NCBI GenBank assembly: GCA_964478045.1 | Contig: CAYZHO010000002.1 | Coordinates: 1 to 63,346 of the forward strand | Source of the DNA: an uncultured Myxococcales bacterium | GTDB taxonomy: Bacteria > Desulfobacterota > Binatia > UBA1149 > SPBQ01 | Direction: 5' to 3' | DNA length: 63,346 nucleotides | Part shown: positions 1-63,346 of the stretch, one piece after another | How the letters are laid out: each line of letters opens with the position of its first letter | Numbering within the stretch: position 1 is the stretch's first letter | Program-made: the position numbers and the translations under genes | Notes under the pieces: model-generated | What the model was told of the DNA's origin: nothing | The model's database searches: none | What the model saw: only the letters and a program-made list of their open reading frames with translations

Positions 1-1
1 T

Positions 2-976
2 TACCCACCGCTACCGCAAACCCCACGAATTCAGTTTCTGGCCACGTACAGCAGTGAAGAGGATATCGTTCACAAGGGTGGAGGCTTCCAGGAGTTCATT
101 CTCGGTGAAACGCGCTACCGCGAACTCGGAAAAGTCTACGGCGTGGCTCTCGACCACGGCGAACTGCTGATCTGCGACACCCGGGCCGGTGCCGTCATCG
201 TATTCGACATTCCCAAGGGCGAGGTTCGCTTCATCGGCGACCGCGCGCCGGGAAAGCTCGTCAAACCTGTCAACATCTTCGTCGACCCGGCCAACCGAGA
301 CCGCTATGTCGTCGACACGGGCCTCAAGCGCATCGTCGTTTTCGATCGCCAGGGGCGCTATTTGCGCGCAATCGGAGACCCGGAGAAGTGGAAGCCATCG
401 GACGTCGCCATCCGCGGAGACCTCGTTTACGCCACGGACCTCGAGAATGGCCAAGTGGTGGTCTTCGACAAGGAAAGCGGCGCAGAGCTGAGGCGGATCT
501 CGCAGCGCGGCGACGGACCGGGTGACCTTTTCTTCCCCACGAACCTTGCCTTGGACACGGAGGGAAACATTTACGTTTCCGACACCGGCAACTTCAGGGT
601 CCAAAAGTTCAGTCCCGACGGCCGGCACTTGATGCAGTTCGGCTCGCTCGGCCGGGGCCTCGGCCAGTTCGCCCGGCCGAAAGGAATCGCTGTGGATCGC
701 GCTGGCCGCCTCTACGCCGTCGACGCGGCGTTCGAAAACGTTCAGATCTTTGCTCCCGACGGCAAGCTACTGTTGTTTTTTGGCGAACCCGGTGCCCACC
801 CCGGCGCGATCAACATGCCGGCCAAGGTAGTCGTAGACTACGACGACGTGGACCTATTCGCCGATCGCGTGGCTCCCGGCTACCAGATCGAGCACCTCAT
901 TATCGTCACCAGCCAGTTCGGCGTGAATAAGGTCAACGTTTACGGATTCCTCAAACAGCCAAGCGGGGAAAAGTGA
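2..976 (+). CDS. NHL-repeat beta-propeller protein, 5'-truncated at the window edge
   Basis: The frame is open from nt 2, with no stop before the listed Met at 143. Repeated NHL-like units are present, e.g. GNFRVQKFSPDG and FARPKGIAVDRAGRLYAVDAAFENVQIF. It is a clear paralog of 6254-7348. Confidence 0.8.
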   Translation, partial: YPPLPQTPRIQFLATYSSEEDIVHKGGGFQEFILGETRYRELGKVYGVALDHGELLICDTRAGAVIVFDIPKGEVRFIGDRAPGKLVKPVNIFVDPANRDRYVVDTGLKRIVVFDRQGRYLRAIGDPEKWKPSDVAIRGDLVYATDLENGQVVVFDKESGAELRRISQRGDGPGDLFFPTNLALDTEGNIYVSDTGNFRVQKFSPDGRHLMQFGSLGRGLGQFARPKGIAVDRAGRLYAVDAAFENVQIFAPDGKLLLFFGEPGAHPGAINMPAKVVVDYDDVDLFADRVAPGYQIEHLIIVTSQFGVNKVNVYGFLKQPSGEK

Positions 977-1075
977 CACCCGAGGATGCTCGGACAAGGC
1001 ACAATGGATTGAGGGAGGACAAAGACAACGTCAAGGAGGAAAGCCGGCGGTGCCGCTCGCCGGTTACGAGGACCG

Positions 1076-2479
1076 ATGGTTTCGCTTCCGTTTCGCTCGC
1101 GAATACTGACAACTGTTGGCGTTCGTTCGCTGCTTGGGCGGGGCGCCAAGACCACCGTCCTGCTAGCGGCGAGCGCTTGTCTGCTCGCAAGCGCTCGCGC
1201 CGGGCAGGCGGCCGCGCCCGCAACGGTCGACCCGACCGCGCCGTGCGTCACCTCGAATTGTCACACGAAGCAAGTGGCGGCCAAGAAGCTCCATTGGCCT
1301 GGCTTTGCCGCCGATTGCCGGGCCTGCCACAAGCAAAAGGGAAACCGCCATCGCTTCGCGCCGGCTGGCGGCGAGGCCGCGTGCCTGGAATGCCACGAAG
1401 ATGTGGGCAAGGCCATCGCTACCAGCAAATACACGCATGCCACAGCGAAGGAAAAGAAGTGTTTCGACTGCCATCAGCCGCATGGTTCCGAGGCCGGCGG
1501 CCTGCTCAAAACGAAGACGCAAGCTGAACTTTGCTTCGGCTGCCATGAGGACAAGAAGAAACGGATCCTCGGGGCAAAGTATCTGCACGGACCCACCGAG
1601 CAAGGCGCGTGCAGCATGTGTCACGATCCGCACGCCGGCAAGAACCGGAAATTCGTTATAAAGAGCACCCCGGATCTGTGTTTCGACTGCCACGAAGACT
1701 TTGCCGCGGCCTGGGAGGAAGCCAAGTACCACCACGACGACCCGGACTGCATCGACTGCCACAATCCTCACGGCGGGCCTGAAAGGCGCATGCTGTTCGC
1801 CCAAGGCCGCGAGCTGTGCGGAGAGTGTCACGACGACGTCGTCGGCGTGGTCGAGCGCGCGCCCGTCGACCACGCGCCAGCCAAGACGGGACGCGAGTGC
1901 CTGAACTGTCACACGCCTCACGCCTCGAACGCCAAGCCGAACCTGCTGAAACCGCAGCGCGAGCTGTGTCTCGGCTGCCACGACAAGCAAGTCGAGACGA
2001 ACGACGGCAAGCGGCCGTTGATGAACATCAAAGCGCTTCTCGTCACCAGCCAGAACTGGCACAAGCCGATTCGGGAGTCTTTCTGTACCGGCTGCCATCG
2101 CCCGCACGGGAGCAAATACTTCCGCATTCTCAAGAAGCCGTTTCCGCCTACTTTCTACAGTCCGTTCGATCCAAAGAACTACGCTCTGTGTTTCTCGTGC
2201 CACGAACAGACCATCGTGCGCGACCCGAAGACCAGATCGCTCACGAACTTCCGGGACGGCGATCGCAACCTCCACTATCTCCACGTCAACAAGAAGGAAC
2301 GGGGCCGTACTTGCCGCGCCTGCCACGAGGTACACGCAAGCAGGAATCCGTACCACATTCGCGACGAGGTTCCCTACGGGAAGTGGATGATGCCGATCGG
2401 ATACCAAAAGACGGCGACCGGCGGTAGTTGCGATCCCGGCTGCCACGACCGCCGCACCTACGACCGTGAGAAAAAGTAA
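1076..2479 (+). CDS. Multihaem c-type cytochrome (13 canonical CxxCH), secreted
   Basis: N-terminal hydrophobic signal-like segment. 13 CxxCH motifs, many as CxxCHxPH (CFDCHQPHG, CSMCHDPHA, CIDCHNPHG, CLNCHTPHA, CTGCHRPHG), typical of paired-CXXCH / c7-like multihaem proteins. Also one CX4CH (CVTSNCH) and one CX3CH (CDPGCH). Confidence 0.9.
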   Translation: MVSLPFRSRILTTVGVRSLLGRGAKTTVLLAASACLLASARAGQAAAPATVDPTAPCVTSNCHTKQVAAKKLHWPGFAADCRACHKQKGNRHRFAPAGGEAACLECHEDVGKAIATSKYTHATAKEKKCFDCHQPHGSEAGGLLKTKTQAELCFGCHEDKKKRILGAKYLHGPTEQGACSMCHDPHAGKNRKFVIKSTPDLCFDCHEDFAAAWEEAKYHHDDPDCIDCHNPHGGPERRMLFAQGRELCGECHDDVVGVVERAPVDHAPAKTGRECLNCHTPHASNAKPNLLKPQRELCLGCHDKQVETNDGKRPLMNIKALLVTSQNWHKPIRESFCTGCHRPHGSKYFRILKKPFPPTFYSPFDPKNYALCFSCHEQTIVRDPKTRSLTNFRDGDRNLHYLHVNKKERGRTCRACHEVHASRNPYHIRDEVPYGKWMMPIGYQKTATGGSCDPGCHDRRTYDREKK

Positions 2480-3494
2480 GGCAGAGGGCCGTTGCGTCCC
2501 GCGGCAGGCGGGGCCTCTGCTTGTCGCCCTCGCTGCCTGCCTTGTGCTTCGCGCGGCCGGAGCGGCGGCAGCCGAGCAACGCCCCTCCCTGCCCCCTTTG
2601 ACGCTTGCACGTGTGGGTGGGGGCAGTCTGCGCGTGGAATCCTTGAAGGGCAAGATAGCCGTCTTGGCCTTCTGCCGCACTGGCCAGTCCTACTCTGAAC
2701 ACGTTCTCAACGATCTTCGTGCTCTCGCCCGGGAACTTGCAGAGGAAGCCACCGTGGTTGCGGTCTTTTCGGGCGAAACCCAAGCAGCGGACCTCGAAGA
2801 GCTCAAGAAGACCCTAGCGCTACCGTATCCGATCGTCCTCGACCCGCAGTGGAAGCTTTACTCGGCGTTCGGCATCGTGGCGCGACCGACCGTTTGGATC
2901 GTGGACCGTTCCGGTACCGGCCGCTTCGAGATAGCCGGCTACCACAGGGACCTGCAGACAATCGTACGGGCCGATGTCGACTTTCTCGCTGGCCGAATCA
3001 ATGAAGAAGAGCGCAAGGCGCGCGCGACGCCCCAAGCGGCACCCTCGTTCGCGGGAACCGCAGGGGCATCGGTCCGGTACAGGCTGGCCAAGCGGCTGCT
3101 CGAAGCCGGCAAGAGGCAGGCTGCAAAACGGCAGTTCGAGCTGGCTTGGCAGGAGGATCCGCCGTCTGCCCGAGCCGGGGTCGAGCTGGCCCGGATGCTG
3201 CTTGAAGACGGCAAAGTGAGCGAGGCCCTTTCGATCCTCGACAAAGCCTTACCCATGATCCCCAGCGATCCCTTGGCATTGGGCACCAAGGGGTTGGCCC
3301 TTCTCGAGCAGGGCCGCAAGGAGGATGCGGTGAGGTTGCTCGAGCAAGCGGTTGAATCAGGAAGCAGCGAACCGGTCTTTTTCTACCGGCTCGGCCGTGA
3401 ACTCGAAGACCGGGGCGAAACCGGTAAGGCGTGCCGCTACTTCCGCCGGGGCTTCGAGATCCTGCTCGAGCGCAGCGGCGAGCAGGTGAGGTGA
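2466..3494 (+). CDS. Thioredoxin-fold (TlpA/redoxin-like) protein with C-terminal TPR repeats, secreted
   Basis: GTG start overlaps the end of the cytochrome gene. Signal-like N-terminus. Redoxin-like core (KGKIAVLAFCRTGQSYS ... ALPYPIVLDPQWKLYSAFGI..RPTVWIVDRSG) followed by helical TPR-like repeats. Only one Cys sits where a CxxC would be expected. Confidence 0.6.
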   Translation: MRKSKAEGRCVPRQAGPLLVALAACLVLRAAGAAAAEQRPSLPPLTLARVGGGSLRVESLKGKIAVLAFCRTGQSYSEHVLNDLRALARELAEEATVVAVFSGETQAADLEELKKTLALPYPIVLDPQWKLYSAFGIVARPTVWIVDRSGTGRFEIAGYHRDLQTIVRADVDFLAGRINEEERKARATPQAAPSFAGTAGASVRYRLAKRLLEAGKRQAAKRQFELAWQEDPPSARAGVELARMLLEDGKVSEALSILDKALPMIPSDPLALGTKGLALLEQGRKEDAVRLLEQAVESGSSEPVFFYRLGRELEDRGETGKACRYFRRGFEILLERSGEQVR

Positions 3495-3498
3495 GTGG

Positions 3499-4113
3499 AT
3501 GCACAGCCCCCGCCCAAAGCGAACGATCAGCGCTCGGCGCGCGGCCGCCGGTTTCTTGCTAGCCCTTCTGCTCTCGGTTCCCGCCTGCACCACGCCCGAG
3601 CAACAGCTGTGGTGGAAGATGACGTTCTTCGACGGCGTTCCACCACCCGGACACGAAAAACTGGCGGAGGAAGAGCGCGAAGAGCGCGAGATGACGCCAG
3701 CGGCTCGGGCACTGGCGGCGCTGCGCGAAGCCAAACACCAAATTTCGCGACATGGCCCGTACGCGCAGAAGAAGTGCTCGCAGTGCCACGCCAGCGAATA
3801 CTCCAATCGCCTCAAAGCCCGGCCGCCGGAGTTGTGCTACCGCTGTCACGAAGTCGAAAGCTTTCCCGGAAAGTACCGGCACGGCCCTTTCCGGGCCGGG
3901 CTTTGCCTGGCTTGTCACGACCCGCATAGTTCGCCGAACGAAAAGCTGCTGCTGGCCGGGCGGGAAGAACTCTGCAGGACGTGCCACGACGCAACGACGT
4001 TCGCCCGTATCGACGAGCACGTCGCGCGCTACGGTGCCGATTGCCTCGCCTGCCACCGGCCGCATGCCGGCCCGCGGCCGAAGATGCTCCGGGAGGATGC
4101 CAAAACGTCGTGA
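3499..4113 (+). CDS. Pentahaem c-type cytochrome, probable lipoprotein
   Basis: Five CxxCH motifs (CSQCH, CYRCH, CLACH, CRTCH, CLACH). N-terminus FLLALLLSVPAC resembles a lipobox. A purine-rich RBS-like stretch (GGTGAGGTGAG) precedes the ATG. Confidence 0.85.
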   Translation: MHSPRPKRTISARRAAAGFLLALLLSVPACTTPEQQLWWKMTFFDGVPPPGHEKLAEEEREEREMTPAARALAALREAKHQISRHGPYAQKKCSQCHASEYSNRLKARPPELCYRCHEVESFPGKYRHGPFRAGLCLACHDPHSSPNEKLLLAGREELCRTCHDATTFARIDEHVARYGADCLACHRPHAGPRPKMLREDAKTS

Positions 4114-6152
4114 CGGGCGGAGCGGAAAGAGCTGCGCGCTGGCTTGCCAGCCCCGGGGGGTGGACGGCGGCTGCGGTCGTGGCGCTCCTTCTCGCCACGT
4201 GCCCGGCCCATGCCCAGCGCTACCGGTACCGGAGGGAACCGTTTGCGCCGCTCCGGCTGACGCGGATCTGGGGTCGCGTCGAGTTGGGCGTACGCGGAGA
4301 ACGCGAGCGGCGAGCGCGTCCTAACCAGGGCACGTCGTGGTACTCTGAGGAACTCGAGTTCGACGAGCTCGTCCGGCTCGACCTCAACGGGTACTCGTAC
4401 CACCCTCGCTTCCTCCGATTCCACGTCGGTCTGGAAACCCAAGCCCTCGAGCGGCCGATCAATCGCGGGAGCGACGTCTTTCTGGTCGGCGGAGGCACGC
4501 GCTTGTTCTTCGGAGGAGACTGGCGCTTTACCTTCCTCGAGCGGCATCCTTACAACCTCTCTCTGTTCGGAAACAGCTCCGAGCGAGACGTGGAGCGGTC
4601 TTTTGCCCGGACGTTTCGCGAGCGCTCGCTGGTCTACGGGGCAACCTCGCACATCCGCAAGGGCCCGATTCCTCTTACTCTTAGCTACCAGCGCTGGTCG
4701 CGAAAGCGCCGCGATCCTGCCCTGACGATCACCGAGGAAGGTGACGACGCCCTCGTCCGCGGGCGCTACGACATCGGGCCGCGGTCGCGCGGGTCCCTCG
4801 AATACCGGTATCGTACGGACGACATCACCGAGCGGGGGCTCGAGCTAACGCGCCACGAAGTGCTGGCCACGAATACCACCGCACTGGCCGGGAATCGGCG
4901 CAGGCGCTTTTACGGCTCCGTGCGGCTCTATCAGCAAGAAAACAACCGGACGACGCCAGCCGCTGCGGGCCCGCTCTTTCGAACGCGCGAGGCCTTCGTG
5001 TTCGGCAACCTCAACTGGCAACACACGCGCAACGTCTCGACCTTCTACCACTCCGACCTGCAGTTTACGGACACGGGAGGACAAAGCGCCACCGTGTGGA
5101 ACGGCAGCGCGTCGATCAGCCACCAGCTCTACGAGAGTCTGACCTCGACAGCGGAAATATACTCGAGCATCGAAGACGGTGACTTTGGCTTCACGGGCTT
5201 CTACGGTGGCCGCCTTACGGAAACCTACGTCAAAAAGCTCGGCTCTTGGGGCCGCTTGAGCGTCAATCTCGCGGCCTTCGGCGAACTGCGCGACCGCAAT
5301 CCAAAAGCAGAAGTCGGCCAGGTGTTCGACGAAGCGATCACGCTTTCCAATGCGCCCGTTGCGCTTTCCAAGCCAGACGTAGTAGCCGACAGCATCGTGG
5401 TTACGGACTTGTCCGGCGGCATCGTCTACGAGGAAGGCACGGACTACGTGGTGCTGGTTACCGGCCGCATCACGCAGATTCAGCGGCTCGCGACCGGGGC
5501 CATCGCCGACGGCGAGACCGTGCTGGTCGACTACCAGTTCGAAGTGGTGCCCGAAAGTAACGTCTTGGCCTCGGGCTTGAACCAAAACACCTCGATCTCA
5601 ATCGGCGACTTCTTCACCATCTACTTTCGCTCGACGAACAACGGCCAGCAGCTTCTTGCCGGCACGCCCGAGGTCCGCCTGGAGTCCTACGACGGGTATG
5701 CCGTGGGCGCGCGCAGCACTTGGTGGTGGACGACAACGACCGTCGAATACGAAACCGTGCGCTCGTCGTTCGTTAACTACCACAGCATCTACGATACGTT
5801 TACGATCGCCATGCCGAGCTCGTTTCGACTGCGAGGCCACGCCGGCGTTTCCTACCGCTTCCAGGACTTCACCGACTCGGGCGAAACCGTCGAGCGGATC
5901 ACGGGAATCTGGGGAGCGATGGCACGGTTCTGGGACTTGGGCGTGGCAACGCTCGACGGCGAATACCAGCGGGAACGCTGGACCGGGCGGACGACGGACA
6001 ACGACCTCGACGGATTCGGTATTCACGCCCGAGTTACCTACCCGTACCGCGACCTCGAGTTCGAGCTGGATGGAAGAGTTTCGCGGATCACGCAGCGCGG
6101 CGAGGACGAAGACCGCGACCGCCTCGTCCTGCGCGTGCGGCGGCGGTTTTGA
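4110..6152 (+). CDS. Predicted outer-membrane beta-barrel protein (porin-like, about 680 aa)
   Basis: The listed ORF starts at 3981 inside the cytochrome gene. An in-frame GTG at 4110 forms a GTGA overlap with the cytochrome stop and gives a signal peptide (..AAAVVALLLATCPAHA/Q). The protein is rich in Y/R/G/T with alternating-residue segments and ends in ..RVRRRF (C-terminal Phe, typical of OMPs). No family was recognised. Confidence 0.6.
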   Translation: MTGGAERAARWLASPGGWTAAAVVALLLATCPAHAQRYRYRREPFAPLRLTRIWGRVELGVRGERERRARPNQGTSWYSEELEFDELVRLDLNGYSYHPRFLRFHVGLETQALERPINRGSDVFLVGGGTRLFFGGDWRFTFLERHPYNLSLFGNSSERDVERSFARTFRERSLVYGATSHIRKGPIPLTLSYQRWSRKRRDPALTITEEGDDALVRGRYDIGPRSRGSLEYRYRTDDITERGLELTRHEVLATNTTALAGNRRRRFYGSVRLYQQENNRTTPAAAGPLFRTREAFVFGNLNWQHTRNVSTFYHSDLQFTDTGGQSATVWNGSASISHQLYESLTSTAEIYSSIEDGDFGFTGFYGGRLTETYVKKLGSWGRLSVNLAAFGELRDRNPKAEVGQVFDEAITLSNAPVALSKPDVVADSIVVTDLSGGIVYEEGTDYVVLVTGRITQIQRLATGAIADGETVLVDYQFEVVPESNVLASGLNQNTSISIGDFFTIYFRSTNNGQQLLAGTPEVRLESYDGYAVGARSTWWWTTTTVEYETVRSSFVNYHSIYDTFTIAMPSSFRLRGHAGVSYRFQDFTDSGETVERITGIWGAMARFWDLGVATLDGEYQRERWTGRTTDNDLDGFGIHARVTYPYRDLEFELDGRVSRITQRGEDEDRDRLVLRVRRRF

Positions 6153-6253
6153 GCGGTGGTGGCTCATAGCACAATGGCGGCCGGACCCGCGGTTAAGGGC
6201 GAACCGGCCGGCTCGTTGCAGGACGGTTCAGAACAGAGCGTCGGAGGCCAAAA

Positions 6254-7348
6254 ATGAGGCACCGCAGCGAAAGGCGCCCAGGGCAAGCGCGGTATCCGGC
6301 CGGAGGCCGGGTGCTTGCGCGTTCGATCGCGTTGATTGTGACGCTCGCCGCAGCGGCCGCAGCCTGCGCCCCTTCCCGCGCGCCGCGGCCGCCGTGGAAC
6401 CAGCCGGCGGAACACTTGCGCTGGCCGCTTCCGCCGGAGCCGGAACGGATCGCGTATGTTGGAAGCCTGAGCTCGGGCGACGATCTGCCCGCCGCGCGCC
6501 GGTCCCTGGCACGGCTCACCTCATGGATGGCGGGCCGAAAGCCGCGGAACATGGTCAAACCGATCGCTGTCGCCAAGAACTCCCGCGACCTGCTCGTCGT
6601 GGCAGACCCGGCGATCCCTACGGTCCACTTCTTCGACTTGCGCCGCAACCGCTACGATCGTCTGTCGCGCAAGGTCGCTTCCCGCATCTTGTCCCCAGTC
6701 GGAGTAGCGGTGGCTGATGACGGCACCGTGTTCGTGAGCGACTCGGTCAAAGCCAAGGTGTTTGTGCTTCGCGGGCCGGACGAAATCGAGCGAGTAATCG
6801 GAGAGACGGTCCTCCAGCGGCCAACGGGCCTGGCCTTGTCTGCCAGCGGCACGCGCCTGTACGTCGTGGACACCCTAGCGGGACAGGTGGTGGTATTCGA
6901 CCGGGAGGGCAGAGAGATCGGGCGCTTCGGGGCGCGCGGGACGGGCCCCGGATCGCTCAACTTCCCGACCTACGTAGCCGTGGCACCGGACGGCCGCGTC
7001 CTAGTGTCGGACTCCCTAAACTTTCGGGTGCAAGTTTTTTCGCCCGACGGTCGCTACCTCGGGGCTTTCGGCCGGCCGGGCAATGCGGCAGGCACGTTTA
7101 CCCGCCCGAAGGGAATCGGCGTGGACCGCTTGGGGCACGTCTACGTCGTCGATGCCGCTTTCGAGAACGTTCAAATGTTCGATGATCAAGGACACCTGCT
7201 CCTAGCGTTCGGAAGCAGCGGCACGGGCGCTGGCCAGTTTACGCTGCCTGCCGGAATTTGGGTGGACCAGCGCGACGATACGATTTGGGTCGCCGACTCG
7301 TACAACCAACGGGTACAAGCTTTTCGTCTGGTGGGGTACCAACGATGA
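6254..7348 (+). CDS. NHL-repeat beta-propeller lipoprotein
   Basis: GGAGG RBS upstream. Lipobox-like LAAAAAAC. NHL units such as LNFRVQVFSPDGRYLGAFG and FTRPKGIGVDRLGHVYVVDAAFENVQMF. Paralog of 2-976. Confidence 0.85.
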   Translation: MRHRSERRPGQARYPAGGRVLARSIALIVTLAAAAAACAPSRAPRPPWNQPAEHLRWPLPPEPERIAYVGSLSSGDDLPAARRSLARLTSWMAGRKPRNMVKPIAVAKNSRDLLVVADPAIPTVHFFDLRRNRYDRLSRKVASRILSPVGVAVADDGTVFVSDSVKAKVFVLRGPDEIERVIGETVLQRPTGLALSASGTRLYVVDTLAGQVVVFDREGREIGRFGARGTGPGSLNFPTYVAVAPDGRVLVSDSLNFRVQVFSPDGRYLGAFGRPGNAAGTFTRPKGIGVDRLGHVYVVDAAFENVQMFDDQGHLLLAFGSSGTGAGQFTLPAGIWVDQRDDTIWVADSYNQRVQAFRLVGYQR

Positions 7349-9042
7349 AAACGCCGTGCCTGCGACGAATTCTGCCGCTGGTGTGGGCCGCGCTCCTGGC
7401 CGCTACGCCCGCGCCCGCGCAGATCCTCGGAACCAAGCACAACCTGTCGGCCAGCGGCCCTGGACCCATCAAGGCGTTCGGCGAAAACGAGATCTGCATC
7501 TTCTGCCATACGCCGCACAGCTCGGCCGCCTCGACTCCGCTTTGGAATCGCGTGTTGCCGACGCTCGTTTACACGCCGTACTCGAGCTCGACGCTCGAGG
7601 CGAGCACCGGCCAGCCGACCGGCTCCTCCAAACTGTGCTTGAGCTGCCACGACGGAACGATCGGCCTCGGCATGGTGCTCAGCCGCAGCACTCCGATCGC
7701 GGTGACGGCCGAGCTGAGCGGCCGCGCCAAGCTGACGACGGACCTGTCGGACGACCACCCGGTCTCGTTCGTCTACGACTCGGCGCTGGCAGCGGCCGAT
7801 GCGGAGCTAGTGGATCCCGGCTTGCTCCCCTCCCACGTCCGGCTCGACCCGGACGGCCAAATGCAGTGCACGAGCTGTCACGATCCTCACTCCGACCGCT
7901 ACGGCAAGTTTCTCGTTGCCGACAACGTGTTTTCCGCACTGTGCACCACATGCCACGACAAAATCGGGTGGGCGGCCAGCTCTCATGCCACATCGCCGGC
8001 CACCTGGGACGGAACCGGTTTGGATCCTTGGCCCTACACAGACTGGGCGACGGTCGCCGAAAACGGCTGCCTCGGTTGCCACACCTCGCACATGGCCGGT
8101 TCGCCGCAGTGGTTGCTCACGCAAGCGATCGAGGAAGATACGTGTCTTGCCTGCCACGATGGCAGCGTTGCTTCGAAGAACATCGAGGCCGAACTGCGCA
8201 AGCCGTACCGCCACCCAGTGGACGCGCAGAGCGGCGTGCACGACCCGAACGAAGATCCGCTGCTGATGCCGCGACACGTCGAATGCCAGGATTGCCACAA
8301 TCCCCACGCGGCACGGCACCTACCCGCTTCGGCGCCGGCTGCCAGCGGCGCCCTCGCCGAGGTCCCGGGCGTCTCTTCTTCGGGTGGCACGGTCGATCCG
8401 GCCAGTTACCAGTACGAAGTGTGTTTCCGGTGCCATGCCGATAGTGCCAACGTCCCGCCGCCCTCGATCCCGCGGCAGATCCTCGAGCCGAACTTGCGCT
8501 TGAAGTTCGACCTGTCGAATCCTTCGTACCACCCGGTGGAAGGCCCGGGTCGCAACTCTTCGGTTCCGAGCCTGATCGCCCCGCTCACTACTTCGTCCGT
8601 GATCTACTGCACGGATTGCCACGCCAACGACTCCGGTCCTGGCACGGGCGGCACCGGACCGGCCGGACCGCACGGATCCAACTGGGAGTTCTTGCTCGAA
8701 CGCGAGTATCGGACAGCAGACAACACTAGCGAGAGCTATCAGGCCTACGCTTTGTGCTACAAGTGCCATGCCCGCACGAGCATCCTCGCCAACCAGTCGT
8801 TCAAGGAACACAAGAAGCACATCCAAGGGGAGAAGGCCCCGTGCTCAGTGTGTCATGACCCGCACGGGATCAGCATCACCGAGGGAACCCCAGTGAACAA
8901 CACGCACTTGATCAACTTCGACACGAGCATTGTACAGCCCGACCCCAAGACTGGCCGGCTCGAGTTCCAAGACGACGGCACGCGCAAGGGACGGTGTTAC
9001 CTGCGCTGCCACGGCGAGAACCACTCGCCGAAGACTTACTGA
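7345..9042 (+). CDS. Multihaem c-type cytochrome (11 canonical CxxCH plus one CX3CH), secreted
   Basis: The internal ATG at 7345 forms an ATGA overlap with the NHL gene stop and gives the signal peptide MKTPCLRRILPLVWAALLAATPAPAQ. Motifs: CIFCH, CLSCH, CTSCH, CTTCH, CLGCH, CLACH, CQDCH, CFRCH, CTDCH, CYKCH, CSVCH, plus CYLRCH. Confidence 0.88.
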   Translation: MKTPCLRRILPLVWAALLAATPAPAQILGTKHNLSASGPGPIKAFGENEICIFCHTPHSSAASTPLWNRVLPTLVYTPYSSSTLEASTGQPTGSSKLCLSCHDGTIGLGMVLSRSTPIAVTAELSGRAKLTTDLSDDHPVSFVYDSALAAADAELVDPGLLPSHVRLDPDGQMQCTSCHDPHSDRYGKFLVADNVFSALCTTCHDKIGWAASSHATSPATWDGTGLDPWPYTDWATVAENGCLGCHTSHMAGSPQWLLTQAIEEDTCLACHDGSVASKNIEAELRKPYRHPVDAQSGVHDPNEDPLLMPRHVECQDCHNPHAARHLPASAPAASGALAEVPGVSSSGGTVDPASYQYEVCFRCHADSANVPPPSIPRQILEPNLRLKFDLSNPSYHPVEGPGRNSSVPSLIAPLTTSSVIYCTDCHANDSGPGTGGTGPAGPHGSNWEFLLEREYRTADNTSESYQAYALCYKCHARTSILANQSFKEHKKHIQGEKAPCSVCHDPHGISITEGTPVNNTHLINFDTSIVQPDPKTGRLEFQDDGTRKGRCYLRCHGENHSPKTY

Positions 9043-9061
9043 AGAAGCGACGCCAGCACGC

Positions 9062-11944
9062 TTACGCCCAGGGACGCTCGCGCCGCCGCTTCACGGGCTC
9101 GAGCTCGATGCGCGTGCCGCGGTCGTTCATTCCCGGCTCGCCCATGATCATGAGCGGCTGCAAGTGGTAGTAGCCGCCCGCCAACTGGATCGGGTTGAGC
9201 GGGGTTGCAACAATCGACTGGTGGGAGCGCCTGTGCTTGAACTGGTGCGGCTCCCACGCGTGGTAGACCGCCACCTGCCCGGGCCGCATGGACGGCGCGA
9301 TCTTCGCCTCGACCTCGAAGCTGCCCAGGTCGTTTCGAACGCGCACGAGATCGCCGTCTTCGATTCCGCGTTCGGCCGCGTCGCGAGGATGGATGAACGC
9401 TACCGGCCGCCCGCGCTGCAGCCGCAGCATCAGCGGATTGTCGCGCCAGGAAGCGTGGATCGACCAGCGGGTGTGGCCGCCGGTCATCTTGAGCGGATAG
9501 TCGCCGCCGATCGGCGGGTTGTCCTTGTGTACGGGTAGAACCTCACCGAGCTCGCGGTAGAACGGGTGATCGATGTAGAACTGCATCCGCCGCGTGAGCG
9601 TCGGCCACGGCTGCTTGTCGCGCACGTGCCAAGTGTTGGCCGTAATCGTTTCGTTCGGTTCGATGTCGGTGGCGTTTCCGATGTTGACCGGGCTGCTGCC
9701 AAGCGCGGTAAAGCGGGCGAACCCCTTCTCCTTCAGTTCGTCCCACGTCACGCCGCCGAGGTTCGTGTTCACCTCGAGAAGGGCCCGCAGGAACTCTTCA
9801 CCGTTTTCTTCCGTGTAGCGGCCGCCGTATGTCATCCGGTAATAGACTTGGTCGAGCCGGCGCTCTTTGCCGCTACGGTCCCGGAACGTGCGGATCCCGC
9901 GCTGCTTGGCGCGCTTCTCGATGTGCTTCATGAACAGGCAATGGATCGCCCAGTCTGACTTCGCCTCTCCAAGCGGCTCGACGGCTTTCGTCGTAACCTG
10001 GCAGAACGGCGCGTGAGGCGTGGCCCACGTGATGTCGTCGCGCTCGTACCAAGCGGCAGCTGGCAGCACGTAGTCTCCGTACAGTGCCGTCGTGCTCATT
10101 CGCCAGTCGACAACGACGAACAAGTCGAGGCGCGGCAAGAAGTTGTCGATCAGCTCCGGATAGCCCCGCACGCGCCGCAGGAAGTTGCCGCCGACCGAGA
10201 AGAAGATCTTGGGCTCTGTCTCGGGAACGACTTGCCATCCCTTTGCCTTGGCCTCGGCCAAGTACTCGGACATCTCGCGGGGCAAAGAGCGATCCCAGCG
10301 CTTGGCGCTTCCGGTGCGCGCTTGCATGCCGAACTGGTGGAAAAACAGGGGCGACGGCACGAAACCGCCACGCCGGTACTCCTCCCGGGCCTGTTCGACG
10401 AGGAACATCTCCCAGGTCTTCCCCTCGGCCTTTGCCTTTAGGATGGCCGGGGCCTTTTCCACGCCGAGTGCGATCATGCCGAGCTTGAGCGGCATCACGG
10501 GCGCCACTCCAGCCGCCTCGGGCGCTTCGACCGTCAGCCACGGGAAGGCGTTCATCCCCGCTCCTTTCTTGCCAATGTGGCCGCATAGGGCGAGGACGAG
10601 GATCTGCGCCCGCTCCATTTCCATGCCGTGGTAGTACTTCGAGAAGTTCGACTCGGTCATGATCGTCGCCGCGCGCGCTCGCCCGATCATTCGGGCGAGC
10701 TTGCGAATGAGCGACGGCGGCGTGCCGGTCACCTTGGCTGCTTCTTCGGGCTTGTAGCGGGCCAAGTGACGGCGCAGCCGCGCGAACACCGGTTCCACGG
10801 TGACCGGGCCGTCGGCCGTGCGGACCGTGAACTCTCCTTCGAGCGCCGGACGCCGGCCGCCAAGTTCGAGGGAGCGCCGCGGAGCCGGTTCGACGCGGTC
10901 GGCCGCTTCGTCGAAGAAGTAAAAGACGTCGTCCGCACCTCCTTTGGTGAAGTCCCGCTCCCGGAGCAGGAGCCCGTTGTCCTTGCGCACAAGCAGCGGC
11001 AAGTCGGTCTGTTCTCGGACGAAGTCCCGGTCGAAGAGGCCTTCCTCGATGATCACGTGCGCCAGCGACAGCCCAAGCGCCGCGTCGGTTCCCATCTCGA
11101 CCGGGACCCACAGATCCGAATGGATCGACGACGCACTGTAGTCCGGCGCGATCGTGACGACCGTTGCGCCATTATAGCGCGTCTCGGTCAGGAAGTGCGC
11201 GTTCGGAATCTGCGTGTAGATCGGATTGCCGCCCCAGATCAGTACCAAGTCCGAGTAGAACCAATCGTCCGCCGAGCTCGCGTAGCAGATCTTCCCCGTT
11301 GTAACCGCCGCACCGGGATGGTGGTCGCCGATCTCGGCGTTCGCGTCGAGCATGATACTGTCGAGGACGAAGTTGTTGCGGACAACACCGACGCCGTGGC
11401 CGCCGTTCGTAAAGGAGGTGCCGAAGTCCCAGTAGATCGAGCCAGGTCCGTCGGTGACCAGCACGTCGATCATCCGGTCCGCGATGTCGTCGAGCGCTTC
11501 CTCCCAGCTCACCCGTTTCCACCGTCCTTGACCGCGCCGCCCGACGCGCTTGAGGGGGTGCGTGATACGCCCCGGGTCGTACATGCGGTGGCTATAGCAG
11601 CCTCCTTTTTGGCAACCGCGCGGATTGTAGTCGGGAACGTCCGCGTTGGTCTGCGGGTAGATTCCAGCCTGTTCTTCGCGCAGAACCACCCCATCCTTGA
11701 CGTAGACGTTCCAGTTGCAGCCGCGCTGGTACCAGCAGTTAACGTGATGGGTCCCCTTGGCCACGCGGTCCCACTTCCAGCGCTCCCTGTAGACGTCCTG
11801 CCACTTCTCGTAGCGGACGGGCACCGGCGCGCCCGCGTGGGCGAAATCCGCCCGGAGCACCAGCCGCCCGAGGGTAAGCCCGAGTGCAGCCGCTCCGGTA
11901 GCCTGCAAGAACTGGCGGCGAGTGAGTTTCGTGGAATCCGTCAT
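9062..11944 (-). CDS. Type II DMSO-reductase-family molybdopterin oxidoreductase alpha subunit, EbdA/NarG-like, Tat signal (paralog A1)
   Basis: The ATG at 11944 (ATGA overlap with the A2 stop) gives MTDSTKLTRRQFLQATGAAAL. FS0-type motif HHVNC-x5-C-x34-C. Conserved blocks EQTDLPLLVR, WPTLTRRMQFYIDH, GGHTRWSIH. 960 aa. Confidence 0.88.
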   Translation of the reverse strand: MTDSTKLTRRQFLQATGAAALGLTLGRLVLRADFAHAGAPVPVRYEKWQDVYRERWKWDRVAKGTHHVNCWYQRGCNWNVYVKDGVVLREEQAGIYPQTNADVPDYNPRGCQKGGCYSHRMYDPGRITHPLKRVGRRGQGRWKRVSWEEALDDIADRMIDVLVTDGPGSIYWDFGTSFTNGGHGVGVVRNNFVLDSIMLDANAEIGDHHPGAAVTTGKICYASSADDWFYSDLVLIWGGNPIYTQIPNAHFLTETRYNGATVVTIAPDYSASSIHSDLWVPVEMGTDAALGLSLAHVIIEEGLFDRDFVREQTDLPLLVRKDNGLLLRERDFTKGGADDVFYFFDEAADRVEPAPRRSLELGGRRPALEGEFTVRTADGPVTVEPVFARLRRHLARYKPEEAAKVTGTPPSLIRKLARMIGRARAATIMTESNFSKYYHGMEMERAQILVLALCGHIGKKGAGMNAFPWLTVEAPEAAGVAPVMPLKLGMIALGVEKAPAILKAKAEGKTWEMFLVEQAREEYRRGGFVPSPLFFHQFGMQARTGSAKRWDRSLPREMSEYLAEAKAKGWQVVPETEPKIFFSVGGNFLRRVRGYPELIDNFLPRLDLFVVVDWRMSTTALYGDYVLPAAAWYERDDITWATPHAPFCQVTTKAVEPLGEAKSDWAIHCLFMKHIEKRAKQRGIRTFRDRSGKERRLDQVYYRMTYGGRYTEENGEEFLRALLEVNTNLGGVTWDELKEKGFARFTALGSSPVNIGNATDIEPNETITANTWHVRDKQPWPTLTRRMQFYIDHPFYRELGEVLPVHKDNPPIGGDYPLKMTGGHTRWSIHASWRDNPLMLRLQRGRPVAFIHPRDAAERGIEDGDLVRVRNDLGSFEVEAKIAPSMRPGQVAVYHAWEPHQFKHRRSHQSIVATPLNPIQLAGGYYHLQPLMIMGEPGMNDRGTRIELEPVKRRRERPWA

Positions 11945-14793
11945 ACGCGCTCGACCTCCACGGTCGTACCCCGCGGCGTGTGGTGCGGGCCCGCAAACAA
12001 GAAGCGATAGTGAAGCTGCCCGTACTCGGTCATGTGCAGCGCCTTCCAGGGAGAAGGAACGGGTTGCTGGTTGCTCTTCCAATCCTTGAACTGGTGCGGC
12101 TCCCAGGCGTGATAAATGATCAATTGGCCCGGCTGCACGGCCGGACTGATCTTGGCGAGCATCTCGCACGAGCCGACGTCGTTGTACACCCGGACCCGGT
12201 CGTTGTCCCGTATGCCCCGGCGCTTGGCGTCTTCCTTGCTCATGTAGAGCGCCGGCTCACCCCGCTGCAAGCGAAGCATGAGCGGTTCGTCGCGCCAGGT
12301 GGAGTGAATCGACCACCTCGTATGCCCGCCGGTCATTCGCAGCGGATAGTTGCCGCCCGCCGGCGGCGGCTCCTTGTGTACCGGCAACTCCTCGCCAGCT
12401 TCGAGGAACCACGGATGGTCGATGTAAAACTGCATGCGACCGGTGAGCGTGGGCCAGGGTTGCTTGTGCTGTACGAACCACTGGCACGGATAGATGGAGT
12501 CCTCGGGCTCCCAATCGCTGCAAATGTTCGTGTGGGTGCGGAAGGGCCCCAGCGCCTTGATCGGAACCGCTCCCTGCTCGGCCGCCTCTTTCCAAGAGAT
12601 GTAGCCCATCTCGGGCGACTCGCTGGCTGCGATTTCGTAGTAACGCAGGTCGTCGTCCGGATCGAACTCGCCGTCGTGCGACCAGCGGTCGTAAATCCGG
12701 GAAAAGTCGCGCGGGTTGCCGTGAGCATCCGGTACCTTTGAGATACCCCGGGCGCGGGCCTTCTCTTGGAGAATCCGAGCAACATCGCCCCAAATCTTCC
12801 ACTCTGTGCGCGACTCCCCTAGCGGAGGAACCCCCTGCTCGCCGACCATGTAGTACGGCACGTAACTCTGGGCGTACTTGATCCCGCGGCGCTCGTAGTA
12901 CCCAGCCGCCGGCAATACGATGTCCGACTTGAGCGCCGTCGCCGACATCTTGATGTTGACGCCGACGATCAAGTCGCACTTCGGCCACAGGGTCTTTTCG
13001 ATCACCTGAGGCGCAGGCCAGCGCCGCAGTGGATTCACCCTCGTGTGCACGAGGATGCGGGGCCGCTTTTCGCGGCGCGGGAATAACGGAACCCAGTTGT
13101 TCTCTACCGCTTCGTGCATGGCCTCGGGAAGCGGCTTGCCGGGCTTCGGATCGTGATAGCTGGGGTTGTCGACCACCTCGTTCAACCCGCCGTGGTGGTA
13201 CAGGAACATCAGCGCCGGCGTGTAGAGTTTGCTCTTCTCGTAGTCGCGGAAGTACTTGATGTATTCGCGGACGGTCGGCTTGAAGAGCTTGAGCAGCAAG
13301 CGCTGATACCAAGTCGGCTTCACTCCAGAGACCGCCGACTCGATGCTGCTCAACATGTACCACGCACCGATCTTCAGGCCCGTACCGCGGTAGCCGACGT
13401 TTCCCGTCAGCGCGAGAAGCAAGATGATGCCGCGCTGGAATAGGTCGCTGTGGTAATGCTTCATCGACCCCCACGACGCAAACATGTTGACGGCCTTCGC
13501 CCGGGCCATTTCGCGCGCCAACTCCCGGATCGTCTCGGCGCCCACGCCCGTAATACGCTCCACGCGCTCGGGCGTGTAGTCAGCGAGCCGCTTCTTGAGA
13601 TACTCGAACACCGGGCGTACCCGCACCGTCTCCCCGCTTGCCAACTTCACCTCGAAGCGGCCCTCGAGGGCGGGATCGAGATTGCCGAGAGCGAGCGTGC
13701 TGCGCCGGCCGAGCCCCTCGCTGCCGGGGGCCTTGGCCAAGCGACCACCGGCGAGGTCCCACAGGTAGAAGACGTTATCGGCTCCGCCTTTTTTGAGGTC
13801 CGATTCGCGCAGGAAGCGCCGCGTGTCTTCACGCACTAGCAAAGGCAAATCGGTTTGCTCCTTGACGTAGTGCGCTTTGTAGATTCCCTCGTCCACCATG
13901 ACCTTGGCCATCCCCAGGGCCAGGGCCGCGTCGGTTCCGACGCGCAGGTTGATCCATTGGTCTGCGTGGATCGTCGAGGCGTTGTAATCGGGTGCGACGC
14001 TGATCACCTTGGCGCCGCGGTAGCGGGCCTCCCAGAAGAAGTGCGCTTCAGGAATGCGCGTGTACGAAGGATTGCCCAACCAGATGAAGATGAGGTCGGA
14101 TCGGACGAAGTCGTCGGCTGTCCCGTCCGTATTGAAAAGCCCCCACGTCATGATCACGCCGAGCGGCATGTCGCCCACCGTCGCCCAACCGTCGAGCTGG
14201 GTTGCACCAATGTAGTCGAAGAACGACATTTCGCCCGACGTCGCGGCACCGTAGCCGGCATTTGCGGTACCGCTCTCGTGGATGATGCACTCGGGGCCGT
14301 CCTCGCGGATGACCTCGAGCATCTTTTCCGTAATCTCTTCGTAGGCTTCCTCCCAGGTAATGCGCTTCCACTTCCCGGAGCCACGCGGCCCAACCCGCTT
14401 TACGGGATACTTGAGCCGCTGCGGGCCGTACATCACCTGGCTGAAGCAGGCCCCCTTTTGGCAGCCGCGCGGATTGTAGTCGGGCAAGTCGGTCGCCCGC
14501 GCCTTCATGATCGCATTCTGCTCTTCGCGCCAGACGATTCCGTCTTTGATGTACAGAACCCAAGGGCATGCCGAGGCGCAGTTGGCCACGTGGTGCGTCG
14601 CGTTGACGACCTTATCCCAGGTCCACTTCTGCCGGTACACGTCCTCCCAAGACGCATAACCCCGGCCGCCGGTGGCGCCTCGCGCACCGCGCGCTCGCGC
14701 CTTTTGCGGTACGGCCAATCGTAACTGGAGCAACGAGAGGGTCAGTACCGCCGATCCTTTGAGGAACGTGCGCCGTGTCAGCCGATCCTTCAT
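11941..14793 (-). CDS. Type II DMSO-reductase-family molybdopterin oxidoreductase alpha subunit, EbdA/NarG-like, Tat signal (paralog A2)
   Basis: MKDRLTRRTFLKGSAV Tat motif. H-x3-C-x3-C-x34-C (HHVANCASAC...NPRGC). Blocks EQTDLPLLVR, WPTLTGRMQFYIDHPWF, GGHTRWSIH. AAGGAG RBS upstream. Confidence 0.9.
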   Translation of the reverse strand: MKDRLTRRTFLKGSAVLTLSLLQLRLAVPQKARARGARGATGGRGYASWEDVYRQKWTWDKVVNATHHVANCASACPWVLYIKDGIVWREEQNAIMKARATDLPDYNPRGCQKGACFSQVMYGPQRLKYPVKRVGPRGSGKWKRITWEEAYEEITEKMLEVIREDGPECIIHESGTANAGYGAATSGEMSFFDYIGATQLDGWATVGDMPLGVIMTWGLFNTDGTADDFVRSDLIFIWLGNPSYTRIPEAHFFWEARYRGAKVISVAPDYNASTIHADQWINLRVGTDAALALGMAKVMVDEGIYKAHYVKEQTDLPLLVREDTRRFLRESDLKKGGADNVFYLWDLAGGRLAKAPGSEGLGRRSTLALGNLDPALEGRFEVKLASGETVRVRPVFEYLKKRLADYTPERVERITGVGAETIRELAREMARAKAVNMFASWGSMKHYHSDLFQRGIILLLALTGNVGYRGTGLKIGAWYMLSSIESAVSGVKPTWYQRLLLKLFKPTVREYIKYFRDYEKSKLYTPALMFLYHHGGLNEVVDNPSYHDPKPGKPLPEAMHEAVENNWVPLFPRREKRPRILVHTRVNPLRRWPAPQVIEKTLWPKCDLIVGVNIKMSATALKSDIVLPAAGYYERRGIKYAQSYVPYYMVGEQGVPPLGESRTEWKIWGDVARILQEKARARGISKVPDAHGNPRDFSRIYDRWSHDGEFDPDDDLRYYEIAASESPEMGYISWKEAAEQGAVPIKALGPFRTHTNICSDWEPEDSIYPCQWFVQHKQPWPTLTGRMQFYIDHPWFLEAGEELPVHKEPPPAGGNYPLRMTGGHTRWSIHSTWRDEPLMLRLQRGEPALYMSKEDAKRRGIRDNDRVRVYNDVGSCEMLAKISPAVQPGQLIIYHAWEPHQFKDWKSNQQPVPSPWKALHMTEYGQLHYRFLFAGPHHTPRGTTVEVERV

Positions 14794-14836
14794 GACCTAC
14801 TCCTTCCCCTAGTCTCCCGCCTTGGGCTCTCGGCCT

Positions 14837-15904
14837 TTACGAGCGGGCGGGCAGTTTGGCCGGATTCTGTGTGAAATCGGGAAAGATCTGTTCCGGCCAC
14901 TTGTAGACCACGAGAGTGTCGAGGATCTCCGAGCGCTCGCCCCGCCGCACCCGCTCGAGCTCCGCTTGCAGCGTCGCGAGTGCTTCATCTACGCCTGGAC
15001 CGAACAAGCTGCGGAGGTACTCGGTCGGAATGCGCGGCCGGCTGCGATCAGGGTTGCCGTCCGGCCCGATCCGCGGCGGCGCAAGTGGAGGAACGTAGTA
15101 CACGTTCGGCTCGGTGTTGAACTCGGGGTGCAGCGGCAGCGCTACTTTCCACAGCTTCACGAGCTTGTAGATCGGACCGTTCGGATCGTCGAGATAGCCG
15201 ACGAAGCGCAGTCGCCCCGGGCACTGGCGGGCGCATGCCGGCGCCACCCCTTTTTCGAGGCGCGGGAAGCAGAAAATGCACTTCTGCGCGATCTTTCGCT
15301 TGACGTTAAAGTAAATCCGCTTGTACGGGCACGCTTCCATGCAGAACCGGTAGCCCCGGCAACGGTCTTCGTTGATCCGGACAATCCCGTCCTCCTCGCG
15401 CTTTTCGATCGCACCGCGGGGACATGCCTCGAGGCATGCGGGATGGGTACAGTGGTTGCAGATCCTGGGCAGGTAGAAGTAATAACAGTTGGGATAGTCT
15501 CCGGCGCCTTGGTCCTCGTCCCAGTTGGGCCCCCACTCAGGCTTTCTCCCTTGGGGCGCCAAATGTGCTTCCTGGCCTTTGCCCCCGTAGAAAACCTCTT
15601 CATAGTTGAACTGCCAGGCAACGCCGAAGTCTTCCATAGTCGGCAATTTCCCCGGACGCGGTACGCCCTCCCGGTCGAAGCCGCCTCCGGACTTCTCCCA
15701 GTCGCGCGGGGTGCCTCGACCGGGCATGGTGTTTACGACCGTCCACCACATGCCCTCCATTCCTTCCTCGCGCGTCCACAGGGTCTTGCATGCGATCGTG
15801 CAGGTCTGACAGCCAAGGCACTTGTTGAGATCGAAGACCATGGCGAGTTGATGGGCACTGCCCGTCGCGCCTTTTCTCCGGCGTCGCTGGGTTACGTCGG
15901 CCAT
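14837..15904 (-). CDS. NarH/EbdB-like iron-sulfur (beta) subunit, four Cys clusters (B1)
   Basis: CLGCQTCTIAC, CNHCTHPACLEAC, CRGYRFCMEACP and CIFCFPRLEKGVAPACARQCP Cys groups. 355 aa. GGGAGGA RBS. Very similar to 29343-30404. Confidence 0.92.
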   Translation of the reverse strand: MADVTQRRRRKGATGSAHQLAMVFDLNKCLGCQTCTIACKTLWTREEGMEGMWWTVVNTMPGRGTPRDWEKSGGGFDREGVPRPGKLPTMEDFGVAWQFNYEEVFYGGKGQEAHLAPQGRKPEWGPNWDEDQGAGDYPNCYYFYLPRICNHCTHPACLEACPRGAIEKREEDGIVRINEDRCRGYRFCMEACPYKRIYFNVKRKIAQKCIFCFPRLEKGVAPACARQCPGRLRFVGYLDDPNGPIYKLVKLWKVALPLHPEFNTEPNVYYVPPLAPPRIGPDGNPDRSRPRIPTEYLRSLFGPGVDEALATLQAELERVRRGERSEILDTLVVYKWPEQIFPDFTQNPAKLPARS

Positions 15905-15966
15905 CTGGTCCTCCCTTCGGCGCGCGCCCCGGCCTCCCGCGGGGGCAGCAGCCGGCGCGAGCTGTC

Positions 15967-15980
15967 CAAACGAACGTTTG
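15967..15980. promoter_or_regulatory. Inverted repeat CAAACG-AA-CGTTTG in an AT-rich divergent intergenic region (candidate operator)
   Basis: Read directly from the sequence. It lies in the most AT-rich stretch of the 15905-15998 spacer, between the B1-A2-A1 operon and the kinase gene. Confidence 0.3.
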
Positions 15981-15998
15981 TTTGTTTTTAGCTGCTAG

Positions 15999-17192
15999 TT
16001 GCCTGTATTGCAAGGGATTTCTCCGATCAGCGCACGCTGCAGGGTCGTTTTGCGTTGGCTCGAACAGCCCTTTAAAGAAGTCGAGCGCCTGCCGGGTGGC
16101 CGCCCAACGAGCGGAGAACAAGCAACATTGAGCGAACGGAACGCGCCTCGAACGGACGAGCAGATTCTCGCGGGCATCGAGCAGTTTCTGCGGGCCCGCC
16201 TGCCTGAGCGAAGCGGGCTCAAGGTCACCGGGCTCAAAAAGCACACGGAAGGATTTTCGCTGGAAACCTACTCGTTCGACGTCGAGTGGCACGAAAACGG
16301 GGGCAGGCGCACCGAGAGGCTCGTGGTTCGCAAGGAGCCGCCCGCGGGACTCCTCGAACCCTACGATCTCGAGCCGCAGTACCGCGTCCTCGCCGCCTTG
16401 GCCGACACCCCCGTGGTAGCCCCGCGCGTGCTGTGGTTCGAATCGGACCCGTCTTTTCTCGGTGCTCCCTTCTACGTCATGGAGTGGGTCGAGGGGGAGG
16501 TCCCGCTTCCGATCCTCGACGAAGACGGGGGGCTGCCGATTCGCGACGATGCGGTTCGCGAGAGCGTCGGGCGTGACTTCGCGCGGATTCTCGCGGCAAT
16601 CCACACCGTGGACTGGCGCGCCAAGGAGCTTGACTTCCTCGGAGCTCCCCGCGACGGGCGGGATGCGGCCGAGCGCGCGGTCGACACGTGGGCGGGCTAC
16701 ATCGAGCGGGCCCGTCTCGGCCCCTTGCCGATGCTCACGTACGCGCTGGGATGGCTGCGGCGGCATTTGCCGCGCGAGGCACCCATCACGCTCGTCCACG
16801 GCGACTACCGTACCGGCAACTTCATCATGCGCGCAGGCCGGATCGTCGCCTTCCTCGACTGGGAGATGGTCCACCTGGGCGATCCGATGGAAGACGTGGC
16901 CTGGAGCGTCTCGCGAATTTGGCGCGGTGAATCTGGGCTGGCCGGCCACTTGATCGAACGAGAGCGGCTGTTCGAGTGGTACCGCGAAGCCGGCGGCCAC
17001 GAAGTCGACGAGGAACGCGTGCGTTTCTATGAAGTTCTCTCGGGCGTCAAGATGGCCGCGATCATGCTCACCGGGATCAAGGCTTGGCACGACGGGCGAA
17101 CCCGTGACATGCGCATGGGATTCTTCGATCAGCAGTTGGCGGGAATGCATGCGATCATCGCGGACGCGATGGGCTTGATCCAACTTCCATAG
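15999..17192 (+). CDS. APH-family phosphotransferase (aminoglycoside/choline-kinase-like kinase fold)
   Basis: Catalytic-loop motif HGDYRTGNFIM (HxDxxxxN) and FLDWEMVHLGDPMEDVAW. The start is uncertain. The listed start is a TTG at 15999. An in-frame TTG at 16128 preceded by GGAGAA is an alternative. Confidence 0.75.
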   Translation: MPVLQGISPISARCRVVLRWLEQPFKEVERLPGGRPTSGEQATLSERNAPRTDEQILAGIEQFLRARLPERSGLKVTGLKKHTEGFSLETYSFDVEWHENGGRRTERLVVRKEPPAGLLEPYDLEPQYRVLAALADTPVVAPRVLWFESDPSFLGAPFYVMEWVEGEVPLPILDEDGGLPIRDDAVRESVGRDFARILAAIHTVDWRAKELDFLGAPRDGRDAAERAVDTWAGYIERARLGPLPMLTYALGWLRRHLPREAPITLVHGDYRTGNFIMRAGRIVAFLDWEMVHLGDPMEDVAWSVSRIWRGESGLAGHLIERERLFEWYREAGGHEVDEERVRFYEVLSGVKMAAIMLTGIKAWHDGRTRDMRMGFFDQQLAGMHAIIADAMGLIQLP

Positions 17193-17214
17193 CGAAGATC
17201 GACTCGGGCAAACG

Positions 17215-17709
17215 ATGAACGTACTCGACCTTGACGAGATGCTTTCGGGAATCGTCCGTACGCTGGACGAACAAGTCGGGCCGCACGTAGCGGCCGGCCC
17301 CGCACGGGCCCAGCTGTACGCCTCTCTCGACCTGCTGAACAATCTCGCATCGAAACTCGAATGGAAGCGCGAACTCTTGCAGGCGGAGGGCGACGGCATC
17401 GCCGCCGCGCTACAGCAAGTCGCCGATGTCCTGTCGGGAACCCCCAGCCTTCCCCAACCGCTGGCTACGCTCTCGGAAGAAGCGCAGCGGCTTGCTTCGA
17501 GCCCCGACCGCACGGACGATCCGCTGGCCTGGTGCCGGCGTTGCAACGAGGTTCTCGAGCGCGCGATCGTTGCCCTCGACGAAGCAAACCTCGACGAACA
17601 GGCTGCGGCTAGTGCCCGAGCGGCAATCGAAGGCTACCTGGTCAATCAGACCATCCGGGATTCCATGTTCATCAAGCCAATGATGCTGAAGAAAATCTCG
17701 CAAGGATGA
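17215..17709 (+). CDS. Hypothetical helical protein (164 aa), co-oriented with the kinase
   Basis: Compact ORF 22 nt after the kinase stop. Codon usage is consistent with neighbouring genes. No motif recognised. Confidence 0.5.
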   Translation: MNVLDLDEMLSGIVRTLDEQVGPHVAAGPARAQLYASLDLLNNLASKLEWKRELLQAEGDGIAAALQQVADVLSGTPSLPQPLATLSEEAQRLASSPDRTDDPLAWCRRCNEVLERAIVALDEANLDEQAAASARAAIEGYLVNQTIRDSMFIKPMMLKKISQG

Positions 17710-17731
17710 ACCGCCGAAGAGGAGAAGGACG

Positions 17732-18673
17732 ATGATCAGCGCCACCGACATGATCAGCCCGCAGGACGATCGCCGCCACGCACCAGGACCGGAGTCGCTG
17801 CCACTGTGGAGCGAAAGCTATTGGTTCCCCGTCTACGACCCCAAGACTCAGACGGGGGTGGTCACGCGCATCGGCATTTTGCCCAATCAAGGGCGGGCGA
17901 CCTTGTGGATGTTCATCTCTCACGAGGGGCGAATCGTCCACAACGCCACCGACTTGAACTGCCCGCTGCCCCAGGGAGACATCGACGAACTGCGGGTCGG
18001 CAACGTCACCTACCGCTGCCTCGAGCCGCTGCGCAAGTGGCGGCTCACTTACGACGGTGGCGACTACGGCATGGACCTTCTGTGGGAAGCGATATGCCCC
18101 GTCTACCAGTACCCGCCTCCGCCGGGGACGACCGTGGACCAGGCCGCGCGCCACATCGAGCAGTCGGGCCGGGTGCGCGGCACCGTCCGGGTCGCTGGCA
18201 AGGACGTTTCGGTCGACTGCTTCGGTCACCGCGACCATTCCTGGGGAGGCGAGCGAGACTGGTCGAAACTGGCGACCTGGACCTACATCTCGTGTGAGGT
18301 AGACGAGCGCCTCAGCTTCAACGCCGTACAAATCTGGTTTGGGCCGGAGACGAGTTTCAAAGTCGGATTCTTCTGGGACGGCCAAGACGTGATGGGTCTT
18401 TCGGACCTCGGGGCGACCATCCACACGAACGAAGATCGCACCGTGCAGCGCGGCGCCTCGCTGTGGCTGGTCAACGAGAAAGGACAGCGTTACGAGGTGC
18501 GCGGCGAAGTCATCGACGTCTGCCCTGTGCGGATCGGCCCCACGCAGGTAAACGACGCCATCACCAAGTTCCAGGTTGGCGACCGGGTCGGCTATGGGAT
18601 TATCGAGTACGGCTACCAGACCGACGCCGCCGGCAAGCCGGTCGGTGTCGAACCGGCACTAGGACTCGGCTGA
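17732..18673 (+). CDS. Hypothetical protein (313 aa), beta-rich, HRDHSWGGERDW motif
   Basis: ORF 22 nt after the previous gene. Motifs SESYWFPVYDP and GHRDHSWGGERDWS resemble uncharacterised families often adjacent to APH-like kinases. No confident family assignment. Confidence 0.5.
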   Translation: MISATDMISPQDDRRHAPGPESLPLWSESYWFPVYDPKTQTGVVTRIGILPNQGRATLWMFISHEGRIVHNATDLNCPLPQGDIDELRVGNVTYRCLEPLRKWRLTYDGGDYGMDLLWEAICPVYQYPPPPGTTVDQAARHIEQSGRVRGTVRVAGKDVSVDCFGHRDHSWGGERDWSKLATWTYISCEVDERLSFNAVQIWFGPETSFKVGFFWDGQDVMGLSDLGATIHTNEDRTVQRGASLWLVNEKGQRYEVRGEVIDVCPVRIGPTQVNDAITKFQVGDRVGYGIIEYGYQTDAAGKPVGVEPALGLG

Positions 18674-18704
18674 ACAACCGGAAGAGCCGGCGGCCGAGAT
18701 CGGG

Positions 18705-20048
18705 TCAGCCGCCGGCGCCCGCCGGTGCCTGTGCGGACTCGAGATCGTTGTACGCCGTGGCGGTAAAGAAGTCTCCCCGCTTCTTGCAGCCACGAACGGT
18801 TACGAGGAACTGGTGCGAATCCGCGGGAATCGTGCCCTCGAACAGCACGGTCATGCGCGTACCGTCGATCTTCTCCTTGACCGTGAGATCGCTGTCCTGC
18901 GGCTTCTCCTCCATTCCCGGTCCTCTGGACAGCAGGACCACCGGCTTTTCTCCTTTTTTCCACCGCCATACGTAGGCCGGCTCTCCCTTCGTCCCTAGGT
19001 CGAACGTGCGCTCGCGCTGGCCGAGCGCCCAGTAGACCTCCGCCTGGGGACACGTGTTCTCGCCGTCGTCCCAACTGATCAAGAGGCCGATCCGCTGGCC
19101 TTCCCGGACCGCCCGGACCGAAATCGGCTCGTAGTGCTGCATCCAGCCTCCGCGAATGGCCAAGCGATCGAGTTCAACGGGAGTGGCCGACTTCCAAACC
19201 GGTGCGCCGACGTCGTCCGCCAGCTTGCCCGCCACCACTGGAACCGCGCCTCGGCTGGCCTGCTTTACGTCGCGGCGCTCCTTGGCAAAGGACAGTACGT
19301 AGTGCGCGATCGCCCAGCGTTCCTCCGGGGTCATGACCTCTTTCCAAAACCCCGTCATCGGGGTGCCGTCGAGCCCGGTCAGAATGCGCATGTAGATGTC
19401 TTCCGGTTTGTTGCCCCCCTTGTAGACCCCCACCTCGAAACTGCGAGGGTGCAAGGGCTGCCCCCAGTTGTCGAGCATTTCTTCGGGCTTCTTTCCGTCG
19501 CCCTTGCCGGTTTTGCCGTGGCACTGATCACACCCGACTTTGACGTACAGCTCGGCACCCCGCTTGAGTTCCTCGGGGGTCACCGGCGGCTCGGGCGGCG
19601 CTTTTTCTCCCGGCGGGACTTCGTAAAGCTCGAACCAGCTTCCTTCTTCTCCTTCGGGCCCGCCGAGCGTCTTGATGTAGGCAACCACGTCACGAATCGC
19701 TTGCTCGCCGAGATGGCGGAACGACGGCATCCCCGTACCCGGCATGCCGTTGGTGACCGTCCGGATGAGGTCTTCGTCGGTCGGAAGCTCTCCGGTCTGG
19801 GTCGAGCGAATCTTGAAGAGCCCCGGCCGAAAATCACGCGGGCGCGGATCGAAGAGCGCCGCGCCGGGACCATCGCCCCAACCTTTCGAACCGTGGCAAA
19901 ACGCGCAGTGGTGCTCGTAAATCGCCGCCCCAGCTTTCGGATCGCCTACCTCGGCGCGCGCGGCCGCGGCAACGAGGACGCCGAGAATCAGCGCCGCAAA
20001 CGCGCCCGCTAGCAACGGATGACGTTTCGCCCCAACGTTCTTCGTCAT
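18705..20048 (-). CDS. Dihaem c-type cytochrome fused to a C-terminal EB_dh-like (EbdC-related) domain, secreted
   Basis: The ATG at 20048 (ATGA overlap with the chaperone stop) gives MTKNVGAKRHPLLAGAFAALILGVLVAAAARA. Two class-I-like haem sites (CAFCHG, CDQCHG). The C-terminal ~180 aa align by eye with the gamma subunit at 30425-31075 (VREGQRIGLLISWDDGENT versus CHDGSKLYIRLEWKDPTEN). Confidence 0.75.
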   Translation of the reverse strand: MTKNVGAKRHPLLAGAFAALILGVLVAAAARAEVGDPKAGAAIYEHHCAFCHGSKGWGDGPGAALFDPRPRDFRPGLFKIRSTQTGELPTDEDLIRTVTNGMPGTGMPSFRHLGEQAIRDVVAYIKTLGGPEGEEGSWFELYEVPPGEKAPPEPPVTPEELKRGAELYVKVGCDQCHGKTGKGDGKKPEEMLDNWGQPLHPRSFEVGVYKGGNKPEDIYMRILTGLDGTPMTGFWKEVMTPEERWAIAHYVLSFAKERRDVKQASRGAVPVVAGKLADDVGAPVWKSATPVELDRLAIRGGWMQHYEPISVRAVREGQRIGLLISWDDGENTCPQAEVYWALGQRERTFDLGTKGEPAYVWRWKKGEKPVVLLSRGPGMEEKPQDSDLTVKEKIDGTRMTVLFEGTIPADSHQFLVTVRGCKKRGDFFTATAYNDLESAQAPAGAGG

Positions 20049-20725
20049 TTCTTGACCGGTCCCTCCGTCGAGATGAGATAAGTCATATCGGCGCGGCAGT
20101 ACGTATCGGCGAGCTCGATCATCGCACGCCAAAAGGGATGGGCGTCGATCTTTGCGAGCTTCGCAACCGCCTTCGGCAACCACCGCGCCGGGTGCCGTGC
20201 GAGGAAGTCGCGCGCCGCTCGCCGCAGGGACCCCGGATCCTCCCCGTTGCGCAACGCTTCGACTTCTTTGAACGTGAGGAAATGCAGGAACTCCAATTCT
20301 GCCGTCAAGTGATCCGGCAGGTCGCGTTCCTTGGAAGAAATCGTAAGTCCAAAGTACCGGTAGAAGCGCAGGGCTTCCTCCATCACTCGCTGCCGGTCTC
20401 CACCCCAAACGCCGCCGTACAGAGGCACTGGAGGGCCACCCATGCCAACGTCGAACAGGCCGACGTAGGCCGACTGGAACTCGTCGTAGTCTTCGTCGAC
20501 CTTTTCGAGTTCGGGCCACAAGCGGTCGACCCCCTCTAGAGAATACGGAAGGTGAGCGATCACCGAGCGCGCGGCCGGGATCATCTCTCCCGACCGGGCG
20601 AACTCGTGGAAGTCCTGCCACGGAAAACTCAGCCACGAAGCCAGATACTGGTAGAGCGTGCTGCGCGCCGCCGCTGCCCGCTCGGGGCCTTCGCGAATCG
20701 AATCGATGGTTGCGATCTCGGTCAT
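20045..20725 (-). CDS. TorD/NarJ/EbdD-like redox-enzyme maturation chaperone
   Basis: 226 aa. Family-like pattern: YVGLFDVG..GPPVPLYGG, ALRFYRYFGL, LPDHLTAELEFLHFL. GAGGGAGAA RBS. Confidence 0.8.
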   Translation of the reverse strand: MTEIATIDSIREGPERAAAARSTLYQYLASWLSFPWQDFHEFARSGEMIPAARSVIAHLPYSLEGVDRLWPELEKVDEDYDEFQSAYVGLFDVGMGGPPVPLYGGVWGGDRQRVMEEALRFYRYFGLTISSKERDLPDHLTAELEFLHFLTFKEVEALRNGEDPGSLRRAARDFLARHPARWLPKAVAKLAKIDAHPFWRAMIELADTYCRADMTYLISTEGPVKK

Positions 20726-20745
20726 GTTCTCCCTCTTGTTCGACG

Positions 20746-23559
20746 TCAGGCGACGCGTTCGACTTCGACTTTCGTGTCGCGGTCCACTTGCCCGGGTTCG
20801 TAGTGCGCGTACGACCAGCCCAGGTGACCGTACTCTCCCGCCAGTTGCGTGACTTTGAGCGGCGCCGGCGCCAGGTGCTGGTGGCTGCGGCGTCCGGCGA
20901 ACTGGAACGGCTCCCAGGCGTGGTAGACGAGGACGAACCCCGCCGGCATCGTCGCCACCACCTTGGCTCGCGCCCTGACCTCGGTCAAGTCGTTATAGAT
21001 TCGGACTTCGTCATGATCCTCGATCCCCCGCCGCCGCGCGTCCTCCGTTCCGATCAGGACGACCGGCTCGCCGCGCTGCAGGCGCAACATCAAGCGGTGA
21101 TCGCGCCAGATCGCATGAATCGACCAGCGGGCGTGACCGCCCGATAGGGTGAGCGGATAAGGCCCTCCAGCGGCGGGAGGAGCTTTATACCGGGGCAGCG
21201 CTTCGTCGAGCTCGAGGAACCACCGGTGATCCACGTAAAACTGCTGGCGTCCCGTCAGCGTCGGATAGCGCCGGCGCTTCTCGGAAAACCACCGCATCGG
21301 GACAATCGGCTCGTCGGGAGAATAATCCGAGTAGATCCCTGCAGTCCCCCCCTGCTGTCCTAGGCTGCGGATGCGCTGGTGGCCGCGCTCGCGCAGTTCG
21401 GCCAAACTCGTTCCCCGCGACACGCTCGAAACCGACAGAATGAAATCGGCCAGTGCCTCTTCGTCGTCCGCACCGAAACGCCCACCATCGCTGAAGGCAG
21501 CGCCTATCTCATCGAGCCTGCGCGTCTCGCCCAAGTAGTCCCGGTACTCGCGCACGCCTTGCTCTTTCGCCTTGCGGGCAACTCGCTCGGCAAGCCGGTG
21601 GAAGATCCACCACTCGGGACGCGACTCGCCCTGCGGCTCGACCGCTCGATCCGCCAGCGTCACGTAGGGAATCATGCCCGGGATGTACTTGAACCCCACT
21701 CGCTCGTACCAGGCCGCCGCGGGCAAGACGATGTCGCTGGCCAAGGCGGTCTCGCTCATCCGAAAGTCGACCGTTACCACGGTCTCGATCTTCGGCCACA
21801 AGCGCTCGCGCAGGAGGTCGCCGCTACGCGAGTGGCGGAGCACGTTTCCAAATACGGCCAAAGCGAACTTTGGAGTGGGCGCGCGCTTTACCGGAAACCA
21901 CCCGCGGTCGAGAGCCTCGCGAACGTAGGCGTCGACCTCGCGCGGCATGGCCGGATCCCCAAACGCACGGCGCCCGCTGCGCTCGCCGAGCTCGCCGTGC
22001 ACGTAGTGCCACAAGCCCGAAGGTACGAAATAACGGGAGAAGTCGGCAATGTTTTCTTCCGGATCGCGAAAATAACTGCGCGTTGCCAAGAGCAACAGGT
22101 CGACCAGGCCGAGGTCGCGCTGCATGGCCAGCACGGCCAGTCCTTCCATCATCACAAAGGCGCCCGAGCGCCACCCGCCTCCGGTCCTGCCGATGTTGCC
22201 CGTGACCGAAGCCAGTAGAATCTGCGAGCGCTGGAGCAGATCCGAGTGGTAGAACTTGCACGATCCGTACTGGGACAAGATCAGGGCGCGCGGAGCCGAG
22301 GCGAACTCTCGGGCAAAACGCCGGATCGTCCCGGCCGACACTCCCGTAATGCGAGCTGCTCGCTCAGGCGTATATTCGGCATCGAGCCGCCGCCGCAGCC
22401 GGGCCATGACCGGCTCGACTTCGACCCGCCGGCCGTCGCGCAGTCGCACCTTCCAGCGGCCCTCGAGCGCGGGGCGCAACGACCCGAGGGCAAGGCTGTC
22501 CGAGCGCAGCCCGTGGCTGCCCGGAGCGGGCGCAACTCGGCCGCCCGCCTCGTCCCACAAGAAGAATACTTCTTCGCTGCCCCCGTCGACTAGATCAGCT
22601 TCGCGCAGGAATCGGTCGTTGTCGGCCCTGACGAGCAACGGAAGGTCGGTTTGCTCGCGCACGTAGTCGGCATCGTACAATCCCTCAGCCAGGATCACTT
22701 GCACCGCGGCCAACGCCAGGGCGGCATCGGTTCCCGGTCGCGGGTTGATCCAAAGGTCGGCGTGGATCGCCGAAGGGCTGTAGTCGGGCGCGATCGCAAC
22801 TACCCGCCCTCCGCGGTAGCGCAACTCAGTGAGAAAGTGCGCGTCTGGAATCCGCGTCACGACTGGATTGAACGCCCACAGAACGACGTAGTCCGAGCGA
22901 AACCAGTCGTCCGAGCTCCCGTCGGTGTGCGCCGTTCCGAGCGTAATCGTCCCCCCGAAGGCAACGTCCCCGATCATCGCCATCGAGTCGGTAATCGGCG
23001 CGCCGAGCATCTTGAAGAAACGCAACGGCGCCGCCGTATGAGGCCCGAAGTCCATCTCTGGCCCCAGTTCGGCAATCAGGCCGTCGCCCCCGGCCTCGCG
23101 AACGGCCTCGACGATAGCCTCCGCGCAGCGGTCGAGCGCTTCGTCCCAGGATATGCGCTTCCAGCGGCCCTCTCCGCGGCGGCCGATCCGCACGAGCGGA
23201 TACGTGATTCGCGTGGGCCCGATGAACAAGTCGCTCGCGCACGCGCCTTTTTGACAGCCGCGCGGATTGAAGTCCGGGCACTGCCCGCACCCGTCCCCGT
23301 ACGTGCCGGCCTGCTCTTCGCGCCATACGATTCCGTCGCGCACGTAGAGCTTCCACGCACACGCCGACACGCAGTTGGCGTTCGCGTGGGTGCCGTTGAC
23401 CACCCGGTCCCACCTCCACCGCTCGCGATACAAGTCGCGCCAATCTCCGTAGGACGGCGGGACCGAGACCATCGCACGCGGCCGCGCGAAGGCCAAGCGC
23501 GAAAAGACGAGACTCGCCACCCCAAGCGCACCCGCCTTGAGAAAGGTGCGCCGGTTCAT
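20746..23559 (-). CDS. Type II DMSO-reductase-family alpha subunit, EbdA/NarG-like, Tat signal (paralog A3)
   Basis: The listed ORF runs to 24246 through A4. The ATG at 23559 gives MNRRTFLKAGALGVASLV. Motif HANANCVSAC...NPRGC. Blocks EQTDLPLLVR, YPTLTGRQQFYVDH, GGHARWSIH. 937 aa. Confidence 0.88.
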   Translation of the reverse strand: MNRRTFLKAGALGVASLVFSRLAFARPRAMVSVPPSYGDWRDLYRERWRWDRVVNGTHANANCVSACAWKLYVRDGIVWREEQAGTYGDGCGQCPDFNPRGCQKGACASDLFIGPTRITYPLVRIGRRGEGRWKRISWDEALDRCAEAIVEAVREAGGDGLIAELGPEMDFGPHTAAPLRFFKMLGAPITDSMAMIGDVAFGGTITLGTAHTDGSSDDWFRSDYVVLWAFNPVVTRIPDAHFLTELRYRGGRVVAIAPDYSPSAIHADLWINPRPGTDAALALAAVQVILAEGLYDADYVREQTDLPLLVRADNDRFLREADLVDGGSEEVFFLWDEAGGRVAPAPGSHGLRSDSLALGSLRPALEGRWKVRLRDGRRVEVEPVMARLRRRLDAEYTPERAARITGVSAGTIRRFAREFASAPRALILSQYGSCKFYHSDLLQRSQILLASVTGNIGRTGGGWRSGAFVMMEGLAVLAMQRDLGLVDLLLLATRSYFRDPEENIADFSRYFVPSGLWHYVHGELGERSGRRAFGDPAMPREVDAYVREALDRGWFPVKRAPTPKFALAVFGNVLRHSRSGDLLRERLWPKIETVVTVDFRMSETALASDIVLPAAAWYERVGFKYIPGMIPYVTLADRAVEPQGESRPEWWIFHRLAERVARKAKEQGVREYRDYLGETRRLDEIGAAFSDGGRFGADDEEALADFILSVSSVSRGTSLAELRERGHQRIRSLGQQGGTAGIYSDYSPDEPIVPMRWFSEKRRRYPTLTGRQQFYVDHRWFLELDEALPRYKAPPAAGGPYPLTLSGGHARWSIHAIWRDHRLMLRLQRGEPVVLIGTEDARRRGIEDHDEVRIYNDLTEVRARAKVVATMPAGFVLVYHAWEPFQFAGRRSHQHLAPAPLKVTQLAGEYGHLGWSYAHYEPGQVDRDTKVEVERVA

Positions 23560-23573
23560 CGCCAGTCCCTCTC

Positions 23574-26429
23574 TCACACCGGCTCGACCTCGATCGCCGT
23601 ACCGCGTGGCGTGTGGCTCGGTGCCCCGTAGCTCACACGGTAATGGATGTGCCCGTAGCCTCCAGCGAGATGGAGGGGCTTCCAGGGAGAAGCGACCGGC
23701 TCCTGCTGGCCCTTGTGCCGGCGAAACTGGTGTGGCTCCCAGGCATGGTACATGATCACCTGCCCTGGCCGCACCGCTTCGCTCACTTTGGCGAGGCACT
23801 CGAATTCTCCGACGTCGTTGAACACGCGCACCCGCGCGTTGTCCTTGATTCCGCGGGCGCGTGCGTCGCGCGCGTTCATCCATAGCGCCGGCTCTCCGCG
23901 CTGCAAGCGCATCATCAGTTCGTGGTCTCGCCAAATCGCATGAATGGACCAGCGCGTGTGGCCGCCCGTCAGCCGGAGCGGATAGTTTCCGCCCGCAGCG
24001 GGCGGCTCTTTGTGGACCGGCAGGACCTCGCCGGCCTTCACGAACCACTCGTGGTCGATGTAGAACTGCTGGCGGCCGGTCAGCGTCGGCCACGCTTCTT
24101 TCTCGTCGACCTGCCAGGAGTTGGGGTACAGAGGCTCGGCCATGTTCGGATCGCTGCAGATCGCGTTCTCGACCGAGTACATCCCGTTCTTCTCGACCGG
24201 GATGACGCCGCGTTCGAGCGCTTGCTCCCAAGTCTGGCCGCCGCACACTTCGGACTTCTCGAAGATGTACCGCAGCGCTGTGTGCGTATCCTCCGGATCG
24301 AAGCGCCCGCCGTCGCTCCAGCGGTCGAACAGCGTTTTCAAATCGTAATCGCGGCCGTGGGCGTCCTTGACCACGGGGACCCCCCGGGCCCTAGCGCGCT
24401 CCTGGATCCTGCGCGCCAGGCTTCCAAAGATCCACCACTCGTCGCGGCACTCTCCAAGCGGTTCGACCGCCTTGGCCGCCAGTACAATGTAGGGAATGTA
24501 GCTCTGGCAGTACTTGATGCTGTCTTTCTCGTAGTAACCGGCCGCCGGCAGCAGCAGGTCGCTGTAGAGGCCGGTCGTGTTCATTCGGAAGTTGACGTTC
24601 ACAATGAGCTCAAACTTCGGCCACAAGCGCTCGAGCGCGATCTGAGGAGTAGGCCACCGGCGCAACGGGTTGGGCGCGCTGAAGAAGAATACCTTTGGGT
24701 CCTTGCCCGGGGCGGGATAGACAGGAACCAGGCGCTGCTCGAGAGCAATCTTCATCGCCTGCTGGTGATCGATGCCCGCCTGAGGATCGTTGTATTCCGG
24801 CTTGGAGACCACCTCGTCGTAGCCCCCGTGGACGTAGAGCCAGGGCATCAGCGGCGTGAAGAACTCCTCCTCGAATGTGCGCTTGGTAATCAGCTTTTCG
24901 ATCTCGCGTACCGGCGGCCGCCCGATGAACCGGAGCAGCCATTCTTGCCACCACTTGATCTCATAGTTGGCAGCCATCCGTTCGAAGCCGGTCACGCGCC
25001 ACCAGGCGCCGATTCGCAATCCTCCACCGGGCCGGCCCTGGTTGCCCGTCAGCGCCATGAGCAGCGCCAGCGCGCGGTGCATCAGGTCGCTGTGGTAGTG
25101 CTTGCACGCACCCCAGGAGGCGAAGATCATTGCCGCACCGGCTTGGCCAATGTCGCGAGCCATTCGCCGCACGACCGAAGGATGCACGCCGGTGACTGCC
25201 TCGGTTTGCTCGGGCCGATACGAGCCGTTGAGCTGGCGCCGCAGGATCTCGAAAACCGGCTCGACCTCGACCCGGGTCCCGCCAGCCAGCTCTACTTCGT
25301 AACTTCCTTCGAGCGCCGGTACGAGCTTGCCCAGCGCGAGCGTCGGTTTCTTCTTTCCTTGGCTTCCGGGTGCTTCGGCGAGGCGGCCACTGGCTTCGTC
25401 CCAAAAGTAAAAAACGTCGTCACGCCCGCCTCGCTTGAGGTCTTGGGCGCGCAGGAACCGCCCGTTGTCCTTGCGAACGAGCAGCGGCAGGTCGGTCTGC
25501 TCCCGCACGTACGGCCGGTCGATCAAACCTTCTTCGATCAACACCTGCGCCGTGCTCAACGCCAGAGCCGTGTCCGACTCGATGCGGGGATTTACCCAGA
25601 GGTCGGCGTGAACCGCGCTGGCGTTGTAGTCCGGCGCCACGACGATCACCTTGGCGCCACGATAGCGGGCCTCGGTGATGAAGTGCATTTCTGGAATGCG
25701 CGTGTAAACGGGGTTGCCGCTCCAGATCACGATGCAATCGGAGCGAAACCAGTCGTCGCTGGTGCCCTCGCAATTGAACATCCCCCACGTCTGCACGCAC
25801 CCCATCGGCATGTCGCCGACCCCGGCCCAGTCCTCGATGTGGGTGGCCCGCATCAGGTTCGCCAGCCGTAGTTCGCCGCCGGTGCCGGGCCCGAAGTCGA
25901 TGTTGGTGGTGCCCTGGTCGTAGATGACGGTCTCCGGCCCGTGTTTCACGGTGGCGTCGATGATCGCGTCGGCAAACGTATCGAGCGCTTCGTCCCAGGT
26001 GATGCGCTTCCACTTTCCCTCCCCGCGCTTACCCACTCGCTTGAGCGGGTAACGCAGCCTTGAAGGAGAGACCATCAGGCTGCTGTAACACGCACCTTTC
26101 TGGCATCCGCGCGGAAAGAAGTCGGGAGCGCCACCCCGCCCGCCGTGATCGTAAACCTGCGCCTGCTCCTCGCGCAGGGCGATACCGTCTTTGACGTAGA
26201 CGTGCCACGCGCAGGCGGAAATGCAGTTCGCCCTCGTGTGGGAACACCGGGCGACTTTGTCCCACGTCCACTTGGCGCGATAGACGTCCTTCCAATCCCC
26301 GTAGTTGGGCTGCGGCGCAGGCCCACCGGCCGCTTGGCGCGGGCGGGCAAATTCCAGCGCGTTGAGAGCCAGCACCGCAGCTACCGCCCCAGACGCCTTC
26401 AAGAACTCGCGTCGCGTGATCACCGGCAT
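23574..26429 (-). CDS. Type II DMSO-reductase-family alpha subunit, EbdA/NarG-like, Tat signal (paralog A4)
   Basis: The ATG at 26429 gives MPVITRREFLKASGAV. Motif HTRANCISAC...FPRGC. Blocks EQTDLPLLVR, WPTLTGRQQFYIDHEWF, GGHTRWSIH. 951 aa. Confidence 0.88.
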   Translation of the reverse strand: MPVITRREFLKASGAVAAVLALNALEFARPRQAAGGPAPQPNYGDWKDVYRAKWTWDKVARCSHTRANCISACAWHVYVKDGIALREEQAQVYDHGGRGGAPDFFPRGCQKGACYSSLMVSPSRLRYPLKRVGKRGEGKWKRITWDEALDTFADAIIDATVKHGPETVIYDQGTTNIDFGPGTGGELRLANLMRATHIEDWAGVGDMPMGCVQTWGMFNCEGTSDDWFRSDCIVIWSGNPVYTRIPEMHFITEARYRGAKVIVVAPDYNASAVHADLWVNPRIESDTALALSTAQVLIEEGLIDRPYVREQTDLPLLVRKDNGRFLRAQDLKRGGRDDVFYFWDEASGRLAEAPGSQGKKKPTLALGKLVPALEGSYEVELAGGTRVEVEPVFEILRRQLNGSYRPEQTEAVTGVHPSVVRRMARDIGQAGAAMIFASWGACKHYHSDLMHRALALLMALTGNQGRPGGGLRIGAWWRVTGFERMAANYEIKWWQEWLLRFIGRPPVREIEKLITKRTFEEEFFTPLMPWLYVHGGYDEVVSKPEYNDPQAGIDHQQAMKIALEQRLVPVYPAPGKDPKVFFFSAPNPLRRWPTPQIALERLWPKFELIVNVNFRMNTTGLYSDLLLPAAGYYEKDSIKYCQSYIPYIVLAAKAVEPLGECRDEWWIFGSLARRIQERARARGVPVVKDAHGRDYDLKTLFDRWSDGGRFDPEDTHTALRYIFEKSEVCGGQTWEQALERGVIPVEKNGMYSVENAICSDPNMAEPLYPNSWQVDEKEAWPTLTGRQQFYIDHEWFVKAGEVLPVHKEPPAAGGNYPLRLTGGHTRWSIHAIWRDHELMMRLQRGEPALWMNARDARARGIKDNARVRVFNDVGEFECLAKVSEAVRPGQVIMYHAWEPHQFRRHKGQQEPVASPWKPLHLAGGYGHIHYRVSYGAPSHTPRGTAIEVEPV

Positions 26430-26464
26430 CGTCTCGCTCCCTATTGTGCCTTCGCGCCGGCTTG

Positions 26465-29329
26465 CTACGCCTTCTCGACCTCGACGCGCGTGTCGCGGTC
26501 GAACTGACCCGGCTGCATGCAAATCGACATCGGTCTCAAGTGGAACTGGCCGCCGGCCAACTCGACTGGATTGATTGGACTCGGCATCAGGTTCTGGAAG
26601 CCCTTACCGTCCTTGAACTGGAAGTTCTCCCACGCGTGGTAGATGATCAGTTGGCCGGGCCGCACGGCCGGACTCGGCTTCGCCTGAATGCGGAAGCTGT
26701 CTAAGTCGTTTCGTACGATCACCTCGTCGCCATCGCGAATTCCGCGGGCCCGCGCGTCCTCCACACTCATGTACATGACGGGCACGCCGCGCTGCTGGCG
26801 CAGCATCAGCGCGTCGTCGCGCCACTGCGCGTGAATGCTCCACCGCGTGTGCCCGCCGGTCAGCTGGAGCGGATAGTTCCCGCCGGCCGCAGGCGGATCC
26901 TTGTGGCGCGGCAGGGCCTCGTCGAGCTCGAGGTACAGTGGATGGTCGATGTAGAACTGGATCCGCCGCGTCGTGGTCGGGTAGGGTTTCTTGTCCCGCA
27001 CGTGATGTAGCAGGGGCGTCCATGTTTCGTTCGGCCCGGCGTCGGTCGCGTTGCCGATCGAAACAGAACTGTTGCCCGGGCCGGTAAAACGCGTGAAGCC
27101 TTTCTCCTGGATTTCCCGCCAAGCCTCTTTCTTGACGTTCGTCGATTTGGCGAGCAGGTCGCCGGCGACCTCGCCCTCCGCCTCAGCACCGAAGCGGCCG
27201 TCGTAACAGAACTCCGCGTGCAGCTTTTGCAGCGAATGCTTCCTGCCCATATCGTCGACGTACTCGTCGACTCCTTGCTTGCGCGCGATCTCGGAAATCT
27301 TGCGGGTCAAATGGTAAATGAGCTTCCACTCGTGCCAGGCTTCTCCCGACGCCCCCGCACTCGTGCCGCCGTGGAGAAACGGCATCAACGGGGTTCCCCA
27401 CTTGTGATCGGTGCGCTCGTACCACGCGGTGATCGGCAACACGTAGTCCGCGTACAGGCCGGTCGATGTCATGCGCCAGTCGAGCACGGCGATGCGCGTC
27501 AGCTTGGGCCAAAGGTGCTTGAGCAGCAGCGGATACGCTCGAATTCGACGCAGGATGTTCGAGCCGAGCGTGAACATCATCCGCGGATCCTTGCCCGGCT
27601 TGGGGCGCACGTACTGCCAGCCTTTCTCTAGCGACTCCTCGAGATAGTCCTTGAGCGGCCGCTTTAGGAACGGGTCCCACTCTTGCGTGCGGCCGCTGTA
27701 TTCGAGCAGGCCGCCGTGGATGGCCCAAAACAGAACGCCGCACGTGAACACCCTGCCGTCACGGTACGAATCGCGCGACAGCTCGTACGTGGTCATTTCG
27801 TCCGTGAAGCCGTGCCATTCGAGCCACTTCTTCTTCGGCAGGATGTTGGCCCAGAGCTTTGCCGTGTCGATGAGCCCCGTGCGGCTAATCGCGAACTCGT
27901 CGAAACCGTCGTTGGTCAGGAACGGAAACGCGACGAAACCGCCCCCTTTCTTTCCAATGTGACCGCGCAGCGCGAACAGCAGGGCCTGACTGCGTTCGAT
28001 CAGATTGCCGTGATAGTACTTCGAAAAATTCGAGGTGGTGACGTTGGTCGCCGACTTGGCGGCGCCGAGCCGGCGCGCAAGCTCCCGGATCAGGGCCGGC
28101 GGCGTCCCGCAGATCCGCGCGGCGCGCTCGGGAGTGTAGTCGGCCAGCCGCTCGCGCAGTCGCTCGAAGACGGGGCGCACCGAAACTTTGCCGCTGCGCG
28201 TTTCGACTTCGTACGTGCCTTCTAGCGCCGGATCCGATCCACCGAGCTCCAGCCTCTCCCGAGGCACTGCGACGGCCTTGCCGCGCCGGCGGTCGAACCA
28301 GTAGAAGACATCCTCGTCCCCACCTTCCTCCACGTCGCTCTGCCGCAGCAGGCGCCCGTCGTCGTCGCGCACCAAAAGCGGCAAGTCGGTCTGCTCGATC
28401 ACGAAGTCGCGGTCGTAGAGCCCCTCGTCGATCAGGATCTTCGCCACCGCCAGCGCGAGCGCCGCGTCGCAACCAGGCTTTACCGGAACCCACAAGTCGC
28501 TGTGAATGGACGAGGGGCTGTAATCCGGTGCGACCGTCACGAGCTGGGTGCCGTTGTAGCGTGCCTCGTAGAGGAAGTGCGCGTTCGGAATCTGAGTGGC
28601 GACCGGATTGGCGCCCCAGATCAGGATCAAGTCCGAATAGAAGTAATCATCGGCCGAGCGCTCGAAGACGATCTTTCCGAACGTCTCGGCAGCGCCGCGG
28701 TGGCCGTCCCCGATCTCGGTGTTCATGTCGAGCGAGACGGTCCCGGCCAGGTACGAAAAGCGCGCCTGCGCTGCCGCCATCGCGCCGAACGTGTAGAGGG
28801 GACCGTTGTCCCAGAAAATGCACTCGGGCCCTTCCTCGGTCGCTACGCGGACGAACTCGGCAGCCAAGTCGTCGAGCGCCTCGTCCCAAGTAACGCGCTT
28901 GAACCTCCCGGACCCGCGCTCGCCCACGCGCTTGAGCGGATAGAGCACCCGAGCCGGGTCATACATTCGCTCGCTATAGCAGGCTCCTTTCTGGCACCCT
29001 CTGGGGTTGAAGTCGGGCAGCTCCGGTCTGGTCTGGGGGTAAGCCGCGACTTGCTCCTCGCGCCAGACGATCCCGTCCTTGACGTAGACGTTCCAGGCAC
29101 AGTGGGACTGGTACCAGCAGTTGGTGAAGTGGGAGCTCTTGTGAATCCGGTCCCACGTCCACTTCTGCCGGTAGACGTCCCGCCAGTCGCCGTAAGCGGC
29201 CTCGGCACCCCTACCACTGGCCCCCGCGGCCGCTACCCCCCGGGACCCGAGCGGCCTCAGGTCGCTCAGGACGAGGGCAACCCCGGCCAGGCCTCCGGCG
29301 ACCAGAAACCGACGCCGCGTGATCGCCAT
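26465..29329 (-). CDS. Type II DMSO-reductase-family alpha subunit, EbdA/NarG-like, Tat signal (paralog A5)
   Basis: MAITRRRFLVAGGLAG. Motif HFTNCWYQSHC...NPRGC. Blocks EQTDLPLLVR, YPTTTRRIQFYIDH, GGHTRWSIH. 954 aa. Confidence 0.9.
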   Translation of the reverse strand: MAITRRRFLVAGGLAGVALVLSDLRPLGSRGVAAAGASGRGAEAAYGDWRDVYRQKWTWDRIHKSSHFTNCWYQSHCAWNVYVKDGIVWREEQVAAYPQTRPELPDFNPRGCQKGACYSERMYDPARVLYPLKRVGERGSGRFKRVTWDEALDDLAAEFVRVATEEGPECIFWDNGPLYTFGAMAAAQARFSYLAGTVSLDMNTEIGDGHRGAAETFGKIVFERSADDYFYSDLILIWGANPVATQIPNAHFLYEARYNGTQLVTVAPDYSPSSIHSDLWVPVKPGCDAALALAVAKILIDEGLYDRDFVIEQTDLPLLVRDDDGRLLRQSDVEEGGDEDVFYWFDRRRGKAVAVPRERLELGGSDPALEGTYEVETRSGKVSVRPVFERLRERLADYTPERAARICGTPPALIRELARRLGAAKSATNVTTSNFSKYYHGNLIERSQALLFALRGHIGKKGGGFVAFPFLTNDGFDEFAISRTGLIDTAKLWANILPKKKWLEWHGFTDEMTTYELSRDSYRDGRVFTCGVLFWAIHGGLLEYSGRTQEWDPFLKRPLKDYLEESLEKGWQYVRPKPGKDPRMMFTLGSNILRRIRAYPLLLKHLWPKLTRIAVLDWRMTSTGLYADYVLPITAWYERTDHKWGTPLMPFLHGGTSAGASGEAWHEWKLIYHLTRKISEIARKQGVDEYVDDMGRKHSLQKLHAEFCYDGRFGAEAEGEVAGDLLAKSTNVKKEAWREIQEKGFTRFTGPGNSSVSIGNATDAGPNETWTPLLHHVRDKKPYPTTTRRIQFYIDHPLYLELDEALPRHKDPPAAGGNYPLQLTGGHTRWSIHAQWRDDALMLRQQRGVPVMYMSVEDARARGIRDGDEVIVRNDLDSFRIQAKPSPAVRPGQLIIYHAWENFQFKDGKGFQNLMPSPINPVELAGGQFHLRPMSICMQPGQFDRDTRVEVEKA

Positions 29330-29342
29330 GGCCGCACCCCGC

Positions 29343-30404
29343 TCAGGCGCTTCGGCCCCACTCGATCGTCGACGGATCCCTCTTCCAGGCGAACATGTCG
29401 AGCCAGCGCCGCGAAATCAGGATGTCCATCAGTTCGGACTTTCCACCCGCGCGGGTCTTGGCCATCTCGGCCTTGAGGACCGCTAGAGCCTCGTGGACCT
29501 TCGGGCCGAACAAGTACTCGAGATACTCGTTCGGAATCCGCGGCTGGCTCTCGTCGATCTCGCCGTTCTCGTCGAGCCGCGGCGGTGCCAGCGGCGGCAC
29601 ATAGTAGACGTTCGGCTCGGTACCGAACTCGGGATGGAGGGGAATCGCCACCTTCCATTTGTAGACGAGCTTGTAGATCGGCCCATCCTGGTCATCGAGG
29701 TAGCCAGCGAACCGCACCCGGCCGGGGCACATGCGGGCGCAAGCCGGGGCCACGTCCTGGTCCACTCGCACGAAGCAGAAGATGCACTTCTGCGCGACCT
29801 TGCGCGCGTGGTTGAAGTAAATCTTCTTGTACGGGCACGCCTCCATGCAGAAGCGGTAGCCCCGGCAGCGGTCTTCGTTGATCAGGACGATCCCGTCTTC
29901 CTTGCGCTTCTCGATCGCATGGCGCGGGCACGCGTCCAGGCACGCCGGGTGCGTGCAGTGGTTACAGATGCGCGGCAGGTAGAAGAAGTAGCTGTTCGGA
30001 TACTCGCCGCCGCCCTGGTCTTCGTCCCAGTTCGGACCCCACGTCGGGTTGCCCTCGGGCTTGAGATGCACCTTGTTGCCCTTGCCGCCGTAGAAGACTT
30101 CTTCGTAGTTGAACTTCCATGCTTCACCGAAGTCTTCTCGGGTCGGGAGCTTTCCGGGCCGCGGAATCCGGTCTTTGCCTTCGACCTTGAACCCGCCGCC
30201 CATCTTTTCATAGTCGCGCGGCGTACCCCGCCCGGGCTGCGTGTTCACCGTGGCCCACCACATGTACTCCATCCCTTCGTCGCGGGTCCACAGGCGCTTG
30301 CAGGCGATGGTGCACGTTTGACACCCCAGGCATTTGTTGAGGTCGAAGACCATCGCCACCTGGTGGGCAGGCCCCTGCTTTTCGCTCTTTCGCGTCCTAG
30401 GCAT
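29343..30404 (-). CDS. NarH/EbdB-like iron-sulfur (beta) subunit, four Cys clusters (B2)
   Basis: CLGCQTCTIAC, CNHCTHPACLDAC, CRGYRFCMEACP and CIFCFVRVDQDVAPACARMCP. 353 aa. GGAAGGAG RBS. Close paralog of B1. Confidence 0.92.
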   Translation of the reverse strand: MPRTRKSEKQGPAHQVAMVFDLNKCLGCQTCTIACKRLWTRDEGMEYMWWATVNTQPGRGTPRDYEKMGGGFKVEGKDRIPRPGKLPTREDFGEAWKFNYEEVFYGGKGNKVHLKPEGNPTWGPNWDEDQGGGEYPNSYFFYLPRICNHCTHPACLDACPRHAIEKRKEDGIVLINEDRCRGYRFCMEACPYKKIYFNHARKVAQKCIFCFVRVDQDVAPACARMCPGRVRFAGYLDDQDGPIYKLVYKWKVAIPLHPEFGTEPNVYYVPPLAPPRLDENGEIDESQPRIPNEYLEYLFGPKVHEALAVLKAEMAKTRAGGKSELMDILISRRWLDMFAWKRDPSTIEWGRSA

Positions 30405-30424
30405 GGCTTACTCCTTCCGGCGGA

Positions 30425-31075
30425 TCACTCCGCAAGCTGAAACTCGATCCAGTTCTCCGTAAAGCCCTTGTAGCCGGCCCTTTCGCCGTGGCTTCCTTCC
30501 CAAACCGCTACGCCGAACTTGGACGAGGCGCCCGGGGCCAGCCGCACGGACTTACCGCCCCCCGCACCGGCGAGGTCGCGCGCGAGCACGAGCAGCCATC
30601 GGTCGCCCTTGTGGACCGCCTTGGCTTCGACCGCCTCCCCGGTCGGCTCGGTGGTGCCGACTCCTTTCGCCCACACCGAGCGGCCCTCCTCGCTGTCCGC
30701 GCGCCACTGCCACCCGTTGACCCACTGCTGCTCGTTGCCCATCGTGTTGATCGGGGCATCCTTGCCAATCGGGAACAGCACCGCAGCGCCGTCCGGAAAC
30801 ACGTTGTTGTCGGTCGGCTCCCGGTTTTCCGTGGGGTCCTTCCACTCGAGGCGAATGTAGAGCTTGCTGCCGTCGTGGCACAGCCTCGCCTCGACCTGCT
30901 TGACGGCGTTGATCTCCTTCTTGTCCTTCCACGCCGTGCGCGTATATGGCGTCGGCTGGTTGCCGATCGGCGTGGGCTTGAGCTCGAGCGACAGCGGCTT
31001 CACGGCGCTCCATGCGGAGGACGTCGGGTCGAGGAGCTTGTCGTGAGCCGCGCTGACCTTCTTGACTACCAGCAT
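30425..31075 (-). CDS. EbdC-like (EB_dh family) haem b gamma subunit, no N-terminal signal peptide
   Basis: 216 aa, matching the size of type II DMSOR gamma subunits. Candidate Met (PINTMGN) and Lys (ERAGYKGFTENW) haem ligands. Strong GGGAGGG RBS 6-7 nt before the ATG. The upstream in-frame sequence is hydrophilic, so no hidden signal peptide exists. Confidence 0.78.
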   Translation of the reverse strand: MLVVKKVSAAHDKLLDPTSSAWSAVKPLSLELKPTPIGNQPTPYTRTAWKDKKEINAVKQVEARLCHDGSKLYIRLEWKDPTENREPTDNNVFPDGAAVLFPIGKDAPINTMGNEQQWVNGWQWRADSEEGRSVWAKGVGTTEPTGEAVEAKAVHKGDRWLLVLARDLAGAGGGKSVRLAPGASSKFGVAVWEGSHGERAGYKGFTENWIEFQLAE

Positions 31076-31698
31076 GTGAGACCCTCCCTGCTCGTTCTTA
31101 CCTTTTCGGTTCGTTGTCCCCCGGTCACTAACAGGCGCACTCGCACGAGCCGCGCCCGCAGGTTGCGCACTGTACGCCCGAGACTAGCCAGTACGTGCAG
31201 TGGAATCATCACGTACAGCGCATAGCTGAACACGTCGTGCAGCGTGTAGGACCAGTCGATCACCGGATCGGGGAGACCCCGCTGAAACCACAGCAGAAAC
31301 CCGGTTACCACGAAGACGGCGCCCGAAACGATCGTGAACCAGAGGTTGATCGCGTGGATGGCCAACTTCTCCAGCCGCCAACTGCGCAACTGGATCGTTT
31401 CCCATGCTTCGGCCGGCCCCAGCGCAAAGGCGAGCAGGGGCACGACGAGCATCGCCACTCCCGCCCACTCGTGCCACCACGCTACCGTTTGGCCGTAGCC
31501 GCCGATCAAGCGCGCTCGCCAATCCGGGTACTGAATCAGCAGCCCCGTCGCCACCAGCACGAACACGACCGTGGCGTACAGGAAGTGGAACCAAGGATAC
31601 GAGGCCCACGGTTCGAAAGCCCGGCTGGAGACCGGCTCAGCCGGGGCTTCGACCGGAGTCTCAAGGTCCTCGGCCAATGATGTCCGCTGCGCGTTCAC
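31066..31698 (-). CDS. Four-helix membrane dihaem cytochrome b (FdnI / Ni-Fe-hydrogenase cytochrome b-like)
   Basis: The GTG at 31698 forms a GTGA overlap with the A6 stop. Four hydrophobic helices each carry His (WFHFLY, WWHEWAG, AIHAINLW, TLHDV..IPLHVL). The 3' end overlaps the gamma gene start by 10 nt. Confidence 0.65.
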   Translation of the reverse strand: MNAQRTSLAEDLETPVEAPAEPVSSRAFEPWASYPWFHFLYATVVFVLVATGLLIQYPDWRARLIGGYGQTVAWWHEWAGVAMLVVPLLAFALGPAEAWETIQLRSWRLEKLAIHAINLWFTIVSGAVFVVTGFLLWFQRGLPDPVIDWSYTLHDVFSYALYVMIPLHVLASLGRTVRNLRARLVRVRLLVTGGQRTEKVRTSREGLTCW

Positions 31699-34600
31699 GC
31701 GACCTTCCTCATGCCCACGGCAACTGCTCGGTCGGCCTGCACCGGTTGCCAGTTCCACCGCCAGTAACGCAGGTGTCCGTAGCCGCCGGCAAAGTGGAGA
31801 TACTTGACCATCCCGGGAATTGCCGCGTCGTAACTACGCCAGTTCGGAAACTGGTACGGCTCCCACGCGTGGTAGATGACGACTTGACCTGGCCGCACAG
31901 AAGGTGCCGTGATGATGTGAACCTGGAACCGGTCGAAGTCGTTGTATACTTCGACCAGGTCCCCGTCCTTTGCCCCAATCCGCTCGGCGTCCTTCGGGTT
32001 GACGAACAGGCCCGGCCGTCCCCGGTGCGTGTACTGGATCAGCTTGTTGACCACCCAGATCGAGTGGATACTCCAGCGCAAGTGCCCGCTCGTCATGCGG
32101 AACGGGTAGTCGCCACCCATCTTCGGGTTCGGCTTGAAGACCGGCAGCTCCTCGCCCGCTTCCAGGAACCAGTCGTGGTCGATGTAGAACTGGGCCCGGC
32201 GCGAGTACGTCGGATAGGGCACCTTGTCCCGCACGTGCCATTGTAAAGCGACCACCGGCTTGTCCGGCTCGATGTCGCAGGAGGTGTTGAGCGAGACCGG
32301 ATCGTACGGGTCGAGCCCCGTCATCCGGTGAAAGCCCTTTTCTTTGTAGTCCTCGAGCGTCGCGCTCTGGTCATAGAGCCCGATCCTGCGCTGATCGTCG
32401 ATCCATACTTTGAGCGCTTCGAGGTAGCCCTCGCGATTGACCGGCAGCTTGCGCGTGAACAAATCGTGGGCGTCCTCGTAGGTGCGCTTGATGCCGAGCC
32501 GCCGTGCCATTCCCGGCAGCACCACCGAGACGGCCCGCTCGAACAGCGCCTTGCCCATGATTCGGTGCAGGGCTCGCATGTAGCCCGGCAGCAAGGCCAC
32601 CAGGTCCGACGTCATGCGCTCTTCCTGGCGGAAGCTGTCGATCTTGCGCTCGCGGGCCCGGTCGCGAATCTTTTCCGACAGCCGGCCGAAGATCTCCCAC
32701 TCGGTGATGCAGTCGCCGACCGGCTCGACCGCCTTGTCCGTAAACGTGTTGTAACTGACCGTAGGCGTGAAGAAGCGAAAATCCTCGCGTTCGTAGAACC
32801 AGGCCGGCGGCAGCACCACGTCCGCGTACAGGCAGGTCGTGCTCATGCGCGGGTCCACGCACACCACCAGCTTGAGCTTCGGCCACAAGTGCTTGAGCAG
32901 GCGATTGAGCCCGCCGCGCGTGCGGCGCAGGGTGCTGCCGGCGATTCCGATCAGGACCTGAGGCGGCTTGTCCGGACCTGGCCGCATCAGGCCTTCCCAC
33001 CAGCCTTTCTTCTTCGCTTCCTCGACGTACTCGTCGAAGGAGCGCTTCATCGTGGGGTCCCCCCACTCTTTCTTGTTCCACACCTCCCGGTAGCCGGCGT
33101 GGTGGTACCAGTAGAACGCCGGCGGGACCATGCTCGTCAGCCGCCCGATGATCCGCTCGGATTCGATCGCCGCTTGCTCGTCCGTCAGGGTCGGATCGCG
33201 CTGGCGCAACAGCTTGATGAAGTTCCAGTGATTCTTGGTGATCCGCTCGAACTCTTCATCCCCGTGCTTCTCGCGCGCCATGGAGATGTGGGAGGCGTGC
33301 CCCGACTCGTTCCAGCCGGCGCTCCCCGTGCCCGAACGGCCCCAGTTGCCGCTCAGGGCTAGAACCAGCGACTGCGCCCGCTCGATCAAATCCCCGTGAT
33401 AGTACTTGGCCGAGTTCCACCCGAGGATGATCATCGTCTTTTTGGTCGCGACCAGGCGGGCCAGTCGCCGAATCACGCCGGGTGCCGTTCCGCACAGTTT
33501 CGACGCCTTCTCCGGCGTGTAGTCACGCTCGATCCGCTCGCGCAGCAGCGAGAACACCGTTCGCACCTCGACCGTCTCGCCGTTGGCGAGCTTGACCTCG
33601 GCGCGCGCGTCGAGCTTGGGATCGATGCCCTGCCATCGCAGCGTATCGAGCGGCGCCCGCGCCGGTTTGCCCGTGCGCGCATCGAGCACGTAGAGCTGGT
33701 CTTCGCGAACGCCTTCGCCTTCGAGCTCGGGCCCGCGCAGGTACTTGCGCGTATCGGTGCGCACGAGCAGCGGCAGATCCGTCTGCTCCTTGACGAACTC
33801 CTCGTTGACCAGCCCTTCGGAGATCATCACATGCGCCATGCCCAGGGCCAGTGCCGCATCGGCGCCGAAGTCGACCGGCACGTACAAGTCCGCGTGCATC
33901 GTCGAGGGGCTTGCATCCGGCGCAATCGTGACCACCGTCGCGCCGCGGTAGCGGGCCTCGGAGATGAAATGGTACGAGGGAATCCGGGTGTAGATCGGGT
34001 TCTTGTGCCAGATGAGAATGACGTCCGCGTTGAACCAGTCGTCGACCGAGCTGGCCTGCTGGAACTTACCGAACGTGATGTACTGGCCGACGTTGAAGTC
34101 GTTGATCAGGCCGTCGACGTCCAAGGTCGTCATTCCCTGGGACATCGCAAACCGGCTAGCCGCCTCGGCCTGAAAGATGCCGATGTTGCCGGGTCCCATC
34201 TCCATGATGCACGACTCGGGCCCGACGTTTTGCTGCGCGTCGATGATCGCATCGGCGACCATCGTTAGGGCCTCGTCCCAGGTAGCCCGGCGCCATTTGC
34301 CCTGGCCGCGCTCGCCGACTCGGATGAGCGGATACTTGATCCGCTCCTTGGCGTACATCACGTTGCCGAAGCTCGCCCCTTTCTGGCAGCCGCGGGGATT
34401 CATGTCCGGCATTTCCGGATTGAGCTGCGGGTAGTGGCCGGTTTGTTCCTCGCGAATGACCATCCCGTCCTTAACGTAGACCGTCCACGAGCAATTGCCC
34501 GGGTAGCAGTCCACGCAGTGAGTGACCCGGTGCCTGCTGTCCCAGGTCCACTTTTCGGCCATCAGCTTCTGCCAGTTCTCATAGGGCTTGGGCGGCTCCA

Positions 34601-34730
34601 CGGCCGGTGCCGCTTCGGCCCGAAGGGGAGCCAGACGCGACAAGGTCAGACCGACCACGGTCACCGCCGAGGTCTTGAGGAACTCTCTGCGCGTAATGTT
34701 AAGGCCCGTCATCTCTCCCGGTCCTTTCAT
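31695..34730 (-). CDS. Type II DMSO-reductase-family alpha subunit, divergent paralog (A6), Tat signal
   Basis: MKGPGEMTGLNITRREFLKTSAV (alternative ATG at 34712). Motif HCVDC-x4-C-x34-C. Blocks EQTDLPLLVR, YPTYSRRAQFYIDHDWF, SGHLRWSIH. It is the longest paralog (1005-1011 aa), with extra internal segments. Confidence 0.88.
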   Translation of the reverse strand: MKGPGEMTGLNITRREFLKTSAVTVVGLTLSRLAPLRAEAAPAVEPPKPYENWQKLMAEKWTWDSRHRVTHCVDCYPGNCSWTVYVKDGMVIREEQTGHYPQLNPEMPDMNPRGCQKGASFGNVMYAKERIKYPLIRVGERGQGKWRRATWDEALTMVADAIIDAQQNVGPESCIMEMGPGNIGIFQAEAASRFAMSQGMTTLDVDGLINDFNVGQYITFGKFQQASSVDDWFNADVILIWHKNPIYTRIPSYHFISEARYRGATVVTIAPDASPSTMHADLYVPVDFGADAALALGMAHVMISEGLVNEEFVKEQTDLPLLVRTDTRKYLRGPELEGEGVREDQLYVLDARTGKPARAPLDTLRWQGIDPKLDARAEVKLANGETVEVRTVFSLLRERIERDYTPEKASKLCGTAPGVIRRLARLVATKKTMIILGWNSAKYYHGDLIERAQSLVLALSGNWGRSGTGSAGWNESGHASHISMAREKHGDEEFERITKNHWNFIKLLRQRDPTLTDEQAAIESERIIGRLTSMVPPAFYWYHHAGYREVWNKKEWGDPTMKRSFDEYVEEAKKKGWWEGLMRPGPDKPPQVLIGIAGSTLRRTRGGLNRLLKHLWPKLKLVVCVDPRMSTTCLYADVVLPPAWFYEREDFRFFTPTVSYNTFTDKAVEPVGDCITEWEIFGRLSEKIRDRARERKIDSFRQEERMTSDLVALLPGYMRALHRIMGKALFERAVSVVLPGMARRLGIKRTYEDAHDLFTRKLPVNREGYLEALKVWIDDQRRIGLYDQSATLEDYKEKGFHRMTGLDPYDPVSLNTSCDIEPDKPVVALQWHVRDKVPYPTYSRRAQFYIDHDWFLEAGEELPVFKPNPKMGGDYPFRMTSGHLRWSIHSIWVVNKLIQYTHRGRPGLFVNPKDAERIGAKDGDLVEVYNDFDRFQVHIITAPSVRPGQVVIYHAWEPYQFPNWRSYDAAIPGMVKYLHFAGGYGHLRYWRWNWQPVQADRAVAVGMRKVA

Positions 34731-35227
34731 CCGTACAGCTCGTCGATCGCGTCGCTGATGCGGCGTACCATGTCCCGGAACGACTCGATTTCCTCGGGGC
34801 GAAAACGCTCGAGCAGGCGGCGCAGCCTAGCGATCTGCATCTCCTGAACGTCGCGCACGACTCGCCAACCCTCTCTCGTCAAGTAAAGATGGAAGCTACG
34901 GCGGTCGCTTGGGTCGGGACGTTTCTCGACCCACCCGAGCGAGCACAGCCGGCCGAGCGCCGTGCACGCCGACGGCGTGGTGATCGCCAGGCGGCGCGCG
35001 GCCTCAACGACCGACAGGCCCGGGTTGATTGAGAGCATTTCGAGGAAACGCAGTTGGCTCGGCGTGGCGCCGTAGCGGGTGTCGCTTACGACGTCGGAGA
35101 CGAAGTGCTTGAAGATCGCCGTAAGCAGACCCCCCAGCTCGTGGACGATCGCTAGTTCGACCGGCCCCGGCGAGTGTTCTCCCGGCGCCACGGTGGCGGC
35201 GCCGGGTACGGCTGTCTGGCGCTGCAT
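34727..35227 (-). CDS. MarR-family transcriptional regulator
   Basis: Winged-helix pattern: TPSQLRFLEMLSINPGLSVVEAARRLAITTPSACTALGRLCSLGWVEKRPDPSDRRSFHLYLTREG. Its stop forms an ATGA overlap with the A6 start. Confidence 0.85.
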   Translation of the reverse strand: MQRQTAVPGAATVAPGEHSPGPVELAIVHELGGLLTAIFKHFVSDVVSDTRYGATPSQLRFLEMLSINPGLSVVEAARRLAITTPSACTALGRLCSLGWVEKRPDPSDRRSFHLYLTREGWRVVRDVQEMQIARLRRLLERFRPEEIESFRDMVRRISDAIDELYG

Positions 35228-35285
35228 CCTTTTCCTACCTCGGTTGCAGGCCTCCCCGGCTTCCCGTGTACGCGCCAGTCATTAG

Positions 35286-35367
35286 TGAGTCAAGCAAACT
35301 GTCTCAAAAAAGTTGCGCTGCACCGCAGCATCGCCGGCGGTAATGGCGGGCGGCCCGCCTTGACTCA
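35286..35367. promoter_or_regulatory. Perfect 9-nt inverted repeat TGAGTCAAG (35286-35294) / CTTGACTCA (35359-35367) in the marR / A7 divergent intergenic region
   Basis: Read directly from the sequence, with 64 nt between the arms. The second arm contains TTGACT (a -35-like hexamer). The adjacent palindrome GGCGGGC-G-GCCCGCC lies at 35345-35359. Confidence 0.3.
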
Positions 35368-35454
35368 GGTCTGAGCGGAATCGAGCCTAATCCCGCTTGG
35401 TTACCTTGCGCCCCGGGCCAGTGGCCCAGTGCCAGCGACCTGAGGAGGAGAGGA

Positions 35455-38289
35455 ATGAACGGCGTTCACGTTTCCCGGCGCGAGTTTCTCAGGATTTCCA
35501 GCGCTACCCTTCTCGTGCTGAGCCTAGCCTCGCTCGAGCCTGCCGCGGCGCTGGCTGGGCGCAAGCCGAAGGCACCCGCGTACGGGGACTGGCGCGACCT
35601 GTACCGCAGAAAGTTCACTTGGGATCGCCGCGTGCGTTGCACTCACGTGGTCAACTGCTGGTATCAGCGCAATTGTGCTTGGGACGTGTTCGTCAAAGAC
35701 GGAGTCGTGCTGCGCGAGGAGCAGGCCGGACAATACCCGGCCGGATGCGGGGATGCGCCCGACTTCAACCCCCGCGGGTGCCAGAAGGGAGCCTGTTACT
35801 CCTCGGTCGTCAACTCGCCGGCGCGCCTGCTTTATCCGCTGAAGCGAGTCGGCCCGCGCGGGACCTGCAAGTGGAAGCGCGTGACCTGGGACGAAGCGCT
35901 CGACGAAATCGCCGACCGCTTGATCGACGCGGCCGTCGATCCGGGCCCAGAAACGATCGTCCTTGACATCGGCGGCAGCCTGGCCTCCTCGACCTGGCGC
36001 TTAGGCATTCGCCGGATCATCGACCTGCTCGACGGAATCGAGCTCGATACGAATACCGAGCTCGACGACGGGCAAGGCGGAGCCTCCGTCACGTTCGGCA
36101 CGCCGGTAGCGTCGCGGTCGGCCGACGACTTGTTCCGGTCGGACGTCATTCTGATTTGGGGTGCCAATCCGGTCTACACGCAGATTCCAAATGCCCACTT
36201 CATCAACGAGGCACGCTACCGGGGCGCCACGGTCGTGACGATCGCCCCGGACTACTCTGCATCGGCCATTCACGCGGACTTGTATGTGCCGATCCGCCCC
36301 GGCACCGACGCTGCCCTGGCGCTTGGAGTAGCCCGCCACATGATCGCCACGGGGCGCTACGACACCGACTTCATCCGCTCCCAGACCGACCTGCCCTTGC
36401 TGGTGCGCGAGGACGGGCGCTTCCTGCGCCAGGCCGATCTGCAGCCGGGAGGCCGAACCGACGTCTTCTACGCTCTCGATGAGCGCACGGGGGAAATCGT
36501 CGAGGCACCGGCAAGCCACTTGGACTGGGGCTCGGCCAGACCGGCCCTTACGGGATCGGCCCGCGTGGCCACCCGCGAGGGTAAAGTGCTCGTGCGGCCG
36601 GTTTTCGAGATCCTGCGCGAGCGGCTCGAGCGCGGTTATCGGCTCGAACAAGTCGCCGCGATCTGCGGTACGCCGGCACCGGTCGTCGAGCGCTTCGCCG
36701 AAATCGTAGCCAGCGCCCGCAGCCTGGCCGGCATTGCCGGCTCCTGCATTCCGAAGTTCTACCACGGTGACTTGATGATGCGGGCGCAAATTCTCGTGTT
36801 CGTGCTCGGCGGCCACCTCGGGCGCCCGGGGGCGGGATACGACACGTGCCCGTTCCTGCGACTCGACGGCCTCGACCGTTTCGGAGCATCCCAGATCGAA
36901 GGACTGCTAGCCAAGCTCAAGATGGCACCGGCCCTCGTGCGCAAGCGCCTGGCCGGCGAAACCAAAGAGCGCGTGCTCGCCGACCTGATGCGGGACTACA
37001 TGGAAACGGCAAACGTTTTCTCGTCGGTCCTGTACTGGCGCGAGCACGGCCACCTCAAGGAGCGGACCGACGCGCCTTGGGGCCGCGACCTTCGGCGCCC
37101 CGTGTCGGCCTACGTCGAACGCTCGCTGGCCAGCGGGTGGCAGCGCAGGCCGCCCGCCCACGGCCCCCGCGTCTTATTCCTGGCGGGGAGCAACCTGGTT
37201 CGCCGCTTGCGTTCTTCCGACCTACTCGTCGAGCGCGCCTTTCCCAGTATCGACCTGATCGTGACGACCGACGTGCGCATGACCACCAGCTGTCTGTACT
37301 CCGACATCCTTCTGCCCGGTGCCACTTCGTACGAAAAAGACGACGTTCCGAACTGGTTCACGCTCCTGTCGCCTTTCCTGCACATCACGCAAGCAGCGGT
37401 GCCGCCGCGGGGCGAGGCAAAACCCGAGTGGACGATTCACGCGCTCTTGGCCCGGGCGATCGAGCGGCGCGCCCGGGCCCGGGGCATCAAGACCTACCGC
37501 GACCGAAGCGGCAAGCTGCGCCGCCTCGACGACTTCTATCGCCGCTTTACGGCAGGCGGCAAGTACGGCCCCGAGGCTCAGTCTGAAGTCGCCGCCGAGG
37601 TCGTCGAAAAAACCTCGTTCGTGCCGGCCACGTTCGATGAACTACGGCCCAAAGGCTTCGTCCGCGTAAGTGGAATCGGCAGCCATCCCATCAACCTCGG
37701 CAACGCCACCGACGTCCGGCCCGACCAGCCGGTGGTCAACCGTCAGTGGCGCCGCACGCGTCCCGGGCCGTGGCCCACTCTGACGCGTCGGATCCAGTTC
37801 TATATCGATCACCCTCTGTATCTCGAGCTCGGCGAAGAGCTGCCCGTACACAAGGAACCGCCCGCCTCCGGCGGGAACTTTCCGCTCATTCTCACCAGCG
37901 GGCATACGCGCTGGAGCATTCACTCGGGCTGGCGCAACGTGCCCTGGCTGCTCTACTTGCAACGGGGCCAGGCAGCCGCGTTCGTCGCCGCCCCCGACGC
38001 CCGCGCACGCGGCATCCGCGACGGCGATACGATCCGAATATGGAACGACGTGGGGGAGTTCTTCGTCCAGGCCAAAGTGTCGGCAGCCGTGAGACCGGGA
38101 ACGGTGATTCTCTACCATGCCTGGGAGGACTACCAATTCCCGGGGCGCCGCGGCTACCGCAACGTTCTGCCCTCTCCGCTCAATCCGGTCGAGTTGGCCG
38201 GTGACTACAATCACTTGCGGCCGGTTCCCGCCAGTCTTCAGCCGGGGCAGAACGATCGCGATACCCGCGTGGACATCGCACCCGCCTGA
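35455..38289 (+). CDS. Type II DMSO-reductase-family alpha subunit, EbdA/NarG-like, Tat signal (paralog A7), stand-alone
   Basis: GAGGAGGAGAGG RBS. MNGVHVSRREFLRISSATLL. Motif HVVNCWYQRNC...NPRGC. Blocks SQTDLPLLVR, WPTLTRRIQFYIDH, SGHTRWSIH. 944 aa. Confidence 0.9.
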   Translation: MNGVHVSRREFLRISSATLLVLSLASLEPAAALAGRKPKAPAYGDWRDLYRRKFTWDRRVRCTHVVNCWYQRNCAWDVFVKDGVVLREEQAGQYPAGCGDAPDFNPRGCQKGACYSSVVNSPARLLYPLKRVGPRGTCKWKRVTWDEALDEIADRLIDAAVDPGPETIVLDIGGSLASSTWRLGIRRIIDLLDGIELDTNTELDDGQGGASVTFGTPVASRSADDLFRSDVILIWGANPVYTQIPNAHFINEARYRGATVVTIAPDYSASAIHADLYVPIRPGTDAALALGVARHMIATGRYDTDFIRSQTDLPLLVREDGRFLRQADLQPGGRTDVFYALDERTGEIVEAPASHLDWGSARPALTGSARVATREGKVLVRPVFEILRERLERGYRLEQVAAICGTPAPVVERFAEIVASARSLAGIAGSCIPKFYHGDLMMRAQILVFVLGGHLGRPGAGYDTCPFLRLDGLDRFGASQIEGLLAKLKMAPALVRKRLAGETKERVLADLMRDYMETANVFSSVLYWREHGHLKERTDAPWGRDLRRPVSAYVERSLASGWQRRPPAHGPRVLFLAGSNLVRRLRSSDLLVERAFPSIDLIVTTDVRMTTSCLYSDILLPGATSYEKDDVPNWFTLLSPFLHITQAAVPPRGEAKPEWTIHALLARAIERRARARGIKTYRDRSGKLRRLDDFYRRFTAGGKYGPEAQSEVAAEVVEKTSFVPATFDELRPKGFVRVSGIGSHPINLGNATDVRPDQPVVNRQWRRTRPGPWPTLTRRIQFYIDHPLYLELGEELPVHKEPPASGGNFPLILTSGHTRWSIHSGWRNVPWLLYLQRGQAAAFVAAPDARARGIRDGDTIRIWNDVGEFFVQAKVSAAVRPGTVILYHAWEDYQFPGRRGYRNVLPSPLNPVELAGDYNHLRPVPASLQPGQNDRDTRVDIAPA

Positions 38290-38401
38290 AAGCGAAAGCC
38301 GTCGGCGGGGCGGGCTGAGTCTGCTCGCACGCTCCTGCGCAAGGCTCGCAGGCCTAGCTGTCCGGCAGGTGCCTCGAGCGCGGGGCCACAGCGCTTGCGA
38401 C

Positions 38402-39469
38402 TCAGTCGGGCGGCTCGGCCCTGCCCAGCCACCCCCCGGCATAAAGGAGGAGCGCGGCCACATCACCAACCGGCAAGAGAAGTAAGTCGGAGGGACGCAA
38501 CCCTAGAACGGCTCGGCGCCTCCAGACGAGAAATCCCTGGTAAGCCCACCAGCCGGCGAGCGCCCAAGCCAGCGGCCACCCGTTTTGCCAGACCAGCCAC
38601 AGAAGCGGGGGCAGCCCGTGCGTAACCAAAAGGCCCAGATAGCCCCAAGGGCGCGCGTGGCGAATCACCCTCAGCCAGCGCAGGTGGCGGCGAACCACCC
38701 GGCCGATGGGCTCTTCTCCCAGGTGGTGTTCGAGGACCATGGGAACCCATGCCAGCCGAAATCCCGCGCGCTCGACGTTTCGGGCCAGCGCGTGGTCGTC
38801 CGCCGCTTCGTCGAGCAGTGGCTCGAGCCCACCGGCCGCCTTGAGGGCATCACGCCGCAATGCGATCGTCGCACCGAGCGCAAAATGCAGCCCCTCCAAT
38901 CGAACCGCCAGACAGGTGCTCGGCAAAAACCGAACGTTCGTGAGCAGGGCGTCCACTCGGCTGAGCAGCGAGCGCGCCGCAACGCTCCGGTACGGACAGG
39001 TGCTGAGCCCAACGGACGGATCGGCGAGCGGCGCAACCACCCGAGCAACGTAGTCGCCGGGCACCCGAACGTCGGCGTCGCTCAGCACCAGCACGTCGGC
39101 CGCCGTTCCCGATAGCGCTTGCATCAGATTGGCAATCTTTCGGTTACGACCGGACGGCCCCGGCCCGCAGCGCAGCTCGACGTCGGTGCGCTCTTCGCTG
39201 AGTTGGCGGGCGACCATAATCGCCGGGTCGGCCGGATCCTCGGCCGCCAGGATCACGCGAGCTCGTGCACGCCGGGCGGCTTCCAGGAGGCTTGCAAGAC
39301 ACGGGCGCAGGAATCCCGGAGCTCCGTGAAGCGGGCGCACGAGCAGCACCCGGTCACCGGCCCACCGTCCGGAATTCTCGGCTGGCGAGCCCAGCGTACC
39401 GGTGGCGCGAGTCGCCGCCAGCCAATACAGGGCCGCCGCCGCCAACCACGCCAGGGCAACGACGGTCAC
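38402..39469 (-). CDS. hpnI: Family-2/21 glycosyltransferase, HpnI-like (hopanoid-associated)
   Basis: N-terminal TM helix. GT-A-like core (LLVRPLHG..., NRKIANLMQAL, VLVLSDADVRV). C-terminal TM helices. Ceramide-glucosyltransferase-like architecture, placed immediately after hpnK and hpnJ-like genes. Confidence 0.6.
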   Translation of the reverse strand: MTVVALAWLAAAALYWLAATRATGTLGSPAENSGRWAGDRVLLVRPLHGAPGFLRPCLASLLEAARRARARVILAAEDPADPAIMVARQLSEERTDVELRCGPGPSGRNRKIANLMQALSGTAADVLVLSDADVRVPGDYVARVVAPLADPSVGLSTCPYRSVAARSLLSRVDALLTNVRFLPSTCLAVRLEGLHFALGATIALRRDALKAAGGLEPLLDEAADDHALARNVERAGFRLAWVPMVLEHHLGEEPIGRVVRRHLRWLRVIRHARPWGYLGLLVTHGLPPLLWLVWQNGWPLAWALAGWWAYQGFLVWRRRAVLGLRPSDLLLLPVGDVAALLLYAGGWLGRAEPPD

Positions 39470-40308
39470 CCGGGCACTCCCCCTGGCCGAGGCGCTAGAT
39501 CACGCGTTCCGACCAGTCGGTAGCCGGCCTCGGAAAGGGCCGCGCGCACTCGGGGCGAGCACAGCGCTTCGAGTTCTGCCCGCCCGGCCGCCGTAGCGGT
39601 ATCTGGATGGGTGTAGACCTCGACCGTCGGTGCCCGCAGCCGCCGGATCAGGCGGATCAGCGCCAGCTCGTCGAGCCGGCCGGTGGCCCGCAACCCATAG
39701 ACCCGTTCGGTTGTCGCAATCGCCGAAGACCGATAACGGCGCGCCAGCAGCCAGAAAATGGCGGCCACCACCTCCGCCGCCGGAGTCTCCATGCGAACCC
39801 GGCCGGCCCCGTCTTCGCGAACCAGGCGCACGTGCGGCACGCCGAACTCGCGCATCGCTTCTAGCACCAGCGGGAGCAACACTGGGTGCATGTGCAAGTG
39901 GTGGTGGCCATCTACGTGGTGGATCGCCAGCCCCGCCGCCTTGAGCCGCGCGAACTGCGCCCGCACTTCAGCAGTCAAAGCCGGCGCCAGTCGCCGCCGC
40001 CCCACGTAATAACGGAGGCCCGCAACCAGAGGACTGCGGGGCAACTTGCCACGGCGTGCCAGGCGAGCGGCCGCCGGGTCGGTGGCAGCCGGACGGCCGT
40101 CGCAAAAGACGAGATGCAATCCAGTGGAAAGTTCCGGCAGCCTTCGAGCTCGAGCGACAGCGTCGCCGAATGCCGGACCGGTTACGATCAAGCTCGCGCT
40201 CGTGAGGATGCCTTCCCGGCAGGCGATCTCGACGGCTTCGTTGACGGTTCGGCTCGACCCGAAGTCGTCGGCCGTCACGACGATCTTGCCGCCCACCGCC
40301 TCAAGCAC
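39466..40308 (-). CDS. hpnK: YdjC/ChbG-family deacetylase, HpnK-like
   Basis: N-terminus KIVVTADDFGSSRTVNEAVEIACREGILTSASLIV is typical of YdjC-like deacetylases. HHVDGHHHLHMHP metal-site-like motif. Overlaps both neighbouring genes. Confidence 0.65.
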   Translation of the reverse strand: MLEAVGGKIVVTADDFGSSRTVNEAVEIACREGILTSASLIVTGPAFGDAVARARRLPELSTGLHLVFCDGRPAATDPAAARLARRGKLPRSPLVAGLRYYVGRRRLAPALTAEVRAQFARLKAAGLAIHHVDGHHHLHMHPVLLPLVLEAMREFGVPHVRLVREDGAGRVRMETPAAEVVAAIFWLLARRYRSSAIATTERVYGLRATGRLDELALIRLIRRLRAPTVEVYTHPDTATAAGRAELEALCSPRVRAALSEAGYRLVGTRDLAPRPGGVPG

Positions 40309-41737
40309 GCAGGGCGCGCCGCCGCTGCGCCAGGAACGAGAGAAACTCGACTCCCTCGCGCAGTCGCCGCCGCATGACCCGGCCGTCCCGCACCATGTCG
40401 CGCACGATGCGCAGAATCGGGCGCGGCCGCATGTAGAAGCTCCGGTAGAACCGTTCGAGTGCCTCGTGCATGTCCGCCGCGCTCAGCTCGGGATAGGACA
40501 GTGCCGGCACCTGAACCCCGTGTTCTTCCACCAGTGCACTCGGATCCTTGACGACCAGCCACCCGGCCCGTTCGGCTTCCTCGTACAGTTGGGTGCCCGG
40601 ATACGGCGCCGCCAGCGACACTTGGATGCTGTATGGATCTACCCGCTTGGCGAACTCGATCGTTTCCTCGATCGTCTCGGGCGTTTCTCCGGGCAACCCG
40701 ATCACGAACGTCCCGTGAACCAAGATACCGAGGCGGTGGCAGTCCTCGGCAAATCGCAAGGCTCGGTCGATGCGCGTCCCTTTGCGAATGTTGTTGAGGA
40801 TCTTCTGACTGCCCGTTTCATAGCCGACCAGCAGCAGCCGCAGGCCGTTGTCTTTGAGGACGCGCAGCGTTTCTAGAGGCACGTTGGGTTTGGCGTTGCA
40901 CGACCACACGATCCCGAGCCGTCCCAGCCCTCGGGCAATGGCCTCGGCCCGCGGGCGGTCGTCGGTGAAGGTGTCGTCGTCGAAGAAGAATTCGCGCACC
41001 CCGGGAAACAGCCGCCTGGCCCTTTCCATTTCGGCCAAGACGTTGGCCACCGAGCGCGTGCGGTAGACGTGCCCGCTGATCGTCTGCGGCCACAGACAGA
41101 AGCTGCACCGGCTACGGCAGCCCCGGCCCGTGTACAGCGAAACGTAGGGGTGCTCGAGGTACCCGATCGCGTATTTCGTGATGTCGAGATCGCGCGCGTA
41201 GACGTCGGTTACGAACGGCAGAGCGTCGAGATCTTCAATCGGCGGTCGCGGTCGATTGCGGACGATTCGCCCGTGCTCGTCCCGCCACGCGACTCCGTCC
41301 ACCTGCGCCAGCGGCCGGCCGGCCGCAACTTCCGCCACTGCGTAGTCGAACTCGCCCGTGGTAACGAAGTCCACCGCCTTGGCTACCCTCAGGGTCTCAT
41401 CCGGCAGCACCATCGTATGAGGCCCGACCATACCCACCGTCGCCCGCGGATTGGCCTGGCGCAGGCGCTCGGCGGTACGGGCATCGTGGTAAAGAGAAGG
41501 CGTAGACGTATGGATGACGATCAGTTCGTAGTCGGCAGCAATCCGGGCAACCGCCTCGAGATCGAGGTCGTGCGGTGGAGCATCAACCAGGCGCGAGCCG
41601 GGAACCAACGCCGCGGCCTGCGCCAGCCACGTCGGATACCAGAACGACCGTACTTCCCGGCGTGCCTGGTAGCGCGAGCCAGCCCCACCATCGAAGCCTT
41701 CGTAAGACGGCGGATTCAGGAACAGCGTTTTCTTCAC
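40301..41737 (-). CDS. hpnJ: B12-binding-domain radical SAM enzyme, HpnJ-like
   Basis: The GTG at 41737 (GTGA overlap with the upstream stop) gives VKKTLFLNPPSYEGFDGGAGSRYQARREVRSFWYPTWLAQ, which matches the N-terminus I remember for HpnJ. Radical SAM motif CRSRCSFC. 478 aa. Confidence 0.75.
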   Translation of the reverse strand: MKKTLFLNPPSYEGFDGGAGSRYQARREVRSFWYPTWLAQAAALVPGSRLVDAPPHDLDLEAVARIAADYELIVIHTSTPSLYHDARTAERLRQANPRATVGMVGPHTMVLPDETLRVAKAVDFVTTGEFDYAVAEVAAGRPLAQVDGVAWRDEHGRIVRNRPRPPIEDLDALPFVTDVYARDLDITKYAIGYLEHPYVSLYTGRGCRSRCSFCLWPQTISGHVYRTRSVANVLAEMERARRLFPGVREFFFDDDTFTDDRPRAEAIARGLGRLGIVWSCNAKPNVPLETLRVLKDNGLRLLLVGYETGSQKILNNIRKGTRIDRALRFAEDCHRLGILVHGTFVIGLPGETPETIEETIEFAKRVDPYSIQVSLAAPYPGTQLYEEAERAGWLVVKDPSALVEEHGVQVPALSYPELSAADMHEALERFYRSFYMRPRPILRIVRDMVRDGRVMRRRLREGVEFLSFLAQRRRALRA

Positions 41738-42822
41738 GGCGCACTCCCGCGGCCGCTTCGCCGGCCGGGCAACACGGTGTATTCGACCGCCGGCAGGCAA
41801 GCGCGGCCGTCGACCTCGACGAGCCGCCCCCCGGCCCGCGCCGACTCGTAAGCGGCCTCGATCGTGGCACAGCACGCCGCGGCCTCCCGCTGGTTTTCGA
41901 TCGCTCGATCCGGCTCTTCGAGTGCAGCCAAGAACTCCGCGAGCACCGGTGGAAACCACGCCGCATGGTAGGAGTCGTCGGGCGCGTCGGCCGGCCGCAG
42001 CACCGCCCGAACCGCACCACCTCGATCCCGCACGGCCACCTCTCCATCGCCGATCGTGATCTCCCCGCGTTCTCCCCGCACTAGCACCCGGGTGCGGCGC
42101 CGCTCGGCCGCCCACGTGAGTTCGAGTTGGAGGCGAACCGTGTTGTCGAACTCCACCGTGCACGTGGCTGTATCCTCTACATCTGCCCCCACCCACCGGC
42201 GTCGCTCCGCCTGTGCCGCAACGGTCGCCGGCTGGGCGCCAGCCAAGGAACGGGCCAGATAGAGCGAATGCCAGCCGTGATCGATCAAGATCCCCCCGCC
42301 GGCGCGATCGGCGCGCAGCCGCCACGAATCAGGGCCTCCGGCCGGCTGCGTCCGGTCCGTACGAAACACGATTCGTTCGAGCCGGCCGATCGCGTTCTCG
42401 GCTACCAGCCTGCGCGCTTGGCGGAACAACGGAGCGTGGTGCCAGTTATGGACCGTCATCAGCACGACGCCTGCGCCAGCGGCGCAAGCGGTCATCGAGG
42501 TCAAGTCGGCGCAGCGCAAGGCGAGCGGTTTTTCCACCAGCGCGTGTACCCCTGCTTGCAGGAGGGCTTCGACCACCTCCCGTCGTGTCGCCGGCGGCGT
42601 CGCAATCACCGCAAAATCGGGCCGCTGGCGGGCGAGCAAATCGTCGATGCCCGGGTACACGCCGACCGAACCGCCGAGTAGCGAGCGCGCTCTCTGGCGG
42701 CGCGACCCGTCCGGATCGACTACCGCGCTGACCCGAATGCGCCGGTCGCCGAGCAGCGCCGGAAGATGAGCGAATTCGGCGACTCGCCCGAATCCGACGA
42801 TCGCCGCGTCAAGGGGTTTCAT
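41734..42822 (-). CDS. Gfo/Idh/MocA-family NAD(P)-dependent oxidoreductase
   Basis: N-terminal Rossmann motif AAIVGFGRVAEFAHLPAL, VDPD..., EKPLA. 362 aa. AAGGA RBS. Confidence 0.75.
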   Translation of the reverse strand: MKPLDAAIVGFGRVAEFAHLPALLGDRRIRVSAVVDPDGSRRQRARSLLGGSVGVYPGIDDLLARQRPDFAVIATPPATRREVVEALLQAGVHALVEKPLALRCADLTSMTACAAGAGVVLMTVHNWHHAPLFRQARRLVAENAIGRLERIVFRTDRTQPAGGPDSWRLRADRAGGGILIDHGWHSLYLARSLAGAQPATVAAQAERRRWVGADVEDTATCTVEFDNTVRLQLELTWAAERRRTRVLVRGERGEITIGDGEVAVRDRGGAVRAVLRPADAPDDSYHAAWFPPVLAEFLAALEEPDRAIENQREAAACCATIEAAYESARAGGRLVEVDGRACLPAVEYTVLPGRRSGRGSAP

Positions 42823-42837
42823 CCCGCTAGCGTCCTT

Positions 42838-44166
42838 TCAGCCTCGCCCGTGCGACTCGCGGTAGAGCTCGCCGAGCACGTCTTCGAAGATATCGAGGCC
42901 ACGATTTGCCAGATCTTCTGTAATCACCAGCGGCGGGTTGATCCGTACCCGCGCTCCGTAGGCCATCACCAGCAGCCCCCGCGCCAAACAGCGCCGATAG
43001 AGTTCCTCGGTAACCGCCCGTCCCAGGGGCTCCTTAGAACGCCGGTCGCGCACCAAGTCGAGCCCAATGAGCAACCCGACGCCGCGCACGTCGCCGATCC
43101 ACGGGATCCGCTCGGCCATCTCTTTGAGGCGCGCAAGCATCTTGGCTCCGACGCGCGCGGCATGGTCCGCCAGCCGCTCCTCGACGATCGTTTTCACCGT
43201 CGCCCACGCCGCCGCCGCAGCAAGCGGATTGCCGCCGTAGGAAGAAGAAGACGCGGAGGGCTTGGCCCACGGCAAGGCGCTCGCCGTGTCTTCCCCGGCA
43301 ACCACACCACTGATCGGAAAGCCACCGCCGAATCCCTTCCCGATGGTCATGACATCCGGAACCACACCGCTGTGCTCGAAACCGAACAGCCGGCCTGTGC
43401 GACCGAAGCCGGTGATCATCTCGTCGGCGATCAACAGCGCATCGAACTCGGCGGCAAGCTCGCGAACGCCGGCCATCCATTCCGGTGGCGGAACGACGTT
43501 GCCCGCCGTCCCCTGCATCGGTTCGACCAACACCGCCGCAATCGCCCCCGCGGTGGCCGCATGAACTTGCTGCCGCGCGATGTCGAGACAGCCCAGACCG
43601 CAGCTCGGGTAGCTGGCGTGGAGGGGACAGCGATAGCAGTCGGCGTACGGAACCAGATGGACTCCGCCACCAAGCGGCCCCCAGCCGCGCTTGAACGGGT
43701 CGCCGATCAGCGGGAGAACCCCGCCCGTCTTGCCATGGAAGCCGCCCCAGAACCCAACGACCTCGAACTTGCCGGTTGCCGACCGGGCCAGCCGCAACGC
43801 TGCCTCGACCGCCTCGGCGCCACCCGAGTAAAGTTGCACGCGGCGGAGCCCCTCCGGGAGCACCGAGGCCAAAAGCTCGAGCAGCCGAAGTCGCGCCTCA
43901 CTCGTAAACGACCCTACCGCCAGGCGCTGCGCCTGCTCGGTTACCGCGCGAACCCAGGCGGGATGGCTGTGGCCGATGCTCGCCACGGCAACGCCAGCCA
44001 TGAAGTCGATGTACTTCGAGCCGTCGACGTCCTCGAGCACGGCCCCCTCGCCTCGGGCCATCGCAATGCCGGCCAACGTGGCCAAGCGCTGAATCCCGGG
44101 TGCGATGATTCGCTGTTCGGCCTCGAACAGGGCGCGCGAGCGCGGGCCGGCGATTTCCTCGCTCAC
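42838..44166 (-). CDS. Class III PLP-dependent aminotransferase (acetylornithine/GABA-AT-like; possibly HpnO-like)
   Basis: The GTG at 44166 (GTGA overlap, GGGAGGAAG RBS) gives VSEEIAGPRSRALFEAEQR. Family blocks: DVDGSKYIDFMAG, LIADEMITGFGRTG, MTIGKGFGGGFP (Lys in TIGKG is the likely PLP Lys). Confidence 0.8.
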   Translation of the reverse strand: MSEEIAGPRSRALFEAEQRIIAPGIQRLATLAGIAMARGEGAVLEDVDGSKYIDFMAGVAVASIGHSHPAWVRAVTEQAQRLAVGSFTSEARLRLLELLASVLPEGLRRVQLYSGGAEAVEAALRLARSATGKFEVVGFWGGFHGKTGGVLPLIGDPFKRGWGPLGGGVHLVPYADCYRCPLHASYPSCGLGCLDIARQQVHAATAGAIAAVLVEPMQGTAGNVVPPPEWMAGVRELAAEFDALLIADEMITGFGRTGRLFGFEHSGVVPDVMTIGKGFGGGFPISGVVAGEDTASALPWAKPSASSSSYGGNPLAAAAAWATVKTIVEERLADHAARVGAKMLARLKEMAERIPWIGDVRGVGLLIGLDLVRDRRSKEPLGRAVTEELYRRCLARGLLVMAYGARVRINPPLVITEDLANRGLDIFEDVLGELYRESHGRG

Positions 44167-45005
44167 ATTCTTCCTCCCGCCTGCCGCCAGCGCACGAGCA
44201 GCCGATCGGCGATCGCACGGGCGGCGCCGTCCCGGCACGGCGCGAACGACGGCCAATCGTTGAGGTCGACGAGCACCAGCTCGCCCGACGGAGTCACGAT
44301 CAAGTCTCCTCCGAAGACTTCGAGTCCGAGGGCAGCGGCCGCCTTCTCGGCCAAGCCAGGCCAGCCGTCGGCTTGCGAACCGGAAATGGAGGCCCCGGAC
44401 TCGTCGTAAGCCCGGAAGAAACCCACTCCGCGAACCCCGTAGAACTTGATGGTGGAGCCTTCCACGTGTTCTTCGAGCAGGGCGTGCCGGATACCGCGGC
44501 GGCGAAAACCGGCAAGTACAGCCAGCGCCTCGCCGGGTGTTTCCACGCGGACGACGTCGCCCGGCTCGGTGGCGTGCACGTCGCCCCGCTTGACCCAAAC
44601 CCCCCGGCCGCACGTAGCGAACCAGCGAGCGAGAACCTCGCGGCTCGGCTCCCGCGTGTCGACCGGACGCCTGCGCGCCAGCGCGATACCGGCGCGCTCG
44701 AGTCGCACCGCCGTCTCTATTCGCCGGCAGGCCCTGATCGTGGAAGCGTCGTGGACGACCGGGCGTCCTCGCGCGCCGATCCGGGTTAGTTCGGCCAGAG
44801 CCGCAGGGCCCTGGCACATCGCGAAATATAGCTCGGCACCAACCTCGGCCGCCTCGCGGGCAGCAGTGAACAAGCAAACGCGGACGCCGCGGTCCGCAAG
44901 AGCTGCGGCGGTCGCTTCGAGGATTGCCCGGTCGGCCTCGATCTTTCCGGGGGAATACTCGGGCTCGCGAGCAATGCCGGCAAACAGTGGGGCGGGCGCG
45001 ATCAT
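44163..45005 (-). CDS. ATP-grasp-fold protein (tentative)
   Basis: ATG at 45005 (ATGA overlap). Pattern VWVKRGDVHA, ALLEEHVEGSTIKFYGV, GGDLIVTPSGELVLVDLNDWPSF resembles ATP-grasp C-terminal halves (RimK-like or inositol-phosphate-kinase-like). Assigned by eye only. Confidence 0.4.
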   Translation of the reverse strand: MIAPAPLFAGIAREPEYSPGKIEADRAILEATAAALADRGVRVCLFTAAREAAEVGAELYFAMCQGPAALAELTRIGARGRPVVHDASTIRACRRIETAVRLERAGIALARRRPVDTREPSREVLARWFATCGRGVWVKRGDVHATEPGDVVRVETPGEALAVLAGFRRRGIRHALLEEHVEGSTIKFYGVRGVGFFRAYDESGASISGSQADGWPGLAEKAAAALGLEVFGGDLIVTPSGELVLVDLNDWPSFAPCRDGAARAIADRLLVRWRQAGGRM

Positions 45006-45730
45006 GACGGTGCGCTTTCGGTTGCAATTGCTTCGGCGGTAACGATGTCCGCCGCCCGGTCGACGTCGGCGGCCGGGCCGACGTCGACCGCTCTCAGACG
45101 TATCCCAGTAGCGGGCAGTTGCGCAAGCAAATCGCGGAGGCGGCCGGATGCGGGCTGTGGATGGGCGGCGGCGCGAGCAAGGGCGCACCCGGGCAGGACG
45201 TACAGGCCGGCTGTACAGAGCGGGCTGTGCGCCGCGCCGGACCCGATTGCCTTCACCCAGCCTTTCCGGCCGACGGCCACACGCAGCGGCCGCTCGTCGC
45301 CGGCGGCACTGGTCACCGCAACCAGCCCGTCCGCCCGAGCACCCGGCAAACCGCGCACCTCGGCGGCAAAGCGGCTCAGTCCCGCGCGGCATACGACGCC
45401 GTCGGTCATAGCCAGGGCGAAGGTCCCGCTGCGGCCGCTAGCGAGAAGCCGGCGCCCGACCAGCGCGAACGTCTCCAGACTCGAAGCAGTGGAACACGCG
45501 AGCCATTCGATTGGCCGCGCTGCTCGCAGGCCTTCGATCCGGGCCACGACTTCGCGCGCCATAGCCTCGTTTACGGCGATCAAGAACTGCTCGGCACCGC
45601 AGGCTGCCAGCGAATCGAGCGCGTGGAGCAACAGCGGGCGCCCGCCGACCTCCACTAGGGGCTTTGCCACGGCGACGCCGCTTGCCTTCAGCCGCTCACC
45701 AGCTCCTGCAGCCAGCACGATGCCCACCAT
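45002..45730 (-). CDS. Sugar/alcohol-phosphate nucleotidyltransferase (NTP_transferase fold)
   Basis: The ATG at 45730 gives MVGIVLAAGAGERLK....KPLVEVGGRPLL, the canonical LAAGxGxRL...KPL signature. Confidence 0.75.
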   Translation of the reverse strand: MVGIVLAAGAGERLKASGVAVAKPLVEVGGRPLLLHALDSLAACGAEQFLIAVNEAMAREVVARIEGLRAARPIEWLACSTASSLETFALVGRRLLASGRSGTFALAMTDGVVCRAGLSRFAAEVRGLPGARADGLVAVTSAAGDERPLRVAVGRKGWVKAIGSGAAHSPLCTAGLYVLPGCALARAAAHPQPASGRLRDLLAQLPATGIRLRAVDVGPAADVDRAADIVTAEAIATESAPS

Positions 45731-46497
45731 CACTGTGCTGCGGCCTCCGGGTCGAGCGCGGCCACGGAAGAAACCCAAGCATCCACGCCCGCACTCCAAT
45801 CGGAAGGCGGCTGCGGAGAAACCAAGATCGCCGCAACGCCCGCACTGCGAGCCGCCGCCACGTCGCGATCGATGCGGTCACCCACCGCCGCCAGCGAGCC
45901 AGGCATGCAAGCGAATGCTCGCAGGACCGGGGCGAAGACTTTCCCGTCCGGCTTCCAGACACCGGCTTCCGTGGAATCGACAACCACCTCGAAGAAGTCC
46001 GCCAGCCCGTGTTCCGCCAGCAAGACTCTGGTATTGCCGCATCCGTTCGACACTACGGCCAGGCGCACGCACTCGGCCAGGCGGGCAAGCAGCGACCGGC
46101 GCGATTCGAGCGCACCTTTGGCATCCAGCCAAAACTTCTCTGCAACGGCGTGCGCCGACTGCGAGTCGGCCCCGAGAACCCGCGCCTGCGCGCGGACGTG
46201 CGCTTCCACCATGTCAGCAAGCCTCAGTTGGCGAGCCCGCGGATGTTCGAGAACTGCCCTGTCGCCACAATCGATGGCCGCGTCGATGCGCTCTTGCGGC
46301 ACGCCGGGCTCACGCGCCCGCCATAGTGAACGAAAGCGGTCGCGCCAGGACAAGCCATCGGCATCAAGGGTGCCACCGAAGTCGAAGGCCAGTCCTACGA
46401 TCGATCGGCCGGGGGCTCCCACGTGCAACGACCCGCGGCCGTCCCACTCCAGACCCAAGGCGCCGGCTCCCCGCGGGCCGTTATCGACCGAGGGCAT
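45730..46497 (-). CDS. HAD-superfamily hydrolase with an atypical motif I
   Basis: Motif I reads FDFGGTLD, so the second Asp of DxDxT is replaced by Gly. Motif II VVSNG. Motif IV GDRIDRDV. The start was chosen at ATG 46497. The listed longer ORF overlaps the upstream gene. Confidence 0.6.
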   Translation of the reverse strand: MPSVDNGPRGAGALGLEWDGRGSLHVGAPGRSIVGLAFDFGGTLDADGLSWRDRFRSLWRAREPGVPQERIDAAIDCGDRAVLEHPRARQLRLADMVEAHVRAQARVLGADSQSAHAVAEKFWLDAKGALESRRSLLARLAECVRLAVVSNGCGNTRVLLAEHGLADFFEVVVDSTEAGVWKPDGKVFAPVLRAFACMPGSLAAVGDRIDRDVAAARSAGVAAILVSPQPPSDWSAGVDAWVSSVAALDPEAAAQ

Positions 46498-47632
46498 CGC
46501 GATCACCTGCGGGCTCGGAACTCGCGAGCCACTGCCTGGCCAACTGCTCGGAGAAGAAGAACCGCAAGACCAACAGCGCGGCGGCAAACGCAAACGTTCC
46601 CGGGGCCGCCAGCCAGACAAACCAGTGCAGCCGGTCTATCAAAGAAAGCACGAGAATCAGATACACGAAGTCCCGGCTGCTCGCCCGCTCGTACAACGCG
46701 CGCGCACGATCCCCTACCCCAGCCCGCTCGAGCCATCTCGCAAACCACAGTCCCACACTCGCAGCGACCGCCATCCCGGCCAGCGCCGTCCACGCCACCC
46801 AAGCCGGCGCCTTGCCCGCACGCACGGCCCCGACCCCGAGCGCTGCGAAGACGGCAGCGTTGACGGCGTTGTCTCCAAGCAGATCGAGGCGGCGGCCGCT
46901 CGGGGACGCAGTAAGCGTAAGGCGTGCGACCTCACCGTCGCAACCGTCCAAGATCGTCGAAAGAACCACGAGCGCCGCGCCAACGACCGACCTGCTCGTC
47001 CCCGGTGAGGCGAGCCAAACCGCCCCCCAGAGTCCGATCGCTGTTGCAGCCATCGTGATCGCATTCGGGGAAACCCCCCAGCGAACCAGCCACGGCGAGA
47101 TTCGAGTCGATATCGAGCGGTCGAAGTAGCGCGCCAGCAATCCGTCGGTGTCTTGCCACATCGTAGCGAGCAGCCGCGCACTCGCCTCCCGTGCTTCCCT
47201 GGCACTGCGCACGCGCATGCAAAACTCGCCGGCTGGCCACCAGCGCGCGACTCCGCTTTCGAGAAGCTGCCGGGCCAGCTCGCCTAGTTCGTCCGCATCG
47301 CGCGGCCGGCAGTCGACGTCTGGCGGCAGTGCCACGGCTACCGCCGGCCGCTCCGGCGAAGAGCCGGCAACCACCACATTGGCCTGCGCTTCCCGGCACA
47401 GACTCAACAACGTCTCTTCGCCTATAACGGCGTCGCCCGCGACGAAGACTCGTCCTGCCGGCTGGCCGCCCGTCCGCTCCTCGAGGCGCCGGTTAGCCAA
47501 GTTTACGGCGCGGGCTAGGCGCTCGCCCACCGGCATCCCAGCCACCCGGTGGCCCTGCTCGCCGGCAGCCGGGACGACGACAATCGGCCCGTTGGGCGGC
47601 CGACCGTTTGAGCGCCCTTCCACCGCCTTCAC
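46481..47632 (-). CDS. Fusion of a degenerate nucleotidyltransferase-like N-domain with a CDP-alcohol phosphatidyltransferase
   Basis: Complete D1xxD2GxxAR-x8-GxxxD3xxxD4 motif (LDGCDGEVAR LTLTASPS GRRLDLLGD). Multiple TM helices. The N-terminal ~190 aa resemble an NTP-transferase fold but lack the GxGxR signature. GTG start in a GTGA overlap. Confidence 0.75.
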   Translation of the reverse strand: MKAVEGRSNGRPPNGPIVVVPAAGEQGHRVAGMPVGERLARAVNLANRRLEERTGGQPAGRVFVAGDAVIGEETLLSLCREAQANVVVAGSSPERPAVAVALPPDVDCRPRDADELGELARQLLESGVARWWPAGEFCMRVRSAREAREASARLLATMWQDTDGLLARYFDRSISTRISPWLVRWGVSPNAITMAATAIGLWGAVWLASPGTSRSVVGAALVVLSTILDGCDGEVARLTLTASPSGRRLDLLGDNAVNAAVFAALGVGAVRAGKAPAWVAWTALAGMAVAASVGLWFARWLERAGVGDRARALYERASSRDFVYLILVLSLIDRLHWFVWLAAPGTFAFAAALLVLRFFFSEQLARQWLASSEPAGDRDALGR

Positions 47633-48606
47633 CGCCTAGCCCGAATCGCCGCAGTGCGGCCGGCAATCAAAAATGGAAAGAGCAGCATACCGAGGCCCGC
47701 GTAAAAGATTTGTTCAATTCGAAGGACGACGCCGTAGGACAGGCCCGCCGATTGCGGGAGGCCGAGCAACGCGAACACCAGCATGCGACCTCCCTCTTGT
47801 GCGCCAACCCCGGCAGGCACTGCAAACGCGGCGATGTCGATCAGCGTTCCGATCATCCAAATCGCGGCAGCAAACAACCACGACGCCCGGCCGACGACCC
47901 ACCACAGGAACAGCCACGTCGCTCCGATTCCGACCGCGAGTCCGGCCACGTGCCACAAAATCGAAGCAACCAGCGCCCAGGGATGCTCCCGATAGTAGGC
48001 GCGCAGGTCTTCATCGACGTCACCTGCGACTTTGAGTGCCCGCTCTCCCAATCGCCGGCCGAGCACCCGCCGCACGAGCCAGCCCATACGACCGGTGAGC
48101 TGAAACCAGAAGAAACCGAAACAACCGATCCCCACGGCCGCGCCGGTTACGAACAACGCGCTGGCAAGCCTTCGATCGAGCGGGATCCACCAGGCGAGTA
48201 CCGCGGTCCCCAACCCGGCTAGGCCCAGTTGGGCCGCCACGTACGAAAGCTTGTCCACCATCACCCCGGCAGCCGCGGCCGAACGTGGAATCCATCGCTC
48301 GAGCAGTGCGACTTTGGCAACCTCGCCCCCGATCGAGGCCGTCGGCGTCAAGTAGTTGACCGCCGTCCCGGCGTTGCGCACTCCCCACAGAGCGGCAAGC
48401 GGTACCGTACGGCGGCCGCGCGCGAACGCCAGCCGCATCCCGAACGAGTGGAAAACGTCGGCCACCGCCTCGAGCGCGACGAACAGGGCCAATCCCCAGC
48501 CGAAGCGTTCGACGTCGGCCCACAGTCGTGCGGGACCGGTCCGGGCCACCAGGTACGCCAACAACAACAGCCCGGCGCCGAAGAGGATTGCGTGCACCCT
48601 TTTCAT
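47629..48606 (-). CDS. Polytopic membrane protein, LPG-synthase-TM / flippase-like (UPF0104-like)
   Basis: About 8 hydrophobic helices. The N-terminus KRVHAILFGAGLLLLAYLV and overall pattern resemble the flippase-like domain family. 4-nt overlaps at both ends. Confidence 0.5.
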   Translation of the reverse strand: MKRVHAILFGAGLLLLAYLVARTGPARLWADVERFGWGLALFVALEAVADVFHSFGMRLAFARGRRTVPLAALWGVRNAGTAVNYLTPTASIGGEVAKVALLERWIPRSAAAAGVMVDKLSYVAAQLGLAGLGTAVLAWWIPLDRRLASALFVTGAAVGIGCFGFFWFQLTGRMGWLVRRVLGRRLGERALKVAGDVDEDLRAYYREHPWALVASILWHVAGLAVGIGATWLFLWWVVGRASWLFAAAIWMIGTLIDIAAFAVPAGVGAQEGGRMLVFALLGLPQSAGLSYGVVLRIEQIFYAGLGMLLFPFLIAGRTAAIRARR

Positions 48607-49859
48607 CGATCACCATTGGCCGCCGGCGCTTGCCTGCCCGGCCTTCGGCCCGCGGCTGCCAGCGAAGCTCGGTGCCGAGCAGCCCACAGTAGTCGCGCGC
48701 TGTGGACTACCCCCGTGCACACGGCCCACGCTCCTGCCGCCACGAACCCCTCGTACAGCCGGCCTGCAACGGCGCACAGGAGCAGCATGGCAACATAGAT
48801 ATTTCGCCGTCCCGCGATCAACCGAAAGTGCTCGTCGAAGCGGCCGAGCAGGTCGAGGGGGCAGCCCAGCCACCGGTGGCCGAGCGTGTAGGCGATTTCG
48901 TCGGCCAGATTTCCGCCCAACAGTAAGCCGCCCCACAACAGGGCAGCCGCGCCCTTGGTGCCGTAAAACCACCAGGTCAAAGCGAACCACCAGGCGTTCT
49001 CATAGAGAAAGTCGAAATAAGACTCCCACTCGCCCAGCGCCGAGTATTCCAGGCGCAGCCGGGCCAGCTTCCCGTCGACACCGTCGAGCCACTCGACCAA
49101 GTACATCAGCGGGAAAGCGGCCACGAAGGCTCCCTTGGCCAGTAGGACGGCGGCAAGCAATCCGATCCCCGTGCACGCGAAAGTCACCTGGTTCGGAGTG
49201 ACGCGGGTTGGGGCGAGCCATGCGAGCAAGACGTTTTCGAACGGAGGATCGAGCCAACGAGCCGGCGCGTCCATGACGTGTTTTTGAGTCGCCCGAATCA
49301 GGGCTCTGCCGAGCTCCGCCGCACTGCGCGCACCGGACACGCGGTGCAGGAAGATCGGCACCGGACCGCGCATTTCTTCGGAAAAGGTGTCCAGCGAGCG
49401 GGGATCGATCCGCTCGATCTCGGCATCGCCCGCGGAGCCTCCCGCGAGAATTCCAAGGCGCTCCGGCGGCAATAGCCCAACCGCGATCTCCTGGCTTCCT
49501 TCGGCCGTCGGCTGCACAATGGCCGGCCGGCCGCGCGCCAGCAGCAGCTCGATGATGCGCCGGTCTACGACGAAATCGGCTGCCGCGAACAAGCAATAGC
49601 CGGTCAAGCCAAGATCCGGCTCGACCAGCTCGCCGAGCGGTACCGCCCCGCTGGCCTGCAGCACCCGCAGTTTCGTTCGCCGGTCGCGGGCACCGAAATC
49701 CTCTGGAGCGCACGGGCGCTCGACCACTACGACGATATCGTGCACCCCTTCGAGCTCGAAAAGACGCACGAGCCGAGTGACGCAGGGAATACCACCCACT
49801 CGCATCCAGGCCCCACCGCGCCGTGCATCGAGCAACCCGGTTACGCCGCTTGCCGCCAC
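48603..49859 (-). CDS. Second nucleotidyltransferase-like / CDP-alcohol phosphatidyltransferase fusion, with a deviant catalytic motif
   Basis: The first half of the motif is intact (LDGVDGKLAR). The second half reads GEWESYFDF, so D3 and D4 are not at canonical spacing. TM-rich C-terminus. The start is uncertain (GTG 49859 or ATG 49805). Confidence 0.65.
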   Translation of the reverse strand: MAASGVTGLLDARRGGAWMRVGGIPCVTRLVRLFELEGVHDIVVVVERPCAPEDFGARDRRTKLRVLQASGAVPLGELVEPDLGLTGYCLFAAADFVVDRRIIELLLARGRPAIVQPTAEGSQEIAVGLLPPERLGILAGGSAGDAEIERIDPRSLDTFSEEMRGPVPIFLHRVSGARSAAELGRALIRATQKHVMDAPARWLDPPFENVLLAWLAPTRVTPNQVTFACTGIGLLAAVLLAKGAFVAAFPLMYLVEWLDGVDGKLARLRLEYSALGEWESYFDFLYENAWWFALTWWFYGTKGAAALLWGGLLLGGNLADEIAYTLGHRWLGCPLDLLGRFDEHFRLIAGRRNIYVAMLLLCAVAGRLYEGFVAAGAWAVCTGVVHSARLLWAARHRASLAAAGRRPGRQAPAANGDR

Positions 49860-49875
49860 CGCCGGTCTCGCTTGC

Positions 49876-51069
49876 CTACTCGACCCGCAGGGCCTCCACC
49901 AGGTTGAGCTGGGAGGCTCGGCGGGCGGGGTAGAACCCGAAGAACACGCCGACCGCCATCGAGACCCCGGCCGCCACTACCACGCTCGCCGCCGACACCG
50001 GGACTTCGACCCCGTAGAGCATCCCGACGTACCAGGGAAGTCCCACACCGAGCGCGATCCCAGCCGCTCCGCCGCCCGCCGCCAGGATCGCCGCCTCGAG
50101 CAGAAACTGAGCCAGAATGTCGCGCCGGCGCGCTCCTATTGCCATGCGGATGCCGATTTCACGGGTGCGCTCGGCCACCGTAACGAACATGATGTTCATG
50201 ATGCCAATCCCACCGACCAACAACGAAACCGCCGCGATGACGACCAAGCCCAAGGTGATCGCGTCCGAAATCCGCCGCACCAACGCCAAGTAACGCTCGA
50301 GCGACTCGACTTTGAAACTGTCGATGCGCTCGTGCCGCTGGGCCAGCACCCGGCGAATCGACCGAACGACACCGGGCACCTGCTCGGCACTTGCCGCCTG
50401 AAAGTATACGACGTCGACCCACTGCAGCCCGGACAGATTGCGTTCGGTCGAAAACGGAACGATTGCAGTCAGTCCCGCCGCCTCGCTTTTGTGTACGGCC
50501 GCGGCGCTTTCCACCGCTTCTCGGAACACGCCCACGACCCGAAACCGCACGTCGTAGAGGCGGATCCACGCGTCTTCGAGCCGCCCTCCAGGTAGCAACT
50601 CCTCCGCAAGCTCGCGCGAGACGACCGCCACTTTTGCCGCTCGTTCTTCTTCGGCCTGCGTCAGGAAGCGGCCCCGCTCGATGATTAGGTTTCGAACCCG
50701 CGCGTAAGAGGGCGGCGCGCCGAGCACCGTAATCACGCGAGGCCGCCCGCGAAGCGACACGGTCTGGCTGTCGTTGAGAACCGGCGCCACGGCTACGACG
50801 CCGCGCACGGAGGTGGCCAGGGCACGTGCATCTTCAAAGGTCAGCTCTTGGGGGTTTAGGCCATCGCCGGTTCCATACGCGAAGACAAGATTGGCCCCCA
50901 CGCCCTCGATCTGCCGGATCACGTACGCCCGACCGACCAGACCGATCGACACTACGGCGACGACGCTCGCCGTGCCGATGGCGATTCCGAGCATCGTCAG
51001 AGCCGAACGGCCTTTTTGTGCCGCCAGTCCGTCGGCCGCAAAGCGCAGGAGCAGTTCAAGCCAGGCCAT
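49876..51069 (-). CDS. ABC transporter permease, FtsX/MacB-type
   Basis: N-terminal TM helix, a large periplasmic domain, then three C-terminal TM helices. Start LRFAADGLAAQKGRSALTMLGIAIGTASVV is typical of MacB/LolC-type permeases. Confidence 0.8.
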   Translation of the reverse strand: MAWLELLLRFAADGLAAQKGRSALTMLGIAIGTASVVAVVSIGLVGRAYVIRQIEGVGANLVFAYGTGDGLNPQELTFEDARALATSVRGVVAVAPVLNDSQTVSLRGRPRVITVLGAPPSYARVRNLIIERGRFLTQAEEERAAKVAVVSRELAEELLPGGRLEDAWIRLYDVRFRVVGVFREAVESAAAVHKSEAAGLTAIVPFSTERNLSGLQWVDVVYFQAASAEQVPGVVRSIRRVLAQRHERIDSFKVESLERYLALVRRISDAITLGLVVIAAVSLLVGGIGIMNIMFVTVAERTREIGIRMAIGARRRDILAQFLLEAAILAAGGGAAGIALGVGLPWYVGMLYGVEVPVSAASVVVAAGVSMAVGVFFGFYPARRASQLNLVEALRVE

Positions 51070-51754
51070 CGTGAATCCGCCCGTCGCGCACCCGGACGAT
51101 GCGCTCTCCGGCCGCTGCGACTTCCGGGTCGTGGGTGACCAAGACGATGGTCGCGCCGCGCCGGTGCAAGTCGCGAAACACCTCGAGAATCTCGCGGGCC
51201 GTGGCGGAGTCGAGCGCGCCGGTGGGCTCGTCGGCGAGCAGAACCGAAGGATCGTTGATGAGCGCCCGTGCGATCGCCGCTCGCTGGCGCTGGCCCACCG
51301 ACAGCTCGGCAGGGCGATGATCGAGCCGGTCCCCGAGCCCGAGCTGCTCGAGACGCTCGCGCGCGGCGCGCCGGCACTCGGCCGGAGACCGGTCGCGCGC
51401 GTACAAAGCCGGCAGCGCTACGTTGTCGAGCACGCTCAGTTGGCCGAGCAAATGAAAAGACTGGAACACGAAACCGACCTCGCGGTTTCGCAAGCGGGCG
51501 AGCTCGTCGCTCGAGGCCCTGGAAACCACGCGCCCGTCGAACCGATAGGTACCTTCATAGTCGGCGTCGAGGAACCCGAGGATGTGCAGGAGTGTCGATT
51601 TGCCCGAGCCCGATGGACCCATGATGACGACGAACTCCCCGCGCCGGACCTCGAGCGTAACCGCGCGCAGCGCGACCACCGGGACACCTTCGCGATCGTA
51701 AACCTTGGAAACCGAATCGAGGCGGATCACGGACCCTTTGGGCCGAGCGCTCAC
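51056..51754 (-). CDS. ABC transporter ATP-binding protein (MacB/LolD-type)
   Basis: GTG at 51754 (GTGA overlap with the adaptor stop). Walker A GPSGSGKST, signature LSVGQRQR, Walker B LLADEPTGALD. Confidence 0.9.
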   Translation of the reverse strand: MSARPKGSVIRLDSVSKVYDREGVPVVALRAVTLEVRRGEFVVIMGPSGSGKSTLLHILGFLDADYEGTYRFDGRVVSRASSDELARLRNREVGFVFQSFHLLGQLSVLDNVALPALYARDRSPAECRRAARERLEQLGLGDRLDHRPAELSVGQRQRAAIARALINDPSVLLADEPTGALDSATAREILEVFRDLHRRGATIVLVTHDPEVAAAGERIVRVRDGRIHDGLA

Positions 51755-52923
51755 GAACCCGCGCTCGTTTCCACGGCTTCGACCTGTACCCGCATACCGT
51801 CGCTCAGCCCTTCGCGCGGGCTTAGGACGACGCGGTCGCCCGGTTTCAGGCCCGAGAGGACCTCGACGTCGAGCGCACTGGCTCTGCCGGTCTCGATCGC
51901 AACGCGGCCGAGGCGGTTGCCCACGACCCGATACGCGTAGGACCTCCCCTCTTCGACGAACACGGCTTCGGCCGGGATTTGCAAGGCATCGCTGATCCGT
52001 TCGACGATGATCTCCACGTCGACGATCATTCCCGGCACCAACCCCTCGGGCGCTTGAATCAACTCGAGCAGCGCCTCGGACACGGAACGGCTTTCTTTCT
52101 TCTTCACGTGCGGAATGACTCGGGCAACCCGCGCCGGCACTGCACGCCGGCCGAGCGCGTCCGAGCGAATCACTGCTTCCTGTCCCTCTCGCACGCGCCC
52201 GAGGTCGACTTGATCGACGTTGGCCCGGACCCGCAAGTGGCCGAGGTCGGCGACCCACAGAAGGGGATCGCCCGCGCGCACTACTTGCCCTTGCTCGACT
52301 TGGCGCCGGTAAACCGTGCCCGCAAAGGAAGCCCGAACGCGGGCGGCTTCGAGTCGAGCTTGAAGGTCTTCGATGCGCAGGTCGAGCGACTCGAGTTCGA
52401 GCGGAATCTGGCGCTGCAAGTTCTGGTAGCGGCTCTCGGCCTCTGCCAGGGCCCGTTCACTGAGCCGGTATGCCTCGGGCGCTAGCGCCCCGGCCTCGAG
52501 CAGATCCCGGTCCACACGAACGCGCTCTCGGGCCTGCTCGACGGCATCCTTGGCCTGCTCGAGTCGCGCGACCGCTTCGATTCGCCGCGACCGCGCCTCC
52601 TTGAGTTCGGCCTCCACGCGGCGGGCGTCGATCCGCACGAGCACTTCACCCGGCGCCACCTTCGTGCCTTCCTCGACCACGAACAATACGCGACCGTCGA
52701 GGCCGGCTCGCACTTCGGTTTCTCTAGCGGGCTCCACGGTCCCGTTCGTCACCACCGTAACTACCAGTGGCCGGCGCTCGACCGCCGTTGCTCGTACCAC
52801 AATCGGCCGCTCGCGCGCGAGCCACGCTGTGGCCAACAGGCCCGCGCAGGCGGCGGCCGCAATCCAAACAGGCTTGTTAGTCCGTCGCCCTGCCACGGCA
52901 CGAACACCGGCACCGGCCGCCAT
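51751..52923 (-). CDS. Periplasmic adaptor (membrane fusion protein, HlyD/MacA-like)
   Basis: TM/signal anchor (VWIAAAACAGLLATAWL), a long coiled-coil region (EAELKEARSRRIEAVARLEQAKD...) and beta-barrel-like ends. The start is uncertain (ATG 52923 chosen). Confidence 0.75.
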   Translation of the reverse strand: MAAGAGVRAVAGRRTNKPVWIAAAACAGLLATAWLARERPIVVRATAVERRPLVVTVVTNGTVEPARETEVRAGLDGRVLFVVEEGTKVAPGEVLVRIDARRVEAELKEARSRRIEAVARLEQAKDAVEQARERVRVDRDLLEAGALAPEAYRLSERALAEAESRYQNLQRQIPLELESLDLRIEDLQARLEAARVRASFAGTVYRRQVEQGQVVRAGDPLLWVADLGHLRVRANVDQVDLGRVREGQEAVIRSDALGRRAVPARVARVIPHVKKKESRSVSEALLELIQAPEGLVPGMIVDVEIIVERISDALQIPAEAVFVEEGRSYAYRVVGNRLGRVAIETGRASALDVEVLSGLKPGDRVVLSPREGLSDGMRVQVEAVETSAGS

Positions 52924-54289
52924 CTGGCCCGGTCGCAGCCGCTTGCGCACTCGGGGCTGCGGCCGACAAAGCCGCCCGGGAGAGGCGGCCAAGCTCGCGA
53001 GCCAGCACAGCCCAAGCCCGCAACCGCTCCAGGCGAGCGTCCGCTACCGCCAAGCTCGCTTGTCGGTAGCGCACCTGAGCATCGAGGACCTCGCCCAGAC
53101 TTGCCCGTGCGGCCTGCAGTCGTAGCTCGCTCAGCTCGAGTCGCCGCCGCGCGTTGGCAGCCACCCGCTGTGCCAGCCTCTCGCCTTCTACCCGCGCCCG
53201 CAGGTGCGCGGCTTCTTCTTCGACCCGCCGGCGCTTGCGGTCAAGCGCTAGCTTGTACTCGATGCGAGCCATCTGCTCGCCATTGCTCGCGGCGCCGGCG
53301 GCCTCCCGGCTTCTCAATCCGTCGAACAGTGGGACCCGCACGTCGAGGCCGATCATCCACTCGTCGGGGAAATTGTCGTAGCGGTTGGTGCCATAGTTGG
53401 CGTACCCCGCCCGCACCCCAACGGTCGGCCAGCGCCCGGCCTTGGCCGCCTCGACGCGCAACCGCTCGACCTGCCTGCGCACGTCAAGCGCGGCGATCTC
53501 GGGGGTCTCCTCGAGCGCAGCCTCGAGATCATCGGGCAATGGCAGCACCACCGGCGGTGGAAGGCTGGCCGGCAGCACCCTTACCTCAGCGCCGCTCAAT
53601 CCGACGGCCTCTGCCAACGCACGGGCCGAGGACTGCTCGAGAGCCGCCAGCTCTTCCAACTCGATGCGAACCCGTTCGAGCTCGATGGCAACCGCTTCGC
53701 GCTCGAGCTCCAACGTCCGCCCGGCTTTGGCAAGCGCACTCGCCGTGGCGGCCAGCGATTGCAGCCGTTCGGCAATCTCCCCAAGAAGGCGCCGGCGCTC
53801 GCCGAGCCACAGCGTCCGGCCGTAGAGCTCCACGATCGCTTGAGCCACCGCTTCGCGCCGCTCGCGGGCTCGAAGCGCCGCTACGCGCGCTTCGAGCCTG
53901 GCGATTTCCGCGGCTTTCATCTGCGAGAGATCGAAGAGCAACTGCTCGAGGAATACGTTGAACCAACCCTCGCGCGCGCCAAGCGTAGCCAAGCCGTAGA
54001 CGCGCTCGACTCCCCGGCGATCCACAGCGCGCAGTTTTTCCGTCTGGCGGCTCGAGTAGCCGGCACCGCTCGTCACCGTAAGCTGAGGAAGCAGCGCCGC
54101 CCGAGCTTGGCCCGCCCGGTGTTCGGCCTGCTCTCGCATCAGCTCGGCCAGCCGCGCCTCGTCCCCGTTCGCCAGCGCGCACGCCACAGCCTGACCGAGT
54201 CCGAGCGGTAGGGGTTCGGCGGCCGCCGAGGCAGCCCATCCGGCGAGGCAAAACAGGACCAAGACGCTCGGTCGAAACCAAACCCGCAT
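52877..54289 (-). CDS. TolC-family outer-membrane efflux protein
   Basis: Signal peptide MRVWFRPSVLVLFCLAGWAASAAA. Duplicated helical-repeat architecture with typical LGLGQAVACALAN, LLPQLTVTSGAGYS and PTVGVRAGYANYG segments. Confidence 0.8.
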   Translation of the reverse strand: MRVWFRPSVLVLFCLAGWAASAAAEPLPLGLGQAVACALANGDEARLAELMREQAEHRAGQARAALLPQLTVTSGAGYSSRQTEKLRAVDRRGVERVYGLATLGAREGWFNVFLEQLLFDLSQMKAAEIARLEARVAALRARERREAVAQAIVELYGRTLWLGERRRLLGEIAERLQSLAATASALAKAGRTLELEREAVAIELERVRIELEELAALEQSSARALAEAVGLSGAEVRVLPASLPPPVVLPLPDDLEAALEETPEIAALDVRRQVERLRVEAAKAGRWPTVGVRAGYANYGTNRYDNFPDEWMIGLDVRVPLFDGLRSREAAGAASNGEQMARIEYKLALDRKRRRVEEEAAHLRARVEGERLAQRVAANARRRLELSELRLQAARASLGEVLDAQVRYRQASLAVADARLERLRAWAVLARELGRLSRAALSAAAPSAQAAATGPDGGRCRCSCRGRATD

Positions 54290-54355
54290 CGAAATGCCGG
54301 CCTCAAGGCCGAACCCAAAAAGTGTATCGCGGGCCAGACCGAAGCGCGACCCGGG

Positions 54356-54892
54356 CTAGCGGCGATCGGCCGTCCACGTGCGGTCGCGCACGTTGATTTC
54401 GTAACCCGGGAACGCCATCGCCAACTCGTCGCGCAGCTCGCGGCCGAACTGCCGTATGAACTCGGGAGGGCGGGGGCGCCCCAAGTCGTCGATCGCGACC
54501 CGGAGCTCACTACCGTCGGTCTTTCGCTCGATCACGATCGCAAAGGTGAGCCCTTCGATCCCGCCGAACTGCGAACCGCGAGGAAAGTAGCCCAACGTCC
54601 GCCGGATCCATGAAGCGCTCGGCTTGGCGTAACCGGCGAGCTCGAGTGCCGGCGTCGATACCATGCCGAAGCGGCGGGCCACCCGGTCGGCTACCATGAC
54701 AACGCGATCGACGTCCTCGTCGGTCAGGCGAACACTTCCAAGCTCGCCTCGGCCAGCCGCTACCGGCCCGCCCGCCGGCACTACCGCAATACCCTGTGTC
54801 CTAGCGCACCCTGGGGCGGCGGCCGCGATCAGCAACGACGCAACCAGTGCTCTCGCCACCTGGCTTCCCCCCTTGCCCATCGCTTCGATCAT
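54356..54892 (-). CDS. Hypothetical lipoprotein (178 aa)
   Basis: Lipobox-like LIAAAAPGC. No recognisable domain. Lies between the RHS region and the pump operon. Confidence 0.5.
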   Translation of the reverse strand: MIEAMGKGGSQVARALVASLLIAAAAPGCARTQGIAVVPAGGPVAAGRGELGSVRLTDEDVDRVVMVADRVARRFGMVSTPALELAGYAKPSASWIRRTLGYFPRGSQFGGIEGLTFAIVIERKTDGSELRVAIDDLGRPRPPEFIRQFGRELRDELAMAFPGYEINVRDRTWTADRR

Positions 54893-54958
54893 GCCGGGAG
54901 GTCGTCGATGGTGCCACTGGCAGGGAGGCGAAAAAGCCGGGGGACGTAACGTTCGGGC

Positions 54959-56395
54959 TCAGCGCAACGGACCAAACAGCCCGAACCCGCGCTGGCGCCA
55001 CCAGGACCAGGTCCAGTTCTGTTGCTCCCAGTGGTCGCCGCGCATCCGCAGCAGCAGCGGCCCGGCGGATCCGGTAGCGGCGCCTCCGAAGACGAATGCC
55101 GTTGCCCAGCCTTCGCCGCGAGGGTCAAACCCCATGCTCCAAGGATGGTACGCACTGACGCCCGAAACTTTGGGAAGCGGATATACGCGCCACTCGCCTT
55201 CGACCAGGCGCAGGACGGGCTCGGTTCTTTCGAGCTCGGTCTGCAGCCCGATCCACGGCGTCCCGTCCGGGCTCACGGCGAGCGCTGTGATGGCTCGAAA
55301 GGCATCGTCCGGCTCCTCGATTTCCTCTTCCGGCCGTTCGGGTAGGTCATAGACGCGCCAGCCGCTTTCGCCGTCGTAGCTGTAAAGCTTCGCGAACTCT
55401 TGCGAGAAGCGAAAGATCCAGTTGGAACGCGCTTCGTGGACCACACAGTCGGCCGATACCCACACCCGCCGCTTGGTCCTATCACAGGCCGCATGGCTGA
55501 AGCGCCACCGCAGCAGGGGGTGCAGGGGTGGCCGCGGTGGGGGCAGGACCTGCCAGCGACCGGAAAGCTCGTCGTAGATGGCGGCCCACGGGTCGAAACG
55601 GTCGAGAAAGCCGTCCTCGCGTGCTTTGACCACGCGGCCGACCACTGCGATCTCGTGGTCGGAAAGCCTGCATTCGGAACGAAACTCTACCAGCCCGAGC
55701 CCCGACGGCGTCAAGTCCCGCCACTGCTCTCCGTCGTAATGGAAGGCGCGTGAGAGCCAGCGAGCCCCCTCGAGTCGCGGCCGCGGTAAGTGGGGAATGT
55801 TGGCAACCATCGGCCCCCGGTTGGTGCCAAACACGTACACGCCGCCGTCGCGGGCCGGCATCATCGCCTCGATCGTCCAGTCATCCCCACTTACGTCGGG
55901 AACCTTCGGCGGATCGACCAAACTCCAGCGGTCCTGGTACTGGCGAAGGATGTGCTTGTAGGAAAGGAAGCGGTAGCGGACGATTCGACCCTCTTCGTCC
56001 TCTACCGGAGCAAAGCCCGAATGGTCGTAGGCAATCAGCAATCCAACGCGCGGCGTGTACGTCACCTCGGAAGGCGTTTCGTAAACGCCTGGCGCCGGGC
56101 GCAGTGTTCCCAGCATGACGTGCGGTTTGCCTTCGTCGTCGATGCGTAGGATCGCCGTACCGGCAACCAACACCCCCTTTCCGGGCACGTAGGAAACCGT
56201 GCTGAGGATCATATTGACGGCCGGCCGAATCCCCGAATGGAAGAACCCCGTGTGGCCGATCCATTTGGCTGGAATTTCGTACGGCCAGGCCCAAGCGCCG
56301 GTGCTCGCTGCTTGCACGCAGCCGATCACGGCCGCCAGCGCAGCCCACCGTCTTGGTCGCCTCAGCCCCCTCGCTCTTCTCTTCACGCGCTCCAT
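54959..56395 (-). CDS. Secreted protein of unknown function, probable beta-propeller (478 aa)
   Basis: Signal-like N-terminus (RWAALAAVIGCVQAASTGAWA). Recurring blade-like units: HYDGEQWRDLTP, YDELSGRWQVLPP, YSYDGESGWRVYDLP, LVEGEWRVYPLP, MRGDHWEQQ. The start overlaps the RHS gene end by 13 nt. Confidence 0.55.
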   Translation of the reverse strand: MERVKRRARGLRRPRRWAALAAVIGCVQAASTGAWAWPYEIPAKWIGHTGFFHSGIRPAVNMILSTVSYVPGKGVLVAGTAILRIDDEGKPHVMLGTLRPAPGVYETPSEVTYTPRVGLLIAYDHSGFAPVEDEEGRIVRYRFLSYKHILRQYQDRWSLVDPPKVPDVSGDDWTIEAMMPARDGGVYVFGTNRGPMVANIPHLPRPRLEGARWLSRAFHYDGEQWRDLTPSGLGLVEFRSECRLSDHEIAVVGRVVKAREDGFLDRFDPWAAIYDELSGRWQVLPPPRPPLHPLLRWRFSHAACDRTKRRVWVSADCVVHEARSNWIFRFSQEFAKLYSYDGESGWRVYDLPERPEEEIEEPDDAFRAITALAVSPDGTPWIGLQTELERTEPVLRLVEGEWRVYPLPKVSGVSAYHPWSMGFDPRGEGWATAFVFGGAATGSAGPLLLRMRGDHWEQQNWTWSWWRQRGFGLFGPLR

Positions 56396-59300
56396 CCCAT
56401 GCCGATCTCGAGGGCTAGCTCGCGGGACAGCCGCAACTGGGCCTGCCGGAAACCGATTTCGCCCCCGAAGACCTGGTGGATGACGAGGCGAAACGGGGCG
56501 CCGAGAGGACCCGCAAAGAAACTCGTTCCTGGAACCATGTGGCCGAGGGTGAGAAAGTCCTGCAAGAAATGCTGCGCTGCTCCCATGAACGGCACGTTTC
56601 CGAGGCCGGCGACCGACTTCTCGAAAATCACGGGCAGGGGTAGCGGGCCGTAGCTGCCGTCGGCACGCGCAACCGTTCGCGCTACTTCGCGGAGATCCGC
56701 CATGTGGTCGAGCACGGTACCGAAATGGCCCTCGTTGCTGAGCGTGTAGCCAGCCCGCTCGGCAAACTTGCCGAATCCGTCCTGCTCGACGTTGTATTTG
56801 GAAAGCGCAGGCCCGAACCGCTCGTACTCGGTTCCGGCCACGCTGGCCTCGCTCATCGTCGCGTGATCAGCGCTCGTAGACACCCGCCGCAGGCCGTCCT
56901 GGCCTTCCTTTACCACCTCGCGGCTCGAGACCGCACGCTCAGCAGGCGCACTTCGGCCAGTTTTTATTACGAAGTGGTCATAAGCGTAGGACGCTCCCAG
57001 CCCCGCGGCGATCCCGATGGCCGTCAGCCAGTCGGAATCGAGACCGGCCACGGCACCCGCGCTCACCGCAGCGTGGGTAACAACGGTCGTGAAACTCGAG
57101 CGCAGGCTCACCTGCACCAAAACCCGCATTGCCTCGGCAACCGGAACGATCTGCGACAACCCCGTCGCCATCTGGTAGGCAATGTTCAGGCCGCCGAGAA
57201 GCGTGCCCAGGCCGGCACCGAGCAAGCCAGCCACGAACCCGCCTTCGAAGGCGTCGGCGAAGTCTCCACCTTCGAGCTCGGCCGCAACGCCGGAGATGAA
57301 GGCCGAAGCGGCGCCGGCGAGCAGAATGGGTACCAAGACGGCAATAAGCTCGAAGAAAAACTCTCCGTCGGGATCCTGGCCGCCGACGGGATTGCCGCCG
57401 CCGTAAAGATATGGCGATGCAAACTGGGCGCGAGGATCGGGAGTAAGAAACAGGCCGAGCTCCGGATCGTAAAAGCGCGCCCCGAAGTAGAGCAGTCCCG
57501 AGGCCTCGTCGCGCACGTGGCCGCCGAAGGCAGCCTCGGCGGTCGCTTCGCCAACCGGCCGGCCGGCTGCATCGAGCACCGCGTGCAGAGCGCCGTACGC
57601 CCCGTAGCGAAGGTGCTCGATCACCTCTCCAGCAGAATCCGAGAGCATGTGCGGCGATCCCAGTCGGTCGAGGTGGTAGTAGGCAACGAACGGGCCAGGG
57701 GCAGCCCGCAGCCAGTGCCCGCTCCCTGCCGGCGGGGCGCTGCCGCCTTTCCCCTCGGGTCCCGCGGCCCAGGCCACGAGGGCCGAACCGGGCGCCGGCG
57801 GCCGAGGCAGCGGAGTGACGAAGACCACGAAGCACACGGCCGTAACCAGTGCCACGCGACCGGATCCGGGCAGCAAAGCGGCTGCCACGAGCAAGGCCGC
57901 CAGCGCCAGCACCGCCGCCAACTCCTGCGGCCAGGTCGAGGCGTCGGCGAAGACCAGTCCCGGGCGCAGGAGGCTGGCGTTTCGGCCCGCCGGGCCTGTG
58001 GCGCCACCCGGCGGCCTTTGCTCCCGGGTGGAACCAAGGGCCAGCCGAGGTGGAGCCTGGATTCGGTCGGTCGCGACCAGGCGGGTTCCGAGGTAGTAGT
58101 GGCGGATGAGCGTATTGCCTTCGACCTCGAAGGCGCCCCCGAAGTAATAGCGAACGCTTCCCGTGCGGGCGTCGTAGCGAGCTACCCGCGTCGAACCCTC
58201 ATCGTAGAAGTTGACCTGCACCAGGCTCTCGTCGCGCAGCACGCGAACGAGGCGCCCGAGCTCGTCGTACTCGTAGCGCCACGGGCCCTTGCGGGTGCGG
58301 TTGCCGGCCTCGTCGTGCGCGATTTCCTCGGTTCCGGCCAGTATCGCCTGGTGCGGGGCGGGGCCGCCGTACAGGAACGGGGCCGTACCAAAGGCGGTGA
58401 GGTTGCCTCCGGCGTCGTACGAAAAGCGTTCGGAGGCGCCTGCTGCAGTGCGGCGCTCGACCAGCCGGCCGAGCGCGTCGTAGGCGAACGTAGCACTGCG
58501 ATCCAAAGGCGATCCCGGCGGCGCAACGCGGTCGCTCACGGCCAAAACGTTGCCGGCCGCGTCGCGCTCCGAAATCACGAGTCCGGCCAGATCGAACGCG
58601 CCGGCATCGCACGCTCCGCCGGGAGCCGAAGCTGCCGTCGTCCTCGTGCACAGGAGCCGGCCCATGCCGGCACCGCTCGCGTATTCGAACCGGTCCGACA
58701 GACCGTTGCCGTAGTCGAGGCGAACGAGATGGCCATCGATGTCTGAGGCCGTCGACTCCACGAAGACCCGCTTACCCTCGGGACCGTCGGCAACGAGTTT
58801 TGTGATCCGGCCAAAAGGCGAATACTCGGTTGTCACTACCTCGTCGACGCCGTCAACCGCTGAGGGATAGGTTCGGCTCGTGCGGCGGCCCGCACGGTCC
58901 CAAGTGTAGCGGCTCGTGTAGGTCCGGGTTCGCGCGCCTGCTTTGATGCGCAGCGTGTCTTCGACGAGACGCCCGTAGTCATCGTACGCAAAGTACTTGA
59001 CGACTTTGCTCGGGCCTTCCCCCCGGGAGCGAATGCGCCGGAGCTTACCGATGCCGGAGCCGCGCCGGTAGTAGGAGTAGACGGTCTTGACCGAACCAGC
59101 GCGCTGCCTGCGCAACCGCCCGACGCGGTCGTAGCGCATGGTGACCGTCTGGCCCCGCGGGTCGTCGATACGCACGAGAAAGCCGGCCTCGGAGTACTCG
59201 TAGTGCCACGCCCCGCGGTCGGAGGCCGTCAAATCGGTTCGGTTACCAAGCCCGTCGTAAGCGATCGACGTGACCGACGGAGCACCACCGCGCGGCTGGG

Positions 59301-62300
59301 TCCGGATCTCGATCGGGCGATCGAGCCCGTCGTAGGCAATCGTCTGCTCCTCGATGATTTCTCCCTGGCAGTCGAGCGGGTCGAGGCGTAGCGGCCGAGC
59401 CGCGCAAGTCACGATCCGCCGCACGCGCCCGAAGCCGTCGCGCACCGTCACCACCGCCTTGCCCGGGAACCTCCCGTCGGTGAGGTTGCGATAGACGACG
59501 GCTTCGACACCGGGGGCTCTCTGGTAAGCGATCGAGGCACCGTCGGGGAACAAGCGCTCGATGAGGCGCCCGTCCCCGTCGTAGACGCTTTCCTCGAGCG
59601 CCGGTGCATCGGCGATGGTCGCCACGAGGGCGTCGAGCCGCTGGTCCGGCGCCACGAAACGAGGCGCCCTGGCGATCACTTGTCCGAGCACCCCGTAGAA
59701 CACGAGGTCGTCGACGACGGTGACCCGTCCGTCCTCGGTTTCGACTTGAGTCTTGGTGGCAAGGGGGCGCCCCAATCCGTCGTGGAAGACGACGACCGGG
59801 GCCGCCCCGTAACGCTCGGTCCGGACCCAGCCTGGGTCGCCGTCGGGGGTGGCTTCGGCATAGGCGACCTCCACCTCCGGGTCGTCTCGGTCGAAGGGTG
59901 CGCTCCAGGAGCGCAGCAGGCGCCCGAGTCCGTCGTAGTCGCTGCCCGAGACCAGTCCGTTCGGCGCCTGCTTTTCCACGACGAGACCGGTTCCCACGTC
60001 GCGGACCACGTGCGTCCACTGCCCGGCCCCGTCACGGGTGGACTCGGCATACAGGTCGAGCGGGTCGAAGAAGTTGGTAGTGGTAGCCCCCGCGGCATCG
60101 CGCGTGCGCACCACGTTGCCGCCACGGTCGTACGTGTAACTCACCGCCGACCAGCGCGTGCACTGGTTCCCGTTCCACTCCATGCATTTGCGGCTCTCGG
60201 CGAGCGCTCCCGTGTGCGGGTCGTATTCGAACTCTTCCTCGGCCAGTCGAGCTTGCGGATCGCCGAGAGATCGCGTCACCACACGCGCGGGCCGGTCCAC
60301 GAGGTAAGAAAGCGGCACGCCGTCGGCTCGGTCCTCGACCTGGTAGAAGTATTCGGTCGCCGTCTCCACGGTGTCCGCCGAGGGCGAGGCGACGACTTCC
60401 CGCACGACGTTGCCGTAGTCGTCGTAGTCGTACGAGAGCGTCTTGCGCAGGTTCTCGACCGGCGCGCCGCCCTCGTACGGAACCGAACTCCGGCTGGCCA
60501 ACAAGACGGGCGGTGCCTCGGGCCAGTCGTTGCGTGTGGCCAGCAAAACCCGGCGGTATGGGCTGCACGGATCGCTCTCGTCGAACGGATCGGCCGGCAG
60601 GCAGCCGGTCGATCCAAGAACCAGCGACTCTCGGACGAGGCCGCGGCGTAGCTCGTCCTGGTGATAGCGAACCGCATTGCCGCGTCCCGCTGCATCGATC
60701 TCGATCGCTTCGGCAAAACCGGCGAACTCGCGGCGCTTCCCATCGAACTGGCCGCCGCGGTACCAGTACGCGAACGTACCTCCCGGCACCGAGCGTACGG
60801 CGTCGACCACGTCGCGCCGGGCGACAACCCAGTATGGGAGTGGAATGCGATTGCCCCCGTACGCGGAAGCCGGAAGATACGAGAGGAACGTTTCCCCACC
60901 AACTCCGTTGAGCATCCCGATCATGAGGCCCGGACGGGCCCGCTCGCTCGGTGGAGTCGGCGACTCAAAGGCCAGCGGAGAAGCCGGGTGCCGAAGAAGC
61001 CGCCAGACCGCGCCTTCTCGCTCCACGAGGTCGATCAAGCCGTCGCCGTCGGCATCGAAGAGATCCACCTCGCGGGCGGCCGGAGTTTCGTCGCTGCTGT
61101 AGCTGCGCACGAGCATCGGATACCACTCGGGCAGTTCGATCGGATACGAGAACGACGCGCCGGTGTTGACGAACAGCAGAAGGCTGTAACAGCAAAGCGG
61201 AGGGTCGATCGGAGCCTCGACCTGGCAAGAACCGACCCGGCACTGGGGAAACAGCAGGTCCTGCCCTGTACCCAGCATCTGGCTCCAGAAGCGAATGCGA
61301 TCCGGCAGTCCGTCGCCCGTTAGATCGACTAGATCCGTGGCCACCGCGGCGTATTCGTCCGTGCTCGCGTGCTCGTTGACATAGTTGTCGAGCAGCAGGA
61401 CAGCCTCCCCTTGATCGATGCGCCAAGCACTCGGCTGGGCGGCAAACCCGTAGCCGGTTCCCCAATAGACGTTCCAGTGATCGACGGAGCGCGGGGCAGG
61501 CGCGCCGAGGCGATCGACGTCCGCATCCACGTAGTCCGGCAGCCCGTCGCCGTTGAGATCGAACAGGCCGGCCAGCAGGTAGCTTCCCGTACCCGTGCTC
61601 GCCGAACGCACGATCGAAGGACCCGGCGCTTCGATCGCTGTAGGCTGCGAGGCAAAACCCGAACCGGTGTTCCAGTAGACGTCCCAATAAGGGCGGCTGC
61701 TCGAGTAGCCGCGGGCGTCGATGAGGTCCGGACGCCCGTCTCCGTCGAGGTCGGCCGTGTCGACTTTTACCGAACGCCCTTCCGCGTCTAGGTCCCGCAG
61801 CACGTTGACCGGGGCCTGCCAGTGCTGCGGTGCCTGCGCGAAGCCGCTGCCGGTGTTCTCGTAGACGCACCAGCTGCCAGCGCCGCACGTATCCGCCCGC
61901 GCGTCGACCAGATCGGGAAGGCCGTCTCCAGTGAGATCGAAGACGTTGGCGAGCAGGCGCCCGTCGCCGCTCGTCCACCGCACTAGCCGCGGCTCGGCTG
62001 GCCACGGCCAAGTAACGGGCGGGCCAAAGCCTGCCCCGGTGCCCGGGCGTATCGCGGGCGGGTCAGCGGCCGCGTCGACATAATCGGCAATGGCGTCGCC
62101 GTCGATGTCGAAGGTATCGCGGCGAACCTGCATCCCGAGGTCGCGAAACGGTCCCGGTGCCTCGAACTCGACCGCACCCGCCTCTCGCGCGGGATCGTCG
62201 TAGGCCGGCCATCCGGCCTGCACCGGAGGAGAATAGCGAAAGACCGTCGAGGGTAACGCGACGTCGTCCGGCCCATCGCCATCGAAGCCGTCGAGACTTA

Positions 62301-63234
62301 CCCCCACGAGGAGTAGCGCGCCAGATGCGGAATCGATCTCGTGGTTCATCGAGTAGCGGCGAACGAGACGCCCAGAGGCATACGTCTCGATCCGTTCGAG
62401 CATGAACGGTTGGACTTGCGCGTAGCCGGCCCGGTACGAAACGCGCGCGCCCGCCGGGTAAGGCCGCTCAGCCCAGAAAAACCGGACGGAAAAAACGTGA
62501 GGCAGACCGGCGCGCGAGTTTCCTCCGTAGTCAATGGCCGAGGGCAGCCCCGTCGAGGCGGCAGCGTGACCGGCCTGGACGTAGTGGTAATCGATCTCGT
62601 TGCCGAACGTGTCGACCGTGCGCTCGAGCAGCCAAGCGTAGGTCCCATCCGCGCTGGCAGGAAACGGGCCGAGTCGCGCGGCGAGCGAGCCCCCAAAGAT
62701 CATCGTCGTTCCGCTCTTGTCGATCACGGTCCAGGAGTTCGTCCGGGCGTCGAAACCTATCCGTGCCCCGGAGATGCCCCGCTTGTCGCGGTAGCGGGGC
62801 GTGCCGGGTAAGGGCTCGAGTTCGGCCACGCCGCCTGCCGTCTCCAAAATGAACGTATCCTGGTCCGTGTACGCGGGAACGCCGTCCTTCGTCGAGCGAA
62901 CGATGCGCGCGATCGGCAGGCTCCACCCACGTCCGTAAGGGCTATCGCCTGCCGCGCTCGAATAGACCAGGGCAAGCGCGGGCGTGGCCTGCGCGCGCCC
63001 CGGTGGCACCACGATCTCGATCGACGTGGTTGCGGTTCCGGTGAACATGCTGGCGGCCGGGCTGCCCGCCAGTCCGGCAAAAGCGCTGCCGTCGCCCGTT
63101 TGCGCGCCCGCGGCTTGACCGGCTGTGGGGAAGGAAACACCGGCCCACGTTCGCTCGGGCGTGCTGATCGCAAGCCCCACCGCAACGAGCGCCGCGACTG
63201 CTGCGAGACGGCTTGGCAACGCCGCGCGGCTCAT
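56383..63234 (-). CDS. Giant SpvB-domain / FG-GAP-like propeller / RHS (YD-repeat) polymorphic toxin, Sec signal (TcB-TcC-fusion-like)
   Basis: Signal peptide MSRAALPSRLAAVAALVAVGLAIS. SpvB-like N-terminus (IEIVVPPGRAQATPALALVYSS..GDSPYGRGWSLPIARIVRSTKDGVPAY). Six D(x)DGDG(x)PD(x)(V/I)D propeller units. Many YD repeats (YDGLGR, YDRVGRL, YDALGRLV, YDELGRLV). RHS core end YYHLDRLGSP...RFYDPELGLFLTPDP...NPVGGQDPDGE. Confidence 0.9.
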   Translation of the reverse strand: MSRAALPSRLAAVAALVAVGLAISTPERTWAGVSFPTAGQAAGAQTGDGSAFAGLAGSPAASMFTGTATTSIEIVVPPGRAQATPALALVYSSAAGDSPYGRGWSLPIARIVRSTKDGVPAYTDQDTFILETAGGVAELEPLPGTPRYRDKRGISGARIGFDARTNSWTVIDKSGTTMIFGGSLAARLGPFPASADGTYAWLLERTVDTFGNEIDYHYVQAGHAAASTGLPSAIDYGGNSRAGLPHVFSVRFFWAERPYPAGARVSYRAGYAQVQPFMLERIETYASGRLVRRYSMNHEIDSASGALLLVGVSLDGFDGDGPDDVALPSTVFRYSPPVQAGWPAYDDPAREAGAVEFEAPGPFRDLGMQVRRDTFDIDGDAIADYVDAAADPPAIRPGTGAGFGPPVTWPWPAEPRLVRWTSGDGRLLANVFDLTGDGLPDLVDARADTCGAGSWCVYENTGSGFAQAPQHWQAPVNVLRDLDAEGRSVKVDTADLDGDGRPDLIDARGYSSSRPYWDVYWNTGSGFASQPTAIEAPGPSIVRSASTGTGSYLLAGLFDLNGDGLPDYVDADVDRLGAPAPRSVDHWNVYWGTGYGFAAQPSAWRIDQGEAVLLLDNYVNEHASTDEYAAVATDLVDLTGDGLPDRIRFWSQMLGTGQDLLFPQCRVGSCQVEAPIDPPLCCYSLLLFVNTGASFSYPIELPEWYPMLVRSYSSDETPAAREVDLFDADGDGLIDLVEREGAVWRLLRHPASPLAFESPTPPSERARPGLMIGMLNGVGGETFLSYLPASAYGGNRIPLPYWVVARRDVVDAVRSVPGGTFAYWYRGGQFDGKRREFAGFAEAIEIDAAGRGNAVRYHQDELRRGLVRESLVLGSTGCLPADPFDESDPCSPYRRVLLATRNDWPEAPPVLLASRSSVPYEGGAPVENLRKTLSYDYDDYGNVVREVVASPSADTVETATEYFYQVEDRADGVPLSYLVDRPARVVTRSLGDPQARLAEEEFEYDPHTGALAESRKCMEWNGNQCTRWSAVSYTYDRGGNVVRTRDAAGATTTNFFDPLDLYAESTRDGAGQWTHVVRDVGTGLVVEKQAPNGLVSGSDYDGLGRLLRSWSAPFDRDDPEVEVAYAEATPDGDPGWVRTERYGAAPVVVFHDGLGRPLATKTQVETEDGRVTVVDDLVFYGVLGQVIARAPRFVAPDQRLDALVATIADAPALEESVYDGDGRLIERLFPDGASIAYQRAPGVEAVVYRNLTDGRFPGKAVVTVRDGFGRVRRIVTCAARPLRLDPLDCQGEIIEEQTIAYDGLDRPIEIRTQPRGGAPSVTSIAYDGLGNRTDLTASDRGAWHYEYSEAGFLVRIDDPRGQTVTMRYDRVGRLRRQRAGSVKTVYSYYRRGSGIGKLRRIRSRGEGPSKVVKYFAYDDYGRLVEDTLRIKAGARTRTYTSRYTWDRAGRRTSRTYPSAVDGVDEVVTTEYSPFGRITKLVADGPEGKRVFVESTASDIDGHLVRLDYGNGLSDRFEYASGAGMGRLLCTRTTAASAPGGACDAGAFDLAGLVISERDAAGNVLAVSDRVAPPGSPLDRSATFAYDALGRLVERRTAAGASERFSYDAGGNLTAFGTAPFLYGGPAPHQAILAGTEEIAHDEAGNRTRKGPWRYEYDELGRLVRVLRDESLVQVNFYDEGSTRVARYDARTGSVRYYFGGAFEVEGNTLIRHYYLGTRLVATDRIQAPPRLALGSTREQRPPGGATGPAGRNASLLRPGLVFADASTWPQELAAVLALAALLVAAALLPGSGRVALVTAVCFVVFVTPLPRPPAPGSALVAWAAGPEGKGGSAPPAGSGHWLRAAPGPFVAYYHLDRLGSPHMLSDSAGEVIEHLRYGAYGALHAVLDAAGRPVGEATAEAAFGGHVRDEASGLLYFGARFYDPELGLFLTPDPRAQFASPYLYGGGNPVGGQDPDGEFFFELIAVLVPILLAGAASAFISGVAAELEGGDFADAFEGGFVAGLLGAGLGTLLGGLNIAYQMATGLSQIVPVAEAMRVLVQVSLRSSFTTVVTHAAVSAGAVAGLDSDWLTAIGIAAGLGASYAYDHFVIKTGRSAPAERAVSSREVVKEGQDGLRRVSTSADHATMSEASVAGTEYERFGPALSKYNVEQDGFGKFAERAGYTLSNEGHFGTVLDHMADLREVARTVARADGSYGPLPLPVIFEKSVAGLGNVPFMGAAQHFLQDFLTLGHMVPGTSFFAGPLGAPFRLVIHQVFGGEIGFRQAQLRLSRELALEIGMGWSA
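56386..57360 (-). other. C-terminal variable (toxin) domain of the RHS protein, 325 aa after the DPDGE core boundary
   Basis: The boundary was checked on the DNA (cag gat ccc gac gga gag ttt ttc ttc on the minus strand at 57352-57378). The first ~130 aa are Gly/Ala-rich and hydrophobic (GFVAGLLGAGLGTLLGGL, AAVSAGAVAGL, AIGIAAGLGASYA). The remaining ~195 aa are soluble with no recognised motif. Confidence 0.7.
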
Positions 63235-63346
63235 TGCTTGTCTCCCGCAGCGTGCGGCTGCGCCGGTGCTTGCGCCCCGGGCGGGGCAGGCACAGAGCCC
63301 CGGCGCTCGGCCGCTTGCCGTCCGTGGCGCTCGAGCACCTCCCGGG
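63231..63346 (-). CDS. 3' end of an upstream ORF translationally coupled to the RHS gene (partial)
   Basis: A minus-strand frame is open from the window edge (..REVLERHGRQAAERRGSVPAPPGAQAPAQPHAAGDKQ*). Its TGA overlaps the RHS ATG as ATGA. Too short to identify. Confidence 0.35.
   Translation of the reverse strand, partial: REVLERHGRQAAERRGSVPAPPGAQAPAQPHAAGDKQ

Follow-up and report, generated by a model that had tools for sequence, protein, structure and literature searches.

The locus described here raises the question of why four catalytic subunits are encoded in one run of genes with a single set of electron-transfer partners, how such a run arose and what its products might do. The run lies in a 63,346-nucleotide stretch of DNA (the window) from a Binatia-like uncultured lineage. 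Our preferred reading, to which we give a probability of roughly 0.6, is that it is a MarR-controlled operon for periplasmic, oxygen-independent C-H hydroxylases, which would use a common electron module and be linked to a kinase and a lyase in a cascade.

Architecture of the ten-gene run

The run extends along the minus strand from 35227 to 18705, and the identities of all ten genes are backed by Pfam and NCBIfam profiles. It begins with marR (34727-35227), encoding a MarR-family regulator with PF12802 and PF01047 above cut-off, which is followed by the Mo-bisPGD catalytic alpha subunit A6 (31695-34730; PF00384 and PF01568), a membrane dihaem cytochrome b of FdnI/HyaC type with a GTG start (31066-31698; PF01292), the EbdC-type haem-b protein gamma (30425-31075; PF09459, 100 bits) and the four-cluster FeS protein beta (29343-30404). 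Three more alpha subunits with TAT signals come next, A5 (26465-29329, 954 aa), A4 (23574-26429, 951 aa) and A3 (20746-23559, 937 aa), and then a NarJ/EbdD-type delta chaperone (20045-20725) and a 447-aa Sec-exported fusion of a dihaem cytochrome c with a gamma-like (EB_dh fold) domain (18705-20048). A first-pass annotation made from the DNA letters alone had described four catalytic subunits with FeS beta, haem-b gamma, cytochrome b, dihaem c and their own regulator, as ten colinear genes with spacers of 35 nt or less; the profiles agree with the former and the open reading frames with the latter.

From marR to the cytochrome c fusion the spacers measure, in gene order, -4, -4, -10, +20, +13, +35, +14, +20 and -4 nt, the largest being the A5/A4 junction, and a convergent gene lies 31 nt beyond the end of the unit. 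The overlaps that had been reported are present, namely ATGA at marR/A6, GTGA at A6/cytochrome b, 10 nt at cytochrome b/gamma and ATGA at chaperone/cytochrome c, with a caveat for the first. A6 may start at the second ATG (Met7, at 34712), giving a product of 1005 aa instead of 1011 aa, in which case marR and A6 would be separated by 14 nt and would not overlap; Met7 is invariant in 12 orthologues, and a 90%-identical orthologue is six residues shorter. Shine-Dalgarno-like motifs stand 5' of beta, gamma, the chaperone and A3, as had been claimed, and also of A4 and cytochrome b, where the ribosome-binding site GAGGAAGG lies 4 nt before the GTG start. The A5 motif is the weakest ribosome-binding site of the unit.

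The arrangement is conserved. The order marR-A6-cytb-gamma-beta-A5-A4-A3(-delta-cytc) is kept by four further metagenomic genomes, in which A6 is 72-90% identical (L006, L009, L020/L084 and, with cytochrome b missing from an otherwise syntenic locus, L004), and a MarR gene lies 5' of the A6 orthologue in L004, L006, L007, L010 and L011. Relative to L006, dN/dS is 0.04-0.19 for marR, A6, cytochrome b, gamma, beta, A5 and A4 (0.04 for beta, which is 93% identical; 0.08 for A5; 0.07 for A4), and all compared genes are under purifying selection. Judged by its sequence and synteny, the run is a real, conserved operon-like arrangement.

We infer that the ten genes are co-transcribed as a single unit. 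A consensus scan detected no sigma-70-like promoter on the minus strand, and the spacers between the ten genes hold no minus-strand terminator-like hairpins, all of which fall within coding sequence or downstream of the unit's final gene and show no excess in number (19 vs a shuffled expectation of 13.7 +/- 3.9). The candidate promoter/operator is a block at 35268-35314 on the minus strand, in the divergent spacer between marR and a seventh alpha gene, A7. This block, with TTGACT, 17 nt and TACACG, is near-identical between the window and L007 (A6 82% identical) while the rest of the spacer is divergent; its -10 element is weaker than the consensus scan accepts, and its function is putative. 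An unlikely alternative is a co-directional cluster that is not one transcription unit, in which internal promoters, for example before A5 or the chaperone, would allow separate, substrate-dependent expression of the isoenzymes. The promoter scan covered the sigma-70 type only, the widest spacer and the weakest ribosome-binding site adjoin A5, and in Sterolibacterium denitrificans the alphas differ in abundance between sterols (PMC6016249), all of which would suit separate promoters. However, such short spacers and four overlaps leave scant room for them, the spacers lack promoter or terminator consensus, and gene order is kept in the four other genomes.

Origin of the four alpha subunits

A6, A5, A4 and A3 belong to the family of type II DMSO reductases and are 39-48% identical to each other. 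A6 carries a TAT signal and, compared with EbdA, an insertion of 43 aa. Its best PDB match is EbdA (2ivf_A; E 1.7e-235, 42% identity), and its Asp211 aligns with EbdA Asp223, which we take to be a ligand of Mo. NJ trees with bootstrapping place A6 together with EbdA, A5 together with A1 and A7, and A4 and A3 together with A2; A1, A2 and A7 are the other alphas of the window. The clades A1/A5/A7 (subfamily II), A2/A3/A4 (subfamily III) and A6 each have 100% support in the tree of the locus, and the corresponding subfamilies have 99%, 80% and 98% support, respectively, in a larger tree. At 50% identity the alphas fall into separate clusters, each with members elsewhere. Orthologues of A6 form a small group (57-90% identity), those of A5 (70-84% identity) occupy the same position in L004, L006, L009, L020 and L084, and those of A4 and A3 are 67-86% and 66-80% identical. 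Taken together, the separate subfamilies, their own orthologues and the lack of long identical DNA tracts between paralogues in a check for gene conversion indicate that the operon brings together ancient paralogues that had already diverged, in an assembly that has been conserved.

The first-pass annotation had seen instead a founder, A6-cytb-gamma-beta, followed by serial in situ duplication and neofunctionalisation that gave rise to A5, A4 and A3, and had proposed gene-conversion tests and a search for the core alone in relatives. Core-only loci do exist: A6-cytb-gamma-beta(-chaperone) occurs without A5-A4-A3 in L002/L052 and L013, and L015, with the core and a single extra alpha, resembles an intermediate. 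In addition, A4 and A3 adjoin and belong to one subfamily; of the four alphas, they alone might be a tandem pair, and one of great age. Serial duplication is nevertheless very improbable, and for A5 and A6 it is already contradicted, since A5 groups with A1/A7 and A4 with A2, and neither with the other or with A6. The low identities, the different 50%-identity clusters and the lack of conversion tracts also speak against it, as does the presence of A5 and A4 orthologues at other positions (upstream of A6 in L002 for A5, and upstream in L013 for an A4-like gene). Even for A4 and A3 a simple tandem origin is argued against by the larger tree, in which, with A2-type and P0362/P0366-type sequences included, they are not sisters.

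The whole window has 7 alphas vs 2 betas, 1 gamma, 1 delta and 1 cytochrome b. A second minus-strand cluster, beta2-A2-A1 (9062-15904), has neither its own gamma nor its own chaperone, and its beta2 is 72% identical to beta, while A7 (35455-38289, plus strand) is transcribed divergently from marR, an arrangement also found in L006 and L007. Two to four alphas per one beta were counted in 23 of 30 related same-strand clusters with beta and gamma; in this environmental family a beta-gamma pair normally has more than one alpha.

Proposed shared electron transfer and predicted function

The electron-transfer subunits resemble those of ethylbenzene dehydrogenase (EBDH). Beta scores 527 bits with TIGR03478 (cut-off 481) and the chaperone, which directly follows beta on its 3' side in core-only relatives, 163 bits with TIGR03482 (cut-off 152) and also matches PF02613. 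Gamma, which has no signal peptide, aligns with the EbdC model along its full length, and the Met and Lys that serve as ligands in EbdC, presumably of haem b, are conserved in it. We infer that beta, gamma and delta are shared. Each TAT-signal alpha would carry Mo-bisPGD and an FS0 cluster. Before export from the cytoplasm as an alpha-beta-gamma complex, it would join copies of the one beta, with its four FeS clusters, and of the one gamma, with its haem b, while the one delta assists assembly. The outcome would be four isoenzymes with different substrate pockets and one common electron wire, along which electrons would pass from substrate to Mo, FS0, FS1-4 and haem b.

Beyond haem b, the operon encodes two possible acceptors. 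The first, the cytochrome c fusion, has two CXXCH motifs and two Met that are invariant or nearly so in a 45-sequence alignment. In its AF2 model (pLDDT 91) the N-terminal domain resembles 6h5l_B (TM-score 0.90, normalised to target), and the C-terminal domain resembles EbdC (2ivf_C, E 9e-10) and NxrC. This subfamily has lost the haem-b Met/Lys ligand positions and gained two conserved Cys, and its degenerate, haem-b-less gamma-like domain is probably a docking module. The fusion also lies 3' of the chaperone in L084 and L086, its close subfamily is embedded in alpha-beta-delta operons (L084, L086 and L087), and full-length relatives occupy the place of the gamma subunit beside alpha-beta-delta (L088). 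The second is the 210-aa cytochrome b, with four hydrophobic helices, a PF01292 score of 41 bits (cut-off 30) and four His invariant in 10 divergent orthologues. Among the related clusters compared, it stands between alpha and gamma in the A6 clade only, and through it the A6 enzyme, if no other, might be tied to the membrane or quinone pool. The haem b of EBDH is of high potential, which would make electron transfer to quinone by way of cytochrome b unfavourable and leaves the role of this cytochrome uncertain.

The alphas are 34-42% identical to EbdA, none reaching the NCBIfam EbdA equivalog score, and A2, A3 and A4 show a little more identity with perchlorate reductase PcrA (40-43%) than with EbdA (34-36%), which makes hydroxylase chemistry for A3 and A4 an extrapolation. 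The operon might be of mixed function. A6 alone would then be a hydroxylase, A3/A4, and A5 perhaps as well, would be other oxidoreductases, such as reductases of the Pcr/Clr/Ser/Ddh kind, and beta-gamma would work in reverse, fed with electrons by the cytochromes. An FdnI-type cytochrome b and c-type cytochromes are equally suited as donors, and in the larger NJ tree, rooted on PcrA as a single partial outgroup, subfamily III branches outside the group of EbdA, Sterolibacterium, A6 and A5. We nevertheless consider this quite unlikely. The identity differences are small, the tree has that one outgroup, no named member of subfamily III is characterised, all being proteins of Binatia or 'Deltaproteobacteria' MAGs, and in several genomes A3/A4-type genes are retained in one operon with A6 and beside kinase and lyase genes.

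In the window these neighbours are among three plus-strand genes that lie beside the unit. The first encodes an APH-family kinase (16128-17192; PF01636; 354 aa as called in the public record) with PDB matches to 9fsg_A (E 2e-23), Rv3168 (3ats) and the kinase domain of ACAD11. Judging by the name, length and deposition number that it carries, 9fsg appears to be 25-hydroxysteroid kinase (25-HSK). The third encodes a DUF7065/DUF7064 (Pfam) protein (17732-18673), a remote homologue (E 1e-5 to 1e-7) of 9fzn_A, '25-phosphosteroid lyase' (E 3.8e-5 with a single sequence, 1.9e-7 with a three-sequence profile). Its next PDB match is at E 0.1, its match to the NCBIfam Rv3169 family is below cut-off and its structure model has a pLDDT of 35. 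Always between the two is a gene for a 164-aa protein (17215-17709), which gave no informative family match. The trio is conserved in L084, L085 and L089, and in L084 the kinase and lyase-like genes are co-directional with the operon. This placement points to a cascade in which the trio and the further alphas A1, A2 and A7 would join: hydroxylation of a tertiary carbon, phosphorylation, elimination of phosphate to an alkene and hydroxylation of the allylic carbon. The substrates are probably isoprenoid or sterol-like side chains, which would be attacked without oxygen.

Comparison with known systems

Among solved structures, A6 is matched best by EbdABCD of Aromatoleum aromaticum (PDB 2IVF), whose subunit types and cofactor motifs are the same and whose gamma ligand positions are kept here. 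However, the window's alphas fall below the equivalog thresholds, A6 has its insertion, and EBDH has one alpha per beta-gamma, no membrane cytochrome b and no operon-encoded cytochrome c. The cytochrome b shares its four helices and four invariant His with FdnI and hydrogenase cytochromes b, and two invariant His 14 residues apart in its last helix follow what we take to be the FdnI pattern. Unlike FdnI, it is paired with a soluble EbdC-type haem-b gamma, which to our knowledge is not the case in any characterised type II DMSO reductase. The cytochrome c fusion shares domain order and folds with fusions of dihaem cytochrome c and EB_dh domains that are gamma subunits of uncharacterised Nar/Nxr-like enzymes, with Kuenenia NxrC (PDB 7B04) and with the dihaem cytochrome of the Kuenenia Kustc0457/0458 complex (PDB 6H5L chain B). 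Fusions of the window's subfamily are shorter (about 430-450 aa), and the window's own stands beside a normal gamma, not in its stead.

The steroid C25 and C26 dehydrogenases of Sterolibacterium denitrificans, S25DH1-4 and S26DH1-2, offer a further parallel. The enzymes of both systems are alpha-beta-gamma complexes of type II DMSO-reductase kind, served by a delta chaperone of their own, and in both alpha genes outnumber beta-gamma genes; S25DH1-3 combine alpha1-3 with the same beta3-gamma3 and require the chaperone SdhD (PMC6016249). Both are accompanied by a kinase of APH type and by a lyase, here its remote homologue, from one fold family, and the cascade of hydroxylation, phosphorylation, elimination and hydroxylation is known from Sterolibacterium (PMC8449060, PMC11061730). 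S. denitrificans, however, is a betaproteobacterium, and the window's alphas share only 34-37% identity with an alpha from a Sterolibacterium sp. In S. denitrificans the surroundings of the 25-HSK gene hold no candidate lyase gene (PMC8449060), whereas in the window kinase and lyase-like genes are neighbours, both of each other and of hydroxylase genes. In the window, too, four alphas, beta, gamma, delta, a membrane cytochrome b, a cytochrome c and a regulator would all belong to one operon.

Composition and ends of the ten-gene unit

The unit comprises ten consecutive genes, all on the minus strand between 18705 and 35227, whose identities are backed by Pfam and NCBIfam. In gene order, these encode a MarR regulator (34727-35227; winged-helix MarR domain PF12802 at 55 bits), the catalytic alpha subunit A6 (31695-34730), a cytochrome b (31066-31698; GTG start, Ni_hydr_CYTB domain PF01292 at 41 bits against a cut-off of 30), the haem-b subunit gamma (30425-31075; EB_dh, PF09459 at 100 bits against 33), the FeS subunit beta (29343-30404; a four-cluster ferredoxin, TIGR03478 at 527 bits against 481), three further alphas, A5 (26465-29329), A4 (23574-26429) and A3 (20746-23559), a NarJ-like chaperone (20045-20725; TIGR03482 at 163 bits against 152), and a cytochrome c fusion with two cytochrome-c domains (18705-20048). 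The successive junctions of -4, -4, -10, +20, +13, +35, +14, +20 and -4 nt match exactly what the first-pass annotation had described. Its overlaps stand as well, with the possible exception of that between marR and A6. Met7 of A6 does not vary among 12 orthologues, and an orthologue of 90% identity is shorter by six residues; the start of A6 may therefore be at 34712, 14 nt past the marR stop, with no overlap.

Scanning for signals that might split the unit gave no internal candidates. On the minus strand, including the unit's spacers, a consensus scan detected no promoter of the sigma-70 type, and the spacers separating the ten genes are free of terminator-like hairpins. With 19 such hairpins against 13.7 +/- 3.9 expected from shuffled sequence, their number shows no excess, and an Rfam search of the window returned no element, molybdenum-cofactor riboswitch included. 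At the downstream end of the unit, 31 nt separate the last gene from a convergent gene. At the upstream end, ahead of marR, a stretch of about 47 nt (35268-35314) that contains TTGACT-N17-TACACG is almost unchanged in a relative with only 82% identity in A6. The remaining spacer cannot be aligned with that relative. We regard the stretch as a candidate promoter/operator. The seventh alpha of the window, A7 (35455-38289, plus strand), is divergent from marR, and this arrangement is kept in two related loci (L006 and L007), which suggests that MarR may control both directions.

The catalytic subunits and their history

Molybdopterin (PF00384) and Molydop_binding (PF01568) domains are present in A3-A6 and likewise in A1, A2 and A7. 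In all seven alphas there is a twin-arginine motif (RRxFL) as well as a His/Cys FS0 motif at the N terminus with NPRGCQKG after it, and TIGR03479 scores of 891-959 bits lie just below the cut-off of 985. A6 matches the alpha subunit of ethylbenzene dehydrogenase, EbdA (2ivf_A), at E 1.7e-235, and its Asp211, invariant in 12 orthologues, aligns with EbdA Asp223, which we take to be the Mo ligand; the corresponding segment of A1-A5 and A7 has one invariant Asp. Compared with EbdA, A6 and its orthologues have a conserved, partly hydrophobic 43-residue insertion (residues 703-745; 32496-32624) that could contact the membrane or cytochrome b. Gamma, which has no signal peptide, aligns end to end with the model of EbdC, the gamma subunit of ethylbenzene dehydrogenase, and conserves Met and Lys at the EbdC positions that we assume to be haem ligands. 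Together, these signatures assign the alphas, beta, gamma and chaperone to the family of type II DMSO reductases (Nar/Ebd/Pcr/Ser type). They do not appear to be ethylbenzene dehydrogenase proper, as no alpha reaches the cut-off of the EbdA equivalog model (571-819 bits against 2000) and the other subunits likewise fall short of theirs (EbdB 462 against 740, EbdC 117 against 400, EbdD 94 against 360).

In total, the 63-kb window encodes seven alphas, two betas, one gamma, one chaperone and one cytochrome b. Besides the ten-gene unit and A7, there is a beta2-A2-A1 cluster (9062-15904, minus strand; A2 and A1 overlap by 4 nt) without its own gamma or chaperone, which presumably relies on those of the ten-gene unit.

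The first-pass annotation had read the alphas downstream of beta as the products of serial local duplication from a founder enzyme, and this is the part of its interpretation that is not supported. The seven alphas are only 39-54% identical pairwise, with 60-77% DNA identity in conserved segments, and no long identical DNA tracts were found between paralogues. Recent tandem duplication or gene conversion among A3, A4 and A5, which are 39-48% identical, can thus be rejected. Neighbour-joining trees (Kimura distances, 100 bootstraps), the larger of which was built from 35 full-length representatives of a library of 1.84 billion proteins together with EbdA and the perchlorate reductase alpha PcrA (both rebuilt from printed PDB alignments, PcrA only partially), instead resolve deep groups. 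Subfamily I contains EbdA, a Sterolibacterium sp. protein, the A6 clade and a cloud of Chloroflexota sequences, subfamily II A1, A5 and A7, and subfamily III A2, A3 and A4. Every window alpha belongs to a separate 50%-identity cluster, with orthologues elsewhere. Against L006, dN/dS is 0.04-0.19 for marR, A6, cytochrome b, gamma, beta, A5 and A4, values that are approximate because dS is near saturation but that point to purifying selection, including on the supposed duplicates A5 and A4. With ORFs and motifs intact, these values also dispose of the possibility that genes of the unit are pseudogenes. Deep divergence and selection together indicate, from sequence comparison, that the operon is an old, selected combination of long-diverged paralogues and not a recent local duplication series. 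The other part of the first-pass interpretation, four catalytic subunits beside one beta, one gamma, two cytochromes and a regulator in operon-like order, holds. The main rival to a functional reading of these paralogues as a set of hydroxylases concerns subfamily III, whose members might catalyze something else: A2, A3 and A4 are slightly closer to the partial PcrA (40-43% identity) than to EbdA (34-36%).

Conservation of gene order is consistent with this old combination of paralogues. The nearest species representatives are metagenome-assembled genomes (MAGs) labelled uncultured Myxococcales, Candidatus Binatia/Binatota or Deltaproteobacteria. An 8.5-kb contig of GCA_003694065.1 holds marR, A6, cytochrome b, gamma and beta at 99-100% identity and parts of A7 and A5. 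The order marR-A6-cytb-gamma-beta-A5-A4-A3, with A7 divergent, is found again in L006, L009, L020 and L004, where A6 is 90%, 74%, 73% and 72% identical, respectively, complete in the first three and lacking cytochrome b in L004. Core-only loci, a possibility raised in the first-pass annotation, do exist: A6-cytb-gamma-beta-chaperone without the extra alphas occurs in L002/L052, where an A5 orthologue lies upstream of A6, and in L013, where an A4-like gene lies upstream. Other relatives show further variants, with one A4-like gene between beta and chaperone (L015), an orphan A6 (L005), gamma-beta-delta-cytc-alpha-alpha, delta being the chaperone (L086), or MarR-cytc-alpha-FAD enzyme-alpha (L087). 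Two to four alphas accompany one beta in 23 of 30 related same-strand clusters with beta and gamma, and a single alpha in four, counts that are only indicative because loci were picked by similarity to A6 and cut at 10 kb; many of these clusters are Chloroflexota loci of the form alpha-alpha-gamma-beta-delta-alpha. By these counts, many alphas with one beta-gamma-delta is the normal architecture of this environmental ethylbenzene dehydrogenase-like family and no oddity.

Candidate electron carriers and neighboring enzymes

Both cytochromes of the unit have properties that would suit them as partners of the Mo enzymes. Cytochrome b has four hydrophobic helices, as read from its sequence, and four His that are invariant in 10 otherwise divergent orthologues, which fits a dihaem protein of the FdnI/HyaC type; among the loci compared, it is limited to the A6 clade. 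The cytochrome c fusion has a Sec-type signal and two CXXCH sites, each with a conserved Met. In its AlphaFold model (pLDDT 91), the N-terminal half superposes on the dihaem cytochrome 6h5l_B and the C-terminal half has matches in EbdC (E 9e-10) and NxrC, both gamma subunits. The two CXXCH sites and the EB_dh-fold domain are common to the window's protein and other dihaem c-EB_dh gamma fusions. They differ in that the longer, full-length relatives, one of which adjoins alpha, beta and chaperone genes in a Verrucomicrobia MAG in the place expected for gamma, retain both Met and Lys haem-b ligand positions, whereas the window's subfamily has Leu, Val or Pro in place of the Met, has lost the Lys segment by deletion and has gained two conserved Cys. 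Loss of these ligand positions suggests that the gamma-like domain is probably a haem-free docking or structural module. Elsewhere in the window, NHL-repeat beta-propeller proteins and a thioredoxin-like/TPR protein are interspersed among multihaem c-type cytochromes (Paired_CXXCH, MtrC/MtrF-like) in a plus-strand run at 1076-9042; these cytochromes might be additional electron carriers, either in the periplasm or outside the cell.

Between the two minus-strand Mo-enzyme clusters lie three plus-strand genes (16128-18673) encoding an APH-family kinase, a 164-aa protein and a DUF7065/DUF7064 protein. The kinase (PF01636) matches 9fsg_A at E 2e-23, an entry named "aminoglycoside phosphotransferase-like protein" that we infer to be 25-hydroxysteroid kinase, as well as Mycobacterium tuberculosis Rv3168 and the ACAD11 kinase domain; no named Sterolibacterium protein was among its best 120 matches. 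The DUF7065/DUF7064 protein is remotely similar to the solved 25-phosphosteroid lyase 9fzn_A (E 3.8e-5 as a single sequence, E 1.9e-7 as a three-sequence profile, with the next match at E 0.1) and matches the "Rv3169 family" model below its cut-off; its single-sequence AlphaFold model (pLDDT 35) is unusable. Judging from their locus numbers, Rv3168 and Rv3169 are presumably neighbors, in which case kinase and lyase may form an old module. The trio is kept in L084, L085 and L089. In L084, the contig of L020, it has the same direction as the operon, and after A3 the unit runs on, along a single strand, through the chaperone, cytochrome c fusion, kinase, small protein, lyase-like gene and another alpha. 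A literature search on Binatota and ethylbenzene dehydrogenase, DUF7064/7065/8350 and 25-PSL returned nothing beyond the 2021 and 2024 JBC papers.

Other neighboring genes deserve mention. MMPL/Patched transporters adjoin kinase or alpha genes in relatives (L090, 3552-5912, with a sterol-sensing domain match; L084, 16658-19246), a hint of lipid, sterol or hopanoid substrates. Gene pairs for thiolase-like and ChsH2-type OB-fold proteins (L002, 17289-18889; L087, 4886-6501) flank related operons, as do acyl-CoA dehydrogenase or enoyl-CoA hydratase genes, which fits downstream beta-oxidation of a side chain. Within the window, minus-strand genes at 38402-45027 for a family-21 glycosyltransferase, a YdjC-like protein, a B12-binding radical SAM enzyme and a class-III aminotransferase resemble the hopanoid side-chain genes hpnI, hpnK, hpnJ and hpnO; their closeness to hydroxylases of the isoprenoid type may be significant or fortuitous. 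The window also encodes a MacB-type ABC exporter with an outer-membrane factor (49876-54289) and a 2283-aa Tc/Rhs toxin-like protein with SpvB, TcdB-middle, FG-GAP and RHS repeat domains (56383-63234, minus strand).

A proposed side-chain activation system and its known counterpart

Only a few cultured denitrifiers are known to hydroxylate unactivated C-H bonds without oxygen by means of Mo enzymes, and to our knowledge the natural electron acceptors of these enzymes are still undefined. For the operon described here, we infer that the genes are co-transcribed and the subunits shared, and likewise which way electrons flow, what cytochrome b does and which substrates are attacked. On the best-supported reading, four TAT-exported isoenzymes would share a single beta, gamma and delta, all from one operon, with the two operon-encoded cytochromes as their electron outlets. 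A more far-reaching and tentative reading, to which we give a probability of roughly 0.3, is that the operon and its neighbors form a self-contained anaerobic activation system for isoprenoid/sterol, possibly hopanoid, side chains in uncultured Binatia, encoding in cis the long-sought electron acceptors of enzymes of the ethylbenzene dehydrogenase/steroid C25 dehydrogenase (S25DH) type. The cytochrome c would dock via its haem-less gamma-like domain, and the FdnI-type cytochrome b would turn one isoenzyme into a membrane-bound hydroxylase:quinone oxidoreductase. If true, degradation of sterols or isoprenoids without oxygen by such chemistry would occur widely, far outside the denitrifying betaproteobacteria. 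The locus itself illustrates how an uncultured, widespread lineage packages multiple catalytic subunits on what would be a common electron wire, with candidate acceptors and a regulator, next to homologues of a sterol kinase and a phosphosteroid lyase. Its genes could be expressed heterologously as possible biocatalysts for regioselective hydroxylation (compare the use for 25-OH-vitamin D3) and could provide a genomic marker set for anaerobic isoprenoid/sterol turnover in sediments and soils.

Among the closest known counterparts is the system of Sterolibacterium denitrificans. A Sterolibacterium sp. MAG alpha (P0389), the one protein on which placement relative to S25DH rests, is 34-37% identical to the window alphas and basal to the EbdA/A6 clade. 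The adjacent kinase and lyase homologues would fit the known cascade of tertiary hydroxylation, phosphorylation, phosphate elimination and allylic hydroxylation (PMC8449060, PMC11061730). The architecture itself is already common in uncultured lineages and has experimental precedent; what is distinctive in the window is the operon-encoded cytochrome b, the cytochrome c fusion with a haem-less gamma-like domain, and the kinase/lyase linkage. In S. denitrificans, S25DH1-3 correspond to alpha1-3 on one beta3-gamma3, and co-production of alpha-beta-gamma together with the chaperone SdhD yielded soluble, active enzyme (PMC6016249), a precedent for the sharing of beta-gamma and chaperone by several alphas that we propose here. 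The surplus of alpha genes over beta-gamma genes for its S25DH/S26DH enzymes parallels that of the window, with its seven alphas against two betas, one gamma and one delta.

Follow-up and report, generated by a model that had tools for sequence, protein, structure and literature searches.

A dihaem cytochrome b encoded between the alpha and gamma genes of an ethylbenzene dehydrogenase-type operon: a candidate membrane component of periplasmic molybdenum hydroxylases

Results

In a stretch of 63,346 nucleotides from an uncultured Myxococcales bacterium (Binatia in the GTDB classification), called the window here, a membrane cytochrome b is encoded within an operon for relatives of the molybdenum enzyme ethylbenzene dehydrogenase (EBDH). 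We established the family, haem-ligand pattern, topology, purifying selection, translational coupling and conserved neighbourhood of this cytochrome. On balance we regard it as probable that it is a fourth, membrane-integral component of an EBDH- or steroid C25 dehydrogenase (S25DH)-type Mo hydroxylase, with the gamma subunit docking on a periplasmic loop and three b haems forming a wire to a candidate quinone site as well as a membrane tether. Hydroxylases of this kind are normally soluble in the periplasm; here they may be tethered to the membrane or electrically wired to it. Quinone coupling is a plausible candidate role for the cytochrome.

The cytochrome b gene overlaps both neighbours and is under purifying selection

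A sequence-only reading of the window had described an ORF of 210 aa that starts at a GTG overlapping the alpha stop and ends across the gamma start. Both overlaps were found, at the following positions:

31066 to 31698, minus strand: dihaem cytochrome b gene (210 aa, PF01292), supported by Pfam, family-profile alignment, AF2, Foldseek and dN/dS
31703 to 31710, minus strand: Shine-Dalgarno sequence GAGGAAGG, 4 nt upstream of the cytochrome b GTG, read from the sequence

The maximal ORF around the gene extends from 31066 to 31758 on the minus strand. The last two bases of the GTG start and the next base make up the stop codon of the alpha subunit (GTGA overlap), while the stop codon of cytochrome b (31066–31068) lies 10 nt within the gamma ORF, whose start is at 31075. 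Orthologues keep the GTG start and an N-terminus of the form xxxxQTSLAE. GC content per codon position is coding-like (0.66/0.50/0.73), and dN/dS against three orthologues amounts to 0.15–0.17, indicating purifying selection. Since dN/dS is this low and the GTG start is conserved, a spurious overlap product was ruled out as the source of the ORF.

The protein is a four-helix member of the PF01292 family with four conserved haem-ligand histidines

Four hydrophobic helices had been claimed for the protein, and hydropathy as well as structure prediction confirm them. Kyte-Doolittle analysis shows four hydrophobic segments at residues 37–55, 78–96, 113–137 and 156–174. An AF2 model based on 50 sequences (pLDDT 84.7, pTM 0.75), which superseded an earlier one from 11 sequences (pLDDT 72.8), places helices at 34–56, 69–93, 109–137 and 144–192 with a core pLDDT >90. 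The topology is N-in/C-in and the C-terminal tail is very basic.

A profile search against cytochrome b families matched Pfam PF01292 above threshold, with 41.7 bits compared to a gathering score of 30.1 (E 1.4e-10); the match spans residues 36–176 and profile positions 8–166 of 179. PF01292 is also found in the precomputed annotation of nearly all homologues, and the eukaryotic-type b561 family PF03188 scores 18.4 bits on the protein, below the cut-off. Judged by its profile matches, the ORF is a member of the prokaryotic cytochrome b561/FdnI/HyaC family. Its elements are:

31531 to 31599, minus strand: TM1 (aa 34–56); H38 aligned to FdnI H18, cytoplasmic-side haem
31489 to 31530, minus strand: periplasmic loop 1 (aa 57–70, PDWRARLIGGYG); the family's most conserved segment and a candidate docking or haem-bP surface
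31420 to 31488, minus strand: TM2 (aa 71–93); H76 aligned to FdnI H57, periplasmic-side haem
31288 to 31365, minus strand: TM3 (aa 112–137); H115 aligned to FdnI Q113, not conserved
31174 to 31248, minus strand: TM4 (aa 151–175); H154 aligned to FdnI H155 and H168 to H169, with a spacing of 14 residues in either protein

All five helix-embedded His motifs named earlier (FHF, WWHEW, AIHAI, TLHDV, PLHVL) are present, but four of the five histidines are conserved: H38, H76, H154 and H168 occur at 98–100% in the 50-sequence alignment, and it is these four that align to the haem ligands of FdnI. For lack of conservation, H115 was rejected as a haem ligand. The position is His in a minority of family members and distant members carry His at 118; a His at 115 or 118, at the cytoplasmic end of TM3, is nevertheless common in the family. 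Q113 of FdnI reportedly lines the HQNO site of that protein (1kqg structure), and its alignment with H115 gives at most a hint of a quinone site at the cytoplasmic-side haem. The loop between TM1 and TM2 (57–70) has a mean top-residue frequency of 0.79, with R61, G66, G67 and Y68 invariant among the 50 sequences.

Comparison with FdnI and other anchors

Alignment of the 50-sequence profile to E. coli FdnI with hhalign gave an E-value of 3.8e-5 over 139 columns (probability 71%) and pairs all four FdnI haem ligands (H38=H18, H76=H57, H154=H155, H168=H169). FdnI is also the only meaningful PDB sequence match of the family profile, with the TM4 His pair aligned there too; the PDB search with the single cytochrome b sequence gave no match. 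TIGR01583, the formate dehydrogenase gamma equivalog, scores 26.2 bits on the protein with a cut-off of 115.85, and by this measure cytochrome b is not an FdnI orthologue. No hydrophobic segment was found by hydropathy in beta (353 aa), beta2 or gamma, so that an FdnH-type C-terminal TM helix is absent. The FdnI-like anchor that had been proposed is thus retained with respect to PF01292 membership and the four aligned ligands; FdnI orthology and a TM helix on beta are not part of it. Neither of the two sequence outcomes named beforehand as refuting the idea, a missing match to cytochrome b families and histidines off the haem-ligand positions, occurred.

The protein resembles FdnI (PDB 1kqf chain C) in belonging to PF01292, in its four TM helices, N-in/C-in topology and four aligned haem-ligand His, and in both systems the partner is a Tat-exported periplasmic Mo-bisPGD enzyme. 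It differs in that the sequence similarity is remote only, the partner enzyme here is of the type II alpha-beta-gamma kind and has an additional soluble haem-b subunit, and much less driving force is available than with formate. FdnH and HyaA attach to their own cytochromes b through a TM helix, whereas beta in the window is without one.

At the structural level, the best three Foldseek matches of the AF2 model are HyaC (twice) and CybB, all of them PF01292 dihaem cytochromes (probability 0.99–1.00, TM-score 0.53–0.59 on the target), although the E-values are weak (0.13–0.23). The hhalign alignment of the profile to HyaC is not significant (E 0.085), even though HyaC is the best match structurally. 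HyaC (4gd3/6g94) and CybB (5oc0) are dihaem four-helix bundles like the protein described here, but the partner of HyaC is a NiFe hydrogenase whose small subunit has a TM helix, and CybB has no partner. NarI offers a functional parallel as a dihaem cytochrome b anchor that links a type II DMSO-reductase-family enzyme (NarGHI) to quinol. It belongs, however, to an unrelated family, and NarGHI is a cytoplasmic-side enzyme without an EB_dh gamma; NarI (3ir6_C) appears only far down the Foldseek list (E 5.7).

Molybdenum enzyme genes of the window

The window holds genes for seven alphas, two betas, one gamma, one delta and one APH kinase. RR motifs are present in all seven alphas. DUF7065/7064 genes are also found in this supercluster. 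The genes of the molybdenum enzymes and their regulator are arranged as follows:

34727 to 35227, minus strand: MarR-family regulator at the operon head, conserved in L001, L002, L006 and L007
31695 to 34730, minus strand: alpha A (1011 aa), with Tat signal, Asp Mo ligand and FS0 His/Cys motif
30425 to 31075, minus strand: gamma (216 aa), EB_dh/DOMON-like mono-haem b protein; Met112/Lys203 kept, no signal peptide, no TM
29343 to 30404, minus strand: beta (353 aa), four Fe-S clusters, no C-terminal TM helix
26465 to 29329, minus strand: alpha B (954 aa, RR motif)
23574 to 26429, minus strand: alpha C, Tat signal; start put at the Met before ITRREFLK
20746 to 23559, minus strand: alpha D (937 aa), starting MNRRTFLK
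20045 to 20725, minus strand: delta chaperone of the NarJ/EbdD type; TIGR03482 163.4 bits with a cut-off of 152.3
35455 to 38289, plus strand: alpha E (944 aa, RR motif), divergently transcribed
9062 to 15904, minus strand: second cluster with beta2 (14837–15904), alpha F (11941–14793) and alpha G (9062–11944), without a gamma of its own

The flanking genes had been read as a type II DMSO reductase alpha-beta-gamma set, which is borne out by matches to EbdA, TIGR03478 and EB_dh and by the Mo and haem ligands. The best PDB match of alpha A is EbdA (2ivf_A) with 787 bits, compared to 479 bits for PcrA and 222 bits for NarG. D211 of alpha A aligns with the Mo ligand D223 of EbdA, the H-x3-C-x4-C motif is aligned as well, and TIGR03479 scores 920.6 bits, slightly under its cut-off of 984.75. 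Alpha A is the outlier of the seven alphas, being 36–40% identical to the others, and precedes cytochrome b in the closer clades. Beta matches TIGR03478 with 526.8 bits (cut-off 480.7). Gamma matches Pfam EB_dh with 100 bits (GA 33.3) and TIGR03477 with 143.4 bits, below the cut-off of 169.85; its Met112/Lys203 align to the haem ligands Met108/Lys201 of EbdC.

Among characterised proteins, EbdABCD of Aromatoleum aromaticum (2ivf) come closest to alpha, beta, gamma and delta. Shared with them are the Mo ligand Asp, the FS0 motif and the haem ligand pair Met/Lys, and alpha carries a Tat signal. All four EBD equivalog scores fall below their cut-offs (EbdA 818.6 vs 2000, EbdB 462 vs 740, EbdC 117 vs 400, EbdD 93.8 vs 360), for which reason the flanking enzymes are classed as relatives of EBDH and not as orthologues. 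EbDH itself, a heterotrimer, is soluble in the periplasm and passes its electrons to cytochrome c (PMC8840923, PMC3578206). There is no cytochrome b gene in the EbDH system, whereas the order here is alpha-cytb-gamma-beta followed by more alphas.

Cytochrome b stays with EBDH-type genes across distant relatives

The cytochrome b clade is rare; all members found come from MAGs of uncultured bacteria with the labels Binatia, Myxococcales, Deltaproteobacteria or Dadabacteria. It adjoins EBDH-type alpha/beta/gamma genes in 16 of the 18 loci. The order alpha-cytb-gamma-beta-alpha-alpha-alpha is kept at 70–73% identity (L001–L004, L006, L007) and again at 50–59% identity (L008–L010). Homologues at 26–35% identity still lie beside gamma-beta-alpha-alpha-delta clusters (L005, L011, L013, L015, L018), and in L016/L017 cytochrome b overlaps an alpha gene. 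The association with EBDH-type genes persists despite several gene rearrangements. A point against the docking on gamma proposed below is that in one genome a gamma-beta-delta-cyt c-alpha-alpha operon and a cyt b-alpha pair lie about 12 kb apart. Two weak genome-scan matches were set aside as out-group proteins: L012, a DUF4405 protein with no Mo enzyme, and L014, which belongs to a classical alpha-beta-cyt b FDH-like operon. A metagenome scan (alignment A1) returned mostly contigs too short to show the neighbourhood. The homologues range from about 160 to 250 aa, and no cyt b-gamma fusion was found among them, which likewise counts against a gamma contact.

This distribution bears on the question whether the cytochrome has any electron-transfer link to the Mo enzymes. 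Many PF01292 proteins are stand-alone, and CybB (5oc0), one of the best three structural matches, is the one with the lowest rmsd (4.5 Å), which would suit a CybB-like superoxide:quinone oxidoreductase or a stand-alone b561. The start/stop overlaps within the alpha-gamma gene string, an association that survives divergence to 26% identity and several rearrangements, and the restriction of the clade almost only to sites beside EBDH-type genes, with the out-group proteins L012 and L014 as the exceptions, make such an independent role very improbable.

A dihaem cytochrome c at the operon end as alternative partner

The operon ends in a further cytochrome gene about 11 kb downstream of cytochrome b, which the sequence-only reading had passed over:

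18705 to 20048, minus strand: dihaem cytochrome c (447 aa), Sec signal ending AARA/EV, two CXXCH motifs, degenerate EB_dh-like C-terminal domain

EB_dh matches the C-terminal domain below threshold (E 5e-4), and remote homologues contain a full PF09459 domain. A dihaem cytochrome c directly follows delta in L029, L030, L031 and L032, and homologues of the two cytochromes are found on the same contigs (P0140 with P0094, P0142 with P0096). The metagenome scan with the dihaem cytochrome c gave no match. As the operon ends in a conserved exported cytochrome c, the canonical soluble route is predicted to be encoded as well, the dihaem cytochrome c being the putative alternative electron partner. 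It could take over the whole electron flow, which speaks against the wiring through cytochrome b that we favour below.

We therefore considered whether cytochrome b pairs with this cytochrome c and not with gamma. The two would form a quinol:cytochrome c (or cytochrome c:quinone) module, and the hydroxylases would be soluble with a classical cytochrome c acceptor. Both cytochromes are encoded in the same operon, the cytochrome c has a Sec signal, and its conservation after delta and on contigs shared with cytochrome b homologues is consistent with such a pairing. Because of its EB_dh-like C-terminal domain, it could also dock on cytochrome b in the way proposed for gamma. The C-terminal domain, however, seems to be without a Met ligand region, as read from the sequence and not from an alignment. 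It is moreover alpha and gamma to which cytochrome b is translationally coupled, with cytochrome c at a distance of some 11 kb, and in the distant loci L005 and L015 delta stands at the operon end with no cytochrome c after it. We consider this pairing unlikely, though it is the strongest of the alternatives.

Proposed wiring and energetics

In the arrangement that we favour, cytochrome b would bind two b haems as in FdnI, one between H76 and H154 near the periplasmic face and one between H38 and H168 near the cytoplasmic face. The DOMON-like haem-b gamma would sit on the highly conserved periplasmic loop, and a wire of three b haems would lead from the enzyme to the cytoplasmic end of the bundle, the place where FdnI binds menaquinone. 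That gamma docks directly, that a quinone is the redox partner and which way the electrons run are inferences. One gamma and two betas seem to serve as many as seven alternative alphas, in Tat-exported modules that lack a membrane segment of their own. Hydroxylases assembled in this way would be held at the membrane surface, the home of very hydrophobic isoprenoid, sterol or hopanoid-type substrates.

A redox loop that conserves energy had been suggested as a further possibility, which the published potentials make doubtful. The gamma haem b of EbDH has a potential of +256 mV and the ethylbenzene substrate couple one of +30 mV (PMC8840923). If the haem of gamma is near +256 mV, electron transfer from gamma to typical quinones would be uphill, and a couple at +30 mV would give too little drive for an electrogenic loop. 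Provided that gamma and the substrates resemble those of EbDH, a loop is thermodynamically doubtful on these grounds. Tethering together with an electroneutral or low-gain link to a high-potential quinone, in parallel to the soluble dihaem cytochrome c, seems more likely than a pmf-generating redox loop of the Fdh-N type, which is unlikely.

The same potentials invite a reading with reversed electron flow, in which cytochrome b oxidises quinol and feeds gamma, and at least alpha A is a quinol-dependent periplasmic reductase like the selenate, chlorate and periplasmic nitrate reductases. Transfer from typical PF01292 haems to a high-potential Met/Lys haem would be downhill (potentials from PMC8840923). 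Reductases with an EB_dh gamma do occur in the type II branch, and several of them take electrons through this subunit (PMC8840923, Table 1). Alpha A also stands apart from the other alphas, with 36–40% identity. Its closest match is nevertheless EbdA, well above PcrA and NarG (787 bits vs 479 and 222), and the APH kinase, the DUF7065/7064 gene and the further alphas resemble an oxidative sterol side-chain cascade (PMC7411048, PMC8449060). We therefore judge reversed flow to be improbable, more so than the pairing with cytochrome c.

The proposed three-haem wire has a counterpart in the eukaryotic CYBDOM proteins, an established design with the DOMON haem on top of a dihaem transmembrane cytochrome b561 (PMC10784552). 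Both combine a dihaem transmembrane cytochrome b with an extracytoplasmic DOMON mono-haem b. In CYBDOM, however, a single polypeptide contains both parts, the b561 domain belongs to PF03188, and the donor is ascorbate and not a quinone.

Discussion

EBDH, S25DH, Ddh, Ser and Clr enzymes have been described as soluble periplasmic heterotrimers, and their acceptors have mostly been assumed. The operon offers two acceptor candidates, the membrane dihaem cytochrome b and the dihaem cytochrome c. As both are encoded beside the enzyme genes, the acceptor question becomes testable by co-expression. No paper that links a cytochrome b, FdnI or Hxd3 to S25DH or an EBDH-like enzyme was found in a literature search. 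The membrane-bound 'Srn' selenate reductase was rejected as a precedent because it is a DmsABC-type enzyme with a haem-free anchor.

More tentatively, and with clearly less confidence than in the membrane component itself, we suggest that a lineage of EBDH/S25DH-type enzymes in uncultured Binatia/Myxococcota-like bacteria might be membrane-bound, with gamma on an FdnI-like cytochrome b, a wire to the quinone pool and O2-independent oxidation of membrane isoprenoids, for example the side chains of sterols or hopanoids. If true, this would be the first quinone-coupled member of the EBDH/S25DH branch, a split prokaryotic counterpart of CYBDOM and a new anchor combination in the modular repertoire of Mo-bisPGD enzymes.

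S25DH has been described as soluble with a cytochrome c acceptor, and the papers searched mention no membrane cytochrome b for it. The S25/C26 dehydrogenases of Sterolibacterium denitrificans comprise many paralogous alphas and few beta-gamma pairs with one chaperone, are periplasmic and include a kinase-dependent dehydration step in their pathway (PMC7411048, PMC8449060). The seven alphas, two betas, one gamma, one delta and the APH kinase of the window are similar to this set in architecture only. With its kinase and DUF7065/7064 genes the supercluster, by analogy, resembles the O2-independent sterol side-chain pathway. A membrane-bound version of these enzymes would explain their access to extremely hydrophobic lipid substrates, and a natural electron outlet could help the biotechnological use of such hydroxylases, e.g. 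in 25-hydroxyvitamin D3 synthesis.

Gene arrangement and translation signals of cytochrome b

The cytochrome b gene lies in a minus-strand operon comprising, in order, a MarR regulator, alpha A (Tat signal), cytochrome b, gamma (EB_dh), beta, alpha B, alpha C, alpha D, the delta chaperone and a dihaem cytochrome c. Alpha E is located beside this operon and is divergently transcribed.

31066..31698 (-): cytochrome b, 210 aa
18705-20048 (-): dihaem cytochrome c, 447 aa, Sec signal, two CXXCH motifs, last operon gene
9062-15904 (-): second cluster beta2-alpha F-alpha G, without a gamma, delta or cytochrome gene of its own

The cytochrome b gene is real. Within a maximal minus-strand ORF at 31066..31758 its GTG start overlaps the TGA that ends the alpha gene upstream, giving GTGA, a ribosome-binding site (GAGGAAGG) is found 4 nt 5' of this GTG and the stop falls 10 nt within the downstream gamma gene, confirming the 210-aa ORF and the overlaps at both ends described in the sequence-only reading. 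GC per codon position is of the coding type, orthologues keep both this GTG and the sequence of the N-terminus, and dN/dS amounts to 0.15–0.17 against three orthologues, with similar values for gamma.

The window encodes seven alphas with Tat signals (twin-arginine motifs in 7/7), two betas and one gamma, a pattern like the shared electron-transfer subunits of steroid C25 dehydrogenase (S25DH). The best solved relative of alpha A is EbdA of ethylbenzene dehydrogenase (EbDH) with 787 bits (PcrA 479, NarG 222); the Asp molybdenum ligand and the FS0 motif are retained, as are the Met/Lys haem ligands of EbdC in gamma. Since gamma lacks both a signal peptide and a TM segment, and beta lacks a TM helix, the enzyme parts are of the classical soluble kind and cytochrome b is the operon's only membrane protein.

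Family, topology and predicted haem ligands

Cytochrome b matches Pfam PF01292 (prokaryotic cytochrome b561/FdnI/HyaC family) with 41.7 bits at a gathering score of 30.1, so that the proposed membership of a cytochrome b family holds; all five His motifs and four hydrophobic segments reported before were also found. The N-tail is acidic and the C-tail very basic, and by the positive-inside rule both termini are predicted to be cytoplasmic.

A PDB search with the single sequence gave no match, and with the family profile the sole match was FdnI (1kqf_C, E 0.0028). We set E. coli fdnI and hyaC against a family alignment of 50 sequences. In hhalign the alignment with FdnI spans 139 columns (E 3.8e-5), H38, H76, H154 and H168 corresponding exactly to FdnI H18, H57, H155 and H169. 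In 1kqf, H18/H169 ligate the cytoplasmic-side haem and H57/H155 the periplasmic-side haem. All four are 98–100% conserved among the 50 sequences, whereas H115 is not, distant members often having a His three residues further on; of the five helix-embedded His listed in the sequence-only reading, four are thus retained and H115 is not. H115 aligns to FdnI Q113, and at this cytoplasmic end of TM3 the His occupies either position 115 (close clade) or, one helical turn away, position 118 (70% of the family) (window 31174-31698, minus strand). The site may mark a quinone pocket.

An AF2 model built on the 50-sequence alignment reached pLDDT 84.7 and pTM 0.75. Searched against the PDB with Foldseek, it matches three entries of PF01292 dihaem cytochromes best, namely HyaC (two entries) and CybB superoxide oxidase, with probabilities of 0.99–1.00 but weak E-values of 0.13–0.23.

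Cytochrome b would work like FdnI or HyaC, but departs from FdnI in its equivalog score and in the missing TM helix on its partner. As the NCBIfam FdnI equivalog scores 26, far below the cut-off of 115.85, formate dehydrogenase gamma is ruled out. The idea of an FdnI-like anchor therefore stands as to family and the four aligned ligands, and not as to these two features. We assign cytochrome b to a PF01292 clade of its own that is dedicated to enzymes of the EBDH type; the earlier observation is confirmed and its interpretation partly supported.

Relatives and conserved neighbourhood

Members of the clade are rare. Among 5.8 billion proteins a word-indexed search returned 11 matches; a profile search gave 57, and 82 clusters at E<=0.001 were found among 1.84 billion representatives. 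Scanning 185,579 species-representative genomes gave only nine loci, by a pattern-based method that can miss distant members; every one comes from an uncultured MAG, with the label Myxococcales, Binatia, Deltaproteobacteria, Myxococcota or Acidobacteria.

We compared the neighbourhood in 18 homologue loci (L001-L018). The order alpha-cytb-gamma-beta-alpha-alpha-alpha is kept at 70–73% identity in L001-L004, L006 and L007 and also at 50–59% in L008-L010. At 26–35% identity the homologue adjoins a divergently transcribed gamma-beta-alpha-alpha-delta cluster (L005, L011, L015, L018) or lies upstream of alpha-beta (L013); in L016/L017 its gene overlaps one for an alpha subunit. EBDH-type genes adjoin the homologue in 16/18 loci, the other two being out-group proteins, which supports a functional link. 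On one 955-kb contig a cytochrome b-alpha pair (L016, 10001-13407) is located ~12 kb from a TetR-gamma-beta-delta-cytochrome c-alpha-alpha operon (L031, 7595-17090), so cytochrome b need not be co-transcribed with gamma.

Proposed electron transfer

EbDH, S25DH, Ddh, Ser and Clr have been described as soluble periplasmic enzymes using soluble cytochromes c (PMC3578206, PMC8840923, PMC7411048). A literature search for cytochrome b in EBDH-type operons found no paper, coverage being thin for subscription journals and a published precedent possible. The dihaem cytochrome c overlooked in the sequence-only reading translationally overlaps delta; homologues follow delta in four further loci (L029-L032) and share contigs with cytochrome b homologues. 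With this Sec-signal protein, the canonical transfer of electrons by the gamma haem to a soluble cytochrome of the c type is therefore encoded and conserved as well. Its C-terminal domain gives a sub-threshold EB_dh match (degenerate EB_dh/DOMON-like), remote homologues having the full domain. Its family, a large one of dihaem-c + EB_dh fusions, is represented in Verrucomicrobia, Methylomirabilales, Rokubacteria and Gemmatimonadetes.

On the best-supported reading, the hydroxylase system has cytochrome b as a fourth component, which would span the membrane as a dihaem wire and offer a docking site to a DOMON-type haem domain. In eukaryotic CYBDOM proteins, the stacking of a DOMON haem on a dihaem b561 is well established (PMC10784552). 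Because of translational coupling gamma would most likely be the partner, the DOMON-like domain of the cytochrome c being the alternative. A docking or haem-pocket role would fit periplasmic loop 57-70, as it is the most conserved part of cytochrome b, exceeding the helices. Docking would connect the enzymes to the cytoplasmic-side site where FdnI binds quinone, and would hold them at the membrane, which is sensible for very hydrophobic substrates.

An energy-conserving redox loop had also been proposed. For EbDH a gamma haem potential of +256 mV and +30 mV for the ethylbenzene/phenylethanol couple were determined (PMC8840923). Judged by these published values of a relative, only some tens of millivolts would be gained by reducing ubiquinone, and reducing menaquinone would run uphill. 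Carrying electrons inward across the membrane, from its periplasmic to its cytoplasmic face, costs an amount close to the membrane potential. A loop of the Fdh-N type is therefore unlikely, unless potentials differ greatly here. Reverse flow from quinol to gamma, thermodynamically easy, remains a rival.

Wider gene context

15999-17192 (+): APH-family phosphotransferase
17732-18673 (+): DUF7065/DUF7064 (Rv3169-like) protein
38402-41740 (-): hpnI-like, hpnK and hpnJ hopanoid genes, directly beside alpha E

The first two lie between two Mo-hydroxylase clusters. In L029 (11335-16727) and L030 (6548-11940) delta-dihaem cytochrome c-APH-DUF8350-DUF7065/7064-alpha are co-linear. These gene strings mirror the S. 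denitrificans cascade, in which S25DH (C25 hydroxylase) is followed by 25-hydroxysteroid kinase, a still-unidentified 25-phosphosteroid lyase and S26DH (C26 hydroxylase) (PMC7411048, PMC8449060, PMC11061730). If the likeness holds, DUF7065/7064 and DUF8350 would be lyase candidates.

Genes of the hpnI/hpnK/hpnJ type make the hopanoid cyclitol-ether side chain; HpnJ scores 742 bits (cut-off 577.6), and in L001 the same glycosyltransferase adjoins alpha E. Their position may hint at triterpenoid substrates. Together with the cascade-like genes they make it probable that the supercluster serves to oxidise isoprenoid side chains independently of O2, a role consistent with a membrane-associated enzyme without proving such association.

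A block at 143-9042 (+) encodes three multihaem c-type cytochromes (Paired_CXXCH_1, MtrC/MtrF-like domains), two NHL beta-propeller proteins, an AhpC/TSA-TPR protein and a 723-aa ORF without family match, and looks like an extracytoplasmic electron-transfer module. Membrane-lipid and export genes occupy 41734-54289 (-): a GFO/IDH/MocA oxidoreductase, a CDP-alcohol phosphatidyltransferase, an LPG-synthase-like TM protein, a MacB-type ABC exporter and a TolC-like outer-membrane protein. A 2283-aa ORF is located at 56383-63234.

Follow-up and report, generated by a model that had tools for sequence, protein, structure and literature searches.

We put at roughly even odds (about 0.5) the reading that the window, meaning the whole 63,346-nucleotide stretch of DNA analyzed here, carries a translationally coupled array of ~15 genes in three separable modules, and that its two head-group pathways are co-expressed for envelope remodelling. 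The modules would be an exporter (U1-U4), an eight-gene cassette (G1-G8), and a hopanoid trio (G9-G11).

An ORF check placed 11 genes, all on the minus strand, at 38402-49859, with the coordinates first listed for them (Table 1). Using the best-supported start codons, we computed 4-nt ATGA or GTGA overlaps at six junctions (G1/G2, G2/G3, G5/G6, G6/G7, G8/G9, and G10/G11), overlaps of 17 nt at G3/G4 (G4 start ATG 46497), 1 nt at G4/G5 (G5 start ATG 45730), and 8 nt at G9/G10, and a 15-nt spacer at G7/G8, the only one among these junctions. Strand, gene order, and junctions thus match the preliminary description exactly, and Pfam/NCBIfam profiles, AlphaFold models, and PDB matches bear out its family assignments for all 11 genes, including a nucleotidyltransferase (NT)-like domain on both CDP-alcohol transferases (G1 and G3). 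A related MAG (L010) shows this 11-gene order too, with the 4-nt dehydrogenase/HpnJ overlap, so the arrangement is not an assembly accident; L010 also shares its flanking synteny with the window and therefore does not represent an independent origin.

Position 49859 is not where the array begins, as the MacB-like permease U1 stops 16 nt upstream of the G1 start. The four upstream genes overlap one another (14 nt at U1/U2; 4 nt between the U2 start, GTG 51754, and the U3 stop; and an overlap of U4 by U3 with either of its approximate starts, ATG 52923 or GTG 52896). The array thus probably extends upstream through a MacAB-TolC-like exporter, 15 genes up to 54289, with U4, whose ATG 54289 start is followed by a signal-peptide-like N-terminus, as its probable first gene.

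Table 1. Genes of the putative array, by descending coordinate.
Gene	Assignment	Coordinates	Strand	Profile or model evidence
U4	TolC-like outer-membrane channel	52877..54289	-	Pfam OEP; TIGR01844 94.8 bits, below cut-off
U3	Periplasmic membrane-fusion (adaptor) protein	51751..52923	-	TIGR01730 RND_mfp 156 bits (cut-off 94.9); Pfam HlyD_3, HlyD_D23
U2	ABC ATPase, MacB/LolD type	51056..51754	-	Pfam ABC_tran; MacB N-terminal region 230 bits
U1	MacB-like permease	49876..51069	-	MacB_PCD plus FtsX
G1	NT-like domain + divergent CDP-alcohol phosphotransferase (transferase 2)	48603..49859	-	CDP-OH_P_transf 22.9 bits
G2	Flippase-like membrane protein (LPG_synthase_TM, HpnL-like)	47629..48606	-	PF03706 80 bits
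G3	Degenerate NT-like domain + canonical CDP-alcohol phosphotransferase (transferase 1, DIPPS-like)	46481..47632	-	CDP-OH_P_transf
G4	HAD-family phosphatase	45730..46497	-	Pfam Hydrolase, HAD_2, Hydrolase_like
G5	Stand-alone nucleotidyltransferase (IPCT-like)	45002..45730	-	NTP_transf_3, NTP_transferase
G6	Orphan ATP-grasp enzyme	44163..45005	-	ATP-grasp fold in AlphaFold model (pLDDT 94)
G7	Class III (omega-type) aminotransferase	42838..44166	-	Aminotran_3 320 bits
G8	Gfo/Idh/MocA sugar or cyclitol dehydrogenase	41734..42822	-	Three GFO_IDH_MocA Pfam domains
G9	HpnJ, B12-binding radical SAM enzyme	40301..41737	-	TIGR03471 740.7 bits (cut-off 577.6)
G10	HpnK, YdjC-type deacetylase	39466..40308	-	YdjC 196 bits; TIGR03473 232.5 bits (cut-off 232.6)
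G11	HpnI, GT21/GT2 glycosyltransferase	38402..39469	-	Glyco_transf_21 132.6 bits

The eight genes G1-G8 are not an addition specific to hopanoids. They make up a cassette of their own, which occurs across many phyla, in at least 596 species. Most copies have no hpn genes close by, and a gene for inositol-1-phosphate synthase is often present. The ATP-grasp family of G6 comprises at least 596 species-level loci. We compared gene content over 80 fetched loci (Myxococcota/Binatia-type, Ignavibacteriota, Bacteroidota, Acidobacteriota, Elusimicrobiota, Planctomycetota, and others). The HAD, nucleotidyltransferase, ATP-grasp, aminotransferase, and dehydrogenase genes occur together in most of them, usually with a CDP-alcohol transferase and the flippase-like gene, the latter being usually present where contigs are complete; G4 is kept in nearly all loci. 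The G7 and G8 homologues are present or missing together, and 11 loci (Ignavibacteriota/Chlorobiota-type, Bacteroidales-type, Syntrophorhabdales, and one "delta proteobacterium" MAG) lack both while having the ATP-grasp gene. This distribution marks the dehydrogenase and aminotransferase as an optional pair and the ATP-grasp enzyme as part of the core.

G1-G8 thus represent a separable, widespread, and undescribed cassette, whose product is probably an inositol-derived membrane-lipid head group, likely aminated. We draw the link to inositol because of the neighboring synthase genes, because G3 and G1 most resemble IPCT/DIPPS and AF2299, and because G5 can be aligned to positions 2-214 in the IPCT half of NF041135 (35 bits). 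Most complete Ignavibacteriota and Bacteroidota loci have an inositol-1-phosphate synthase gene within the cassette or next to it, as do L004/L005/L011 (one contig), L015, L058, L063, L073, L075, and L086; none was found in this window. Among solved structures, G3 and G1 are closest to IPCT/DIPPS, whose product is a soluble osmolyte rather than a lipid. A lipid product is favored here because of the flippase-like protein, the lipid transporters alongside the cassette, which vary between phyla, and a published core set of genes. The transporters are MlaEFD, with PagL and Omp85, in Melioribacter, an HpnN/BstA-like MMPL protein in L063 and L092, and MacAB-TolC in the window's clade. As for the core set, an NTP transferase, a CDP-alcohol transferase, a HAD protein, MIPS, and an LPG-synthase homologue have been tied to inositol-lipid producers without the canonical pathway (Heaver et al. 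2022; PMC9246714). The nucleotidyltransferase, CDP-alcohol transferase, HAD, and flippase-like genes of our cassette match this unconfirmed "alternative inositol lipid cluster" of Bacteroides/Prevotella.

The best PDB match of G3 is the A. fulgidus IPCT/DIPPS 4mnd (E 5e-15), followed by AF2299. G3 has the full motif DGCDGEVAR...GRRLDLLGD and scores 71 bits against NF041135, far under the cut-off of 580. For G1, both domains of the AlphaFold model (pLDDT 90.9) align with the two-domain 4mnd (E 2e-9) and AF2299 as best matches, and its family has the invariant variant motif DGxDGx2AR-x8-Gx2Ex3Dx3E. The GTG 49859 start of G1 recovers a conserved LLDAR..AW N-terminus, which is removed by the ATG 49805 start of the NCBI annotation. 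Read from the sequences, neither G1 nor G3 has an obvious GxGxR nucleotide-binding loop in its NT-like domain. G5 is the presumed CDP-alcohol maker. G2 scores 126 bits against the HpnL model TIGR03476 (cut-off 195.65) and is equidistant from the cassette copy (33% identity) and the hpn-operon copy (31%) of L006.

G6 has no Pfam or NCBIfam match and may be either a kinase or a ligase. Its family is marked by the invariant motifs W-x-KRGDVHA and D-x-NDWPS. The D-x-N motif and weak C-terminal matches of the family profile to ITPK1-family inositol-phosphate kinases (E 1e-4 to 2e-3) speak for a kinase, whereas the overall fold of its AlphaFold model is nearest the amide ligases (LysX, ArgX, Ddl, and RimK). 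The ATGA overlap of G5 and G6, together with homologues of the two that form a single 495-aa ORF in L093 and apparently a single ORF in L056 (two PVC genomes), indicates that the ATP-grasp enzyme is coupled to the nucleotidyltransferase. G7, whose GTG 44166 start is preceded by a GGGAGGAAG ribosome-binding site, has GabT-like PDB matches at about 1e-70, and G8 shows weak matches to inositol 2-dehydrogenase (TIGR04380, 74 bits) and to scyllo-inositol dehydrogenase structures.

In the established Burkholderia pathway, HpnI adds GlcNAc to bacteriohopanetetrol, HpnK deacetylates the product, and HpnJ contracts the ring to give an aminocyclitol ether. Against the TIGRFAM models of these enzymes, G9 (start GTG 41737, 4 nt inside the end of G8) lies well above its equivalog cut-off, whereas G10 falls short by 0.1 bit and G11 scores 248.5 bits against TIGR03472 (cut-off 310; model positions 5-350 of 373 covered). 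Since a relative's trio, located 6 kb from hpnH-dxs-shc, reaches no higher scores (HpnI 243.8 and HpnK 225.5 bits), we attribute the low scores to lineage divergence from the model seeds rather than to a different function, and the trio is indeed of hopanoid type. As first described, shc, hpnH, and hpnG were not found in the window, nor was hpnN, among the ORFs scanned against Pfam/NCBIfam (a few, such as 20746-24390, lie outside the scan). The earlier alternative, recruitment of the trio to a non-hopanoid lipid, is disfavored: G9 shares 70-77% identity with numerous HpnJ proteins from Binatia and Myxococcota, one of them in a canonical shc locus, and HpnI/HpnJ domains occur only in genomes with SHC and HpnH in a survey of 5,568 species (PMC12324291).

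Three arrangements, all in one clade, place hpnJKI within 10 kb of the cassette. It is co-directional in the window and L010; in L006-L009 it is convergent with hpnL and a DUF455-like gene; and in L013 it lies upstream of the exporter. In addition, U4 orthologues adjoin the cassette in L004-L009, L013, and L015, and in the Binatia genome L090 the orthologous exporter, including U4, comes directly after hpnJ. U2 is 67-71% identical to its cassette-linked and hpnJ-linked orthologues. These patterns indicate that the linkage of the cassette and hpnJKI is non-random. The operon's apparent fusion reflects two modules brought together in a lineage-specific manner.

We therefore propose that the two lipid pathways, being encoded in one tightly packed operon, are probably expressed together. 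Module A (54289-49876) would be a MacAB-TolC-type tripartite exporter and module B (G1-G8) a "long form" of the inositol head-group cassette. Inositol phosphate, supplied by a myo-inositol-1-phosphate synthase whose gene would lie elsewhere in the genome, would be dephosphorylated by G4, oxidized by G8, and aminated by G7 to an inosamine-type aminocyclitol, which would then be re-phosphorylated by G6 (if a kinase), activated as a CDP-alcohol by G5, and transferred to lipid acceptor(s) by the membrane phosphotransferases G3 (canonical motif) and G1 (variant motif). The order of steps could differ, with oxidation and amination taking place on the phosphate, the CDP-alcohol, or the finished lipid. 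The product would cross the inner membrane via G2 and proceed outward via module A. Module C (G9-G11) would carry out the hopanoid steps, with HpnI adding GlcNAc, HpnK deacetylating the product, and HpnJ turning BHT-glucosamine into the cyclitol ether by ring contraction. A single hopanoid carrying a phosphocyclitol, as proposed in the preliminary description, is a possible product; co-location fits one composite or separate lipids alike. Under our preferred reading of separate lipids, both head groups are probably amino-cyclitols, and modules that are independent in most genomes would have been joined in this lineage, such that two polar-lipid head groups may be made and exported together.

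The 63,346-bp window (~65% G+C) carries 11 ORFs that fill positions 38402-49859 on the minus strand. In order of reading they encode CDP-alcohol transferase 2 (G1), a flippase-like protein (G2), CDP-alcohol transferase 1 (G3), an HAD-family protein (G4), a nucleotidyltransferase (G5), an ATP-grasp protein (G6), a class III aminotransferase (G7), a Gfo/Idh/MocA protein (G8), and the hopanoid proteins HpnJ (G9), HpnK (G10), and HpnI (G11). With start codons chosen by ribosome-binding sites, domain boundaries, and the N-termini of homologs, six junctions (G1/G2, G2/G3, G5/G6, G6/G7, G8/G9, and G10/G11) are 4-nt ATGA/GTGA overlaps, the junctions G3/G4, G4/G5, and G9/G10 overlap by 17, 1, and 8 nt, respectively, and a 15-nt spacer between G7 and G8 is the sole gap. 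These junctions agree exactly with those given in the preliminary description, whose observation of the operon as a whole was confirmed. In fact, the array starts before G1: the stop codon of a MacB-like permease gene lies 16 nt upstream, and the four exporter genes found there (MacB-like permease, ABC ATPase, membrane-fusion protein, and TolC-like channel) mutually overlap by 4 to ~47 nt, which yields a compact unit of ~15 genes at 38402-54289. A consensus promoter scan of positions 37500-57400 returned 0 promoters (1.3 expected from shuffled controls), and a terminator scan of the same positions returned 18 terminator-like sites versus 15.9 in shuffled controls, i.e., no signal above controls; both scans are silent on transcript boundaries.

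The public annotation starts G1 at ATG 49805 (400 aa, P0241). This deposited start is probably too short, since the N-terminal 'LIDAR..AW' of the homologs appears only from GTG 49859 or TTG 49835. In NCBI, G6 carries the locus tag D6815_00965 in a record labelled 'Candidatus Dadabacteria bacterium'.

Beyond this unit, the window hosts six paralogous alpha subunits of the type II DMSO-reductase family (ethylbenzene-dehydrogenase-like) within 9062-38289, an unusual concentration of molybdoenzyme paralogs. A stop-to-stop ORF at 20746-24390 (minus strand, 1,215 codons) overlaps the start of the molybdoenzyme gene at 23574-26603 and may be a seventh large gene or a high-G+C artifact. Positions 1-9042 contain multiheme cytochromes (Paired_CXXCH_1 and MtrC/MtrF-like domains) interleaved with NHL-repeat beta-propellers and an AhpC/TPR protein, and this block may be an extracellular electron-transfer module adjoining the molybdoenzymes. 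At the opposite end, a minus-strand ORF at 56383-63345 (2,320 residues), which continues past the window end, combines domains of the SpvB, TcdB middle/N-terminal, FG-GAP, and RHS-repeat kinds, as in toxin-complex/RHS proteins; two same-strand ORFs (54356-54958 and 54959-56866) that gave no family matches separate it from the exporter. The other scanned ORFs include an APH-type kinase.

Hopanoid-type proteins of the operon with their model scores, and molybdoenzyme-associated genes of the window
Feature	Position	Strand	Family or model	Score (bits)	Model positions
G9, HpnJ		-	TIGR03471 (equivalog)	740.7 vs cut-off 577.6	1-471 of 472
G10, HpnK		-	TIGR03473 (hypothetical equivalog); YdjC	232.5 vs cut-off 232.6 (0.1 under); YdjC 196	
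G11, HpnI		-	TIGR03472 (equivalog)	248.5 (E 9e-74), below cut-off 310	5-350 of 373
Alpha subunit	9062-12256	-	type II DMSO-reductase family		
Alpha subunit	11941-14796	-	type II DMSO-reductase family		
Beta subunit	14837-15994	-	Fer4_11		
NarJ-like chaperone	20045-20992	-			
Alpha subunit	23574-26603	-	type II DMSO-reductase family		
Alpha subunit	26465-29416	-	type II DMSO-reductase family		
Beta subunit	29343-30407	-	Fer4_11		
Gamma subunit	30425-31183	-	EB_dh		
Alpha subunit	31695-34826	-	type II DMSO-reductase family		
MarR regulator	34727-35278	-			
Alpha subunit	35455-38289	+	type II DMSO-reductase family		

The preliminary description had called G9 to G11 HpnJ-, HpnK-, and HpnI-like, and the TIGRFAM models bear this out unevenly: G9 exceeds the HpnJ equivalog cut-off by 163 bits, G10 just misses that for HpnK, and G11 stays under that for HpnI. 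G9 has a B12-binding domain (PF02310, 33.9 bits) followed by a radical SAM domain (PF04055, 85.2 bits) and shares 70-77% identity with numerous HpnJ proteins from Binatia, Myxococcota, and 'Deltaproteobacteria' MAGs. G11 is a GT2/GT21 glycosyltransferase (Glyco_transf_21, 132.6 bits) encoded beside hpnK and hpnJ, with a 4-nt overlap with the HpnK gene. The cut-offs were calibrated on L091, a relative with a hopanoid locus on a 3.2-Mb contig, whose HpnJ is 71% identical to G9. Its locus consists of hpnM (208.9 bits, above cut-off), hpnL-like, DUF455-like, hpnJ, hpnK, and hpnI genes, and hpnH (403 bits, above cut-off), dxs, a squalene-hopene cyclase gene (SQHop_cyclase), and a squalene-synthase-type gene lie 6-9 kb from the trio. 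Nevertheless, the HpnI, HpnK, and HpnL-like proteins of L091 score 243.8, 225.5, and 102.7 bits, all at or below the window values; in L006, another related locus, HpnI and HpnK score 237.7 and 255.7 bits. Because the HpnI proteins of both the shc-linked L091 and L006 fail too, the 310-bit cut-off leaves out the whole clade, and because the unambiguous hopanoid locus of L091 scores no higher, the sub-threshold scores are a property of the clade relative to the model seeds rather than a sign of another function.

In Burkholderia, it is established that HpnI, HpnK, and HpnJ convert bacteriohopanetetrol (BHT) to BHT-glucosamine and then to the BHT-cyclitol ether. Judged by sequence, G9 to G11 most likely perform the same conversions to the glucosamine and cyclitol-ether forms: genes of all three families stand side by side, HpnJ surpasses the equivalog cut-off, and relatives at 50-71% identity occur in the canonical hpnM-hpnL-hpnJKI/hpnH-dxs-shc locus. 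The window departs from that route in several ways: the trio comes without its own hpnL or DUF455-like gene, its translation is coupled to that of a Gfo/Idh/MocA gene from a different pathway, its HpnI is below and its HpnK just under the cut-off, and the scanned ORFs include no shc or hpnH. As the preliminary description had noted for squalene-hopene cyclase, hpnH, and hpnG, we found no shc, hpnH, hpnG, or hpnN among those window ORFs that were scanned with Pfam/NCBIfam profiles. One could therefore suppose, as that description did in its alternative of a recruited trio, that the GT21, YdjC, and radical SAM proteins build an aminocyclitol on a ceramide, diacylglycerol, sterol, or cassette-derived lipid in an organism that lacks squalene-hopene cyclase, all the more so as HpnI is under its curated cut-off, GT21 is by its Pfam name also the ceramide glucosyltransferase family, and sterol pathways have been reported in some bacteria labelled Dadabacteria (PMC8237579). 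We consider this very improbable in view of the HpnJ score, the 71% identity of G9 to the HpnJ of L091 within an hpnM-hpnL-hpnJKI...hpnH-dxs-shc locus, and a survey of 5,568 species in which HpnG, HpnI, and HpnJ domains occur only in genomes with SHC and HpnH (PMC12324291). Moreover, 63 kb is such a small part of a genome that not finding shc in the window carries little weight.

A protein of ~270 residues with a faint DUF455 match (no match in L008) and no NCBIfam match is kept between the hpnL-like gene and hpnJ in the related loci L006-L009 and L091, and is absent from the window trio. It may be an undescribed hopanoid-associated gene.

The eight upstream genes, G1 to G8, are a separable and widespread cassette. 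G6 has 1,450 detectable homologs, and a search with two peptide patterns taken from the G6 alignment against a collection with one genome per species identified at least 596 species-level loci of the G6 family. We compared the window proteins and those of a Melioribacter locus with 80 of these loci and found that the HAD, nucleotidyltransferase, ATP-grasp, class III aminotransferase, and Gfo/Idh/MocA proteins co-occur in most of them, usually accompanied by an LPG_synthase_TM protein and a CDP-alcohol transferase. Among the carriers are 'delta' MAGs of the Myxococcota/Binatia type, Ignavibacteriota (with the cultured Melioribacter sp. OK-6-Me, L040, as one example), Bacteroidota, Acidobacteriota, Elusimicrobiota, Methylomirabilota, Verrucomicrobiota, and Planctomycetota (L093). 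Most of the compared loci have no hpn gene within 10 kb. Hence, the interpretation in the preliminary description stands in part: its family calls held and the hopanoid genes are bona fide, but in most carriers the cassette works without adjacent hpn genes.

Several observations connect the cassette with inositol. Myo-inositol-1-phosphate synthase (MIPS) is encoded inside the Melioribacter cassette (NAD_binding_5, 350 bits) and inside the cassette in most complete Ignavibacteriota and Bacteroidota loci; individual loci with MIPS within or next to the cassette are L004/L005/L011 (one contig), L015, L040, L058, L063, L073, L075, and L086. A tblastn search of the window revealed no MIPS-like sequence (best E 0.7). 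A putative alternative cluster for inositol lipids, in which an NTP transferase, a CDP-alcohol transferase, and an HAD hydrolase lie near MIPS with an LPG-synthase homolog, was described by Heaver et al. in 2022 from Bacteroides vulgatus and Prevotella, two inositol-lipid producers in which the canonical pathway is missing, and a Kennedy-like route through CDP-inositol was proposed for it, as yet unconfirmed (PMC9246714). The window resembles this cluster in that G5, G3 (together with G1), and G4 are adjacent to one another and to the LPG-synthase-type G2, with MIPS in the cluster in many related loci, the match to the B. vulgatus cluster resting on related Bacteroidales MAG loci. It differs in having two transferases, each with a nucleotidyltransferase (NT)-like N-terminal domain, in lacking MIPS, in tying the cassette to exporter and hopanoid genes, and in adding ATP-grasp, class III aminotransferase, and Gfo/Idh/MocA proteins, none of which is mentioned in that paper (PMC9246714). 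When we searched the literature for later studies of the alternative cluster, the original paper and a single lipidomics study were all that came up, and searches on inosamine or amino-inositol lipids, on Melioribacter and Ignavibacterium polar lipids, and on the extended gene set found nothing relevant.

Both transferases have the two-domain architecture of the bifunctional enzyme IPCT/DIPPS, i.e., an NT-fold cytosolic domain and a transmembrane CDP-alcohol transferase domain, which was recognized for G3 by sequence and for G1 by modeled fold. The best solved relative of G3 is the Archaeoglobus fulgidus IPCT/DIPPS (PDB 4mnd, E 5e-15), with an alignment that spans the linker through the transmembrane domain, and G3 carries the full CDP-alcohol phosphotransferase (PF01066) signature (DGCDGEVAR...GRRLDLLGD, tested as D(x)2DG(x)2AR...G(x)3D(x)3D). 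The G1 model (pLDDT 90.9) superposes over both domains on 4mnd (427 columns, E 2e-9, TM 0.61) and on AF2299 (TM 0.62/0.73), so that the earlier assignment of G1 as an NT-like plus CDP-alcohol transferase is borne out. In G1, the motif reads DGVDGKLAR...GEWESYFD, with Gx2Ex3D in place of Gx3Dx3D. Twenty-six family members share this form without change, so we treat it as a conserved departure from the canonical motif, and this conservation argues for a conserved, possibly altered, activity. G5 aligns along the IPCT half of the bifunctional model NF041135. None of the three reaches the equivalog cut-off of that model (580 bits, versus 71.4 for G3 and 37.5 for G1), and they are therefore relatives of IPCT/DIPPS rather than members. 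While the NT-like domain and six-helix CDP-alcohol transferase of G1 and G3 are shared with IPCT/DIPPS (4mnd) and AF2299 (4o6m), the NT-like domains in the window look degenerate, a separate nucleotidyltransferase (G5) is encoded, and the genomic context suggests a lipid instead of the di-myo-inositol phosphate of (hyper)thermophiles.

Di-myo-inositol phosphate is a soluble osmolyte of thermophiles made by a nucleotidyltransferase, DIPPS, a phosphatase, and MIPS. The cassette together with the MIPS of related loci corresponds to this enzyme set, the closest solved relative of G3 is IPCT/DIPPS, and some JGI relatives of G1 are annotated as such. Accordingly, one may ask whether the cassette makes a similar solute or an aminated relative, with G5 forming CDP-inositol for a DIPPS-like transferase and the HAD protein, and with its adjacency to lipid genes being coincidental or regulatory. 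We find this improbable, given that G1 and G3 are so far under the equivalog cut-off, that a flippase-like protein is present in most loci, that Mla, MMPL, MacAB-TolC, PagL, and Omp85 genes adjoin the cassette in several phyla, and that many of the carriers are MAGs from lineages with no known thermophily. In addition, Bacteroides and Prevotella strains that carry just the core set make inositol lipids (PMC9246714). The usual presence of the flippase-like protein, lipid transporters that differ by phylum, and the parallel with the core set of Heaver et al. make a lipid the more likely product of the cassette.

The ATP-grasp protein G6 has no Pfam or NCBIfam match. By fold, its model (pLDDT 94) is closest to LysX, ArgX, Ddl, and RimK (TM 0.64-0.76, E ~1e-13), and the Mg/ATP-binding acidic-x-Asn motif is present, with D247-x-N249 invariant in the family. 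The family profile matches ITPK1/ITPK4 structures weakly, over the last 45-66 residues only (E 1.3e-4 to 1.6e-3); PF05770 (ITPK1 family) matches 9 of 25 family members weakly (best E 0.0034), and ITPK is not among the top 50 fold matches. Thus, the fold search leans to amide ligases and the sequence profile to ITPK-type kinases. Placement of G6 in a known ATP-grasp family was attempted with the 25 members and gave only marginal matches, split among ATPgrasp_ST, Ins134_P3_kin, and TTL. G6 shares the D-x-N-x-x-P-[SG]-[FY] motif of ITPK1-type kinases, not the E-x-N of ligases. A role as a kinase that readies a cyclitol for cytidylylation is only slightly favored by these sequence features; such a kinase would explain why a phosphatase and a kinase occur alongside MIPS, as dephosphorylation and rephosphorylation could move the phosphate to another hydroxyl.

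Eleven loci (L025, L031, L035, L036, L044, L058, L062, L070, L073, L085, and L088) lack both G7 and G8 and keep the ATP-grasp gene. They come from Ignavibacteriota/Chlorobiota-type, Bacteroidales-type, and Syntrophorhabdales genomes and one 'delta proteobacterium' MAG, and their gene order is nucleotidyltransferase, ATP-grasp, CDP-alcohol transferase, flippase-like, HAD, and MIPS. ATP-grasp is therefore a core member of the cassette, and the genes for dehydrogenase and aminotransferase form a pair that may be absent, which is what an oxidation and a subsequent transamination would lead one to expect; the notion that G6 simply acylates an amine made by G7 was rejected on the same grounds. A Planctomycetes MAG (L093:4477-5964) has the nucleotidyltransferase and ATP-grasp fused in one 495-residue ORF, of which residues 5-233 are 34% identical to G5 (E 3e-29) and residues 233-495 are 41% identical to G6 (E 4e-49). 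In a Verrucomicrobiae MAG (L056, ~9338-10765) the two lie in one frame with no in-frame stop, the sole check made there, and in the window G5 and G6 are joined by an ATGA overlap in the same order. This fusion suggests that the two proteins would catalyze consecutive steps. In Melioribacter sp. OK-6-Me, the ATP-grasp gene is tandem-duplicated (L040:9989-11645), and the second copy (10821-11645) has no Pfam match and finds the same targets as the first.

The long form of the cassette, i.e., that with the G7/G8 pair, predicts from its gene content an aminated cyclitol head group. Inosamine arises in the biosynthesis of hygromycin A, rhizopine, and aminoglycosides through MIPS, a phosphatase, an inositol dehydrogenase, and an aminotransferase. 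Similarly, in the cassette a phosphatase, a Gfo/Idh/MocA protein, and an aminotransferase stand beside inositol-phosphate metabolism, and the last two come and go as a pair; in contrast, the cassette aminotransferase is class III (GabT-like) and not of the DegT/StsC type that such pathways usually employ, and the product would be CDP-activated and linked to a lipid in place of an antibiotic scaffold.

The flippase-like G2 scores 126.2 bits against the HpnL subfamily model (TIGR03476, cut-off 195.65), compared with 102.7 and 99.9 bits for the hpn-operon copies of L091 and L006 and 111 bits for the L006 cassette copy. This model does not separate the cassette type from the hpn-operon type. The window has one flippase-like gene and L006 has two; G2 is equidistant from both L006 copies and could be assigned to neither type. 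Genes of lipid transporters adjoin the cassette in several lineages. The Melioribacter cassette adjoins MlaE/MlaF/MlaD together with PagL-like and Omp85-like genes, and RND/MMPL transporters at L063:14325-17066 and L092:4937-7648 match the hopanoid transporter HpnN best (515 and 550 bits, against a cut-off of 751.85), with the sterol transporter BstA second. Of the cassette, L092 has only two CDP-alcohol transferases and the flippase-like gene, plus an AurF-like di-iron protein. In the clade of the window, the cassette adjoins a MacAB-TolC-type exporter, whose orthologs (MacB 63-67% and ATPase 67-71% identical) flank it in L004-L009, L013, and L015. The Binatia genome GCA_050184825.1 (L090:10001-16033) has an hpnJ that lacks hpnK and hpnI. 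Genes for an Mla-type transporter and a giant DUF748/YhdP-like protein come before it, and TolC-MFP-ABC-MacB genes, orthologs of the window exporter genes, come immediately after it. With MacAB-TolC and DevBCA-TolC, of which DevBCA exports heterocyst glycolipids, the window block shares overlapping genes for a MacB_PCD/FtsX permease, an ABC ATPase, an HlyD-type adaptor, and an OEP channel; it differs in adjoining the inositol cassette in some genomes and directly following hpnJ in another.

Within the closest clade, whose G6 proteins are 50-56% identical, hpnJKI and the cassette are found no more than 10 kb apart, in three arrangements: overlapping and in the same direction (the window and L010), convergent in the order hpnL-like, DUF455-like, hpnJ, hpnK, hpnI (L006-L009), and upstream of the exporter (L013). 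We rejected L010 as an independent origin of the junction, since a molybdoenzyme gene 72% identical to that of the window lies downstream at the same position; this shared synteny indicates that the arrangement is inherited and conserved. Other clade members (L004/L005 and L015) and Binatia-type loci (L001-L003, L022, and L052) carry the cassette with no hpn genes close to it. For single-copy genes in genomes of several Mb, chance is unlikely to bring the two sets together repeatedly in differing arrangements, which points to a functional tie.

Such a tie might mean that both pathways end in a single composite lipid, the first interpretation in the preliminary description. A CDP-alcohol transferase, most plausibly G1, would place a phospho-(amino)cyclitol on a hydroxyl of BHT, its glucosamine, or its cyclitol ether, giving a hopanoid with a second, phosphodiester-linked cyclitol, which the single HpnL-like G2 would flip and the MacAB-TolC-like system would export to the outer membrane. 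In keeping with this, the junction between the Gfo/Idh/MocA and HpnJ genes is translationally coupled and kept in L010, hpnJKI approach the cassette in three arrangements, and the lone flippase-like gene of the window, being equidistant from the cassette and hpnL-type copies of L006, could serve both modules. G1-type transferases were detected only in lineages that also have HpnJ (Myxococcota/Binatia-type and Planctomycetes), HpnN/BstA-like MMPL transporters lie beside cassette genes in L063 and L092, and the same exporter follows hpnJ in L090. Nonetheless, we judge a composite lipid unlikely: Ignavibacteriota and Bacteroidota often carry the cassette in loci where no hpn genes are seen; in the clade of the window itself, many genomes have the cassette, G1 included, and lack any hpn gene within 10 kb (L001-L005, L015, L022, and L052); the correlation of G1 with hopanoid lineages is confounded by phylogeny; and we know of no phosphodiester-linked bacteriohopanepolyol, nor did we find one in the literature.

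The reading that we prefer, with a probability of roughly 0.5, is that two head-group pathways and an exporter run in parallel under common expression in this lineage. The cassette would yield a six-carbon inosamine phosphate and the hopanoid trio a five-carbon aminocyclitol ether, so that both products would bear amino-cyclitol head groups in a coherent remodeling of the envelope surface. We infer every step of the cassette pathway; what the data themselves show is which families and folds the proteins belong to, how the genes are ordered and co-occur, that the dehydrogenase and aminotransferase are an optional pair, and that the nucleotidyltransferase can be fused to the ATP-grasp. Collectively, the object in the window is the long form of the proposed CDP-inositol lipid pathway, widespread, with a core ATP-grasp protein unrecognized before and an amination pair, joined to bona fide hpnJKI and a tripartite exporter. 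This long form is not categorically new and is apparently undescribed.

Bacterial inositol lipids were long thought rare, and the alternative CDP-inositol route is still a proposal. Our data show that its gene set is far wider than reported, occurring in at least 596 species well beyond host-associated Bacteroidetes, that its core includes a previously unnoticed ATP-grasp protein, that short forms (without the G7/G8 pair) and long forms exist, and that the cassette is repeatedly connected with transporters of envelope lipids and, within a single clade, with genes for hopanoid side chains. For lipid chemists, this provides as targets a mass shift of ~ -0.98 Da on phosphoinositol head groups and phosphorus-bearing hopanoids, and the cultured genus Melioribacter, which carries the long form, makes the prediction testable. 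The findings also bear on the interpretation of bacteriohopanepolyol and polar-lipid biomarkers in sediments. A composite product, if true, would be an undescribed lipid class, a bacteriohopanepolyol with a second, phosphodiester-linked (amino)inositol head group. Independently of it, the long-form cassette would give inosamine-phosphate lipids, a new bacterial polar head group in hundreds of species of many phyla.
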